This document shows, piece by piece, positions 1-64,000 of a DNA stretch of 64,000 bases; within the stretch, counting starts at the first letter, position 1; each line of letters opens with the position of its first letter. The position numbers and the translations under genes were made by a program. The notes under the pieces were generated by a model that worked only from the letters and a program-made list of their open reading frames with translations, did no database searches and was not told the origin of the DNA. Origin of the DNA: Chiloscyllium plagiosum (lineage: Eukaryota). The stretch lies in NCBI RefSeq assembly GCF_004010195.1, contig NC_057755.1:6121474-6185473 (forward strand), read 5' to 3'.

Positions 1-249
1 GTTGCAATCTCCCCTTGGAAACGCAGAGCTGTTTTTTTTATCCAAAAAAAGGGAGGAGACCTGGAATGACAATCTAAGTGAGATTACAGATCCCTGGAAA
101 ATCTGGCCTGTTATTCCTAATTTGCATCTCCGATACAACTGATTGTAGCTGTCAGATTTCTGGATAAGGATTCTCTATATTCTGTGAAGAACATGACTAA
201 AATAGGACTGTGAATAGGACACAGTACCGTGAGCTACTTGTCAGTTTCA

Positions 250-500
250 CTTTCTCACCCATATCTCTTGATCCCCATATTGCCCAAACCCAAATGCATC
301 AGTGCATCCACATCTGCCTGCAGTGAATTCGACAGATGATTTTTTCTCCCCATTTGTCGAAAATGGCTGACCCCATACCTTGAGAATTGATCCCGTTTTA
401 ATCGAAGTCTCTCTCAAATTGAATACAATCAATGCATTTCCAAACTACTTCTCTCAATATCTTGGACTTCTCTTCACCTCCTAAATGTGTCCCCATCTTT
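250..500 (-). mobile_element. Degenerate CR1-type LINE 3' fragment
   Basis: The minus strand resembles the ORF2 C-terminal region seen in the other CR1 copies here; very decayed. Confidence 0.45.
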
Positions 501-640
501 CCTGCAACTCTATTTGAAAATTTCAAACTATGTTTCTGCCATATCACAGCTATAAATATGAATTAAATAGTTGCAAATGCCAGTTTATGGCTATTACCAT
601 AGGGCACTATTCCGACTTATGTTTTCAACATTTCTGCAGG

Positions 641-2090
641 CCTTGATAAGGTTGTTCCCGCCATCCTCCTCCATTGCATTTCCTCTATCCAGATGAGGGT
701 ATGTGCTGTTTGTCGGTTCCATTATTGCATATCAAAGTAATCAGTTGACTCTCTCTGCTATTTCTCACCATTATCATTCCTGCTTATGCTTTGAACGTTT
801 CTGCCATCCTTGCCAAGGTTGTTCTCGCCATCCTCCGCCATTATGTTTCCTGTTTCCAAGTGAAGGGATGTCATTTTTCTCGGTTCCATTATTGCCTATC
901 AAAGTAATCTGTTGTCTCTCTCTGCTGTTCCTCATCATTACCATGGTATGTTCCTTGTCCCAGTCCACGTTTCATCTACACTCTGTACTTTTGCTCATCT
1001 TTCGTCATGATATCAGATTTTATATGTGTGCAGATAGCATACAATTGTTGCTGCAGAATTTCTCTATTTCCCCTCCATTGTGTCTTTGCTGTCAGCCCAA
1101 TTGTCTGACCTCCAGTTCTGATTGAAGTGAATTTATTTAAAGAATACTCATTTCAAGGACCAAAATCCTTATCTTTGTCTCCAAACAGAACTCTATTCGC
1201 TCATTATGGGTTCCAGCCTCCTTCCCTGCTAGTGTTTAAATCTGAACTAGATTGTTCTACGCCCCTTCTCTATTTTGACTCTGATCTGATCATTTTATCA
1301 CACATAGCTTCTGTTTGTATATATTCTAAGAACAAGTGTCCATGGGGATGTGTGCACACACATGCAAGTGTTCATCTTACAATTAATGGTTCCAGATAGC
1401 AACAAGATTGACTTCATACCAAAGCAAATTTTAAAATCTAAATTTAAAATGGGTTCAAGTTCTGGAGTCTTCTGGAGTTTCGAAAAATTACAACTGACAT
1501 TTAACATTTGGACACTGGTTAATTTAGAACATAGCATTTCTTTCTGTTTTACTTTCACGAATTGATCTGCAATGTCTATGTTACACAATGCCATTACCAA
1601 CATTCCATCCGAAAGGTCCTCTGTTCAATATTATCTGATAATTGAGAGTAAAATGCATTTGTAATCACATTTCCTTTTTCTATTTTGCAGGATTGGAGGG
1701 GAATCACTTGCTGTTGGACTAAACCTTTACACTAAGCCTTTTTTTGGGGGGTTACAACTAAGTATGGCGAGACTGGTAAGAGCAATGCATTTGAATTGCC
1801 GAGATAAAGCAAAAGTTGAGTTTACCAATCAAAAGTTTACTTTTTGAAATAAACAGCATTTCTATGGATCATCCTGCACAAATAAAGAAGGCAGAAATCA
1901 AACGTTTCGAAAACAAATCAAATTTCTAGAGCTGGAACTATCTTATATTATTGTGAATACAAAGGTGAATTGCTGTGTAAAGCAATGCAGTCCTTGATAA
2001 GTTTGTTCCCGCCAGCCTCCTCCATTGTATTTCCTCTATCCAGGTGAGGGGATGTGCTGTTGTCTGGTTTCATTATTGCTTATCAATAAT
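641..2090. repeat. Three dispersed copies of a ~100 bp motif (641-742, ~812-910, 1993-2090)
   Basis: Shared ccttgataag-ttgttcccgcca-cctcctccattg-atttcctctatccag-tgaggg-atgtgctgtt...cattattgc-tatcaa; the middle copy is more diverged. Confidence 0.75.
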
Positions 2091-2374
2091 GAAGGGTACA
2101 AGTTTTACACAGGGAGAATTGGATAAGGACGAGGAGGATGAATGAGAAAATGATAATTCAGTATCCATTTTTTAAAACCCTGATACTTTAAGACAAATGT
2201 TACTTTAACTGCTGATCAAACTTGCATTAGTTTTGTCTAATTTTGTTGCAAGCCTGCTGCCAAAATTCTTGGTTTCCTAAAAGTACTTCAGGAGATGTAA
2301 CCAATGATGTAACCCTACTGCTCTGAAGATTTAGTATATCATTCATAATGATGTGGAGGCTGGCAACATATTGG

Positions 2375-2615
2375 ATGTGACTCAGCCTTTAGAATTGCTG
2401 CGTTATAATGCCAGAGACCGGGGTTTGATTCCACCTCTGGGCAAATATCTGTGTGGAATTTGCACGTTCAGATGTCTGCGTGGATTTCATCCAGGTGCTC
2501 TGGTCATTTCCCGCAGTCCAAAGATAGGCAGTTTAGCTGGTTAGGTGATGGAAACTTGCCCATAGATTCCAGAGATTTGTAGATTAGATGGATGACACAT
2601 AGAAAACGCAGGTTA
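2375..2615 (+). mobile_element. Old tRNA-derived V-SINE (HE1-like)
   Basis: B-box-like ggtttgattcc, then V-domain tgtgtggaatttgcacgttc...gtctgcgtggattt...ggtgctctgg...cccgcagtccaaaga; homologous to the SINE at 9459-9768. Confidence 0.8.
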
Positions 2616-2799
2616 CGCATCGCAAAGCATTTCAAGAAAGTAAGCCAGACCCTAACTTTGCCAGTTGTTTTGAGCAGGAGTATATTTGGATATTACAGGA
2701 GTGATACACTGGTCAAACCATTTACTTTTTAAACAAGACAGAATGTATTTACCAGATTGCCGAATGAAGCACAAACAAAAGAGAACAGATATTATGTGC

Positions 2800-4480
2800 A
2801 AAAATAAAACGACAGGGAAAAGTAGAGATTGATGCAGGAAGGCTAGTAATGGGCGATAAGGAAATAGCTGAGGAACTTACTAAATACATTGTGTCAGTAT
2901 TCACGGTAGAATACATGAGTAATATCCCAATGATTACGGAGAGTCAAGGGGCAGAGTTGAGCATAGTAGCCATTACAAAAGAGAAACTACTTGAAGAGCT
3001 AAATGGTCAAAACATTGATAAATTTCCTGACCAGGGTGGGCTACATCCTAGAGTTCTGAGGGAGGTGGCTGAAGAAACAGTGGAGGCATTGGTTGTAATC
3101 TTTCCAAAATCGCTGGAGTCAGGGGAATTCGCAGATAATTGAAAAATCGCTATTGTAACCCCCTTGTTCAAGAAAGGATCAAGATAAAAGATGGGAAATT
3201 ATAGGCTGATTAGCCTGGCGTTGGTTGTAGATAAAATTCATTGCGAAGAATGAGATTTCTAAATTCTAGGAAGTGCCGGGTCTAATTAGAATAAGTCACC
3301 GTGGATTTAGTAAGGGAAGGTTGTGTCTGACAATCCGGTTAGAATTCATTGAAGATGTAAAAGTAGGTTTTACCAGGGAAACTCAGTAGATATTATCGGC
3401 CTAGACTTCAAAAAGGCCTTTGGTAAAGTGCCACACGGGAGGCTACTGAATAAGCCCATGGTGTTCGACTTGAGCTATAGGCATGGATTGAGGATTGGCT
3501 GTCTGACAGAAAGCAGAGTGTTGGGTTAAAAAGATTCTGTATCAGAATGGCAGCTGGTGACATATGGTATTCCACAGGGCTCTGTTTTGGGGCCACAGCT
3601 GTTCAAATTATATATAAATGATCTGGGCGAAGAGACGGGGGCCTTCTGGTGAAGTTGTTAAGAAGTTACGTGAAGGCAGGTAGTTGGATCAAGAAATGGC
3701 TGATGAAATTCACTGTGAGCAAACGAGAGGTCTTGCACTTTGGAAATAAAAACACAGGCATAAATAATTTTCTAATCGGTGAGGAAATTCATAAAGCCAA
3801 GTACAAATGGATCTTCGAGTGCTAGAACAGAATTGTCTAAATGTTGACTTGCAGGTTGAGTCTGTGTTTAAGAAAGCAAATGTAACGTCACTTATCTCAA
3901 GAGGATTGGAATGTAAAAGAAATTATGTACTATTGAGACATTATAAAGCCCTAGTTAGGCCCAATTTAGAATACTGTGTTCAGTTTGATCCCTACAGCTC
4001 AAGAAGGATGTACTCCCAGCGGAGATTCACACGGATGGTCCCTGGAGTGGTCGGCTGAGGATCCTCGGATTAAACTCATTCGCATTTAGTAGGCTGAGGG
4101 GAGATCTTATAGAATCTTACACGATAATGCATGGCTTAGAAAGGGGGAATGCTGGGAAATTGTTTCCATCAGGTGGGGATACTGAGAATCATGGGCACAG
4201 CCTTAGATTAAAAGGAGGTCAATTTAGAACGGAAATGAGGGGGCATTTCTTCAGTCAGAGAGTGGTAGGCCTGTGGAATTAATTGCCTCAGAGCACAGTG
4301 GAAGCTGGAATGTTTAGTGACTTCAAGGAAGAGATTGATAAATTCTTCATCTCGCAGGAAATAAAGGGATATGGGGTGAGTGCGATTATGTGACATTGAA
4401 ATCCCCACCAGCCAAGATTGAATGGCGGAATGGACTCTGGGCCGAATGGCATTACTTCCACTTCCATTTACTTATGGCTT
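2800..4480 (+). mobile_element. CR1 LINE, 5'-truncated, degenerate ORF2 (RT)
   Basis: Peptides GLHPRVLREVAEETVEALVVIF and YKALVRPNLEYCVQF, QRRFTRMVPG; many stops and frameshifts. Confidence 0.9.
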
Positions 4481-4609
4481 TGGTATTGGGAAGAGCGCTG
4501 GGTCTAGTGGGATGTCACTTTGGCATTTGGTGTGGACCCGATGGGCCAAACGGCCTGCTTCCATTCTGCAATCCCATGAAACTCACTGGAGATTTGACCA
4601 AGGTACCGC

Positions 4610-5420
4610 ATTAAATTCCTGAAATGCTCTCTGACACAAGTGCATATGCACTTACAATGGCATTCTTCACCTCATCACGCACCATAAATATATCTTCTGA
4701 CAGCAATGCAAATGCTTCACTCGCCCTTCATACAGGTTTTGTTTGGATCAGCAAAACCCACATGGTCATTGGCCACTACAGGTTGTTTAGATACCTTTTC
4801 AAATGGCATCTAAAATTCAAAATGGTAACTCCTCAAACTCAAGCAATCATTGACTATATCGCCAGCATCTCTTTGGTTCCGATCTGATTCCTCATCCTCA
4901 CTGTCTTCCCCACTAAGCTTCCCGTCAGCCCGTCATTTCCTTCCTTTTAGGTTGACACTCCTGTCTAAGTACTAACTTCTGGAGTTGAAACTCACTCTCT
5001 TTCGTTCTTTCCTCTCTCTTCTTTTCTCCCTCTTTTCTTTCTCTTTCTTTCTCATTTTATTTTTGTTCAGCTAAAGACATTCATTTCCTTCTGTCTTTTA
5101 TCTATTCTTACTCATAATTCAAGTAGTTTCATAACTTAGTCCCTTTACTTTACATTTGCGTCCGAATCAACCTGCTTCATTTTCAACTTAATTTTATACA
5201 TCTCAAAAGATTATGATGTCGTTTCCAGCAAAGTAAAGTGCTGAACGTTTGCGGTAATTATCACTCCTTTCTGCGCAGAAGGAGGCAGCTTCAACTCCAG
5301 TTTGACAGCTAACTCCAGCAGATTTTCCTTCTTCACCTTTTGCAACGCAACCATAGCCACTTTTTCTAGCCCCAGAAATATCTTCGTGACTTAAGTAACT
5401 AACACTGGCACCAAGCACTT
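4610..5420 (-). mobile_element. Gmr1-like Gypsy LTR-retrotransposon gag fragment
   Basis: Minus strand reads FEKVSKQ..WPMTMWVLLIQTK..RASEAFALLSED..DEVKNAIVSAYALV, homologous to the gag pieces at 59.6 kb and 61.9 kb; preceded by an E/R/K-rich segment (CT-rich on +, ~5000-5060). Confidence 0.8.
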
Positions 5421-6240
5421 TCTAAAACAACCGAATTCAACACCTGGAGAAGCAGCACCAGCACTTATCACTCGTAGCCTTTGAGCTCGAAAAATCTGAA
5501 TTACAAATTGAAACTATGCAACAAAACGCGCAATGAAGCCTGTCATGGACTACTCTGAACCTCGGAATTTATTTACAAACGAACTAAACAAAACCGAATT
5601 TACAATAACATAGCTATTAAAAACCTAAGCGATTCTGTAACAACTTTACGATGCTGTTCTAAACACGTGCAGCGTCCCATAAACACCGCTTGCAATAAAT
5701 GCAAATTCAAACTCAGGTGCTCAAAGGAGAGGGTCAGAGAGCACGTGACGATTTGCATGGAACGATTTCTTTAGTCCAACAGTTTCTCCAGGCTACAGAG
5801 TTAGAGAGTCACAGAGATGCACTACATGGAAACAGACAGTTTGGTCCAACATGTCCATGTGGAGTTGATATTTTAACCTAATCTAGTCACATTTTACAAC
5901 AATTGTCCCATTCTCCCTCTAAACCCATCCCTCTTTTCATATTCCCATCCAGATGCCTTTTAAATGCTGTAATTGTACCAGACTCCACCACTTCCTCTGG
6001 CAGCCCATTCCATACATGCAGCTCTCTCTACGTGAAGAAAGTGCACATTAAACCCCTTTTATATCATTCCCTCTCACACTAAATCTATTTCATCGAGTTC
6101 GGGTCTGCCCACCCAAAAGAACTTTGTATATTTATCCTATCCATGCTCCTCGTGATTTTATAAACCAACATAAGTTCACCCGTCAGCCTCCAACTCTCCA
6201 AAGAAAACAGCCCAACCTACTCAGTTTATAGCTCAAACTC

Positions 6241-8154
6241 TCCAACCCTGGCAATTTCCTTTTCAATCTTTCTGAACCCTTTCAAGTTTCACAATATCCT
6301 TCTGAGAGGAAGGAGTCCGGAATTGCAGACAATACTCTAAATGTAGCCTAACAACTGTCCTGTACAGCATCAATATGACCTCTGAATGCCCGCACTCAAT
6401 GTTCTGACTAATAAAGGAAAGTGTACCAAATGCCTTCTTTGCTATCGCATTTACCTGCGACTCTACTTTCAAGTAACTATGAAACTAAGTTCTCTTTGTT
6501 CAGCATCACACCCTTGGACCTTATCATTAAGTGTATACGCCCTCCTCTGATATGTTTTCCCAAAACGCAGCACCTCGCATTTGTCAAAATGAAACTCCAT
6601 TTGCCAACCTTCAGCTCATTGGCCTATCTGATCAAGGTCCTGTTGTACTCTGGCATAGCTTTCTTCACTGCCCATTACACCTTCAATTTTGGTGTCATCT
6701 GCAAACTTACTAACCATACCTCATGCAATCACATCCACATAATGTCTATAAATGACGAAAGTGGTGGACCCAGCAGCGATCTTTGGGCCATTCCACTGGT
6801 CACAGGTCTCCATTCTAAAAGTAAATCCTCAACAGCAGGAGGATGTTCTCACTGTATTCCATGAGATCTAATCTTGCTAACCAGGTTCCCATGAGGAAAG
6901 TTGTCTCACGCATTACTGAAGTTCATACAGATCGCATCCACCATGCTGTCCTTATCAATCCTCTTTGTTACTTTTTCAATAAACTCAGTCGAATTCGTGA
7001 GATATGGTTTTCAACGCACAGAGCCATACTTGCTATCGCTAATCGGTCCTTGCCTTTCTAAATATATATAAATCCTGTCCTCCACGATTCCCTCTAGCAA
7101 CCTTCCCACCACCACTGCCAAGTTCACTCGTCAATATTTCATTGGCTTTTCCTTACAATTCTTCTTAAATAGTGGCATCCAACCTTGGCAATTTCCTTTT
7201 CAATCTTTCTGAACCCCTTCAAGTTTCACAATATCCTTCTGAGAGGAAGGAGTCCGGAATTGCAGACAATACTCTAAATGTAGCCTAACAACTGTCCTGT
7301 ACAGCATCAATATGACCTCTGAATGCCCGCACTCAATGTTCTGACTAATAAAGGAAAGTGTACCAAATGCCTTCTTTGCTATCGCATTTACCTGCGACTC
7401 TACTTTCAAGTAACTATGAAACTAAGTTCTCTTTGTTCAGCATCACACCCTTGGACCTTATCATTAAGTGTATACGCCCTACTCTGATTTGTTTTCCCAA
7501 AACGCAGCGCCTCGCATTTGTCAAAATGAAACTCCATTTGCCAACCTTCAGCTCATTGGCCTATCTGATCAAGGTCCTGTTGTACTCTGGCGTAGCTTTC
7601 TTCACTGCCCATTACACCTCCAATTTTGGTGTCATCTGCAAACTTACTAACCATACCTCCTGCGATCACATCCAAATAATGTCTGTAAATGACGAAAGTG
7701 GTGGACCCAGCAGCGATCTTTGGGTCATTCCACTGGGTCACAGGCCTCCATTCTAAAAGTAAATCCTCAACAGCAGCCTTTGCTTTCTACTTTTGAGCCA
7801 GTTCTGTCTCCAAATGTTTAGTTCCCACTGTATTCCATGAGATCTAATCTTGCTAACCAGGTTCCCATGAGGAAAGTTGTCTCACGCATTACTGAAGTTC
7901 ATACAGATCGCATCCACCATGCTGTCCTCATCAATCCTCTTTGTTACTTTTTCAATAGACTCAGTCGAATTCGTGAGATATGGCTTTCAACGCACAGAGC
8001 CATACTTGCTATCCCTAATCGGTCCTTGCCTTTCTAAATATATATAAATCCTGTCCCTCACGATTTCCTCTAGCAACTTTCCCACCACCACTGCCAAGTT
8101 CACTCGTCAATATTTCATTGGCTTTTCCTTACAATCTTTCTTAAATAGTGGCAT
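6241..8154. repeat. ~940-980 bp near-identical tandem duplication inside the CR1
   Basis: 6241-7177 matches 7178-8154; ORFs 6263-6472 and 7200-7409 differ by one residue; copy 1 has a ~39 bp internal deletion near 6840. Confidence 0.95.
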
Positions 8155-9210
8155 CGCATGAGCAAACCTCCAGTCTTCTGACACCTCACCTGTAACTATC
8201 GATGATGCAAGTATCTGAGCTAGGAGCACAGCAATTACTTCTCCAGTTTTCCACAGGCTTCTTAGGGTACACCTGCTCAGGTCCTGCGGATTTATTCAGT
8301 TTTATGCGTTTTTAGACACGCAGAACCTTCTCCTTTGTAATATGGACATTTTCAAGATGCCACCATCTAATTTCCCAAATTCTATATCTTCCATGTCCTT
8401 CCCCACAGTAAACACTGAGGCAAAATACACTCCCCCATCTCCTGCGGTTCCACACAAAGGCCGCCTTGCTGAACTTTGATGGTTCCTAATCTCTCCCTGG
8501 TTACTCTTTTGTCTTTAATGTATTCATGAAGGCCCTTTGGATTCTACATATCCCAATCTAAAGCTATCTCATGTCCCCCGTTTGCCCTCCTGATTTCCTG
8601 CTTAATTATACTGTTACTTTTATATTCTTTTAACCATTCACTCGATCTATCCTGTTTATATATGACAATATGCTTCCTTCTTTTCCTCAGCTAAAACCTC
8701 AATTTCTCGAGGCATCCAGCATTACCTACACCTACCAGCTTTTCCTTTCGCCCTAACAGGAATATACTGTCTCTGTACTCTCACTACCTCATTTTAAATG
8801 GCTTTCAGTTTTCTTGATGTCTCTTTTCCTGCGAATATCTGCGCCCAATCAGCATTTGAAATTTCCTGCTCAGACCGTCAAAACTGGTCTTCCTCCAATT
8901 TATAACTTCAATATTTAGATCCGGTCTATCCGTTTACATCACGATTTTCAAGTTAATAGAATTATGGTCGCTGGCCTCACAGTGCTCCCCAAGTGAAACC
9001 TCATTCACCTCAGTTGCCTTATTTCCCAAAAGTTGGTCAAGGTTGATAACTTCACATACTGAATCAGAGTTCCTTTGTACACAGTTAGGAAGTTCCTCTC
9101 CATCTAAACCCTTAAATCTATGCCAGTCCCTGTCTATGTTTGGAAAGTTAAAATCTTCTGTCTTTCCACCCTATTATTCTTGCAGACAACTGGACTTTCC
9201 TTACAAATGT

Positions 9211-9280
9211 GTTTCTCAGTTCCCCGCTGTCTATTAGACGGTGTGGTTTCTCAGTTCCCCGCTGTCTATTAGACGGTGTG
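9211..9280. repeat. Perfect 35 bp tandem duplication
   Basis: gtttctcagttccccgctgtctattagacggtgtg x2. Confidence 0.95.
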
Positions 9281-9458
9281 TTTTACAAATCCCAATAATG
9301 TGATCATCACTTCCTTATTTCTCATTTCCACCTAAGCAACTTCATTGGATATATTCCCAATACAATCTTCCCTAAGTTGAGCAGTAATGCTATCTGTTAT
9401 TCAAAACGCCACTCCCCAACCTCTCTTACTCTCCTTTCTATCCTTTCAACAGCGTTTG

Positions 9459-9768
9459 ATTAGATTACTTACAGTGTGGAAACAGGCCCTTTGGCCCAAC
9501 AAGTCCACACCGACCCGCCGAAGCGCAACCCACCCATACCCCTACATTTACCTCTTTAACCTAACACTACGGGCAATTTAGCATGGCCAATTCACCTAAC
9601 CCGCACATCTTTGTGACTGTGGGAGGAAACCGGAGCACCCGGAGGAAACCCACGCAGACACGGGGAGAATGTGCAAACTCCACACAGTCAGTCGCCTGAG
9701 TCGGGAATTGAACCCGGGTCTCTGGCGCTGTGAGGCAGCAGTGCTAACCACTGTGCCACTGTGCCGCC
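9459..9768 (-). mobile_element. Young HE1-type V-SINE with target-site duplication
   Basis: tRNA head ggcggcacagtggcacagtggttagcactgctgcctcacagcgcc...gggttcaattccc, V-domain, LINE-like tail; cgtttg direct repeat at 9453-9458 and 9768-9773. Confidence 0.95.
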
Positions 9769-12704
9769 GTTTGTATCCTGGAACATTCAGGTGCCAGCCC
9801 TGGCGATCTCCGACCAACGTATCTCTGATATCTATGATGTCCCAATCCTATGTTCCGAACAATGCCTTGAGTTCGTCTGCCTTCCCTGTTAGGCCTCACA
9901 TTGAAGTAACTGTGTTTATTTTTTCAGTCCTTCCTTTTCTCCTTCTTTATTCCTGCCTACCCTGACTGTTCCATCCACTCCCTTTCCCAACTGTCCCAGT
10001 CTCAGATTGATTTGTTTGCTGATTGTCTCCCTTTTCGCAAACATTTCTTACCAGATAAACTCCTCCTGACCAGCTCTTGCAAATCATGCTGCCAATATAT
10101 TAGTCCCCTTCCAATTGAGATGCAGTCCACCCTTCTTGTACATGTTAATTCTACCACAGAAGAGATTCAAATGATGCAATAAAGGTGAACCCTTCTCCCC
10201 AACACCAGCTCCTCAGGCACACATTCATCTGTTCTATCCTCTTATTCATAACCTCACTAGTTCGTAGCACTGGGAGTAATCCAGATACTGCTGCTCTCGA
10301 CGAACACGAATTTAAATTCCCGCCTAACTTTCTATATTCTCTCTTCAGAGTACCATCCTTTTTCTGTTCGTATGTCGTTTGTTCCAATGTGTACAATGGC
10401 CTCCTGCTGGTTGCTGTCACCTTTGAGAACATTCTGCACCATGCCTGAAATCTCCTTGATCCTGTCACCAGGGACACAACACACAATTCTCTGCTGGTCA
10501 CAGAAACGTCTGCCTTCATTTCTGACTAGAAATTACCCTATCACAATTGATCGTTTGGAACCTGATATACTCCTCGTTACAGCAGGGATAGTCTCGATCT
10601 CAGATACGTGGCTATTCACACTAAATTCCCCTGAGAGTCCATCGTCCCCCATTGACCGTCAGCGTCAATCAACACAGATTGCGAGAAAGAAACGAAACCA
10701 TGCCCTGATCTGGGGGAACTGGCCACACGTCTTTCATTTTACTTCTACATTTTTCTAAAAACTTAAAAGCTTCTTCGAGTAGATGAACCCAGACAGTTCG
10801 GAAACTCGATGTTTCAAGCACAATAACAAAATGGGCAACACAATCATGATAAAGGACAAGTATCATCAAATACTGAATGCGGTCAATCAATGTTAGACGT
10901 TTGTGAACAGCAAAATGGGTCTATGTTAATCTAAGAGGTGAAACAAATGTTCAGAGAAAATGCCTGATGTGATCACATGATGATATTACAAGGCATCGTT
11001 TAAAAGTTTAAAGATCTGATATTTCTATGTTCATTTATAAAGCAGACGAGTTACAGGAAGGATCATGTAATAAGAATTTCTGTAGGTCCTTCATAGGAGA
11101 CGTCAATCCTGCATTAATAATGTTTCCCTTCGTTGCACGGGTAATTCTTCTGTTTTCAGTTCTGTAGCAATCAAATCTCTGATTGATATTTCTGTGAGTC
11201 TTCTTTTCTGATATTATACTTGCAAATTTGTTCAACATTATGTTTTCAAAATTGTTCTTTAAAGTCAGCAGAATATACCCTTGACATAATATCCCCTTTA
11301 TTTAGTTCACACTTCGCACACAGTCTCAATAGCGTACCTCCGATCAGGGTCAAAAGAATAAATAAAACATTTTTGAGCACAACTCTCACTAAAACAACTT
11401 ACACATCACAGACTCATCGATGCAACTCATCGATGTTCGCAGTTCCTTTTCTGAATGAGACCTTTAAATTTTTACACTGTGATTTTGTGTGGTCTCTCGC
11501 AGGGCTATTTTAGTTCTCGCAGAAGTAAATCTGCCCCAGGCATGTGTAGATAACCAGTTCCATTGATTGACCCAACTAATTCACAGAATCGCCAAACTTG
11601 TTACAAATCAGAATGACGGCGTACAGCCCATCGTGCTATATTTTCTTTGACGTTTTCATCTTAATAATCATAAATACAAGACAACGTGGCGAGAGCAATC
11701 CTCAACATGCCACAATGATAATCTGTGAGGGAAATATAAGTACGAGTGAAGACGAAATTAAATTTCATTGAAATGAAAGGAAATGATTGTGTTTTCTGTA
11801 TTTATATTCTGTATATACTTACGTCATTTAAAAAAATTACTTTATCAATGCAAATATGTTCATATATACATAATCACTAAATAAGTTCAGATCTGCAAGG
11901 CAGCAAATGGCAAAGTGGACAAACATTAGAACCTGAATCAATCCAACAAAACAATCTAAAGAATTTCTTACTTGTACAAGGTAATATTTGTACATATGTA
12001 ATTATATTCTATGTTAGATGTGTTTTGTAGAAATTTATAATAGTGAAATACTCTTGATTTTTGAATATAGTTGAAATTGCATGCATTTTTAACTTGTAAT
12101 TTTTGCTGAAAATTATATGTTTATGAAAAACTGTTTAATTTACATCTTCAAAAATGACGTTAACATTTATTCAAAACACAGAAGTAGATTAAAGAGTAAA
12201 TTTATTTTATACATTCACAATGATTTTTAATCCAAAGATTCGAAGTATGGGCTTCTGTCCAATCAGGACAATGCAATGCAGGATGAATGTGCTAGATAGG
12301 CAAGTTATGTTTCCTGGTGCAGTACAGTTGCCTGAAAAATCCTTACGAAGGAAACGATTGACAGGTAGACGAAGTGTCCTGAATAGGGAGGAGATTGAAG
12401 AAATGCATTCTGTGCAATTGTAATAACGGAGCTGGATGATGTACAGGCATGACTGGGGACAGAACAGAAGCACCACACAGAGTGCTGGATGTGTGATTTA
12501 TTGGTTGATAGATCGTTGTATTGGATGACGGCTGACTTGTCTCACATCAAAAGCAGGATTTCTTTTAAAAGTGCTCAATCACAACCGATTGAAATAAACA
12601 AATGCAAAAGCAGTGTCATTACAATTGCACTTACATTATTTGTAAATAATAACGTTCGGAAGATTTGCAAACAAGCTGCCTCTTTTCCATTTATACATGG
12701 CACA

Positions 12705-12710
12705 TTTATT
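12705..12710 (-). promoter_or_regulatory. Candidate polyadenylation signal of GPCR copy 1
   Basis: AATAAA on the minus strand ~260 nt after the stop; the same tttattcgaag context is kept in copies 2 and 4. Confidence 0.4.
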
Positions 12711-12968
12711 CGAAGTTCGTCTGAAAACGTGAAAATTGAACTCCTGCAGGAGTGAACATATCGAATATTTATCATCCTGACCGCTTCAAGGTAGATACAA
12801 TTCTGTTGCATCCGGTTAATTCTTACATACAATAGCATCACAACTTTGACCATGGTTTACTGCACCTCAGATGATGGACAAGTATGCATCCGGCTTTTAT
12901 GAACCAGAAACACTGTAACATAGACCAGTGGACTCTAATATGTGCAAGGTATTCATTCATTGTATAAA

Positions 12969-13840
12969 TTATGAAACCAGCGATCTCAGAGCGTTCTTGA
13001 TTTTCGCTCTGAACTTAGACTGAGTTGCTGCATAAACAAATGTGTTTGTGCAGCAACTTAAATTCCGCAAAATGAATCCAAAATCTTGAAATACTATTTC
13101 GGACTCTGTGTAGTATGTTCCTCCAAATGTGTAATGAAAGAAATTTATGATAAATATCAACCACAGAATTATGAAGCTACCAGATATGGTGAAAAGTAAA
13201 ATGACAGACTTCCTCCTACTTTCCATCTCTGGGTCGCTGTGCTTCTCTCCATTGCTGCGAGCTTTCAGCTCCTTACGGACACGGCTAGATATTAAAATGT
13301 GTCTTACTGTCAAAGCGTTTATCAACAGAATTAAAGCGAATGGGAGCAGAGGGGTGAAGGCTTTAGCAAAGCATTCATAACCCACCCATCCAGGATTAGT
13401 ATAAAAGCTCGATTTTACATAACAAAACCATGGTACATTGTCAACTATCTTGCCAGGCTCATAAATAAAGTAGTTGGGGATGCTTTTCAAGCACAGCAAA
13501 ATGCAAATTGTTGAAAGCACGACATTTGCTGTTGTCTCTGTGCAAAATCGTGTTCTTAGATTATGGCAACAAACAGCTATAAATCTATCGAAAGAGAAAG
13601 CGATGGTGAACCAAACACAGCAATCTATTATTGCAATGGACAAGGCATAGCGAGCACTACATGCAGGAGTGATGTCCAGGAAAAATAATGGGGCTTCATA
13701 GTAATAAATAACATCTACCAATACGACTTCAAATATAATGGCCAATAGATCTGCCAGCCCCATAGCGACCAAGTAGCGAGTAGTGCACTTAGAAACACCA
13801 CAATGTCCATGGGAGAGAATCATAACGGCCAGGAAATTTC
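12969..13840 (-). CDS. GPR139/GPR142-like class A GPCR copy 1, exon 2 (intact; 312 aa with exon 1)
   Basis: Open frame with rhodopsin-type motifs GNFLAVMILS, LVAMGLADL, FSFDRFIAVC, PEMESRRKS, LSCCTNTFVYAATQSKFR. Polypyrimidine acceptor ttcttcctttgtttctcacAG, phase 1. The ORF-track start at 13937 is a TTG inside the intron. Confidence 0.92.
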
Positions 13841-14086
13841 CTGTGAGAAACAAAGGAAGAAACGCTGGAATTATTGACCAAACATCTTCGTGGTCAGTAA
13901 GGCATGATGGGACGCGTCTATATGAACGTGAATGCAATCACCGTGTTTCAATCATTATGGAATATAAAAAGTTCACACTGAAACAAAAATAATTTCAGAA
14001 TCAATAGGTAGTCAGACAGTAGGGTTCGTTTGAATCGTCGAATCCTTCCTTGAAAGAGTGGCTAACTGACAGCGGGAATATACCAG

Positions 14087-14092
14087 TTTATA
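14087..14092 (-). promoter_or_regulatory. Intronic TATA-like element conserved among array copies
   Basis: TATAAA on the minus strand next to tgagtc; equivalents at 26117-26122 and ~48690. Confidence 0.3.
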
Positions 14093-14789
14093 ACTGAGTC
14101 CTGCTTTGATTTTCTAAGGTACAGACACTTTTGTGCTGTAAGTTCCTGTTAGAATTGTTTCCCTCGTCAAACTGAACTCCATGTAAAATTCTAACTGAAT
14201 AAAGGTTTCTGACAAAGACCAGAAACTGAATATCTCTCTTTCCAGCATGAGGCTCCTTTCTGAATTAAAATGTCTCAATTCCTCTGCTTTCAGTTACTTT
14301 GCGGAAAAAATGCAACAGACTTATGAATTTGGGAAGGAAAATACTCTGTAGTCCATGTGCCACCCCTCATATCTACACAAAACTGCAGAGCTATTGACTT
14401 CATCTCAGATGAAATTCTGCTTCTACTTGCAAACTGCCTTCAGTTCAAATGCCATTATTACCATTCCTCGTTATTCCAGGACTCCGACACCAGACATGAA
14501 TAAAACCTAAAAATCCACAAAAAAACTCGCTGATGGCGTGGAAAAACTAATAATTTAAACAACATTTAAACTACATATTCAAACTTACTTCACACCAGCA
14601 TCATGGTTCTGAGAAGCACATTAACTCACTCTCGCTCTCGGTCTCTCTCTCTGTCTGAATCTTCAATGTGCAGCGGACTTGACGACAGCTCATTCCCCCA
14701 AAGAAGTGTCAATCTCACCAGTATTCTGAACTGAACTCTAATTGGAGAGTTGTTTGAAGACATGTCAATGCTGTACTCCCTACGTAATT

Positions 14790-15170
14790 CTCATTGCCCA
14801 TTGGAGAATATCTACAATTCCCACATTGATGGGGACTCTGGAGAGCTGGAAAGATAAAACCTGCTGTCCTAACATTGGAGGAGAACCACCAATCTACTTT
14901 TTGATAAATGTTTATCCATTTACCACCCTGTAAGACAAAGGGAAATGAAATCGCCACATCAAATGAATTCACCGCAGGAAATGACATTATCCACCCAAGT
15001 TAACCTGAGAACAGAAATAGAAAGCGAGTCACTAACACCAGTGCTTCCCCAGAATGCTCACTGCTAAAGTTGCTTCATCTGCTGACAAAACTCTGAGAAC
15101 GATCCTTCCAGCCCAGTGAGCAAATTTACATCCAGAACCTCAACCTGAGCTGTAAATCTTCTCAAAACAA
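14790..15170 (+). mobile_element. Penelope-like element 3' fragment
   Basis: Ends in ccttccagcccagtgagcaaatttacatccagaacctcaacctgagctgtaaatcttctcaaaac, the same terminus as the element at 60598-61763; absent from the paralogous positions in the other array copies. Confidence 0.7.
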
Positions 15171-16004
15171 CCTCAATGTTTAGCCATCGAAAGTCCTGCT
15201 GATGATCGCCTGTCCTTATTGCTCGTAAAACTTTCTGTATCATGGAGAAACATTGCCATTGAGAAACTGGATCATTCATGGTCTTATTGAATTTACTGTA
15301 ATTCCAAGGGCCAGGCTGTTACCTCATGTTAGTGTATTTTCCGTTCAACCATTTACCAATAGTGAAAAGGTAAAACACCCGTAATGCTACATTGATCCTA
15401 CAAATGATAATTACTCTGCTGTGCATACAGTAAGCAATGTGATATTATTTGTTATGTCGTCATTTGCTACCATGTTATCATATGGTCGTAAGACCAAGAC
15501 TCCCGTTAGATTTTAGATATCGTCTACATTCCCAAATAGTTGCTAGTCATTCAACATACTATTGTTTTCTGATGTCTCCCATACATAATTTTCAAATTAA
15601 GTTCACTTTGAAAACTCTTCCACAAGACATTGCTGCAGACGAGGCGACTTAATGAACGTTTATGCAGATGCAACATGGCATACCAACTTTATACTCAATA
15701 CCCGACCGATGCAGGCAGGCACGCTATGTTCTTTCTTTATGACCCCATGTCCTCGTGTTACTAATTTCAGGAGCAATTTCGCAAAAAAGAATGACATCTC
15801 AAACAAAAGTGATAAGGCATTCGGGAAGTTCCAAGGAAGTACACCCTTGAAATGCATGTTTCTTGATTTGTGGAACAAGCATAAAAACCCTCCTGATATT
15901 TCATAACGGCAAACATCCAATAAAGACAGTTGAGATGGTCCAGGTAATTGTAGCCCCGAGAGATTTACGACTGTTGTATGACAATTTTTGGAAGGGATTA
16001 AAGG

Positions 16005-17150
16005 AGATAATGGACTTCAGCAAAGCCTTTGATAAGGCTGTTGGAGAAAATGCAGAGGCATGGGATTGAGGGTGATTTCGCAGTTTGGATTCGAAATTGG
16101 CTTTCTGCAAGAAGGCAGTGAGTGCTGTTTAATGGACAATATTCAGCCTGGAATTCGTTTCCTGGTGGTGTACTGCAAGGGGCTGTTTTGGGAGCACTGC
16201 ATTTGTCATTTTTTATAAATGACTTGGAAGCAGGCCTCGGTGGATGGGTTAGTCAGTTTACCGATGACACTACAGTCAGTGGAGTAGTGGACAGTGTGGA
16301 AGAATGTTGCAAGTTGCAACGGGACTTGGATACACTGCAAAATTGGGCTGAAAGGTGGCAAATGGAGTTCAATGCAGATAAATGTGAGATTACTCACTTT
16401 GGGAAGAATAGTAGCGAGGTAGAATACTGTGTCTGGAGAAAGATTCTTGATGGTGTGGATGTGCAGAGGGATCTTGGAGTCCATGTACATAGATCCCTGA
16501 AAGTTGCTACCCAGGTTGATAGTATTCTTATGAATGCATATGGCGTGTTAGCTTTTATTGGTAGCGGGATTGTGTTAGAGAGTCGTAATGTCATGATGCA
16601 AATATGCAAATATTTTGTCCAGCCGCATTTTGAAAATTGCATGCAGTTCTGGTCGCCCCAATACAGGAAGGATGAGGAAGCATTGAAAATGTTGCAGAGG
16701 AGATTTACCAGGATGTTGTCTGATCTGGAGGGAAGGTCTTATGAGGAAAAGCTGAGAGACTTGAACCTGTTCTCATTGGCAAGAATAAGACTAAGAGGGG
16801 ATTTGATGGAGACATACAAGATGATCAGAGAATTAGATAGGGTCGACAGTGAAAGTCTTTTTCCGAGGTTGATGACCTCAGCTTGTACGAGGGGGCATAA
16901 ATACAAATTGACGAATGATAGATTTAAGACAGATGTCAGAGGCAGGTTCTTTACAGAAAGAGTGGTAAGGGTGAGGACTGCCTTACCTGCTAATGTAGTC
17001 AAATCAGCCACATTAGGGAGATTTAAACATTCCTTAGATGAGCACACGGATGATGATGGGATAGTGTAGGGGAACGAGATGAGAGTAGTTCACAGGTCGG
17101 TGCAACATCGAGGACCGAAGGGCCTGTTCTGCGCTGTATTGTTCTATGCA
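16005..17150 (+). mobile_element. CR1 LINE 3' part with a 315-codon open RT/C-terminal frame
   Basis: GVLQGAVLG, QFTDDT, LQRDLDTL..WAERWQMEFN, RLRGDLMETYK; 3' tail gttctatg. Confidence 0.93.
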
Positions 17151-17336
17151 ACAGAACATTTTCGATCTGATCTTTACTTGATGTTACAAATCTCAAGGAA
17201 CGAGATGAGAGTAGTTCACAGGTCGGTGCAACATCGAGGACCGAAGGGCCTGTTCTGCGCTGTATTGTTCTATGTTCTTTGTTCTATGCAATAGAACATT
17301 TTCGATCTGATCTTTACTTGATGTTACAAATCTCAA
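17071..17336. repeat. Tandem duplication (~126/140 bp) of the CR1 3' tail plus flank
   Basis: ggaacgagatgagagtagttcacagg...gatgttacaaatctcaa occurs at 17071-17196 and 17197-17336. Confidence 0.93.
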
Positions 17337-17429
17337 TCGCTCAACAACAAACATTGAAAAATGCAAATGGAGAAAATTCATAGAAGCCTTACAATGGGGA
17401 AACAGGTCAATCGGCCCATCAAGTCCACA

Positions 17430-17672
17430 TCAAGGCTGAGAGAATTGGGTCTGTTCTCACTTGAGATTGTTACGGATGTGGAATGCCCTGCCTGCCAATG
17501 TAGTTAACTTAGCCACATTAAGAAGATTTAAACAATGCTTGGATACGCACGTGGATGACAACGTGATTTTGTCGGGGAATGGGCTTAGAGTAATCCACAG
17601 ATCGGTGCAACATCGAGGACCGAAGCGTCTGATCTGCGCTGTTTTGTTCAATGTTCCATGTTATATGTTCTA
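17430..17672 (+). mobile_element. CR1 LINE 3' terminal fragment
   Basis: WNALPANVV..ATLRRFKQCLD and the same 3' UTR as the 16-17 kb copy. Confidence 0.85.
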
Positions 17673-17817
17673 AAATGGCAGTTAATCTCTGTGAACCTTG
17701 AGATCCTCCTGGAAAGCATTACTAGCAGTGCAACATAATTGCTTTGTCAAAAAACGTTTTAATGAGAATTAAATCACAAGACCAGTTTCCACCAATGCGA
17801 ACATTGGTAATGTTCTA

Positions 17818-18492
17818 TGTTATGATAAATGTCGAATATAACAATATTGGGTTGATGAAGTTTTGATACTGTTCATTTACCAAGGTTATGTTGTCTATTG
17901 TTTTTTTTTAGAAGAAGTTGTAAAAACACATGCTCGCAAAATGCTGTACTTGGATGTGTTTTAGGGCGAATTTTATTCTAGCTAACAGATACTGTCTTAG
18001 GCAAAACGCTTTGAAGATTTTGTTTTAAAAAACTTGTACATTAAAAGTGGAGTGACCGGTATTTACAGCTCAGCTTTTCCCTGAATTGCTTTGGTTTTGG
18101 TAGTCTAGCTATTCTCCTAAAGTAGTCAGGCAATTTTGAGACTGCTGATCCAAGAAACAGCAATGTGAAAGGTATGCCATGTTCTCACTCCAACATCTCT
18201 TACTCGAAGGTTCTGTGTTTGATTTTACTCTTTGTGACAAGGTGTATTTACGGGGTGTGTTGCAAGTATTTGGAACTGCATCACAAAGTTGGAACAATCT
18301 GTTGTGTTTTCGTATAGGTTAAATTATTCAGTATACTGTTCTCTTTTAATTGTGTTTCATTCAAAGAACTTGTAAATAAATTATGTTTTGTTTTAAAACT
18401 AAGTGGTTTGATCACTTGCATCTCTTCCGGAACAATCACATTACATTGTTTAGAACAAGTTGAAACGTTAGGATCTGGCCTGGTCCATAACA
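17818..18492 (+). mobile_element. Solo LTR
   Basis: TGTTATG...CATAACA inverted termini and an internal AATAAA; 3' end shared with the LTR at 35062-35660; absent in paralogous units. No clear TSD. Confidence 0.75.
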
Positions 18493-19732
18493 ATGGGATT
18501 CATGTTTTTGCCCTGAAATAATTAGATGTTACATTAATGGAAACATCTGTGTTTTCCCATTTAGATCTGTGACTCCGGCCTAAGGGTTCACGATGTTTGG
18601 AGAAGAACTTGACTGCAGCCTAAAATTAATCAGAGTGTATTTATTTTTCCTGGTGCGTTGACATTTCAAACAGTGTTTTGATTGTTTTATCACAGTCTTT
18701 CTTTTCCATTGAGATCTCTTTGGTGTTGGGCAAATATTTGCAGGTGGAGTTTAACTTAGCTAAATGTGAGGTTCTTGTATTTTGGTAAAGTGAATTAGCG
18801 CAGGCTTCAGTGGAACATTACTGAACAGAGAGCACAGGGTGCATTTTCGCAGTTCCTTCAAGGTAGTTACATGAAAAGCCAAGGTAGCGAAGAAGGCATT
18901 TGGTACACTTGTGCCTGCCAGGACAAACGGTAAGCAAGAGCAATTTCTGAGTAAGATTCTACATGATCACGGGGCAGAGGAAGACTGGAGATTTTCCCAT
19001 ACGTTTCAGAATTAGCTCAAGGAGGCATTTTTTGGGAAGCTTTGATCAGGCCACCACTGCGTGGAAAGCACACATGCGCAGTCCAACTCAAATCTTTGTC
19101 TATTATCTATGCATTGTCCATTGTCAACTACTAGTTCTTGACATCCCGTGTATGGAAATTAAGTGACAGGGCTATTAGTTTTATCGTGAAAACAATGAAG
19201 CTACATGAAAGATCCACAGTTTATTTTAAACAACTGCACAAGAAAATACAAGTAAAAAGAAACACGCAGCGGAATAGAATGAAAAAACTGACTAAAACTT
19301 AAGCTAGTTTATAACTGAAATATTTTAGTTAATTCCAGTGGGAAAACAAACCTTATTTCAATTGTACTTGGATATTTGCAACAATCCAACAGCACTGCAG
19401 ATAATTATTTGCAACAATAAAACTTACTTTGCATAAACCTACAGGAACAGAGGATTCAAACAGCCTTCCAAAGAATGCGTACATTAGCTGATAAGCATTT
19501 GCACACCGCACAGAGTTCAACAAACGGCAATACATCAATGCCAAAAAGCATTTTATCTGCAACTTGTGATTGAATATCACCTGAAGAGGTGGAATAATAT
19601 TACAGCGACAAATCAACTCATTTGATCAAAAACTACCTGCCTGGTGTAAGGTCTGTGCACTTGTGAATTAGCAAATAACTTTATCAGGAACAGTGGAACG
19701 TTTAGAAATTTTCGATTAGTATTCTCACTTAC

Positions 19733-19799
19733 CAAGCAGACCAACTACAACAAGGATCATGTAGTACACTTTCTTGAAATCGTACATTTGAAAAGCCAT
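19733..19799 (-). CDS. GPR139/GPR142-like GPCR copy 1, exon 1
   Basis: gaaATGG start, in-frame stop upstream, MAFQMYDFKKVYYMILVVVGLL then G|GTAAGT donor. 67 nt, phase 1, matching the exon 2 acceptor and completing TM1 (..VGLLGNFL..). Confidence 0.88.
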
Positions 19800-19880
19800 T
19801 TCTACATTTTGCGCATTGTTTTATGCTACCATTAATGCCTTTGCAATTAATTCTTTGGAGATAAAAGCCCAGGACCATTC

Positions 19881-19887
19881 ATTTATA
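19881..19887 (-). promoter_or_regulatory. Candidate TATA box of GPCR copy 1
   Basis: TATAAAT ~80 nt upstream of the ATG; mutated at the aligned position in all three pseudogene copies. Confidence 0.5.
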
Positions 19888-20109
19888 CCTTGTGGAAATT
19901 TCATGATGATATCGTGCTTACAACAATTTCGAAGCATTTGAAATCCCAGGATGCTGACTCTGATGCAATGTGACAGATTAATTTGCTTTGGCTTTGTGGT
20001 GAGGTAACTCACGTCAACATCATTATTTGCAAAGAAAACAAAATTAAAGAGATCATGTGTTAGTTTCCATTTCACCGAATTGACACACTGTACTGAGACA
20101 CAATTGCAT

Positions 20110-20680
20110 GAGACCGTGAGATTTAGGAGCAGAAATTAGGCTATTCAGCCCTTCGAGTCTGCTCTGTCTTTCAAGCAAGGTTGATAAACGTCTTATCCCA
20201 TCTCCGCATAACAATTGATCCTGTGGACAATAAAGAACCTATGCATTTCAATGTTATGGACAATCAATGACCTTGCCTCCACAGCCTTCTTTGGCATTGA
20301 ATTCCATAGATTCACCTCTCGCTACCTGAAGAAGATTTTCCCTATCTCTGTTTACAAACACCTTTCCTTGCCTCTAAGGCTATGCCCTTGGGTCCTACTC
20401 TCTCATATTCATTCAAATACCTTCCCAACATCCTCTCTGTTCAGGCCATTCAGCATTCTCTAAGTTTCATTTAGATATCATCTCATGTTTCTTAGCTCCA
20501 TCGAGTACAGGCCAGGAATTATCAATCACTCCAGAAATGTTAAACGTTAAATGTTAATTCTGAACGCATTCTATGGCCAGTATATCCTTTCCGAGATACA
20601 AGACCCAACACAGCAAACAAGACTCAAAATGTGTCAAAACCAAAAAGTTATAGAGTCTCAGAAGTGCATACTTTCTTTCA
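20110..20680 (-). mobile_element. CR1 LINE 3' fragment, degenerate
   Basis: Reverse complement of a CR1 ORF2 end and 3' UTR (gaattccatagattcacc, ggccattcagcattctctaagtttc). Confidence 0.75.
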
Positions 20681-20829
20681 TATTTACACAACTCTAGCAA
20701 AGTGAAAATGTACATTGAAATTCCACAATACTGCCCATTCCAGTATCACGGACGTTAATGCATATCTCACTGATTCTGCGAGGGTATTCGTTGACATTCA
20801 AATGATACATTGTAGTCATGCTTGTGCTC

Positions 20830-21940
20830 TCATAGAGTCAGAGAGTCTTTGAGACGTACAAAACAGAAACAGATCCTTTGGTCCAACTCTCCCTTGCCGA
20901 CCAAATATCCCAAGGCATTCGAGTCCCTCATGTCAGCAACCGACCAATATCCCTACAAAGCCGTCCAATTCATATACGTATCCAAATGCCTTTTAAATGT
21001 TTCAAGTGAACTAGCCTCCACCACTTCCTCTGGAAGCTCATTCCATGCACATACCACCCGCTGCGTGAAAACGTTGGACCTGAGATCTCTTTTATTTCTT
21101 TTCCCTCTCACTCAAAGCCGATGCTCTGTAGTTCTGGACTGCCCCACCACAGGACATGACTTTGCTTATTTATCATATTCATGCCCCTTATGATTTTATA
21201 AAACTCTACAATGTCACCTCTCAGCTTCCGACTCTCCAGGGAAAACAGTCGCAGCCTATTCAACCTTTCCGTATAGCTCAATTCCTCCAACCCTGGCAAC
21301 ATCCTTGCAAATCTTATCTGAACCCTTTCAAGGGTCACAGTTTGCTTCCGATAATTCGGGAGACCAGAATTGCCCGCAATCTTTCAAAATGTCCTATACA
21401 GACGCAAGATGACCTCCTAAATCCTGTACTCAATTCTTTGACCAATAAAGGAAAATGTACCAATCGCCTTCTTCACTGTCCTATCTACCTGTGACTACAC
21501 TTTCAAGGAGCTATGAAACTGCACTCTAAGGTCTCTTTGTTCAGCAATACTCCCGAGCACCTTACCATTCCAAGTCTGCATCCTGCTGAGATATGCTTTC
21601 CCAAAATGCAGCAGATCACATTTATCTGAATGAAAATCCATCTGCTAATTCTAAGCCCATTGGCCCATCTGATCAAGATCCCATTGTAATCTCAAGTCAC
21701 CTTCTTCGCTGTCCACGACGTCTTCAAGTTTGGTGTGATCTGCAGCTTACTAACAACAACACCTCTTAAGCTTGCAATCACGTCATTGATATAAATGACG
21801 AAACGTAGTGGAACAAGCACTAATCCTCTTGACACGTAATTGGTCACAGCTCTCCAATCTGAAAAAAACAACCCTCCATCGCCACCGTCTGTCTTCTACT
21901 TTTGAGCCAGTTCTGTATCCAAATAGCTAGTTCTCCCATA
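20830..21940 (-). mobile_element. CR1 LINE 3' part
   Basis: LERVQIRFARMLPGLEELSYTERLNRLRLFSLESRKLRGD. Confidence 0.9.
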
Positions 21941-24900
21941 GCAAGTTCTATCATAGAGACATTTTAATTTTCTCTGGAGTAATTTGAAAACAAATAATTC
22001 TGGGAAGCCAGTAACGTTAGCATCAATTAGCTAATAGAAAATATTTTAACCATCATCAGGGGTAAAACAACATTGAAGTTATGAAAGAAACTATTTGGAA
22101 AATAAGCATCCTATAAAGTTTGAACCTATGTTTGGAATCTAAAGAAAGATAGCAACAAGGTGAGAGGATTGATATAACATATTTTCAACAAGTTCAGCCG
22201 TTTAACATTTAACCGCTTATTATGCAATATGTGGCGATATTTCACGTGAACTGCATTGCACTCATTTTTATTATTACCTTCCTTAGGTTACCTTAGCCAA
22301 CCAGAAAATTTATCCTACGTTTGAACAAAAACTATAATAGTGTGGGGAATTTAATTAAACTGACAGACTGCCATTGAAAAGTTGTTTCTCATTGAGAAAA
22401 ACTCGACTGCACGTTTGACAAAACCTTAAATTAATTCACTGACCTACATTAACATTTGCTTTTGCATTATCCATCATCACCTGATAATTCTTGATGTTGA
22501 CTAGAAGCTGATTTTCCTTAAACTCACTTAAAAAGCTGTAATTACTTTAGCCCCCTGGTGTTTTCTGCTTCATAAAAATAAAATGAAAGATTCCGTCCAA
22601 TGAAACAGAGAAGCACACGAGAAACAAAGGCAATTTCACGAAAGTACCATTTCATCACTGTTAATGGATTGCACTCAGAACCATTATAAGCCGATGGATA
22701 TTCTGAAATGACAAGTCCAATGTGGTCAGGTCTTTTACTCCCAACAGTGAAACGGGCTTTGTAGATCCACGTGAAAATATATTCACAGGAATGTCTCCCC
22801 TCAGTAATTCTACGTCACTTGTTGTCCTTTACAGCACGACATCGCCTTGCACTCAAGATGGTAAATCAAAGTCAGAAAGTTTGTGACCATAAAACTATTG
22901 TTTAATGTCAACTAAAAGGAGGAACAAAAGTTCAGAGAGAAAAAAGATGAAACAAATGAACGTCTGAAGTTATGGCGATGTAACATTATCAGATACCTTT
23001 GTCAAAAAGAAGACCTGAAATGTTTATATTAACTTACAAAGATGACCAGTTACAGCAAAGCTCATGTAGTACAATGTCTGGTGTTCCACCATATGCGAAG
23101 TTCTTCCTGCATTAATAATGTGTCCCGTCTCTGTGCAAGTAATCCATCTGTTTTTCACATCTATGGCAATCAAATCCCTGAGCCCCTAACTGATACATTG
23201 ATGAGACTTATTTTGTAACATGGAAATTGCAACATTGTTCAACATTATGGTTTCCAAATCTATCTTTGAAGAAGCTGTAAGCAGAAGAGAAATGACTTTG
23301 ACGTTACTCCACTTCAGTTACTCGGCAGTTGGTACTCAGCCTCAATCGCATAGTTCTGCTCAAAATCAAAAGAACAAAAAGCACTTTGAAGCTCTACTCT
23401 CACAGCAACCACTCCAACGTCACAGACTCAACGATGCAACTCCGTTGTTCTCATGTCCTTCTCTGAGTGAGACTATTTATTTTCTAAATTGTGAGTTTGT
23501 ATGGTCTCTCGTTATCCCACTTTAGTTTTCTCTGAAGTAGGGCCGTTTTAATTTTCTTTGAATTAAATCTGCGACAGCGAACTGTGAATAATCGGTTCCA
23601 GTAATAGACACAGTTCGTTCACAGAATCGTGAAAATAGGTGCAAATTCGAATGAGGTCACTCAACCAATAGTGTTTTTTTTAATCGTACGGGATCCTCTC
23701 AGTAATGACAATAATAATCCAACATTCCGAGACCAGTCTTCGTGATACCACAATGATAACCGTTGAAGGAACTATACGTAATAATGAAGACAACAATACA
23801 ACTTCATTGACTGAAAAGAAAATGATTATTTTCTATATTTATATTCTGTACTAATTTTATTTATTTCAAAAAGATACATTATTAATAAAATTATGTTTGC
23901 ATACATACATAGTCACCAAAGAAAGTTCAGTTCGGAGCAATTGCAATTGAAGATTAGGGTAAACGTTGGAGTACCACTCGATATAGCAAAATAAATGAAA
24001 AGCTACTTGTAAAGATGCTATTTGCATTTATATGTTTACATACTATGTTAATTGCAGTTTTACATTAGTTTTACTGATGGTTCAATATTCTTAGAATTTC
24101 ATGTATTTTAGTTACGTAAAACTTTTTTTCTGAAAATGATATGAATTATAACAAGATATTGTATGTAATTTCTAAAGAAGTGATTTTAACATTCAATCCA
24201 AACACGCAAGTGTCTTAAACAGGATATGTCTTTACCTGATTTGCAATGATTTCCAAATGAATGATGGAAGGGTGGCCTCCTGACCAATCAGCGCTATGCA
24301 GAGCAGAGTGTCTATATGTCCGTCGGCGAAGTCATGATTTCTGGTGCAGTGCAGTTGCCTGAACATTCCTTCCCGACGTAAATACTGACTGATGCACCGA
24401 GATTCAGAATAGCGAGAAGATATTGCAATCAATCTGAAATAATGTTTTTCAACACAGTTGTTACAATGGAGATGGGTGATGTACAGGCAGAACTCGTGAT
24501 GGAAACGAAGGATCACACAAAGTGCTGGATGTGTGGATTGCTGTTGATAGATCGTTGTATTGGATGATGGCTACCTTGTATCACTTCAAACATAAGGTGG
24601 TAAAATTACTAAAAGACATTCTTTTGAATGAAACCAATGCAGAGGCCGGGAATAGTGTCACGACTGATGAAGCTAAAATTATTTATGATCAAATGACTCT
24701 TGAAAATTTTGGAAAGTTGTGATTCTTCTTTACTATTTATTAATGAAACATTTATTCGAAGAACATCTCAAACCGTGAAAATTGAAATTGTGCACAAGTG
24801 GTCATTGCAAATGTGTATCGCACTGATCAGTACGAGATGCCCTCAATTTACTTCCTGCCCAAGAATTTCTACTCTCAATGTTGTCACACCTTTAACAATA

Positions 24901-27900
24901 GCTTACTGCCTCTCGTAAGGTGTTCAAGTATATATCCAGCATTTATGGACTGTAAGTACTGTAACAAGGTCCAGTACACTCTCAAATGTACAGATTATTC
25001 ACTCATTTATAAGTTATGAAATCAGAGATTTCAAAGCATTCTTCATTTTCTTTTTGAACTTCGACTGAGTTGCTGCATAAATAATTGTAAATTCCGCAAC
25101 AAGATTCTGAAATTTACAAATATTATTGTAGAATCAGTGTATTCTCTTCACCCAATTGCATCAATAAATAAATTTATAATAAATATCAACCACAGAATTA
25201 TAAAGCTACCAGACATGGTGAAAAGTAAAATGGCAGCCTTGCCCCTGCTTTCCATCTCTGGGTCACTGAGATTCTCTACATTGCTGCTGGATTGCTGCGA
25301 TGAAATCGGCTGAATGCTAAAACGCGTCTTACAGTCAAAGTGTTGATCAACAGAATTAGAGTGAATGGGATCAGAGGAGTTATAGCTTTCGCAAAGTACT
25401 GATAACGCACCCATCCAGGATCAGTATCATAGCTATGTTTGACATGGTAAGTTGTTAAGCACGTTCCAAGGCTCATAAATGACGTTGACAAGGGTGCTTT
25501 TCAAACAGAGCAGAATGCAGGTTGTTGAAAACACCACAGGTGCAGTTTTTTTCTCTGGAAAAATGTGTTCTCAGTATTGGGCAACAAACAACTGCAAATC
25601 TACCAAAAGAGAAAACAATGGTAAACCAGACAGACCAATCTATGACAGCATCACACAAGGAATAATGAGCTATACATACAAGTGTGATATGCAGGAAAAA
25701 AACCCACAGGATCTTGATAATAAGAGATAAGTTTTTTTTTTCAATATGACCTGGAGATCTGCCATTGTCATAGTCACGTGCTAGTGAGTGGTGCACTTTG
25801 AAAAACCACAGTGCCCACGGGAGACAATCATAATCACCAGGAAATTGCCTGGTGTGACAAAGGAAGGAATATACCCTGAAATTTACTAAGAAAATATCTT
25901 CGGAGTCTGTCACATTCAGTATGGCAGGATGGAGTACCGAATACAGCAAGGTGAAAGAAATGACAGTGTTTTTGTTATTGTGGAATATGAAAATGACAAG
26001 CTGAATTTTAAATCCTTTCAGACTCACCAGGTAGTCAACATTTGAGTTCATTTGAAGCCTCGGTTACATGACCCATCCTTGGAACAGTGCCTTACTGACA
26101 ACGGAGAATATGCAGGTTTATAAATGAGTCATGCATTGGAATTTCCAAAGGACACACACTTTGTGTTCTGAATAATCCTGATAGAATTGCTTCTCACTTA
26201 AATCTGACCTTCTTCACCGACTCCTCACCGAATAAAACTTTATTATCAGTAGTAATGCACTGGATACCAGTGTTCCTAGAATTAAGTACCAGTCAGAATC
26301 ACTCTTCTTTACAGCAGAACTCAAAATTAGATGCTTTCCATGAATGTTTGGCTTCTTCCTTCCTTTAAATGTCATGCCATGTGTTTACATGTTTCCTGCA
26401 GCGGTTAGTCATGTATCTCTTTAGTTAATCAATATTTATATAAAATACGAAATCCAAGCAAAAACAGGTCGTATGCCCACTCGAGCTTAAAATATATTCG
26501 TAGCCGATCTAATGATCCCAAATTCCATTTGTTTCCCGACCGCCTTTCACGCATTCAAAATGCGCAACATGCCCTAGTCTGCCTTAAAACCTTCAATCTG
26601 TCTGCTTTCAGTAACTTTGCAGAAAGTAGGTGGGACATTCGCATTAATTCAGGGAAGAAAATAATAATTATTAACTCTGTTTTCCATGTATTGCCCCTTA
26701 CACGTACACAGAAACACCAAGATATTGAACCTCACATAATTTGAACGCCCCTTACATTTGCAAAACCGCCTTCTGTTCAAAGATCATTATTTCCTTTCAT
26801 TGTGATCCCAGGACTCCTAAACCCGATGGGAATAGAACACAAATAATCTCCAAAATCTTCATTTACGACGTGGAAAAGTCAGTATTGCCACCAACAATAA
26901 AAACCCGTTTTAAACTCGTTCCCCCATCATTACCATACCCAGAAGTGCGCCCACATGCGTTTTCTCTCCCTCGTCTCTGAATCGTCAATGTGCAACGCAA
27001 CCCAGCTCCATTCTGAAGATAAGTGTCAAACTCACCGTTTATCTGAACTGAACTCTGATTGGAGAGTTGTTTGCTTTTCTTCTGTTTGATCGCTGGGGAC
27101 AACATAGTTATGGTTTGGTCAATGCAAAAAATGATGCTTTCACGTGCCTTCAGATCTCACTGAAGTAAAGCAGAAACGCTAGCTGATTTTCAAGTTCTCA
27201 AACTCGAAGGCCAAGCTATGGAGACATTCCACCACAAATGTGAGTTTGGAGAGTTGGAATACAATGTTGTTTGAACATTGGAAAACATGTGTTTTTGAGA
27301 CTAAAAGAAGAATGGCCAATCCTGTATTTATAAATGTGTAGCAATCGATAAGTGATGACCACCTTTCCTACTACTGATAAAAACTTAGGTATCACGAAAT
27401 GGTGTTGATATTGAGATGGGGTATCGCTCATGGTCTTATTGATAGTTACTTTAATCCCAATAATAATTCCTGCCGTTTCTGGAATACGAATCGCAACGTT
27501 TTGCCAATAGTGACTAAGATAAAACATTCCTAATACTAAATCTACCTTCCAAATTATAAGTACCCTGTTGTGCATAAAGAAGTAAGCAATATAACACTAT
27601 TTATTATGGTGTCCTTTGCTGCTATTTTCTAATGCAATCATCTCATTAAGAACTCACATTACATTTTAGACATCGTCCTTAGCCTGAGGTAATCTCCAAC
27701 AATTCAGCATAATGTTATCTACTGATATCTTCCATACAGAATTTTCAAAATCTGTAAGTTCCTTAAGGTATTGCTGTAGACGCAGCTGTTCCACCTTCTG
27801 TTATAATTGCATTCAATCAAACAAAGAACTGCAGTGGTGGCAATCTGACAAAAAGACACATATGCCATCATGTGTGGAGAGGGGAAGAAAAACAAAACTT

Positions 27901-28215
27901 TAGCTAAACAGGTTGGGAAACTACTCACTCGAGTTTAGAAAAATGGTGATAACTGTTCACCTACGGTTGCCTCATAATTTTATGCACTTCAGTCAGGTCT
28001 CTCCTTAGCCCCCGACGCTCTAGGGTAAACAATCCAAGCTTCATTTTTCCAAACTCTCCTTAAACCTCATGCACACAAACGTGGCAACATTCAGGTAAAC
28101 CTTTTTGGCACACTGTCCAAGGCCAAGAGTGGTGACCAGAACTGCGTACAGTATTAGAATTATGATTTCATTAAAGATTGATGCCGCTGCAATGCGATTT
28201 GCCAGCGTTTATACT

Positions 28216-28807
28216 TGTTATGGCACGGGTTAAACCTTTCAGTGAATTTAAACCGGACACACAGAAAATCGCACCTCACCTCGTAAACTGTTAAAGTATG
28301 AGTGACAGAGAACGCCCCAAATTCCACTGTTTAAAGAATAAAAAATTAAAAACTTATTCTTTGACTCTAAAAGAGAACATTAAACAACATCTATCTATTC
28401 TATCAGCCTTCTGTGTCTTAACAGTTTATCTACCTCCCACTCTATAAAAATGTACTGATCTGATAAAGCCCTATACTTATTTTGAAAATCAATTTTCAAA
28501 ACAAGTCAGCGGTGTCGATCCTCTTCTGTGCCTTCCTGGGTCGTGTTTGGTCTCTTGGTGCGTCTTTTTTTTTTCATATGAAAAGACACCTTTTCAGAGA
28601 CAGTGTTTTTGAATAGGAGTCCTTCAATGACAGAAGGTGCTTTTCTCGAGCTCAATCTTCAACATGCCTGGGTTTATAAGCGAAACCGTCGCATCAGTTC
28701 AATGTTGTCAAAACAGTAAAATTCAAATGCGATTGGATTTTAGAAATTTGGAGCTTAATTCGACAGGTTTGCTTGAATTTGAATGTTTTTGAAAACAACT
28801 CGTGACG
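28216..28807 (-). mobile_element. Solo Gypsy-type LTR
   Basis: Reverse complement ends ccggtttaaattcactgaaaggtttaacccgtgccataaca, similar to the LTR end at 58932-58980; interrupts the array unit. Confidence 0.65.
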
Positions 28808-28959
28808 TGAGTACAATCTCAAATGTTACATCTTCATTCATGGAAACTTCTGTGTTTATTTTTTTTCATTTGGAACTGTGACTCCAAAACATTCACAGTT
28901 CCTTTCAAACAGGAATGTGAATGGAGTACCATAATTTCTTCTGGATTGAGTGCAGTTTT

Positions 28960-29720
28960 CAATTAGCCCGAGCAGTGGCAGATGGGGTTTAACTTTGCTA
29001 TAAGAATGCTATTGCATTCTGTTAAGGCTAATTCACGGAAGGCTTCTGGGTCATGTTGCCAAACAAGGGTGCACTTTCACAGTTCCTTGAAGGTGGAGTC
29101 ACAGAAGGATCGCGAGTGAAGAAGGCATTTGGTACGCTTGTGTCTAATACTACTCCATTGATAATAAGTGTTTGGAGATCATTATTCGGCTGTGCAGGAC
29201 ATTGGTTAGACCCCGTTGAGGGTCTCTTTGACAAACGACAATTGTTTATTTGAACTTGCATAGCATCAGTAACAATTTACAGGAATGTTTCCCAGGATGA
29301 ACCGTTTGAGTTATCAGGTGAGGTTGAGTAGACTGGGGCTATTTTCACTTGGGATTCGGATGTGAAAGTTGATAAAATTACGAGGGCCATTGATACTGAC
29401 CATTACCAAAATCATTTTCCCAGAGTATGGGAGTTCAGAATTACAGGGCATAATTATAAGGTGAGAGGGGAAAGATTTAAAATGGATGCAAGGGGCAACA
29501 TTTACACTGTAAGGGTAGTGCGTGTATAAATGAGCAAGTGGCAGAGGATGGCATTTTACAATATTTCAAAGATATCAGGATGTGAAATTAATAGGCAGGT
29601 TTAGATAGATATCGGCGGAAAGCTGGCATAAATGATTAGATTAATTCAGGCTGTCTAATGGCATTGATGGCTCAGGAAGAATGGTCCAATTCCGTGTCAT
29701 GAAACAATGTGACTTTGTTA
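28960..29720 (+). mobile_element. Ancient CR1 fragment carried within the duplicated array unit
   Basis: RVKKAFGTL and CR1 3' end; counterparts at ~18730-19030, 44490-45340 and 52660-52990. Confidence 0.7.
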
Positions 29721-32646
29721 ATTGATGACCACGCTCTGAAAACAACTTTACTTAATATATTTCTCGAAAAAACTAATGCAAACTGGCAGTTAGATATCGG
29801 CACGATCACCTTGTACAGGAGCCTGGGCATTTATCGACAAATTACAGAATTGCAGGTTTTCGGAAGTTTAGGTTAGTCCTGTGCTGCATGTGAAGCACAC
29901 ATGTTCAGAACAAATTCAAGATTTCTCTCTTGACCTAATACATTTACATTATTCACTATTATCCTCGATGTCTTGATATTCTGTGCAAGGAAATGAAGTG
30001 GCAGGTTTGTTGGTTTTTATAGGTCAGAGAAAGCCATGAATCTACATTAAAAATCTACTATTTAAACAATTGCACGAGAAAACACAAACAACAAGAAACA
30101 TGCAGAGTAGAATTAAAAAGATTGACTAAAACACAGGCTATTTTATAAGTGAAGCATCTTGATTAATTCCAGTGGGGAAACAAATCTTAACAGATTTGAA
30201 AATATATGGATATTCATAATAATACAACAGCTTTGAAGATAACTGTTCGCAACAGTGAAGCTTAATTTGCATATGGTTTCAGTATGTTTGCATAAGTTGA
30301 TGTTCAGCTTAACAGTGCATAACATTACACGAAAGGCACCAAATCATTGTTAGTCAGCCTTTGAACCACAAGTAGTGACGAAACGTCATCTGAAGAGATG
30401 GAATAAAATTACAGAGACAAACCAACTCACTTGTTGCAACAAATGACTACCTGACGTAATGTCTGTGAAGTTATAATCAGCACATAACATTACCAGGCAG
30501 AGTGTAATATTTCCAAATCTTCGTCTGTTATTCTTCCCGAGCAGAAAAACTGCAGCAAGGATCATGCAGCACACTTCCTTCAGATCGTACATTTGAAAAA
30601 CCACTTCTAAGTTAACATATGCTGATTTGTGCTGTCATTAATGTCTTCATATTTATTTCTGTGGTGATAAAATCCCAGGATCATTCATTTGCATCTTGCT
30701 GAAGTTTCCCTGGTGATATTGTGCTTTAAGCAGTTTCTGGCTCGTGGGAAACTGCAGGACGTTGACACTGATGAAATTTGACTGAAATATTTGCGTTTGT
30801 TTTGCAGGTGAGATAGATCATGTCAACGTCATGCTTTGCAAAGAAGACAACTTGAAACAGATTGTGACACTGCGATAGATTTAATTTCAAATGACACCTT
30901 GCACTGAAACACTATTGGATAACTCTGACAAGTTTAGAAAAATTGAATGTTCTTCTCTAGCATCACAGACGTCAATACACTGCTAATTGAATCTGCTATG
31001 CTCCTCATTGGCATTCAGTTGATACATTGTGATGGTGCATGTGTTCTCTTAGAATGATTTACATTTTGTCTCGAATAATTCGGCCACAAATAACTTAGGG
31101 ACAGTGATCATCTAAGTGGCACCAGTTAATTAATAGAAGAACTTCAGACAAACATTACCGAAAACGGCGCTATTGAAGTTATAAATAAAGCTACTTGAAA
31201 ATAAAGAAGGGCTTATAATGTTTGTGCCTGGGTTTGCACCCTGACGAGAGACGGCAACGAAGTGGTCGATTTTGTACCCTGAAGAACGATGGCAATGAGT
31301 TGTCAGGATTATTATATGCATTTTCAACAGGTGCAGCCGTATTTTATTTTGTTGCTTATTCTGCAACATTTGGCAGAATATTTTGTGACGTACGATTGAA
31401 TTCACTTTTATTGTTTCCTTCCTTCGACCACTTTATGCAACATCCACTCATTCTTAGGTCATCTCTTCCCAGCAGTAAGTGTATCCCACATTAGGACAGA
31501 AACTGTAATGGTCTGTGTAATTCAACGAAACTGACTGATTTCCACTGAACAATTGTTTCTGATTGAGTATAGCTCAACTGCACCTTTGACCCTAACTTAA
31601 TTCACTAATATGTATTGGCCTTTACTTGGGCCTTATCTATTGTTGCCGGCGAATTTTTGGTATTCACTTGAAGTTGATTTTACTTTAACCTCACTGAATA
31701 ATGTTGCAGTTAGGTTAATCCCGTACTATTTTCTACTTCATAAATATAAAGTCGAAGATTCAGCCAGTGCAACACAGAGACACACGAGAAAAAGTGCAAT
31801 TTCACCACAGTACTGTTTTATTTAGTGACAGCCAATGAATTGCACTCAGGACGATTATCCTATGATGGATGTTCAAAAAGCAAAACAACAGTGTCATAAG
31901 CCCTTCTACTACCAATTGTGCCACAGGCTTTGTAGATCTGCATGAAAAGTTATCCCCACGAATTCCTGCTTCAGTAATTCTACATAGGCCGGTACCCTTT
32001 ACAACACTACAGGACATTGCTCTCAACGTTGTAAATCAATGTCGGAAAGTCTATAAGCAATAAACAGCAGTTTCTTATCATATCAGAGGTGGAACAGTCG
32101 TTCAGAGACAAAATAGATCAGAAACAGCAAGAATCGTGCAATTTCTGGAAGGACCGTCATGCGAAATGTATTTGCTGCACTTCTAATGTGCCCCCTTGTT
32201 GTCCAAGTAATCGTTCTGTTTTCAGCTTTATATCGATCAAAACCCTGAACCACTAACTGATACGTTGCTGTGACTTCTTTCATTTTACTGAATTTGAAAC
32301 ATTGATCACCATTATCTTTTGCAATTTTTTTTAAAATGAGCACAAAATTACCTTGACATGATTCCCGTTTCATTTAGTTCATACTTCTCTGTTAGTCTCA
32401 GGGGCGCAAGTCTGATCAACGTGAAAATGAAAAGAAACAAGTTGAAGATGTACTCTTACTACAAAGGTGTTGCTGACTCGATTAATGACTCAAAGATATA
32501 ACTCATCGATGTTCTTAGCTCCTTCTATCAATGAGAGCATTTAAGTTTTACGTTGTGATTTTTGTGGAAACGGGCAGGGCCACTGTATTCTTCTCTGAAT
32601 TAAGTCTGTCACAGGCAATTGTAAATAATCAGTTACATTAATCGAG

Positions 32647-35029
32647 GTTGATCAGAGACAATATTACAGTTGTAGAAAGGATGTTTGGGGATTCGTTAAC
32701 TGAGGTAGTATGGGCTGAGGATAGAAACAGGTTAGGAGAAGTCACCATGCTGGGATTTTTCGATAGGCCTCCGAATAGTCCCAGAGATGTAAAGGAAAGG
32801 ATAGAAAAGATGATTCTCGATAAGAGTGAGAGAGTCAGGGTAGTTGTCATGGTGAATTTCAACAATGCAAATATTGACTGGGATCACTAGCACGAGTCCT
32901 ATAGATGGGTCAGTTTTTCTCCAGTGTGTGCCACTTTAGGTTTAGTACTGTGTAACGAGCCTGGCCAGGTGTTAGATTTGGAAGTAGGTGAGCACTTTGG
33001 AGACAGGTGTTAGATTTGGAAGTAGGTGAGCACTTTGGAGACAGCGAACACAATTCTGTCAGGTTTACTTTAGTGATGGAAAGGGATAGGTGTACACCAC
33101 CAAGCAAGAGTTACAGCTGGCAGAAGGGGAATTACGATGCAATTAGGAAAGATTTAGGAAGTATAGAATGGGGAAGGAAACTGCAGGGGATAAGCACATT
33201 AAAAATGTGGAGCTTATTCAAGGAAAAGCTCCAGTGTGTCCAACATAAGTATGTAACTGTCAGGCAGGGAGGAAGATCTAGAACGCGTGAGCGGTGGTTT
33301 AATAAGGAAGTGGAATCTCTGGTCAAGAAGAAGAAGAAAGCTTACGTTAGGACAAAATGTGAAAACTCAGTTGGTGCGCTTTAGGAAAGACCAAAAAAGC
33401 GAGCTCAGAAGAGCCAGGAGGAGACATGAGAAGTTGTCCCAAGGCTTTCCATAGGTATGTCAGGAATAAAAGAATGACGAGAGTTAACTTCGGGCCAATC
33501 AAGGCTAATAGTGGGAAGCAAGGGAAGAGATTGTCGAGCCTTTGGCATTGATCTTCAAATCATTATTGTCTACAGGAATAGTGCCTGAGGACTGGAGTAT
33601 AGTAAATGTGGTTCCCTTGTTCAAAAAGGGTAGTTGAGACAACCCTGGTAATTACAGACCAGTAAGTCTCACTTCAGTTGTTGGTAAAGTGTTGGAAAAG
33701 GTTATAAGAGATAGGATTTATAACCATCTCAAAACAGACAATCTGATCAGGGACAGTCAGCACGGTTTTGTGAAGGGTACATCGTGCCTAACGAATCTTA
33801 CTGAGTTTTTTGACAAAGTGACCAAACAGGTAGATGAGAGTAAACCGGTTGATGTGGTGTATATGGATTTCAGCAAGATGTTCGTTAAGGTTATCCAAGT
33901 AGGCTGTTATACAAAATGCGGAGGAATTGTGGGGTTGTGGGAGTCACAGCAGTTTGGATCAGTAATTGGCTTGCTGAAATAAAACAGAGGGTTGTAGTTG
34001 ATCGAAAATGTTCAACTTGGTGTCCAGTTAGTAGCGGCGTATCACAAAGGTCGGTGTTGTGTCCACTGCTATTCGTCATTTTTATAATGATCTGAATGAG
34101 GGCTTAGAAGGGTGGGTTAGTAAATTTGCGGGCGACTCTAATGTCAGTGGAGTTGTGGATAGTGACGAAGGATGTAGTAGGTTGCAGAGCGACATAGATA
34201 GGATGCAGAGCTGGACAGAGAGGTGGCAAATGAAGTTAAATGTGAACAAGTGGTGATACACTTTGGACGGAATAATCGGAATTCAAATTACTGGGATATT
34301 AACAGCAATGTTAATATTCTTGGGAATGCAGTTGAGCAGAAAGATCTCGGTGTCCATGTACACAAATCCATGAAAGTTGCCACCCAGATTGATAGGGTTG
34401 TTAAGAAGACATACAGTGTTTTGTCCTTTATTAATAGAGAGATTGAGTTCAGGAACCAGGAGGTTATGCTGCAGCTGTACAAAGCTCTGGTATGGCCACA
34501 CTTGGAGTATTGTCTACAGTTCTGGTCACCGCATTATAAGAAGGATATGGAAGCTTTGGAAAGGGTGCAGAGGAGATTTACTAGGATGTTGCCTGGTATG
34601 GAGGAATGTCTTACGAGGAAAGACTGAGGGCCTTGAGGCTGTTCTCGTGACAGAGGAGAAGGTTGAGAGGTGACTTAATAGAGACATACAAGATAATCAG
34701 AGGGTTAGATAGGGTGTAAGGGATAACGTATTTCCAAGTATGGGAACGGCAAACACGAGGGGCACAACATTAAAGTGAGGGGAGATAGGTATAAGACAGA
34801 TGTCAGAGGTAGTTTCTCTACTCAGAGAGTAGTAAGATTATGGAATGCTTTGCCTGCAACGGTAGTAGATTCGCCAAGTTTAAGTGCATTTAAGTCGTCA
34901 TTGGACAGGCATATGGACGTACATGGAATAGGGTAGGTGATATGGGCTTCAGATTAGCATGACAGGGCAGCGCAACATCGAGGGTCGAAGGGCCTGTACT
35001 GCGCTGTAATGTTCTATGTTTTCTTTTCT
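32647..35029 (+). mobile_element. CR1 LINE, 5'-truncated (endonuclease end and RT)
   Basis: GEHFGDSEHNSV, SQHGFVKGTSCLTNL, VYMDFSK, KFAGDS, LYKALVWPHLEYC; copy-specific insertion; internal 38 bp tandem duplication at 32966-33041. Confidence 0.93.
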
Positions 35030-35061
35030 AGGTAGATAATTCACAGATTCACAAATTTGTT

Positions 35062-35660
35062 TGTGACAAAGCTGTTCCTATAACAAGGCTAGGTTGTGCT
35101 TGTTGTTTATTCGAGGTGTTATAGACGACACACATTCAGAAACGTCTGAGGTTAGATGGATTTTATTGCCAAATCGTTTACAGCTAATAGATACTGCTTC
35201 AGGCAGAAGGCTTCGAAATTTAAAAACGTCTTGTATTATGAAGGGGATGGGCCAGTTCTCCTTCAGGTATTCTGTCGTCTGGAATGTGTGCGTGAAGAAA
35301 GACTCCTGGAACCCCCCCCCCCCCCCTCCCTCCCGCGACTTCATTTCTGTCAGAACTTGTGTTTCATTTTACCTTTCGTACCAAGGGGTTTACATGGGGA
35401 TATTTTGTAAGAGTATCATTGAGTTGAAACAGTCTTTTAGGTTTTCAGATAGGATAAGTTATTTGGTATTCTGTTTTCTGTTATTTGTTCTTCATTCAGT
35501 AACCTTGTAAATAAATTATGTTTTGTTTAAAACTAAGTTAACTGACCGGCTGATTCTCTCCTTGAATATCCACTGCACACTTGCTTGAAATCACATAGCA
35601 AAGTTCGGGTTAGAGCTACTTTCTTGAAACGTTTCGAAGGATCTGGCTTGTTCCATAAGA
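35062..35660 (+). mobile_element. Solo LTR with 4 bp TSD
   Basis: TGTGAC...CATAAGA flanked by tgtt/cgtt; the empty site in copy 1 reads aaacttgttacaaatc; shares gtaaataaattatgttttgttt and ggatctggc..tccataa with 17818-18492. Confidence 0.8.
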
Positions 35661-37976
35661 CGTTACAAATTATAATGAAGGCATTCAGCCAATCATGCTT
35701 TCTGTTTTACTGTGCATTATCATCTTACTGTTAAGAATAGCAATACCATACATGCTACAACAATAACCTGTGAAATAAATATTAGCAAGATAACAAACGA
35801 AAATATAACTCCATTGAAAGGAAAGAAAATAGTTGTGTCTTGAGTATTTATGTTCTATATTTTTTGGCTTTGTTTCAAAAAATAGATTTCATTATTAAAA
35901 TGTCTTTACATACATGCATAATCACTGAATATGTTCTGTTGTGCACAGCAGCATATGGAGAAGCAGACAAACATTGAGGTTTGATACAAGAGAACAGAAC
36001 AGCCAAAGCTATTTCTTGCTTCTACAGGATTACATTTATATATCTATATTCATATTCTGTAGAAAAAGCATATTGCAGTGAATTGTTCATTGAAATATTC
36101 TTGATTGTTCAAAATTCTTGGAAATCAATGCATTTTCGTTTTGTAATGGTTGCCTAAAATGATATGAATTATGAAAACTGGTTTAAATTGCATTTTTCAG
36201 GATGTGACGTCGACATTCATTTGCGACCCAGACGTGGGTTAAAGAGGATATCGATTTTATTAATGTTAACAATATCTAACCAAATGATGGAAGGGCAGAT
36301 TCCTGATCAAATCAGAGCAGTGCAGTGAAACATAGATATGCCTGTCAACCAAGTTGCGATTCCTGTTGGAGTATAGTATCCTGAGAAATCCTGAGGGAAT
36401 AAACGATTGACAGATAGACTGCGCTTCAGTATAGAGGAACAAGACTGCAAATAAAGTAAAGGAATTTTTTTGTATAATTGATATAACGGAGCTGAATGAT
36501 GTACAGGCGGAGCTAACGATGGAAAGGAAGGAACTCAGACTACTAAATGTGTGATTTTATGAGTGAAAGATCATTGTTTTGGATGATGGCTGACTTGTAT
36601 CACTTCAAACAGAGGATTCTTGGCAATGTAACTGTTTTTATGTAAAATGCTCAAAGAAATTGGATGGAAAAGCAAACAAGGGGAAGGCATGGAAATATGT
36701 CTCCAAATGAACTGAATTTTTAACAGTCAATGTATTGTTGATGAATTTCACTGTTTGAATTTTTCTGCTGCTTATGTATGACATACTTATTCAAAGCTGA
36801 TCTAAAAAGGGGAAAATTGAAACTTTTCAGTTATGGCCATTTCAGTGTGTAACATCCTGACCTTCACTAGGTGCCCTAAATTTACTTCCCGCCCAGTAAT
36901 TTGTTTCAGAATGCCGTTCCAACATTAAACACTGTAACTCTTAATATGGACAGGCATAAATACAGCATCCAGTAACTGAAAACCTTGTAACATCACACCA
37001 TGAACTCTCGGATGAACAAGTTGTTGGTTCCTGCCACAAAATATGGAACGAGAGATGTCACAGCATTCTTGAGTTTCTTCCTGAACTGAGACCGAGTTGC
37101 TGTGTCAATGAACGTGTTTGCGCTGCAACTTAAATTCCACATCATGATTCTGAAATATTCAAATGTAATTGTCGTATTGGTGGATTATGTTCTTCCAATG
37201 GAATCAAGAAAAAAACTTATGACTAATACCAACGTTAGAAATATAAGGCTACAAGATATGTTGAAAAATAAACTGACAGTCTTCTTTCTGCTTTCTGTAT
37301 CTGGTCACTGTACTTCTGTCCATTGTTGCGGAGTTTCAGCTCCTTACGGGCTCAGCGGTCTGATAAAATATGTCTGAGAGTCATGGTGTTTATCAAAAGA
37401 ATTGAGACCAGTGGTATTAAGGCTTTCGAAAAGCACTGATAAACATCCTGCCCCCTCCCTCCATCCAGCATCGTAAAAGAGCTTGGTTTTATATTGCATA
37501 TTCATAGTACATTGTCAAGAATCTTTCCAGGTTTATAAATATAATAGATGGGGAAATTTTACAAGTAATATCGAATGCAATGGCAAAACGACAGAGAAAT
37601 CCTATGACTGCATCACACAAGGAATTGCCAACATAACAAACAGGAGTGATGTTCAAGAAAAACAGTGGATAATCATGATGAGAATTTATCTTTTTCATTG
37701 TGACTTCAAATATGATGACCGGGAGATCTGCCATTTACATTGCCATGTGGCATCGAGTGCTTAAATTGGAAATGCAGCAGAGAATTATAACTGCCAGCAA
37801 ATGGATGAGTGGGAATGAAAGGAAAAGATGCTGTGAATTAATTTAGTGAACATCTGTCTCCAATACAGTCAGTATAAATGGAGCACCAAATATGGGAAAG
37901 TACAGGTATATTTTAGAATTTCTGCGAGTGTGAAATGTGAAAAATTTAATGCCAGATCTAAAATAATTGCAGACTT

Positions 37977-40900
37977 CAGTATTTAAGTACCGCAGATGTT
38001 GGAAAATGTAGTCAATCGATGTGAAGCTGGAAAAGGACAGCACACCAGGAGCAGGAAATGTTTTGGGACAAAACGTTTCATCAAGATCTGGGAATAAGAG
38101 GGAGCCCAGAAGTTTATAGAGGGATTGTGTGGGGCTTGGCAAAGGTAGCTTGGATGGCTATTGGTGGATGTAGAAAAGGGTTTGAAGAATGTTGTCATGG
38201 AAAAGCACAGCCAGTCAGGCATCATATAACATGCAGGTGAATCAAAATTTCAGGCATAAGCCTTTCATCAGGAATGATGCTTGTGGTTTAAGGTAGCTGA
38301 GAGATAAATGGGTAGGGAGTGGGTTGGGGTACGGTATCTGAGAATGCAAGAGATAGATGAAGTTGGCGGTGAAGGTGATAGGTCGAGGAGGATGGAGTGG
38401 ATAGGTAAGAAGGAAGATGGACAGGAAGGAGAAGTCAAAAGGGTGGTGCCAAGTTGGAAGACTGGATCTGTCATAAGGTGGGAATTGGAAATGAGAAAGC
38501 TTGTAAAATCCACACTGTGTTTGGAGGATCCCAAAGGCGGAAAATGAGGCGTTCTTCTTCCATGCATTGGGTGGTTCTGGTTTGGAGGTGGAGGAGGCCC
38601 AGGACATACATATGCTTCGTGGAGTGGGAGGGTGACTTAAAGTGCTTGGCTACGGGGTGATTGGGTTGTTTAGTGCATGTCCCAGAGATGTTCTCTGCAA
38701 CTTTCCTCAAGTCGGCGTCAAGTCTCCCAGTGTAGAGGAGATCACGAGACACAGTAGATGACGAGTGTGGACGTGGACGTACACGTCCATCTCAGATGGA
38801 TGTGGAAGGATCCTGTGGGGCCTAGGACGGAGGTAAGTGGGGAGGTCTGAGCGAAGTCTTTGCAACTCTTGCACTGGCAGAGGAAGGTGCTGGGTGTGAA
38901 GGATCGATTGGTGGGAACTTGGACTCAACGAGGGAGTCGTGGAGTGAAAGTTCTTTACAGAGCGCAGATAGGGGTGGGGAGGGCAATGTATCTTGGGGGG
39001 TAGACAAAAGGATATCCTTTTTTTTCCAAATTCATCTACGTCAACCGCAACTGCTCCCTGGAGGACCAATTCAACCACAGAACATTACGGATGGCCTCCT
39101 TTTGCAAAGACCACAATTTCACCTCGACGTAGTCGATTATGCCTTCCACTTCCCGGACCTCCGCCCTTGACTACCATTCTTCCAACCGTAGTAAGAGCAG
39201 AAACACCCGGTCCTCACATTCCACCACATCAACCTCTATATCACATTATCGTCCGCCATTTCCGCCACCTACTAACAGACTGACCACCAGGGATATACTT
39301 CCATCCCCACACCTATCTGCATTCCATATATGCAATTCCCTCCGTGACTCCCTTGACAGGTCCGCGCCCCCGACAAACCCAACCTGCACTTCCACTACAT
39401 TCCGTGCCACCACTAGAATTGCAAAACCTGCACCCACACCTCCGCCCATTACCTCCATCCAAAGTCCCAAAGTTTCCATCCATCTTTGTCAGAGGTTGAC
39501 CTGTACTTCCACGCATGTCATCTACCTGTGTCTGTTGCTCCCGAAGTGGGCTCCTCTACACTGGGGAGACATGATGCCAACTTTCGGAATGTAACAGACA
39601 ACATCTGCAGGACACACACATGAAACAATTCCACCACCCTGTGGCTCAACACTTTACCTCCCCCTTCCCACTTCGTGAAGGGCATGCATGTTCTTCACCT
39701 CTTAGACCTACAAATCCTAACCACCTGACACTTGGAGGTAGAATGCCTCATTGTCTGCCTTGGGAGCCTCCAACCAGAAGGGATCTATGTGGATTTCACC
39801 AGTTTCCTTGTTTCCCCTCATCACGTTATCCCAGATCCAACCAGAAAACTGGGCACAGCCCTCTTGACTTGTCCTACCTGTCCATCTTCCTTCCCAACTT
39901 TCCCCTCCATCCTGCTGTCTGACCGATCACCTTCACCCCCAACTTCATCTACCTATCGCATTCTCATCTACATTGCCGCCAGCCCTAGCACCCCCTTTTA
40001 TTTCACAGCCCCTCTGGGCCTCAAGCCTCATTCCTGATAAAGGGCTTATGCCCGAAACTTTGATTCCTCTGCTTCTTGGATGCTGCCTGAAAGACTATTC
40101 TTTTCCAGCACCACATCCTTCGACTCTGAGCTCCAGCATTTGTACCCCTCATTTTCTCTCCATTTTTGGGGTTGGTCAGTCGGAAGGGTGGAGTGAATAG
40201 GTGAGTAGGAAGATGGGGAGGTTTGGCACGTAACTGAGGCAAGGTGAAGGCGAGGCTTGATATGGGGCAGGATGGGTATGGAGAGATTTTGAAGCTGGTG
40301 AAGTTGGCATTAAGTGTATTGATCTGTCAACTTCCAGGCGAAATAATACGTGTTGTTCCTCCAGTTGTCAGTTGGTCTCATTCTGACAATGAAACAGGCC
40401 AAGAACAGGAATATCACTGTGCGAGTGGGAGGGGATATAAAAGAGGATGGCAACTGGAAGGTTGGGTTGGTTGATTAGTGTAGAGTGCAGTTGTTCCACG
40501 AACTGGTCCCCAATTCTGCATTTCGCATCCTTGATATAGAGGAGGCCACATGCAATAGCTGAGGTTGGGTGAAGTGCAGGTGAATCCCTGTCAGTTGTGG
40601 AATGTTTCTTTAGGGCCTTGGATAGAGGTTAGATGGCAAGTATAGAGGCAGAAGTTGCACCTCTTGCGTTTACAGGAAAAGGTACCCGGTGTGATGGAGA
40701 ACTTGGTGAAGAGAATAGATGTATGATGGAATGAATGAACCCTGCAGAAAGTGGGCAGGGTTGGCAAAGCAAGTATAGTTTGGGTGGTAGGGTGTTATTT
40801 TTGGTGGCAGAAGTGTCGGAGGATGATGCATTGTATTTGCAGTTTGGTGTGGTGACATGTGAGGACTAAGGGATCTCACCCTCGTCGAAGTTCCTCAACA

Positions 40901-41471
40901 GTCCTTCCAGATACAATAGAAAGTCGCCTGCACTTCATCCAAACTGATCTATTTCATTTACTGGTCTCTCTATATTGGAAAATGCAGACTCAGGGATTGG
41001 TTCACACAGCATCTGCGTTCCGTACGCATCAACCAACCGCACCATCTGGTTAAAACCCATTTAAATCCTCTTCCAACATCCACGGCGACCTGCCCATCCT
41101 TGGCCTCCTCCACTGTCAGAGTAATACCAAATGGAAACTGGAGGAATAACACTTCTCATTTATCCTGTGCAGACGTGAAGCCCATTAGCTTTAATATTAA
41201 CTTCTCCTCTCCTCCCTGAATTGGCATGACCTGTCAATCTTCATACTCAACTATCTGCTCCACCCTTCCGACTGATGAACCACAATAACCCTAAAGGCAT
41301 CCACCTATCACCAGCCCACCTACACTGCCCCCACCCCACCCACACCCTCCATATAATTGTGGAATCGCCTCACTCTCCCAGTCTCCCAGATTCGTCTCCA
41401 AACGTTGACTTATGTGCTCCTTTGGTGCTGTCTGACCTGCTGTCCTTTTCAAGCTTCATATCTATTGACTT
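37977..41471. mobile_element. Outer inverted (palindromic) Penelope-like composite
   Basis: agtcaatcgatgtgaagctggaaaagga (~38010) is the reverse complement of tccttttcaagcttcatatctattgact (~41445-41470); 13 bp TSD-like taatt(g/t)cagactt at 37964-37976 and 41472-41484. Confidence 0.75.
38239..40160. mobile_element. Inner head-to-head pair of Penelope-like (GIY-YIG C-terminal) fragments
   Basis: Minus arm HPVAKHFKSPSHS..VLGLLH..EEERLIFRL; plus arm HPVAQHFTSP..LIVCLGSLQPEGIYVDF; termini are reverse complements of each other. Confidence 0.8.
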
Positions 41472-42908
41472 TAATTTCAGACTTAGAAGGTTTTCGCAAG
41501 TGTACAGGAGTTGAATACTGAAATGAATGGGCCTAGTCTGAATCTGTTCCTGATTGAGAATGGTACAAGTACAGGCTAATACCGGAGTCATGAATTGGAT
41601 TTTCTGAGGGGTAGAGATTTCCTCTTCTGTATGATCCTGGCAGTTAATTCCCATTTCAAGTCGAACTTCTTCACAGACTCCTCGTGGAATAACGTTTTCT
41701 CTCCTTCATCAGATACTGACTAACACTTTTCGTGGTGTTAGCTCCCAAACATGGTTCATTACCATCTACATTTCGTTCGCAACTCAGAATCGAATGCTTG
41801 ACATGAATGGATGGCTTAACTCTTTACTTTCGACGTTTCCATGTCTGCTTCCAAGTTTCACACAGGATGTAACCATGTGTCTCCCGTGTATCACGTATTA
41901 ATCGGAGGTGCATTAGGATGAAAACCATTTGAGTCTGAAATATGCTGATGGCGAATTTACTTATCATTCTGTTCTCACCATGAATGCCTTTCACTCGTTT
42001 AGAAAACAGCATCAATCTAACTTTGCTTAAAAAGACTCGGCTTAAGAAAGATCGAGTAATTAACTCTGCGAGGAAAATTATTCTTCTCAACTTTTTATTG
42101 TGTGTGCAGTTCCTTTAAACAATATAGAAATCACGAGTTCTTGAATCGACAACAACATGGGAGCATACTTTCATTTGCAAGCCTCTTTCAGTGGAAAGGT
42201 TATCATTTCTACACCTTGTGGTCCCATGACTCAGAGGTAGGCTGGAATACAAAGCAAAGAATCTCCAAAACCTCTCTGATGGTATGGAAAATAAAATATT
42301 TTTTCCAACGACAATAGAACCATCTGTTCGGCCTACTTCCCCACCGTTATCATTACTAGAAGCATCACCCAAGCACACGATGCACATCTCATAGAGTGTG
42401 GTTTCGAATCAGGCGAATGCCGTACCACCTGCTTACCTATCTTTGTGCCGCGTCCTGACCTGGCATATTAAGGTTACAAATATGTTATGGGTTAGCCGAT
42501 GCAAAAGAAAATGCCTTCAAGTGCCTCCAGATCTCAGAGAGGTATGTTAGTGATGCAATGTGGTTTACAATTAAGTTAGGGGTTGGACAATGCAAAAGAA
42601 AATGCCTCAAGTACATCCAGATTCAAAGATGCAAGGTGATTTTCAGTTTCTAAGATTAGCGTGTCAAGCTAATTGTGCATATCCACAATTTTAACCAAAA
42701 ACATGGAGACACAGGGAGCTGGAATAAGATGGTGTTCCAATGTTGGAATTTAGTGTTTATGAAAGATTGAAGGAGAAGGGCCAATCCTGTATTCATGAAT
42801 GTGTAGTAATAAAATGTTCCAATTGACGATCATCCTTCCTTCTTCTGAAAAAAAAACCTTATGTTTCATGAAAACGGATTGGGATTGAGAAAGGGTATCA
42901 TTTCATGG

Positions 42909-42971
42909 TCAAAAATCACACAACACCAGGTTATAGTCCAACAGGAGCGCCGCTCCTTCGTCCTTCATCCG
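42909..42971 (-). mobile_element. Very short Penelope-type insertion with a hammerhead stem II remnant
   Basis: Flanked by tttcatgg direct repeats; minus strand gacgaaGGAGCggcGCTCC; absent in paralogous units. Confidence 0.55.
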
Positions 42972-45900
42972 TTTCATGGCCTTAATGAAAGATAGTGCAA
43001 GCCTAAAGGCCAAAATGTTTTCTTGTGCCATTGTATTTTAAAGTTCAATCTGTTTCCAATGATTAAGATAAAAAAAGATAACTCAGTCCTCCAGATGATA
43101 TGTACCCTGCTGTAAAACAAGAAGTAGGTGATGTGACACTATTTACTAAGTTATCAGTCGCTGCTATTTGGTCGTATGGTCACCTCAGTAAGACTGTCAT
43201 TACATTATAGACGCCGTGTGCATTCCTAAGTAATCGACAAACATTCAATATAATGTTGTCCTCTCATTCCTTCATCCATAATTGTCAAAATCGAACTATC
43301 CAAAAACTCTTCCACGTGATATTTCTGTAGGTGTCGCTGCTCCCTCTTCATTTCGCTTGCAAGTCATCGGAAAAAGAACTGCAGGTGCTGGAAACCTGAC
43401 ATAGTGACAGAAGCTTGCTGGAGAAACTCAGCAGGTGTGCGTTGTAAGAAAAAAACATAAAGCTACACAGTTTGGGAAATTATTCATTTGGTTTAGAAGA
43501 TCAGTACTGACTATCCACACTATCGATACCTCATAATTTATATTCTTCTATCAAGTCTCTCCTTAGCCTCTAATGCTCTCAGGTGGACAATCAAATTCTG
43601 TCCAGTTTCTCCATGTACCTCATGCACAATAATCCAGGCATCCTCTTGGCAAACCACGTTTGCAATCGGCACAAGTTGTCCTGCTTTGACCAGAATTGCA
43701 TGCAATACTCCAAAGTTGACTTAATTAAGATTTTCTACAACTGCAAAATTATTTGCCAACTTTGTCTACTCAATCACCCGATAAATGAAGTAACGCATGC
43801 CATACAACATATTTATCATCTGATCTCCCTACTTTGCCATTTTCAAAAGCATCTCCAGAAAACAAAAATGGCTTTGCAAACGATAGAGAAAGGGCAATCT
43901 GGATGCTCTTGGAAAGTACAAATGTGAAATGCGTGTTTCTTCGGGTGTGGAACAAGTTCAAGGGCGTCCCAAATATTACTCAAAAGAAATGAACATGCTT
44001 TTAGCATGACAGAGGTGGGCATGCATATGGTCTGACCATTAACCTTCATGTAATCAAGGAATAACTGTAGTTCATATCTGTGAACGTTGAGCCCTTTGTG
44101 GGAAACATTATTAAAATGGAATACAATTCCTCTACTCACCAATTGTTTAATGAGACGGGAAGCTCAATACCCATTTGCAAAATTGAGAATATCGGTGTAA
44201 ATTGAAGTTGATGTTCCATGGTATGCGTAATGTATGATTAATCGAGTCTGAGTCGGTGACAACCATCTGAAGCTCTGAAATAATTAAATACACGATTCAG
44301 GGAAATATCTATGTTTTCTCGTTTGGATCTGTGACTCCAGCCTGTAGGTTCACCATGGACAGGGAACCATTTGACTCCACGATAAAATTCTTCACAGCAG
44401 AATATTTCCTCATGCCTTGAACTTCCAAACTATGATTTGAATGTTGTACCGGCATTTCTTTCTGATTGGGCGCACTTTTCCCATTTCAGATGTAGTTGAA
44501 ATTATTTCAATGTTAGATATTGCATTTTCGTCAGGTGAATAAGTGCAGGTTTCTGGGGAATGTTGCCAAACAAAGAGAACTTATTGTGCACATTCACAGT
44601 TACTTGAAGGTGGAATCACAGGTACACAGGATAGAAATGAAGGCATTTGCTGCGCTTGCATCTACCAGTACTCATGAAAAAACGAATGCAATTTCTGCGG
44701 AGGAGTTATACATGATCACGTGGCAGAACAACCCTAGGCATTGTTCCACAAAATACAGAATTAGGTGGAGTTTGGGCATCATGTTGCGGATGAACAGAAA
44801 ATCATTTAACTTTTTTTGTAATAGTGCATTGAATTTTCATCTCCCTGCTGCAGACCATTGTTATTAAACCTGAAATCGTTCAAAAGCGATTCACTGCAAT
44901 ATTACTGAAGTTGGAAGGTATGAGATCGGAGAGGCTTCGTAGGCTGTTGCCTCTGGACAATCGGACGTTAAGGTTGATAAAACTACGAAAGTGGTTGAAA
45001 AGGACAATTGTCAAAGTCCTTTTTTTTTCCATATTAGGGGTCTCAAAAGCTACATGGTATCGTTTTGAGGTGAGGGGGAAGGATATAAAGGGGAGGTAAG
45101 GAGCACGTTTTTCATGGACAGGTGCGTGTATCCAACAATGTGCGAAATGAATTCGTGGAGGATGGTAAAATTACAAAATTTCAAAGGCATCGGGATAGGC
45201 ACAGGAATAGGGCAGGTTTAGTAGTATGTCAGCCGAATACTGGCAAATGGGATTAGATGAATTTAGGATATTTTGTCGGCATGCACGTTTTGGACAGAAG
45301 AGCTTCGTTCCATGCTGTGCAGCCATGTGACTCTATGAAACAATGACTACTCTTTTGACGATAACATTAATTAATTTACTGATCGAGGAAATAATGCAAT
45401 TTCTCAGTTAGGTTTCGACATGATTGGGAGAAGAGCAATCCTGGGAATTATCCCACAAGTTGCAGAATGAGCCAATGGAGGCCATTGTTGCAATGTCTTC
45501 ATCAGTTCATCGCTGCTTGTGAAACACACAAGCTCGGTGCAACTTCAAGATTCTATCTTGGACGAATGTCTTTGTACTTTCCATTACCACCCGCTATTGG
45601 TTCACATACCGTGCATCGAAATGACTTGACAGAGCTGGTGGCATTTATAGGACAATGAAAGCCATAAATCTACATGCAAAATCACATGTTCATTTCAAAC
45701 AGCTGCACAAAAAAAAAAACAATCAAAAAGGAACACACAAAATATAATAAAACGCATCACTAAATATAGGACATTTTATAAATGAACCACTAATGAATTC
45801 TAGTGAGAAAATAGTCTTATTTCACAACCGTAAATAGATAGATAGTCACAATAATATTGTTGTGATAACTGTTGTGATAACTGTTGTGAACAATGCAACT

Positions 45901-48900
45901 TCCTTTGTACACATCTACAGGAATAGATGTTTCCAATAATATCTTCTGCATAATGTCTATATGATGACCTTTTCAACTGGAATGGCAGTAAATAATTGCC
46001 GGCAATCATTTGAACTAAAGAGTGATAAAATGCCTTCTGCAGAGGTGGAATAAAATTACAGAGGAAAATCAACTCCTTTGATTCTATAACTGACTACCTG
46101 AAATAAGGTCTGTGCAGTTGTGATCGGCACGATACATTATCATTTGTAACATTTCCCATTTATTTGATTATTACTCTCACTGACCAAGCAGATCAATTGC
46201 AGGAAGGGATCATGTCATGCAATCTCGTGGGTCACACATTTTGAAAGTCAAATCTATGTTAATATGTGCAGCTTTGTCCTGCAAATAATCTCTTCTTATT
46301 TACTTATTTGACTGTAAAAACCCAGGACAAATTCATTTTTAATTGTGAAATTTCCAAGTCGATATTTTGCTAACAACAATTTCTGGCCAATAGTGTGTCG
46401 CCGGACGTTGATGCTAACGAAATTTCAAAGATGCATTCCATTCTGTTTTGCAGTTGAGGTAGCTCGTGAGAACGTCATGTTTTGGAAAGAAAACGAAAGT
46501 AAACAGATTATGACACGATTAGACTCACTTTCATTGCAGTTGACACATTCTGCTGTGGCACAATCGCAAAACTCTGACAAATTTTAAAAAAAGATGAAAT
46601 TTCAAAATAATGCTGTTGTTAGTATATTTCTCGTCGTTTCTGCTATGCCCTTCATTGATATTGAAATGCTATATTGTGATAATGTATGTCCTCTCTTAGA
46701 ACAGTTCTAATTTTCTCTGGAATAAATCGACCACAAATATCTTTGGGAAAATGGTACGTGAAGAGTTACACAACGGTAACACATTAAATAACACAAGAGC
46801 TTTTCACGACCATCACCGAAAACCATATTATTGAGGTTCTAAAAAAGTTTGGAAAATGGAACCTAATGATGAAATAATAGACTTATGACCAATCAAGGCA
46901 GCGCAGTGCAGGATGTATATGCCAAGTGGACAAGTTCTTTTCCTGGTGCAGTCAAGTTGCCTGAACAATCCTTATGGAGGAAAGGATTGATAGGTAGACC
47001 GAGTGTCAGTGGGGTGTGGGGGTGTGGGGGGGAAGATGGCGACAACTGTACACAGGAAGTTTTCTGTATCGTCGATATATCACAATTGAATAATGCACAA
47101 GCAGAGTTGGTGACAGAATGGAAGGACCTCGCAGAGTGCAAATGTATCATTTATTAGTCATGGATCATTGTATTTGATGATGGCTGACTTGCATCACTTC
47201 AAACATAAAATTGTAAAAACGCTCAAGGATAACGGATAGAAAGAAACCAATGCAGATGCAGGAAACATCCTCAGTCAAAATGAAATTCATTTTTTTTTTG
47301 TAATCGAATAACTCCTGGAGATTCCTGTAATTTGTGATATTTCGTTTCTCTTTATGAATGACACGTTTATTCGAAGCTCATCTGAAAGGCTGAAAATTGA
47401 ACATTTGCAAGAGTCAACATTTCCAATAGTTATTGTCCTGACCAGAACGAGATGTCTTCAATTTTGTCCTAGCTCTGTGATGTCTATTCGCAATTCTGTC
47501 ACAACTTTGACTATGGTTTACTGCACCTCATTGGGTGTTCAAGTATTAAATCAGCATTTAGCAATTGGAAATTCTACAACACAGATGAATGCACTCTCAG
47601 ATGTATATGTCATCCATTCATTGTATAATTTATGAAACCAGAGATTTCAAAGTGTTCTTGATTATCACTCTGAACTTTGACTGAGTCGCTGCATAAATAA
47701 GTACATTCGTGCAGCAACTTAACTTCCACAACACGAATCCGAAATCTTGAAATATCAATTCGGACTCACTGTGAAATTTTCTTCTGAAGGCATAACGAAA
47801 GAAATTCATGATAAACATCAACGACAGATGTATAAATCTTCCAGATATGTCAAAAAGTAAAATGCCAGACTTCCTCCTGCGTTGCATCTCTGTGCCACAC
47901 TAGTTCTTGCCATTGCTGCCGGCTTTCAGTTCCTTATAAACTCGGCTGGATGCTAAATTGTGTCTTACAGTCAAAGCAATGATCAAAAAAATTAAAGTGC
48001 ATGGGAACAGAGGAGTTAAATGTTTATCAAATCTCTCATAACCCACCCAACCAGCATCAGAATAAAAGTTCAGTTTTGCACAACAAAGCCATGGTACATT
48101 GCTCACTATCTTCACATGTTCAAAAATGGAGTAGATGCGAGTGCTTTTCAAACAGAGCAGAATGCACGTTGTTGAAAGCAGGATAGCAGCAGATTTCCAC
48201 TTGCAAAATCGTGCTCTTAAATTAAGACAAGAAAGAGCTACAAATCAATCAAAAGAGAAGGCGATGGTGAAACAGACAGAGCAATCTATGCCTGCATCAC
48301 ACAATGTATCATGAGGACTACACGCAGGAATGATGTCCATGAAAAAAAAATACCGGAGCTTCATAATAATACATAACCATTTTCAATATTACTTCAAATA
48401 TAACAACCAGTATTTCAGACATTGCCATAGCCATGAGGTAGCGAGTGGTGCGCTTTGAAACACCACAATTTCCGCAGGAGAATATCATAACCACCAGCAA
48501 ATTACCGGTGTGAGAAAGAAAGGAAAATACATTGGTATTTAATCAGCGAACATCTTGTATAACTACACAGTAAGTATGGCATGATGAAGCCCCGATTATG
48601 GCAGTCAGATTGTCGGGTTTGTTTGAATCCTTGAATAGATGAGCCTCCACTGCATTGGTGCCTGACTGTGAGCAGGGAATGTTAACGCTTATAAATTAGT
48701 CGTGGTTAGAAATCTCTAAGCTACAGTTACATTTTCATCTGGATGAGCCTGGTAGAAATTTTGCCCATTTGGTCCTGAACTTCTTCACAGACGCCTCACA
48801 GAATAAAGCTTTCAGTCAGAGATCAGACAGTAATTAACACTGTTCACAGCATTAGACTCCAGTCAAAATTCACTTCCCTTTCCAGCACAACTCAAAATTA

Positions 48901-49019
48901 TTTGCTTTCACTGAATTGATGGCTTATCCCATTCTTTAAACGAAGGGGATTTATTTACATGTTTGTTACTGGATTTAATCACTTGTCTACATGTTTGTCA
49001 CGAGACTTAAACACGTCGT

Positions 49020-49380
49020 ACAGTCACAGAGTCAAAGAAATGTACAGAATGGAATCAGACCCATCGGTCTAACTCGCCCATGTCAACCAAATATCCCAAT
49101 GCAATCCAGTCCCACCTGCCACCACCCTGCCCATACCCCTCCAAACTCTTCTTATTCATATACCCATCCAACTGCCTCTTAAATGTTGCAATTGTAGCAG
49201 CCGCCAGCACTTCCTCTGGCAGATCATTCCATACACGTATCACCCTCTGCATGAAAACGTTGCCCCGTGGGTCTCTTTGATATCTTTCCCCTCTCACCCT
49301 AAACCTATGGCCTATCGTTCTGCACTCACCGACCACAGGGAAAAGACTTGGCCTATTTATCCTATCCATGCCCCTTGTCA
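49020..49380 (-). mobile_element. CR1 LINE 3' terminal fragment
   Basis: RGMDRINRPSLFP..GHRFRVRGERY..QRVIRVWNDLPEEV. Confidence 0.88.
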
Positions 49381-50344
49381 CTGTTTTTAACCAAATGTCT
49401 GCATACACTATCAGTCATCAATGTCTGGATGAGATCACAAATCAGAGTAGGAGTAGGCCTTTTGAACATTAGAGAGTGAGATATGATCGTAACTAATCGA
49501 GTTATCCTACATTCCGTTCCGCCCCTGTAAGTCTTTCACCCATTTATGTTGCAGAACCTGTCCAACTCTACTTCAATCCCTCTGCTTTCAGTGACTTTGC
49601 GAAAAGAGAGTGCAATAGATCCATGGAAGGTGGAGGAAAATAATTATTCTCAACTCTGTCTTCCATGTATAGAGTCTTATATCTACCCACAAACACTGAG
49701 TTCTTGAAGCTCACACTAAATGCAAACCCCTCGCTTTCAAACCTCCTTTAGTTCAAACTATTACTTCCATTCTTGTTATTCCAGGATTCCAAAAATGGAC
49801 TGGAATACAGCCTAAAGAACCTCCAAAAAAAACCTCTTTGAGGCATTGCAGAGACGATGTTTTAACCGGTAATAAAAGCACTTATGTAAATTGCTTTTCC
49901 ACCATTACCATTCCCAGATGTGGGTCCGCTCCCTTTCTCTTTCAGTCTCGCAATCTTCAATGTGCAGTGAAACTGGCTTCAGCTCTATTCCCAAAATAAG
50001 CGTCAATCCCATTCGCCATTCTGAAATGAACTCAGTTTGGAGAGTTGTTTTGCATTCGGCTACTTGTCTCTCCTTGCCTGTTTAGGGACTGAATCCAATG
50101 TAATTGTAATTGAGCCATTTCAAAATGTGATGCTGTCACGTGCTTCAGAGTTACACAGAAGAGCACCAGTAATGCGAGCTGATTTTCACATTCTTAGATT
50201 CGCAGACTGAGACGTGGTGAATAAGTATAATTTCCACCGTAATAATGGCACAGGAATGTTGGAATATGCTAGTTTTTCAAAATTGGAAGTAAGCAGTTTT
50301 TGAGACATTTGAGGAGATGGGCCAATCCTGTATTTATAAATATG

Positions 50345-50723
50345 ATTTTCCAGCATCACTCTAATCTAGAATCTGGTTTCCAGCATCTGCAGTCCTTGTT
50401 CATACCTAGTTTATTTTAAACCTACTGCGAATCCTCTTGCAAGGTGCCTGCCTTGAAGACGTTTTCCTCCCGCTACAATAATCTCAGGGAGTCCCTCTCC
50501 CACTGAAAGTCCCAGGTCATTTCCTCTGCCCTGAAGCTCTTCAACTATGTCCTTAAACAGACTCGCCCACCCTGCAGGCACTCTGCCTCTATTTCTGATG
50601 AAGGGCTTTTGCCCGAAAAGTCGATTTTCCTGTTCCTCGGTTGCTGCATGAACAGCTGTGCTTTTCCAGCACCACTCTAAAATAGAATCTGGTTTCCAGC
50701 ATCTGCAGTCCTTCTTTTTACCC
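50345..50723 (+). mobile_element. Penelope-like insertion with partial tandem terminal repeat and 12 bp TSD
   Basis: tttataaatatg at 50333-50344 and 50724-50735; direct repeat ttttccagca-cactctaa..tagaatctggtttccagcatctgcagtcctt at both ends; empty site in copy 2 (~27320). Confidence 0.85.
50595..50622 (+). ncRNA. Minimal hammerhead ribozyme core (Penelope-associated), probably decayed
   Basis: CTGATGA-a-GGGC-tttt-GCCC-GAAA-agtc; related cores at 40034-40060 (+), 38242-38271 (-) and 60673-60710 (-). Confidence 0.65.
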
Positions 50724-51784
50724 TTTATAAATATGTTGCAAGCTAGAGCTCATACTGATGATCTTCTTTCCTATTGCTGACAAAAGCTTATGTATTATGA
50801 AAAAGTATTGGCATTGAGAAAGGGGATGGTTCATGATCTCATTGAATATTAGGGTAATCCCAAAGGTCGTAATGCTTCCTCCTCTTCCTTTACTTTTAAT
50901 ATCAACATTTTGACAATACTGAATCGGATAAAACACTCGTAATTCTTAGTCAATTTCCCAAATGACAACTACCCCGCTTGAAATCAACAAGGAAGTGATA
51001 TGACACTATTTATTATGCTGTCATTTGCTCCTATTTGGTAACGCTATTACCTGATCAAGATTACCGTTCCATTTTAGACGTTGTTTAAATCCTGAAATAA
51101 GCAACAGCCATTCAACATCATATTGTCCTCTGATATCGTCAATCCATAATTGTGAAGTTGGTATCACTCCCAAAACACTTCCACGAGGTATTGCTGCAGG
51201 CAAGGCTGCTTCATCTTCAGTTACACTAATATATAAGCAAACAAAGAACTACAGGTACTTGAAATCTGATAAAAAAGGAAAATATTGTTAGAGAAACTTA
51301 GCACGTCTGCCATCGTGTATGGAATTTTTTTTTTAAAAAGCTAAGCCGTTTTGGGAAGCTAATCGAGTTCAGAAGAACAGCGCAGGCTATTATCCCTATC
51401 CAGTCCTTATAATTTCATATACTTCTGTGGGCTCTCTTCAGACTCCGACGCTGTCAAATAAACAATCTAACTTTGCCAAATCTGTCCTTCTAGCTTATGA
51501 ACACCAATCCAGGCAAAGTCTTGGCAAACATCGTTTGAACTCTGCACAAGTCCTCATAAATGACCAAAGCTGAAATGGTCACCTATTTAAAGTTCTTTGC
51601 AGCTGAGAAATGATATGTCAACTTGTGCACTCAGTATCCGACTGATGAAGTTAGGCATGATATGCACTTTCTTTACGAAACTAAATCTCTGCGCTACCAC
51701 TTTCAGGAGCAACTCCTAAAAAATAATGCTGCAAACAAAAGCAAAAGTGCACTCTAGATGCTCATAGCTGATTGCCTTTCATTG

Positions 51785-52090
51785 ATGAGATGAGGACATC
51801 GCTGTCTATGCCAGCATTTCTTGTTCAAGTGGCAGTTCAGAGCCAACTACCTTGTTGCAGTTCTGGAGTAATATGGAGGCAAGACCAGGTAAGGATGACG
51901 GCTTCTTTCCCTGGAAGGGATCCGTGATCCAGATTGTTTCTTTATTTAAAAAATCACTTGCGTTCATCAGGCATTCCAGGTTTTTTGTTGAATACGAAAT
52001 TCGCTGTTAGCCATGGAGAAACTCGAACACAAATGCTCAACTTTCCTGGATAAACAACCCAGTATAGATACCACTAGTCCATCGCCTTCT
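51785..52090 (-). mobile_element. DeuSINE (SacSINE1-like), old
   Basis: Minus strand has a tRNA-like head (tagtggtat...gttcgagt), then tccttacctggtcttgcctccatattactccaga and aaatgctggcatagacagcgatgtcc, recalled as Deu-domain SINE features. Confidence 0.65.
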
Positions 52091-54095
52091 CACGTAAACA
52101 CACCCCATGCTTTTTGTTTGTGTCGACCAAGCATAAGAATTTCAGAATATTGCAGGGTGGAAACCAGCATGCTTTTGATATGATAGAGATGTCCCTGCAT
52201 ATGGTCTGAAAATTAACATTCATGTAATAGAGGGCCAACAGCAGTTAATTCCTGTGAACCTTCGAACAAGTTTGGAAAGTATTAATGTAACTGCATAACA
52301 ATTAGTCTCATCAACAAATATTTCAGTGTGAAAGGAATCTGAAGACCAGGTTGCACTCGTGATAATTTCTGTATAAACTAAAGGTGATGTTCTATGACAT
52401 GAGTCGTGCCTCACGTAATGAAACAGTGTCGATGTGATCGATGTGAAGCTCTGAAATGAATGAATGTCGCAACCGTGGAACCATCTCTGTTTTCTCATTT
52501 GCGTCTGTGATTCTACCCTTTAGGTTCACGAAGAATGCAGAATATTTTGGCTGCAACACAAAATTATTCAGGGCGTAAATATTCCTGGTGAATTAAAATG
52601 CCAAAAAGTAAGTTCGATGTTGTACAATATATTATTCTCCGATGGAGCACACTTTAGCTTTAACCAACGTGTGGCAAATCGAGTTTAACGTAGCTAAATG
52701 TGTGTTGCTGCAATTTAGTAAGGCAAATTAGCGCAGTGTTCTGGAAAATATTACCCAAAAAATAGAGCTTATGATACCGAATCACACTTCCTTGAAAGTG
52801 GAGTCACAGGTAGACAGTGAAGCGAAGGAGGCATTTGGTACACTAGCACTTTCCGATACTGATAGAACACTTATGTAATTCTAAGTAAGATTTTTACATG
52901 ATTGATGAAAGAAAAATATTGGGCATTTTCCAACAAATTGCTAACTTACACCATGGAAACAGTTGTTGAGAACCTTGGATCAGGCCACAGCTGTTTGCAA
53001 AGCGCACATGCTTTTTGCAACTGAACTTTTTGCCTAATGGCTTTGCATTATTTATTATCACTCTCTTTTTTCTTGATATCCCGCCCAAGGAATTGAAGTG
53101 AGTGGGCTGGTGGTTTTTGTGGGTCAGTGAAAGCCATTAAGCTAGATGAACAATCAATGGTTTATCTTCAATAACTGCAGAAGAAAAGATAAATAAAAAA
53201 ACGATACATGCAGCACATAATATAAAACGTCTGACTATTTTATTATTGAACTACTTAAATCGTTCCAGTTCGAAAACGACACTTACTAAAATTGTACATA
53301 GACAGGTATTCACAATAATCTGGATAGTTGTTATCAACAACGATTCTTACTTTTCACAAGTATGCAAGAATAGATATTTCCAATGGTATTCTTCAGGATG
53401 TCTACTTTATCTGATACCCATTTCAACACTGCAAAACATTAACCGAAAGGCAGTACATCATACACAGAAAGCAGTTAAATCCAAGCAGTGATGAAACATC
53501 AGCTGAGGAGGTAGAGTAAAATTACAGAGACAAGTCAACTGATTTGATCCAATAACCGAATGGCTGAAATAACATCTGTGCAGTTGTGATCAGCACCAAA
53601 CATTATCTGGCACAGTCTAACATTTACAAATGTTCGATTATTACTCTTATTTACCGAGCAGACCAACCAGCGCAAGAATTATGTTGTGCACTTTCCTTCG
53701 ATTGTACATTTGAAAAAGCCATTTCTACGTTAATAAGTATTGCTTTGTGCTGCTATTAATCCCTTCGTAGTTAATTCTGTGATGATAAAATCCAAGTACC
53801 ATTCATTTAAACCTTGTGAAATTTCCATGGTGGTGTTGTGCTTGTCACAATTTCTGGCCAATCGTGAAGCCCAGGATGTTTGCCATGATTAAATCTGAAA
53901 GATTAAGTTGCTTTTGTCTTGTAGGCGAGCTAGCTCATGGCAACTTCTAAAGAAAATGGAAATAATCCGTTTATGACATGTGTTAGATTGCATTTCATTG
54001 AAGTGGCACATTGCACTCAGACACAATTGCACAACTCTGACATTAAGGTCTATTAGATAGGGAATGTAGCAAATGATGTTCAAGACATTTGGGGG

Positions 54096-54512
54096 ATGTG
54101 GGAAGCAGAATTGTTGACGATGTTGAAGAAAGTAAGACCACCTAAGTCTGAGCTGCACTGTACAGTGATATTTGATGAGTCTGAAAATGAGATCTTAGAG
54201 AGGCAGTGGGAGCAGGAAGTCACCGCTCCACAACATTTCAGAAGTGAAGCAATAGTATTAGGGGAGCAGGGAGTGATTCTGCAAATAGAGAGAAATGTAT
54301 TCCAGGAACAGTGGTGTAGTGTACCATGTGCTGCACCACATGTAAAATTACTGGTAAATAAGGGATATCAATCTAAAAAATTAGGACCTATGACCAGGCA
54401 TGTAGAAGCAGTTATGGAATTGCATATGCTCAAGGCAGGGGTTTGGGAATCCGAGAAAGGCAGCTATATTAAAATCCTACCATGCTGCAACCTGACAAAG
54501 AATCGGAAGTAA
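54096..54512 (+). pseudogene. Putative 2H (CNPase-like) phosphoesterase domain of the ERV pol
   Basis: ELHCTVIFD (His at 54156) and APHVKLLV..G (His at 54339; one base from HVT), 61 aa apart, directly upstream of RT. Confidence 0.65.
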
Positions 54513-54569
54513 ATCAATGTAACATCACAGCAGAGCATGCCAGTGACAGTGGAGGAAGATGATCAATAT

Positions 54570-56200
54570 GGTAATGAGCAATTGGATACATTACCAGCCA
54601 TTTGTGGTCACAGCATAATACAGATGTGGGGAGAGTGAAATCAGCTTGCCGTGTGGAAATAAGGTTGAATCCACGAGCTATTCTGCCTTGGAGACCGCAG
54701 TGTCCTGTAAAACCAGAGACAGAGAGGATATTGTAGAAACAGTACAAAGATTGCTGAAAGCACGTGTACTTAAAGAAACGTGTAGTCCCTGCAACACTCC
54801 TTTGTTACCAGTCTTAAAGGCAGGCGGGTCAAAATGGAGACTTACACATGATTTAAGAGCAGTAAATGAGGTAGTGAAGGCCAGCAGTTGTTCCTAATCC
54901 ACACATATTGCTAACTAAAGTACCCCACACAGGCAACTTGATTCTCTGTGGTAGAGTTATGTTCTGCTTTTTTTTAGCAATCCCCTAATTCAGCACACAG
55001 AATCAGGGGTAATCAGGCAGCGGATGAAACGGATAAGATAGTGTCGGGTTGTTCTTCATCTGATATCGCGCCACCGGTGCAGATAGATCCAGAAGCGAAT
55101 ATCGAAGACCTCAATGAAATACAGGGGAGGGCTACACTGGCAGAGCAAACACTATGGGAGCAGAGGGGTGCGAGGCAGAATCAAGAAGGTTTATAGACCA
55201 CAGAGGAAGCTTTATGGGTAGCACCCACCCCGTTGTTGACAATTCTTATTTCAGAGGCGCATGGATTTGATCACTGTGCGCGAGGGGAAGTGCTGAGGAA
55301 GATAAAGCAGCATTGTTTCTAGTCACCCTACCTGCAGGCTTCATGAAACTATTTATTTTGACAATGTGAGGTGTGTGCCCAGTGCACTATTAGGAAGTAG
55401 ATGACGATCCCTTTAGGAACATACCAGTGCCTGAAGATCCACTTAAAAAATTAGTAATTGACTTGATGAAAAAAAGGTGAGAGGGAAAAGGTACATGTTA
55501 GTGGTGATTGATAGTTTTATTCGATGGGTAGAAGCTATCGATTCCAAAGATGCAGGAGCTCGGAAGTACTGAATATTCTGACGAATGAAGTTATAACAAG
55601 GTTTGGTATACCATCGGAAACAGTTCAGACATTGGGTCTGCCTTCATTAAGAAAGTAGTTAAGTTGGTGTTTGTCTTTGAGAATCACGCAGAGGTTTGAG
55701 TGCGTGCATCATCGCCCATAGCAGGGATTTGTGGAAAGGATTAATGAGACATTGAAAGCCAAATTAAACAAGATCTGTACAAGCACCAACCTTAATTGGG
55801 TTGATGATCTGGCGCTGGCATTAATGAGTTAACACATGCAGACTAATTGCATGACCAATCTAACAACACATAAGATGCTTACAGGTACATCTATGTCAGT
55901 GCCTAAGTGGAGAAGCCCAAAGAAGGTCCGAGCTTGGACAGTTAAGCTTAGACCTTTAGCAATATATGCAGCAGCTAACCATGATACATGAGACTATCCA
56001 CATGCAGGAAACACACAGTGAACCGACACTTGTCAACGGGGAAGGACATATTAACCCAGGGGATTAGGGTTCCGTGCAGGTTATCCGAAAATGCTGGAAC
56101 AAGGTGAGGAGAGTGGGACTTTCGTATTGACGAAATCATCACCTACTTCCATCCAAGTGGAAAGACGACACATATGGTGCAACCATAATCATTGTACTAA
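54570..56200 (+). pseudogene. ERV pol remnants (RT N-terminus, RNase H end, integrase)
   Basis: SPCNTPLLPVLK..KWRLTHDLRAVNE; GNQAADE; zinc finger AHGFDHC..CEVC; core [29 protein letters not shown]; multiple frameshifts. Confidence 0.9.
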
Positions 56201-56239
56201 CACTCTCCCACCGGCACAAGCTATCTCTAACACTGAGGT

Positions 56240-57890
56240 AATTGGAGCTGAGGCAGAGGAACGTAGAGATGGGCAGGGCACACAGGGGGCTAGTACCCCT
56301 CAGCAGGCTTCCGACGAAGGTAAAGATGGCGTTCTTGGGGATAAATATTACTCCAAACATGATAACAATGCAAATGTGGAGCATGGATCTTCTGCTGGCA
56401 GCAGGGATAGGGAACACATGTGTACGCCCCTAATACCCCCGATCTGATGCCAGACCTGCATGCTCATACTTGGAGACAATTACCATAGCACACCTAGACT
56501 GGTAATATCAGGGTCACTCAGGCTGGGAGGCAAAAACAAATTTGAAGTGCAGACGTTGCTGATTTAACATGTGAACGCGCCTATGGCAATTACTGGTGTC
56601 AATGGGTAAACTACACGGCCGTAATGATGGTTAGACAGGACTGTTTCTTGTGTACAAAGGCTACTCCCTCATACTATGTTGTCCCTATGCCCTATAACTC
56701 GACCACCTGTACTCAATGGCATTTGCAGCACTCCAGTCGACCTATTATCCCGGATGTTACATCAACTTACATGCACACCCAATGCCTCTTTTGGTGCCTT
56801 CTACTTCAGGCCTCGGCATTCTATCAGCAGGATGACGCGGCCAGGCATTAACTCCAATGTTGGTATGGCTATAGTACACCGTAGTCCACCAGTAAGACTA
56901 ATTACACGTTCCACGTGGGTGCTTTCAGGATACGGGAAGGGTTGAGTTTTGAATGCTTTAAGCGAAGTGGTTCCACACCAGTAGGCTGTTTTAAGAGTCT
57001 TTGTGGGAATACGATTGAACTGAAGGTGGACCCCACATTTGGGGTTGTCTTAAATTCTAAACGCATTGCACTGGCAGATACTTGGTAGCTGTGTTGTAAA
57101 AAAGGAGGGTTGCACCCGACGCTGCCCGCTGAATGGAACGGCAGCTGTGCCCGTGTAATGCTAATACACTAGGTAGTTATATCACCACAGGCACAGCTTG
57201 ATGCTATGTCACACTCAGCCGAACTAAGCCACGGTATGTTCCTGATCAGATGATTTGGATTGATAGCATAGGACAGCCAAGAGGTGTTCCTAATGCGTTT
57301 TAGGCTGGCAATGAGATTGCAGCAGGCTAAGAGGCTCTTCTCCCAGAGATAGGGGTTAGCAAGAATGCTAAATGGATTAATTCCATTTGCTACAACCAAC
57401 TGAGATTTATCCATTATAACGGCGATGCCCTTGTGGCCTGGAAAAACAATTGAATGCTACTAACAAAATGTCACGGCAACACAGATCGGCCGAGGATTGG
57501 ACACTGGCAGAAAGTATGGTTTGTGTGATGTTTGGGGAGCATTGCTGTAAATTTGTACAGAACAAAACAACCCCTGCGGGATCTTTTACTAAAGAAATGG
57601 AAAAACTAAAGCGTCTAAGACAGGGGCTAAAAGACAATGCGGGCTTTGGTCTTCAGGCTTTTGATTGATTGAATAATCTATTAGGGTTATGGGTAGCATG
57701 GTTTGTCAAGATTGGTCTTATCATTGGTGCGGCGTAATTTATTGTCACCTTCATCTTTTGTTGTATTTTACATTTTATTAAGTCTTTTTAAGTTTGCGAT
57801 ATGACACGGCAAACTGTGGTCAGTTCATCTGCCCCCAAAAGTGATTCCTCCACTGACGGAGCCCCACCACTCTACTTTTATGATCTGTGA
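56240..57890 (+). pseudogene. ERV env remnant (gamma-type TM)
   Basis: DCFLC in SU, LPAEWNGSCA, IDSIGQPRGVPN, CX6CC motif CVMFGEHCC, hydrophobic TM segment ~57680-57780; stops and frameshifts. Confidence 0.85.
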
Positions 57891-58180
57891 AGTGCCACGG
57901 TGCAAGGAATGTAACCACTAGGGGACATCGATGATACTTATGAAGTGTGCGCGGGTCCTAGATTGTGAGGAATCTTGGGACTTCTTTTCCTGTTCTGATA
58001 ATTGGAGGACAGGTATTTGGCCCAATGGACCCCCCGAACGGAGGAAGAACCCATTAATTTCCAGACTCCGAAAATTATTTAGTCTGTATAGGGATCTACA
58101 TTGTTTGCATTGGGGGCAAGAGTGGCTTACCTTTTTGCCTTCTTTCTCTAGGTGAGACCATTAGGTCTGAAAGGGGGACA

Positions 58181-58931
58181 TATGGAAAATAAAGAGCATG
58201 AAAGCATGGGAAGTGTCAAAGCATGAAGATCAGTGGAGAATTGTTGCAAGGCTTGTATGGAGGATAATATAAGGATAGTGGAGTGCTCATACACCAATGA
58301 GCAGAGTAAGATTGAGGCTGAAAGATCACTGTGGCGGGTTGAGATAACATATTTAGTAAAGTCAGCTCCCTGATAAATATCATCATGGCAGGATCGGACG
58401 ATAAATATTTGGGACATGGAATTAAAGATCTAATTAGTAGATAGTACAGTCAGCTTGATACAGGACATTATTGTAATAGATGGAATAGCTAAGTATCAAA
58501 TCTTGACAGGTAAGTCTGGAATGGAAAATCGTTGCAGCAGAGGTGAAAACAAATATCTAATCATGACATTAGGAAAATATTGAATAGAGGCTGGAATTAA
58601 AGACCAAAGTTGCAAAAGCTCACACTAAATATGTAAGCCGGACTTTAGAATAACATTAAGCAGAATGTAAGAAAAACTACTGGGGCGCAACTAAAGAGAT
58701 AATAGAATCTAACATTTCTGGTTTATTGTGTATTCAGTGATATAGTTGGACATGCTGATAAGCTAACCCAAAAATGATTTTTACAAAAGACATAAAAAAA
58801 CCATGGACCCTGAGGATTGTGGCCATTAGAGAATATGCTTTCTGAGTGTACGGTTTTTTGTTTGCAAATAAAATACATTCTTCTAAAATAATACTCTGTG
58901 TCTCCTGGTGATTCTCTATATTTTCTCCACG
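58181..58931 (+). repeat. ERV 3' LTR (~750 bp)
   Basis: Follows polypurine tract gaaaggggga; degenerate inverted termini tatggaaaat / attttctccacg; AATAAA near 58867. Confidence 0.7.
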
Positions 58932-59850
58932 GCAGTTGCTGGTTTAAATTAAGGAGGAGGTTTTACCACGTGTTGTAACAGTTTGAGGACTCGTCGCCCG
59001 GCATTTGAACTGGTTTAGCCGGATATGAACACATTTGTGAGTACGAAAAATCCCTGCAGATTTGAATATTTGCAGGTTAATATCCCGGACCTTTAGCTAA
59101 AACGTGGATGAGACAATTTGTTTACTTTCGCTGACTTGTGGTTCATTAAATTAAAAGTGAGACAACTGGCTCTTAAAAGTTGTAAAGAGGTTCTGGGATT
59201 TGAAGATGATTCGTAAATTTGCCAAGAACGTTTCGAAGGAAAGAAAACGGCCATACTTTCAGAAATGGCAAAGAAATTAGATTTGGGTTTGGCCAAGAAC
59301 TGGCAAAGCTGAAATTGTAAGGGAATTACACAAATACTTACGTGTCTCAGAGAAACAGACAAGTGCAGTAAAGTACAAGAAAATAAACTACAATAGTGGA
59401 AAATGGAGTTCAAAAATAAATAAAGAGGGAGAGAGGACATACAGAGGGAGAGAAAGGGAAAGAGAGAGAGAGGAGAGGGAGAGAGGGGAAAAGAAAGAGA
59501 GAAGGTTGTTAGGCAACAAAAAGAGAGAGAATTTGAACTTGAGAATTTGCGAGTTAGTCAGCAAAGTCAAGTTTATAGGATGGAGATTAAAAGAGAACGT
59601 AGCGGTGTACAACAAAATGTTAAAATTCTGCCAAATGTTGATGCGAAAGATGTAGAAGCCTTCTTTATTTCATTTGAAAAATTATCTAGGCTGATGGATT
59701 GGTCCTAGAATTTGTGGGTACTGCTAGATCAGGCTAAACTGGTCAGCAGATATAGTGAGGTATTTGTCGCGCTGTCAAGGGGTTCTGAAGAGCTAAAACC
59801 GTCTATTTCAAGTGCTTACGAATTGGTACCAGAAGAATATCGGAAGAGAG
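58932..59850 (+). mobile_element. Gmr1-like Gypsy element: 5'LTR end, tRNA-Pro-like PBS, gag N-terminal part
   Basis: ...tgttgtaaca then tgaggactcgtcgcccggcatttgaac (compare TGGGGGCTCGTCCGGGATTTGAAC); gag LPNVDAKDVEAFFISFEKL..LWVLLDQAKLVSRYSEVF..SAYELVPEEYR. Confidence 0.85.
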
Positions 59851-60597
59851 CCTCACATTCACATACATCTTGTTGCAGAGACTTTTCCTTGTTAACTGAC
59901 TCACTGGAACTATCCAATCACCTGTTAAGCCTATCTTGGTTTGCCTTGCAATTTACTGCAAAACCTATTTTTTTATTATTAGATAAAATAACAGCTTTAC
60001 CCACATTTCATTCATTGATAACATTTATAAAGCTCTGGATCTGGATCTTTTCATACCTACTATTACCAGTGCGATAACCTGTAGATGATCTGTTTATTTC
60101 CACTCTCAGTTTTCTGTTTATCATACATCCTGGCATAAAGTGTTGTTTCCCCATCAGTACTGCGCTCAGTGACGTATGTTAACTCTTTCGTGAATCAATA
60201 ACACCTGTATTTGATTATTCTGTATTGTTGTGCGGGCAAATCCTTTCCTGAACTCAGCCGTTCAACTCCTTTCAAAATGTTCCAACACATCATCCCACTG
60301 CTATTTCAGTTCCTTCAGCATGCTTATTTCATTAGATTTGTGGAGCAAAATGATCGTTCATTACCTTCTGACCTGTCTTACCAACCTGGCATATGTCAGG
60401 AGGCAGCCTATTACATTTCGTTGATGTACCATTCACTAATGAAAATTGATTGTATGGAAAATGTTGAACGTATAACTTTGGAGATCGTTCAATTTCGAAT
60501 GTGAGAGTATGAGAATCACGCGCACACAAATTATGGATGAGTAAAATAATACTTCAAACATGTTTGACAAAAGCCTTTTAAACATTGTGCAATGCTA

Positions 60598-61763
60598 CGA
60601 GCTTTGAGAGGATTTGTAGCACAGGTTGAGACTGTGGTTGTAGACTTGCTCGCTAAGCTGGAAGGTTCGTTTTCAGACGTTTTGTCACCATATTAGGTTA
60701 CATCATCAGTGAGCCTCCGGATGAAGCATGTGGCGACATGGTGCGCTTTCTATGCACGTGTTTAGGTTTCCTTGTGTTGATGATTCCATTTCCTGTTGTG
60801 ACGTCATTTCATGTATGGCTGTCATTTCTCAGGGATTGGTAAATAGGATCCCAGTCAATGCGTTTGTTGATAGGGTTCCAGTTAGAATACAATACTCATA
60901 GGATTTTTTTGCGTCTCTCCGTTTGACTTGTCCTAGGGTGGATGTGTTGTCCCAGTCGCAGTGGTGTTCTTCCTCATCTGTATGTAAGAATACTAGTGAG
61001 AGTGGGTCATGCCCTTTTGTGGCAAGTTGATGGTCATTTTCCCTAGTGACTTGTTTTGTGCTTGATTGTGCAATGCAGTGTTTGTTAGAGTTCTTGGAAG
61101 GTATTTTGTAATGACATTAGCTTTGCATATTTTCTGTGTAGCGTCTATAAAGTTCATTAGCTGCTGGTTTAGTGTGTTGTTGGATTTATGGGCTGCCATG
61201 ATGCCAAGATGTCTGAGTGGTCTGGCAGTCATTTCTGTGACGTATTTGATGTAGATGAGAGTGGCGAGGTTTCTGGACGTGTTTTGTCTGCTTGTTTATT
61301 TTTATTACTGAGAAATCCGCGGCATGTGTTCATTGGGTACACGTTTTATTTAAAATACTGCATAAGTGATTTTCCTCTGGTCTGCGTAGTTCCTCTGTGT
61401 TGCAGTGTGTGGCGACTCGTTGAAACAATGTTCTAATGCAGCTTCGCTGCTGGGTGTTGGGATGATTGCTTCTGTAGTTCAGTATTTGGTCAGTATCTAT
61501 TGTTTTCCTGTAGACGCTGATGTGAAGTTCCTCATTGCCTGTTACCTCTACTGTAACATCATGGAATAGCAGTTCGTTGTTTTTTCTTTCCTCCTCTTTA
61601 GTGAATTTTAAGCCAGTAAGTGTGTTATTGATGGTGTTGGAGGTTTCCTCGAACTTGTTTCATTTAGCATGGTGACGAAACATCTGAAAACGGACCTTCC
61701 AGCTCAGCGAGAAAACCTCCGTCCAGATACTCAACTGAGCTACAAATCTTCTCAAAACTCTCG
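60598..61763 (-). mobile_element. Penelope-like element with inverted ~100 bp termini
   Basis: Minus strand GIY-YIG-region peptide HQLATKGHDPLSLVFLHTDEEEHHCDWDNT; 60598-60700 is the reverse complement of 61665-61763. Confidence 0.85.
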
Positions 61764-61789
61764 AATAACTATGAGAGGAATGCACTAAA

Positions 61790-62450
61790 ACTGGTCTGAA
61801 AATGGAAACCCACTGTTATCTGACAGATAGAGATGAAGAGAGGAAGTAGTGATGCATGCAAATATGTTACAGATTTGCCACATTTTGATGAGAAAGATAT
61901 CGAAGCCTTCCTTATTTTATTTTTAAAAAAAGCTAAGCAGTTGGCATGGCCAGAGAATTTGTGGATAATGCTAGTCCAGACAAAGCTGGTAGGCAGAACT
62001 GTTGAGGCTTTTGCTGCGCTGGTAATAGTGGGTACGAAAAGAGGTTCTGCATATGTGTAAAAGGCTGCTTAGGTGTCTATGAATTGTAACCATAAACGTA
62101 CACAGAGTGATTCAGAAACATAAATCGGGAACCAGGTCAGACTTATGCTCAGTTTCAAAGTATTAGCACAGTTATTTTGGTAGATGTGTGCCGGACTTAA
62201 AAATAGAAAAAACATGTGAGACATGAAGAGAGATTATTCTGATGGAAGCGTTTAATACCTGACTTCCAGATCTTATAAGAATTCATCTGGATGAACGGAA
62301 AATGCGGGTAGTGAGAAGAGCGGCAGAAATGGCAGATGATTATGAAATGACGCAAAAGGTGTAATTTCTGGCATGAATTTCGGCCTATGAGAGAAATTCG
62401 GAGAAGGCGAGATTCTTCACCGCAAAGCAAAGTGTAGATGACACTGCTGA
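61790..62450 (+). mobile_element. Second Gmr1-like Gypsy gag fragment with SCAN-like capsid C-terminus
   Basis: LPHFDEKDIEAF..WPENLWIMLVQTKLVGR; EIILMEAF..LPDLIRIHLDERK..RRAAEMADDYE. Confidence 0.85.
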
Positions 62451-64000
62451 GAATATTTGTAGCTCAGGTTGAGGTTCCGGGAAATGGCATGGTAAAACAG
62501 GCTAAGACAGTGGGATTGTTGTGTCGTCGTAGTCTTAGCAGACCATAGGAGCAGCTCTCTCATCAGAGGGAAGCGACTGATGGAGATGAACATTGGGCAA
62601 GCAGTAGTAAGGAAAGGGACGATGCTGAGAGGGTGTGTCCTTCATAATAACCTCAAACCTGTGATCTAAATTGAGGGCAAGTGTCATTGGGATTATTAAA
62701 GATGTTAAAAAATCAAGAAATAATTTACCAGTGAACGCCAATGTAATGGATCATGTAATTGAATTCAATATTACAAGTCTGGAAAAATAAAGTTATCCAA
62801 AATTCTGCACATCATGTCTTAACGAGCAGCAAATTCGGTTTACTACAGGCCCTGTGCTTGCTGACCCATAATGACTCCTGATGTGGTTTCATGGTTAAAA
62901 CACTATTATTACTGCGATATGGCTTGTACATTAACCTGTAAAATATCTACTGTGAAGATTGGATCCTTGTCGCGATAGATGTCTTGATGTTTATCATCAT
63001 TGCTAACAATACTAAATATTTGCATGTATGTAAAACTGCACATTTATAATTCTGTACCTGCTTTCTTGATAAAACAAATAGATACAAGCTGCAAATAGAC
63101 AATTAGCATTCTTACCGCTAGCATAATGGCAAGCATTAAGAAAAAGGAATAAATTCCCACTGCAATTTCATTGAAATATCAGGAATTTATGTAATAATGC
63201 AAGAGTTGTGAGGCAAGTAAAATTCACATACATGTCTTCAAGTCCCATGGCATTGCTCTCCATCAAACCTGCCCACACCGCCAACTTCTCAATTCTCTGA
63301 GAGGATTGTCATCGTCAAATTCTAGCCTGATGTGCATTCTTACTTAAAATTGCTTGCATTGCTGTCGGCCATTTCTTACATTCACCGACGTCACAAGCTC
63401 TGGAACTCTATGCCTCTATTTCTTTGCCTTTCTGTTACTTTCCTCTCTTTGTACCCTTCTTCAATTCTATGTCTTCAACCAAACGTGTTGTAATCTGTCC
63501 CAATAGCTTGAGTCATGAGAATTATTTTCTAATGTCTTGCAAGAAATTATATAAGTTGCTATTGCGCCAATATGGTGCAAGTGGATTGTCAACTAGGCAA
63601 ATATGGTGTTAAGTGCAGTTTCAAAAGAGAATGGGCCTATTTAGTCTGACAAGTCTTTGCATTTGTGATTATGCTTTGTCATATTCATATGCTATCTCCT
63701 ACTATGATTCAGACATTTGAAAAAAGCACTTGTAAAGAGCAGAATTCGTTAAACGTTTTCTAATTTAGGAATCCAACTAATCACTGCCGAGATCTGATGT
63801 ATTTTGCCAACTATGAATGTGTATGCTTGTAATCAAGAGGATATAGTTTAATTCTGAATAGCAGCTCTTTTTCCTTATCAGTTTGCTACACGTTTATTAA
63901 AACACATATTCTTAAAGAATCACTGTTGATATTATTCAAGAAATTTAGAATAGTCTCTCTAGTTGTAATTTACAGTAGTTAAATACACAAATTGGCGAGT

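What the first reader, a model, noticed from the sequence alone, without database searches (positions are those of the whole stretch)
10650..54041. Tandem birth-and-death array of GPR139-like receptors: one intact gene, three pseudogenes
Seen: four co-oriented copies about 11-12 kb apart sharing exon 1, intron, exon 2 and flanks, each with private TE insertions; only copy 1 is intact. Established: mammalian GPR139 and GPR142 are single-copy receptors activated by aromatic amino acids. Inference: clustered expansion with a high pseudogene fraction and a minimal N-terminus resembles chemosensory or immune receptor repertoires, so this could be an uncharacterised cartilaginous-fish ligand-sensing family.
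Basis: partly seen in the sequence, partly recalled or inferred. Interest (0 to 1): 0.75.

Follow-up and report, generated by a model that had tools for sequence, protein, structure and literature searches.

The report
Large orphan receptor family in sharks
This stretch of shark DNA holds one working and three broken copies of a cell-surface receptor gene from a large, little-studied family of sharks, rays and chimaeras whose members differ most where a chemical signal would bind, so it may be an overlooked set of chemical sensors.

Summary
The array is real: four minus-strand, two-exon copies. Copy 1 is intact (312 aa, GT-AG intron). Copies 2-4 carry frameshifts, stops and broken start or splice sites. 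There are also three extra exon-1 relics. The gene is not GPR139 itself. It belongs to a large cartilaginous-fish family auto-labelled 'probable GPR139': 975 hits, 120 of 120 listed from elasmobranchs, 87 from horn shark, plus a chimaera member. Bony-vertebrate orphans score 110 and 100 bits against 33.6 for human GPR139. Copy 1 keeps 1 of 5 GPR139 ligand residues. Turnover is seen: pseudogene copy 4 groups with an intact Chiloscyllium gene (98/95). In 87 horn-shark paralogs, pocket sites vary (1.39 bits) and the intracellular face is conserved (0.43); the related ortholog sets show the reverse. That fits a receptor repertoire with diversified ligands. Not shown: expression, ligand, positive selection. 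GPR139 was not in the tree, and the sister group is not settled (AU p 0.16). I found no description of the expansion in ten literature searches.

The parts
19733..19799 (-). Copy 1 exon 1 (ATG, 67 nt, outer half of TM1, phase-1 GTAAGT donor)
   Evidence: N-terminus matches P0001/P0002
13841..19732 (-). Copy 1 intron (5.9 kb)
   Evidence: homologous stretches in the other three introns
12969..13840 (-). Copy 1 exon 2 (rest of the 7TM domain, helix 8, stop); open frame
19882..19887 (-). TATA-like hexamer upstream of copy 1 ATG; not matched upstream of copies 2-4
   Evidence: motif recalled, function untested
16035..17518 (+). LINE reverse-transcriptase fragment and adjoining high-copy repeat in copy 1 intron
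   Evidence: Pfam RVT_1; very high contig depth
30538..30604 (-). Copy 2 exon 1, pseudogene (GTG in place of ATG, donor lost)
25014..25848 (-). Copy 2 exon 2, pseudogene (7 frameshifting indels, 2 stops)
46185..46251 (-). Copy 3 exon 1, pseudogene (start lost, indels)
37041..37805 (-). Copy 3 exon 2, pseudogene (large deletion in TM3-TM4, about 10 frameshifting indels, 5 stops)
53655..53722 (-). Copy 4 exon 1, pseudogene (+1 base)
47630..48505 (-). Copy 4 exon 2, pseudogene (1 frameshift, 2 stops, acceptor lost); closest relative is intact P0002 of Chiloscyllium plagiosum
11039..11094 (-). Relic exon 1 of a different paralog type, with upstream homology; degenerate donor
   Evidence: ends approximate
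23038..23092 (-). Relic exon 1 (ATG and GTAAGT donor kept; no exon 2 of its own found)
   Evidence: ends approximate
32111..32160 (-). Relic exon 1, decayed
   Evidence: ends approximate
20830..21944 (-). LINE-like insertion between copy 2's flank and copy 1's upstream region
32646..35629 (+). LINE insertion in copy 3's downstream flank
   Evidence: Pfam RVT_1
37876..41571 (.). Insertion private to copy 3 intron, with two pairs of inverted repeats

Best explanation
The window holds one local cluster of a large class A GPCR family that expanded in cartilaginous fishes from an orphan lineage related to, but distinct from, GPR139. SHOWN: tandem duplication of whole two-exon genes, independent decay, and different copies surviving in different sharks. 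INFERRED for origin: unequal crossing-over, because three units carry the upstream region and exon 1 of a neighbouring paralog as passengers. INFERRED for function: the family works as a receptor repertoire. Members keep one conserved intracellular face (probably one G-protein pathway) and vary the ligand pocket, so together they detect many small external or barrier-surface ligands. Amino-acid derivatives or short peptides are the likeliest class, from the wider GPR139/FMRFamide-receptor-like kinship. The likeliest site is chemosensory or barrier epithelium (olfactory organ, skin, gut). Copy 1 is one constrained member.
For: Size: 975 proteins at E<=1e-5 of 1914 candidates; 120 of 120 listed are elasmobranch, 87 from Heterodontus, 44 of those on one 74.5-Mb contig (counted from the table); 86 of 87 stay distinct at 95% identity. 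18 of 19 divergent representatives looked up are named cartilaginous fishes, one a chimaera; 1 is unnamed. Variation: in the 87 paralogs mean entropy is 1.39 bits at 25 pocket sites, 1.14 extracellular, 0.43 intracellular (p 6e-7 and 5e-17). In 18 amphibian orthologs it is 0.12 vs 0.63 and in 47 clade-B orthologs 0.60 vs 1.06. In both ortholog sets the pocket is more conserved than other outer-helix sites (p 0.001, 0.002); in the paralogs it is not. Turnover: copy 1 pairs with intact P0001 (100/99), pseudogene copy 4 with intact P0002 (98/95); copy 4 follows P0002 at 17 and copy 1 at 6 diagnostic sites. Constraint: dN/dS of copy 1 against the pseudogenes is 0.45-0.60. DRF, W6x48, Cys3x25 and the ECL2 Cys are kept; confident 7TM model of P0001, pLDDT 88.7. 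Precedent: srw chemoreceptors and snail FMRFamide-like receptor expansions (search listing only).
Against: No tissue, cell type or ligand was obtained. 0 reads fell on either exon in the 2% of one single-cell RNA run that was read, tissue unknown. Within the window's own subclade, differences are not enriched outside: copy 1 vs P0001 0.17 vs 0.13 (p 0.39), vs P0002 0.23 vs 0.16 (p 0.21). Pocket sites in the paralogs exceed other outer-helix sites only at p 0.09, so relaxed constraint on the outer half explains much of it. No codon test of positive selection was possible (no DNA for intact paralogs). Pocket sites come from generic numbering, not from a ligand complex. The 87 paralogs are the top hits of one query, not a full repertoire. 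No olfactory-type O/E motif upstream of any of the 4 copies.
Confidence: 0.5

Rival explanations
1. Immune-cell repertoire: members sit on leukocytes or barrier immune cells and detect microbial or damage-derived peptides and metabolites, as formyl-peptide and MRGPR receptors do in mammals (comparison recalled).
For: Same signature: clustered copies, rapid turnover, variable outer face, conserved inner face. No olfactory-type O/E motif upstream. The whale-shark paper notes that MAS1 and its relatives are missing in cartilaginous fishes (passage), leaving that role open.
Against: No expression data. The nearest characterised kin are neuronal or neuropeptide-type receptors, not chemoattractant receptors: GPR139 103 bits, neurotensin receptor 79, CCR1 72.
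Confidence: 0.25
2. Largely non-adaptive expansion: repeat-rich shark DNA promotes unequal crossing-over; extra copies of an endocrine or neural orphan receptor drift, keep the fold for a time and die. Pocket variation reflects relaxed constraint.
For: 3 of 4 copies here are dead and three more relic exons lie between them. No extracellular enrichment inside the local subclade; pocket vs other outer-helix sites p 0.09. Tandem clusters grow with genome size in batoids (passages of 10.1101/2025.06.08.657570).
Against: The intracellular face stays at 0.43 bits across 87 paralogs of mean 76% identity, which pure drift would erode evenly. Deep subfamilies are shared among sharks, rays and a chimaera. 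Copy 1 keeps an intact 85% relative in Chiloscyllium.
Confidence: 0.18
3. True GPR139/GPR142 paralogs that sense tryptophan and phenylalanine, as the database label implies.
For: GPR139 is the only solved-structure hit for copy 1 and the top hit for the family profile; W6x48 is kept in 87 of 87.
Against: 33.6 bits to GPR139 against 110 and 100 bits to two other orphan lineages. Of F3x33, H5x43, W6x48, R6x51, N7x38 (PMC5430874) copy 1 has 1; 72 of 87 paralogs have 1, 14 have 2, 1 has 3. Cys3x25 is present here and absent from the aligned GPR139 position.
Confidence: 0.07

Closest known systems
GPR139 (human; PDB 7vug, 9m42) and GPR142
   Same: Class A 7TM fold, nearest solved receptor by sequence, W6x48, degenerate NPxxY. 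A two-exon layout with the intron in TM1 is recalled for GPR139, not checked here.
   Different: Only 33.6 bits; 1 of 5 ligand residues; has the TM3-ECL2 cysteines; lacks P6x50; tens of copies per genome. Foldseek does not single GPR139 out (rank 4 among similar scores).
Amphibian/sturgeon orphan, clade A here (P0229, P0276-P0295; auto-labelled 'probable GPR139')
   Same: Best non-chondrichthyan hit (31%, 110 bits); preferred sister group (92/98; SH-aLRT 99); shares the DPE motif in the third intracellular loop.
   Different: One hit per species in the search, near-invariant pocket (0.12 bits) that keeps F3x33, W6x48, N7x38 and a basic 6x51 like GPR139. Sister status is not proven (AU p 0.16).
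Clade B orphan (coelacanth P0238 and relatives); probably the 'GPR210' of PMC6504862, identity inferred and not verified
   Same: 28% and 100 bits to copy 1; same short N-terminus.
   Different: Conserved gene found in fishes, amphibians and reptiles, with its own separate shark orthologs (P0300, P0303, P0307); pocket conserved.
Vertebrate chemoreceptor repertoires (OR, TAAR, V1R/ORA, V2R/OlfC, TAS2R)
   Same: Clusters, pseudogenes, lineage-specific turnover, variable ligand face.
   Different: Separate origin; only Pfam 7tm_1 matches. Cartilaginous fishes have 6-13 OR, 3-5 TAAR, 2-4 ORA and 8-43 V2R genes (PMC10116579 section 5; horn shark not named in that section), fewer in sum than the 87 horn-shark proteins here. 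Sensory expression is untested.
Invertebrate expansions of the FMRFamide/MIP/sex-peptide-receptor-like clade (nematode srw, snail FMRFamide-like receptors)
   Same: Same wider clade as GPR139/142 (passages of PMC8514136 and PMC12208981); Atlas look-alike clusters carry 7TM_GPCR_Srw on 16-69% of members.
   Different: Independent expansions; invertebrate rows fall outside the vertebrate clades.

Membership tests
Class A (rhodopsin-like) GPCR | 7tm_1 domain above cut-off; seven helices | tested here: met
   60.6 bits vs cut-off 30.5; model of ortholog P0001 pLDDT 88.7 with seven long helices plus helix 8; TM-score 0.65-0.79 to class A structures
Class A (rhodopsin-like) GPCR | Activation motifs: D/ERY, W6x48, P6x50, NPxxY, Cys3x25-ECL2 pair | tested here: inconclusive
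   DRF, W6x48, both cysteines and N..Y kept; P6x50 and P7x50 replaced in copy 1 and most paralogs
GPR139/GPR142 orthologs | Closer to GPR139 than to any other vertebrate receptor lineage | tested here: not met
   33.6 bits to GPR139 vs 110.2 (P0229) and 100.3 (P0238), all phmmer with the same query
GPR139/GPR142 orthologs | Aromatic amino-acid site F3x33, H5x43, W6x48, R6x51, N7x38 | tested here: not met
   Copy 1 has I, A, W, F, F; 1 of 5
GPR139/GPR142 orthologs | Placement in a tree containing GPR139 and GPR142; conserved synteny | not testable with these tools
   No GPR139 or GPR142 ortholog was returned as a stored protein; no genome held
GPR139-related vertebrate orphan group (GPR139/142 plus GPR210-like) | GPR139 is the nearest solved receptor for the family and for its bony-vertebrate kin | tested here: met
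   Top hit for copy 1, P0238 (70.4 bits), P0229 (53.2 bits) and the family profile (103.3 vs 79.3 next)
Birth-and-death multigene family | Tandem paralogs, pseudogenes, differential survival between lineages | tested here: met
   caveat: P0002 may be a close paralog rather than the strict ortholog of copy 4
Chemosensory receptor repertoire | Many paralogs with variable ligand face and conserved signalling face | tested here: met
   weaker against outer-helix background (p 0.09) and absent within the local subclade
Chemosensory receptor repertoire | Sparse expression in sensory cells | tested here: inconclusive
   0 exon reads in 2% of one single-cell run of unknown tissue
Chemosensory receptor repertoire | Positive selection at pocket codons; response to external ligands | not testable with these tools
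   No DNA of intact paralogs; needs bench assay
OR / TAAR / V1R / V2R / TAS2R | Family-specific domain or nearest-neighbour match | tested here: not met
   Only 7tm_1 in Pfam; none among the 60 best solved-structure hits

The most novel reading that the evidence does not exclude
Cartilaginous fishes have an additional, independently evolved chemoreceptor repertoire of roughly a hundred or more class A GPCRs per genome in some species, built from a GPR139-related orphan that stayed low-copy in bony vertebrates. It could exceed all their known olfactory families together and would account for part of the mismatch between sharks' large olfactory organs and their small known receptor sets.
Probability: 0.3. 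Interest if true: 0.9.

Novelty: new variant of a known kind. Interest (0 to 1): 0.68.

Why it matters
Papers describe cartilaginous fishes as poor in GPCRs (PMC8455134, passage) and count only 19-65 olfactory receptor genes across the four known families (sums of the ranges in PMC10116579). A family with at least 86 distinct proteins in one shark, hidden under one automatic label, qualifies that picture whatever it senses. It also gives a testable route to the ligand: the amphibian relative keeps a GPR139-like pocket, while the shark paralogs vary it. The four-copy array by itself is ordinary; the family it reveals is the point.

Tried and rejected
No genome is held for this window, so no genome-wide count, synteny or pseudogene fraction. 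Sequencing runs: no RNA holder listed. X1-X3 cover intron and exons alike, and none of the 15 joints shown (58 not shown) is the splice joint, so they behave as DNA of the same or a very close species. Of the exon-2 differences shown, 2 of 3 are synonymous; too few to count, and 80 rows were not shown. X5 (single-cell RNA, 2% read, tissue unknown) gave no exon reads; treated as uninformative. Metagenome scans for DNA of intact paralogs: 0 of 409 stretches; 20 of 73 were only distant 25-34% relatives, 4 used as outgroups. A further exon 2 left of 11 kb or right of 54 kb: none found. A shared frameshift in copies 2 and 4 at codon 50 lies in a T-run and the tree pairs copy 2 with copy 3, so it is not taken as evidence of duplication after death. 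Splicing of the 23-kb relic exon to copy 1 exon 2 would give a stop at the junction (read). The short C-tail of copy 1 as a lesion: rejected, P0001, P0002 and copies 2 and 4 stop at the same place. '85 of 87 distinct pocket strings' used 12 sites picked after seeing variability, so it is not used as evidence. Fold search could not rank GPR139 above other peptide receptors. Earlier scan notes: nothing by sequence or words. Supplements searched without a hit for GPR139 terms: PMC10115646, PMC11406177, PMC12361510, PMC5278576 (scanned files not searchable), PMC8455134 (12 of 24 files). The catshark organ-expression supplement, the most useful one, could not be read.
Full report
OBSERVATION. The window holds four minus-strand copies of a two-exon gene. 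Pairs of units align over 4.6-5.6 kb at 66-69% identity. Copy 1 has a 67-nt exon 1 (19799-19733), a 5.9-kb GT-AG intron and an 872-nt exon 2 (13840-12969), giving 312 aa. A RefSeq protein of Chiloscyllium punctatum (P0001) has the same length, start and end at 85% identity. Copies 2, 3 and 4 carry 7, about 10 and 1 frameshifting indels and 2, 5 and 2 stops in exon 2, and each has a broken start, frame or splice site at exon 1 or the acceptor. Exon-2 spacing is 12.0, 12.0 and 10.7 kb. Each unit has private inserts, two with Pfam RVT_1. Three relics of a different exon 1 lie downstream of copies 1-3. No further exon 2 was found in the window.

WHAT THE GENE IS. It is a class A GPCR. The only solved-structure hit for copy 1 is human GPR139, at 33.6 bits; the family profile also ranks GPR139 first (103 bits vs 79). 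The protein search returned 975 proteins at E<=1e-5 among 1914 candidates. All 120 listed are from sharks or rays, nearly all labelled 'probable' or 'putative' GPR139; 87 are from Heterodontus francisci, 44 of them on one 74.5-Mb contig (counted by hand). 86 of the 87 remain distinct at 95% identity. The search of 50%-identity representatives found 106 at E<=1e-30, many of them fragments. Of 19 divergent representatives looked up, 18 are named cartilaginous fishes, including Callorhinchus milii, and 1 is unnamed. The family therefore spans elasmobranchs and holocephalans. The best hits point to a carpet-shark relative as the source (inference).

PLACEMENT. The nearest non-chondrichthyan proteins are an amphibian/sturgeon orphan (clade A; 31%, 110 bits; one hit per species among 21 non-chondrichthyan rows of 25) and a conserved orphan of fishes, amphibians and reptiles (clade B; 28%, 100 bits). 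Clade B has its own shark orthologs outside the expansion. It probably corresponds to 'GPR210', named next to GPR139/142 in PMC6504862 (passage); the supplement gave no sequences, so this is unverified. Trees of 89 rows (quick) and 48 rows (careful), chosen from about 420 stored proteins, put the expansion on one side of a branch (94/90) with clade A as sister (92/98). AU tests on 25 rows did not reject the two alternatives (p 0.16 each). GPR139 and GPR142 could not be included; their distance rests on bit scores.

LIGAND SITE. Mutagenesis of GPR139 identifies F3x33, H5x43, W6x48 and N7x38, with R6x51 from modelling (PMC5430874, passages). Copy 1 has I, A, W, F, F. Of 87 paralogs 72 match one site, 14 two, 1 three; all 18 clade-A proteins match three and have Lys at 6x51. 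So the ancestor may have had a GPR139-like pocket that the shark family has left (inference).

PATTERN OF VARIATION. In the 87 horn-shark paralogs (mean identity 76%) entropy is 1.39 bits at 25 pocket sites, 1.14 extracellular and 0.43 intracellular. In 18 clade-A orthologs (79%) it is 0.12, 0.37 and 0.63; in 47 clade-B orthologs (61%) 0.60, 1.19 and 1.06. Against other outer-helix sites the pocket is more conserved in both ortholog sets (p 0.001, 0.002) and slightly more variable in the paralogs (p 0.09). Against this reading, copy 1 and its two closest intact relatives show no significant extracellular excess (p 0.39, 0.21, 0.76). N-terminal columns are unreliable because many database models are incomplete there.

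BIRTH AND DEATH. The four copies, P0001 and P0002 form one clade (100/100). Copy 1 pairs with P0001 (100/99), pseudogene copy 4 with intact P0002 of C. plagiosum (98/95; branch 0.41 vs 0.037), copy 2 with copy 3 (95/91). P0001 and P0002 each stand alone in their 90% clusters, so the two congeners may have kept different members, though annotation gaps could mimic this. dN/dS of copy 1 against the pseudogenes is 0.45-0.60, among pseudogenes 0.63-0.85, at dS 0.36-0.60: old duplications, then decay. The passenger exon-1 relics fit unequal crossing-over with one break in a neighbour's intron (inference).

EXPRESSION. Not established. Runs X1-X3 behave as DNA; X5 gave no exon reads in 2% of a single-cell run of unknown tissue.

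HOW IT MOST LIKELY WORKS. A repertoire of receptors with one shared signalling face and varied pockets, detecting many small ligands at a sensory or barrier surface (0.5). Rivals: immune-cell sensing (0.25), mostly neutral expansion (0.18), plain GPR139-type amino-acid sensing (0.07). Shown: structure, decay, family size floor, variation pattern, differential survival. Inferred: duplication mechanism, G-protein sharing, ligand class, tissue.

NOVELTY. The proteins are in RefSeq under an automatic name. Ten full-text searches showed no paper on the expansion: GPR139 with shark gave 4 papers, none about it by title and abstract start, one checked by passages. A recent elasmobranch tandem-cluster survey does not name it in the text (passages; figure labels and supplements not visible). 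A 2025 GPR139 review never mentions sharks. The library lacks most subscription papers, so prior notice is possible. Papers seen: passages of PMC11979771, PMC8455134, PMC12208981, PMC6504862, PMC5430874, PMC8514136 and 10.1101/2025.06.08.657570; abstract and section 5 of PMC10116579; supplement searches only for PMC10115646, PMC11406177, PMC12361510, PMC5278576; search listing only for PMC3963977 and PMC11589774. Generic residue numbers were assigned from motif anchors and the alignments to GPR139.

VERDICT. Real array, ordinary in itself; it exposes a large, apparently undescribed orphan GPCR radiation of cartilaginous fishes with repertoire-like variation. New variant of a known kind; interest 0.68.

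Noticed in passing
window 54050-57900 (+): Decayed retrovirus-like stretch abutting copy 4's upstream region, with short frames that resemble reverse transcriptase, integrase and envelope pieces by recalled motifs. Pfam did not confirm any of 6 fragments.
   Followed up: partly
window 11039-11094, 23038-23092, 32111-32160 (-): Three relic first exons of a second paralog type, each with several hundred bases of shared upstream sequence; the 23-kb one keeps ATG and donor but has no exon 2 of its own.
   Followed up: partly
P0229, P0276-P0295: An amphibian and sturgeon orphan receptor, labelled GPR139 but distinct, with a near-invariant pocket that keeps 3 of 5 GPR139 ligand residues; a candidate for deorphanisation.
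   Followed up: partly
P0238, P0300-P0417: A conserved orphan in sharks, bony fishes, amphibians, turtles and squamates; two models are fused to TMEM183A, hinting at its neighbour. No mammal or bird among the named rows of the 120 listed.
   Followed up: partly
window 38184-41167: Two pairs of inverted repeats (about 830 bp at 70%, about 250 bp at 68%) inside copy 3's intron insertion.
   Followed up: no
window 6241-8155: Recent direct duplication of about 940 bp (93% identity) within a LINE-like fragment.
   Followed up: no
L001-L018: Metagenome contigs encode distant relatives (25-31%); the four translated are open over 282-295 codons and form one clade, suggesting another expansion in an unnamed organism.
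   Followed up: partly
and one search hit lists: Many database models of this family lack the true short exon 1 or are fused to LINE-derived sequence (e.g. P0029, P0057, P0061, P0124), and some carry other names (capa receptor-like, vasopressin V2 receptor-like), which may have hidden the family's size.
   Followed up: partly

Follow-up and report, generated by a model that had tools for sequence, protein, structure and literature searches.

A stretch of 64,000 nucleotides from Chiloscyllium plagiosum (the window) carries a segment that we tentatively read as the remnant of a CNPase-fold 2H phosphoesterase domain which lay between protease and reverse transcriptase (RT) and may have opened 2',3'-cyclic phosphate RNA ends in the virion, a reading that structure prediction renders plausible without making it probable. 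The domain is real and was correctly spotted in the preliminary description, yet it is not new. As suspected there, the architecture is already in print for bony-fish retroviruses (PMC9503650 and PMC4977317, both in part): excerpts of the former state that certain retroviruses, for example WDSV, have 2H domains, citing Mazumder 2002, and excerpts of the latter that some ray-finned-fish endogenous retroviruses (ERVs) encode CNPase, citing Basta 2009. The window segment is a Pol-internal domain of a 5'-truncated, RT-deleted, epsilon-like provirus, where the epsilon-like assignment is suggested by architecture together with the match of the predicted fold to walleye viruses.

An open frame within a decayed provirus

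The features recognized in the window are as follows.

54043..54512, plus strand: remnant of a predicted 2H phosphoesterase (CNPase-like) domain of Pol (paralogue homology, stop-free frame, predicted fold)
54156..54164, plus strand: first catalytic motif, H-C-T (sequence; conserved in copies and homologues)
54339..54347, plus strand: second motif, here H-V-K, departing from H-x-T/S (sequence; conserved elsewhere)
54510..54512, plus strand: premature stop in the linker between 2H domain and RT (paralogues open there)
54590..54985, plus strand: RT N-terminal remnant, frameshifted, up to an internal deletion (tblastn with full Pol homologues; paralogue alignment)
54987..56234, plus strand: C-terminal end of RNase H and integrase remnant (tblastn; 17 stops in one frame, frameshifts)
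56360..57890, plus strand: env remnant, limits approximate (collinear with env of L032 and L033)
58169..58178, plus strand: polypurine tract (sequence; immediately 5' of the LTR)
58181..58930, plus strand: 3' LTR with a putative end (L034 repeats, paralogue homology, read ends; AATAAA at 58867-58872)

The 138-codon open segment with two His motifs just before RT, as first described, was confirmed, with RT N-terminal pieces following in shifted frames at 54590-54885 when full-length Pol homologues were used in tblastn. Counted between stops the segment encodes 151 amino acids (frame 54057-54512, without internal stop) and counted from the ATG at 54096 it encodes 138. LHCTVIFD begins at 54153 (His codon 54156) and PHVKLLV at 54336 (His 54339, Lys 54345-54347), with 61 residues separating the two. 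The two-motif pattern was matched by none of 20,000 shuffles of the ORF, which is a rough control only since the pattern was derived post hoc from that same ORF. Pfam and PDB sequence searches with the window ORF alone as query gave no match. Judged from the paralogues, neither end of the ORF is a gene end and both result from decay, since the paralogues have the Met of 54096 in an internal position and L032 and L033 continue reading at 54510-54512, where the window copy stops. Paralogue homology to the window starts at approximately 54043 (54039-54048), upstream of the stop at 54054-54056. A stand-alone accessory gene is ruled out by the same internal Met and open paralogues, and the accessory enzyme originally envisaged is replaced by a domain embedded in Pol.

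The RT and integrase remnants, together with the architecture of paralogue L032, bear out the proposed ERV context. Three of 29 paralogues align through to 54972-54987, and at 54987 the tblastn alignment skips from approximately Pol residue 390 to approximately residue 910. Protease and gag are absent upstream of the 2H domain in the window copy, and the 5' part of L032 (gag, protease) has only two short matching pieces, elsewhere in the window. The missing upstream genes and the jump within Pol indicate a provirus that is both 5'-truncated and internally deleted. At the 3' end, the two terminal repeats of L034 (95.7% identical to each other over 376 nt) both match 58185-58555; read and contig ends accumulate at 58181, paralogue homology stops at 58930 and no second LTR copy was found within the window. 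For the env remnant, TLV_coat was matched weakly by the L032 ORF (E 0.0029, which lies below cut-off). Comparison of the window copy with 29 paralogues gave dN 0.143 and dS 0.160, and the similarity of these values fits the expectation for neutral decay. Two raw RNA runs contributed 12 and 0 reads, with partial fit only.

Other elements were observed in the window. A weak match to rhodopsin-family GPCRs (7tm_1, E 0.0017, below cut-off) lies on the minus strand at 48318-48542. A 196-nt stretch present in two copies that are 72% identical (59579-59774 and 61826-62021) has no Pfam match, and we take it to resemble a piece of LTR-retrotransposon gag. Minus-strand frames at 61330-61659 and 49055-49414, also without Pfam match, presumably resemble the ends of non-LTR retroelements.

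Among the 30 best genomic loci, Lys in the second motif is confined to the window copy. Its origin by a single ACA to AAA substitution, as initially assumed, is not supported, as the assumed codon occurs in 0 of 30 copies and the codon of most copies is two nucleotide changes away from the window Lys codon. Assembly error is an unlikely source of the Lys, since a contig from a public run, possibly the window's own source, is identical to the window over 54260-54491. The position lost is equivalent to T311 of mouse CNPase, in which T311A left no measurable activity (PMC4643303, in part). By analogy, the H-V-K motif is likely inactivating and this copy of the provirus is likely inactive and dead, in agreement with what the preliminary description had supposed. 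The window copy does not hold both motifs of the 2H superfamily intact and is a degraded copy of a member.

Copies in the genome and relatives in other fish

A genome search identified at least 151 matches (from 150 scored of 450 candidates), with split halves and the window itself included in the number, so that the locus is one of at least 150 decayed matches. Of the 30 best loci, 26 have H-x-T as first motif and 24 as second. A protease motif was present no more than 600 nt upstream of the domain in 26 of 29 paralogues, and in frame in 14. In L032, gag with a zinc knuckle and a TAG stop is followed by a single 600-aa frame comprising protease (RVP, E 1.3e-11), 2H domain and integrase remnant. 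L032 has the features of an epsilon-like (class I) fish ERV, with gag-pro-pol-env order, a gag stop that would be read through, a single zinc knuckle and an integrase C-terminus of MLV type; the window copy retains only the 3' part. Further ERV families of this genome, to which L031, L035 and L036 belong, are more divergent (35-41% identity over the domain) and again have protease followed by 2H domain. In L028, an insertion of approximately 630 nt splits the 2H domain at window-equivalent 54115-54129.

One RT-removing junction is common to 21 of 29 paralogues, with 3 of 29 running on into RT. The junction (window 54679 / 55553 equivalents) deletes nearly all of RT, RNase H and the integrase N-terminus, and an 8-nt near-identical microhomology was observed there; L002-L030 are the full set of 29 close paralogues. 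The junction-sharing paralogues look like an amplified non-autonomous subfamily retaining gag, protease and 2H domain. Pairwise dN/dS over 20 of the 21, L024 being left out as a likely duplicate of L021, indicated no purifying selection specific to the 2H domain, with values of 0.67 (CI 0.52-0.87) for 2H, 0.72 for protease, 0.99 for the RT stub, 0.65 for the integrase remnant and 0.53 for the integrase C-terminus, the pairs being non-independent and cross-family dS being saturated and unusable.

A search of 1.84 billion cluster representatives, using a profile that included the protease and RT flanks, gave 447 matches at E <=0.001. Across the best 150 of these 447 together with P0001, H-x-T/S was found as first motif in 80 of the 88 matches that cover it and as second motif in 92 of 96, with 78 matches spanning both, counts to which the motif-bearing profile adds some selection bias. 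Four of the five alignment columns with the highest conservation are H34, T36, H95 and G110, and motif conservation extends across clusters less than 50% identical. Conservation of the motifs, which the preliminary description proposed to check in a family consensus, was found in genomic copies and homologues alike. Within full Pol proteins from teleost, skate and stingray the domain sits between RVP and RVT_1 in a single frame. The anticipated in-frame position between protease and RT is thus shown only in relatives, the window copy having no protease or gag upstream.

Twenty representatives were looked up and ten were named: seven teleosts, a stingray, a skate and one with a bacterial metagenome label. 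The cluster of the skate representative contains two skate species, and the nearest named proteins to the window ORF are from stingray. A restriction to elasmobranch ERVs is not what was found, the domain being widespread in teleost ERVs and matching exogenous walleye retroviruses. The RT of homologues has its best PDB scores against gammaretroviral RTs, and no conserved protease cleavage site flanking the domain was evident in 45 + 45 linkers. Database labels for several relatives are probably wrong: P0001 is a stingray protease-2H-RT fragment named 'E3 ligase Siah1', P0067 is an ERV Pol filed under a bacterial metagenome genome and likely fish host DNA, and the walleye virus entries Q9WHI8 and A4GTG3 in BFVD are called 'Envelope polyprotein' though they match a Pol domain. 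The 843-aa homologue P0032 has two 2H-RT stretches in tandem.

The literature search, with supplements, Basta 2009 and Mazumder 2002 outside its scope, found no functional test of the retroviral domain and no report from cartilaginous fish. By term look-up the retroviral domain was not encountered in PMC4422223 (shark ERVs), PMC8672886 (zebrafish ERVs), PMC10835031, PMC3185748, PMC7619455 or bioRxiv 10.1101/2024.07.05.601823, and PMC2790309 and PMC3185560 contain protease data only.

Predicted fold and family placement

An AlphaFold2 model generated from a 65-sequence alignment (pLDDT 89.7, pTM 0.83) was compared with 48,161 chains using VIA-align. Mouse CNPase (2xmi) ranked first with Z 13.9 and rmsd 2.9 over 148 of 151 residues, followed by an archaeal 2'-5' RNA ligase (7.3), drCPDase, which we take to be from Deinococcus (7.2), Acb1 (6.3) and AKAP18 (6.1). 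Lower scores were obtained with MHV ns2 (6.0), rotavirus VP3 (5.3-5.4) and penguinpox cGAMP PDE (4.8), and plant Appr>p CPDase gave Z 5.5 against the model. The titles of the top 21 rows (Z 4.2-13.9) denote 2H enzymes, save for two unnamed rows, and the remainder have Z <=2.7. In a Foldseek search of the PDB all 41 rows listed were CNPase or RICH (best E 6.3e-5). The window domain almost certainly has a 2H fold according to this model, and the CNPase-like assignment first made from the motifs is upheld; the absence of a fold match or of conserved His motifs, which had been named as grounds for rejecting it, was not observed. Fold alone does not fix the substrate in the 2H superfamily.

Two further features may link the predicted domain to CNPase and fish RICH (PF05881; PDB 2xmi, 1woj, 2i3e), its best structural match, beyond the paired H-x-T motifs that both possess. 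Five residues after the His, 82 of 94 matches have an aromatic residue, Tyr or Phe; at the same spacing Phe235 of mouse CNPase stacks on the substrate, according to excerpts of PMC4643303. A model helix at 106-118 comes after the second-motif strand and is likened to helix alpha7, described as unique to CNPase (PMC4643303, in part), by order of elements and not by residue-level superposition. The window domain differs from CNPase in its size (approximately 150 as against 210 residues), in an identity of 12-19% that lies below Pfam detection, in being embedded in Pol and in lacking the PNK-like N-terminal domain. PF05881 was found in 0 of the 65 aligned members, among 25 of 33 families listed, and weak hints of other 2H families were seen for 2_5_RNA_ligase2 in 3 members, Acb1 in 2, LigT_PEase in 1 and 2H-SAK in 1. 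A PDB profile search was dominated by RT.

When the genome was searched with PF05881 the sole match was the host's own CNPase gene, located on C33 (L037:1501-1935 and L038:1288-1695) with both motifs intact in two exons. Alignment of the domain with the host CNP exon by hhalign was not significant (probability 1.5%, E 0.034), and capture from the host CNP gene is not demonstrable by this comparison.

Three BFVD entries matched the model at E <=0.001, an unnamed 1072-residue entry and the polyproteins of the piscine retroviruses WEHV1 (E 4.1e-8, TMq 0.72) and WDSV (E 1.2e-6, TMq 0.72), from which the window copy differs in being truncated, in the loss of one catalytic residue and in its cartilaginous-fish host. 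By language-model features in the Atlas, the window ORF lies near clusters in which 10% of members carry tRNA_lig_CPD (0.94), and the nearest cluster of homologue P0011 is 63% PF08302 tRNA_lig_CPD (0.96), a lead that comes without alignment or E-value. The nearest named family by these features, fungal Trl1 CPD (PF08302), is the tRNA-healing branch (PMC5434554), and the window domain departs from it in having no ligase or kinase partner. The viral immune-evasion enzymes MHV ns2, rotavirus VP3 CTD, Acb1 and poxvirus cGAMP PDE have the superfamily fold and motifs in common with the domain, but their known substrates are different, and they occur outside retroviral Pol and reach Z of only 4.8-6.3 against 13.9 for CNPase, and the initial comparison with NS2, VP3 and Acb1 thus pointed to the wrong 2H branch.

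Proposed function and its alternatives

CNPase-type chemistry is rather probable for the domain, judging from its predicted structure, and RNA-end healing is a main role that we put forward with reserve. The Pol domain would be made by read-through of the gag stop, the TAG seen in L032, and packaged into the virion at Pol stoichiometry, where CNPase chemistry would convert a 2',3'-cyclic phosphate to a 2'-phosphate and a free 3'-OH. This may have served to heal blocked RNA ends beside RT, the 3' end of the primer tRNA being the most plausible substrate, and the healed ends would be those that metal-independent nucleases leave on primer tRNA or packaged RNA. Clearance of cyclic-phosphate RNA fragments would be another use. 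Its fixed placement in Pol would suit a substrate in the virion or in the reverse-transcription complex. Most retroviruses replicate without such a domain. That a dedicated RNA repair enzyme in Pol restores the 3' end of primer tRNA (or of other packaged RNA) once host nucleases have attacked it is distinctly unlikely; if true, it would represent an enzymatic step of retroviral replication that has no known counterpart in the remaining genera and is conserved from sharks and rays to bony fish.

It is unlikely, though deserving of serious attention, that the domain was instead a virion-carried immune antagonist destroying 2'3'-cGAMP or 2-5A in the manner of poxvirus cGAMP PDE, Acb1 or NS2. Retroviral cDNA triggers cGAS, which counts in favour of such a role, as does an OAS gene cluster in the host (C25, approximately 15.32-15.38 Mb, L039-L042), a tandem array of about three OAS-like genes. 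RNase L was not found among 33 host candidates, which does not prove its absence, and the two intact KEN-domain matches in the host look, by motif, presumably like IRE1 and not RNase L. The enzymes of this kind share the fold, although all score less than half of the CNPase Z, and Pol-level expression would be low for a cytosolic antagonist. Excerpts of PMC9503650 include 2-5A cleavage among the roles proposed for 2H domains of RNA viruses, whereas the LigT-type viral enzymes convert 2-5A to products with a cyclic phosphate and leave cGAMP intact (PMC8406329, in part), a reaction unlike that of CNPase. On the loss of OAS in teleosts PMC6307210 gives no settled answer. The evidence leans towards RNA-end chemistry over immune evasion.

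Clearance of small cyclic-phosphate metabolites is improbable as the role of the domain. It would fit with the report of CNPase as well as macro domains among the additional modules of fish ERVs (PMC4977317, in part), with the place given to 2H domains, along with macro domains, in ADP-ribose conflict networks (excerpts of PMC9503650) and with the use of 2',3'-cNADP+ as a CNPase assay substrate (PMC4643303, in part). However, no macro domain was present in the Pfam matches of the 14 long homologues scanned, and the score of plant Appr>p CPDase is far from that of CNPase.

We consider it very doubtful that the domain acted as a decoy or competitor against host CNP, a Gag-binding blocker of lentivirus assembly, with catalysis secondary. 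CNP inhibits the formation of HIV-1 particles, whose Gag it binds (PMC7471995; PMC5434554), it is the closest solved fold and its gene is present in the host; moreover, the 21 close paralogues that keep the domain without RT have it in frame with protease where checked. Such a role sits poorly with the catalytic residues being the best-conserved positions, with the low identity to CNP and with the lack of extra constraint on the RT-less copies. That the His motifs arose by chance in a spacer without enzyme function is hardly credible, as the failure of the ORF to find Pfam or PDB sequence matches is outweighed by conservation across the divergent clusters and by the fold match, which largely refute it.

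With RNA-end chemistry as the preferred reading, the findings direct a first assay to CNPase-type cyclic-phosphate substrates and not to 2-5A. The evidence here extends the domain to ERVs of cartilaginous fish besides those of teleosts, so that it constitutes a further conserved enzyme-like Pol module in a large branch of fish retroviruses, one that may mean RNA repair in a retrovirus or a new way for retroviruses to counteract nucleotide signalling.
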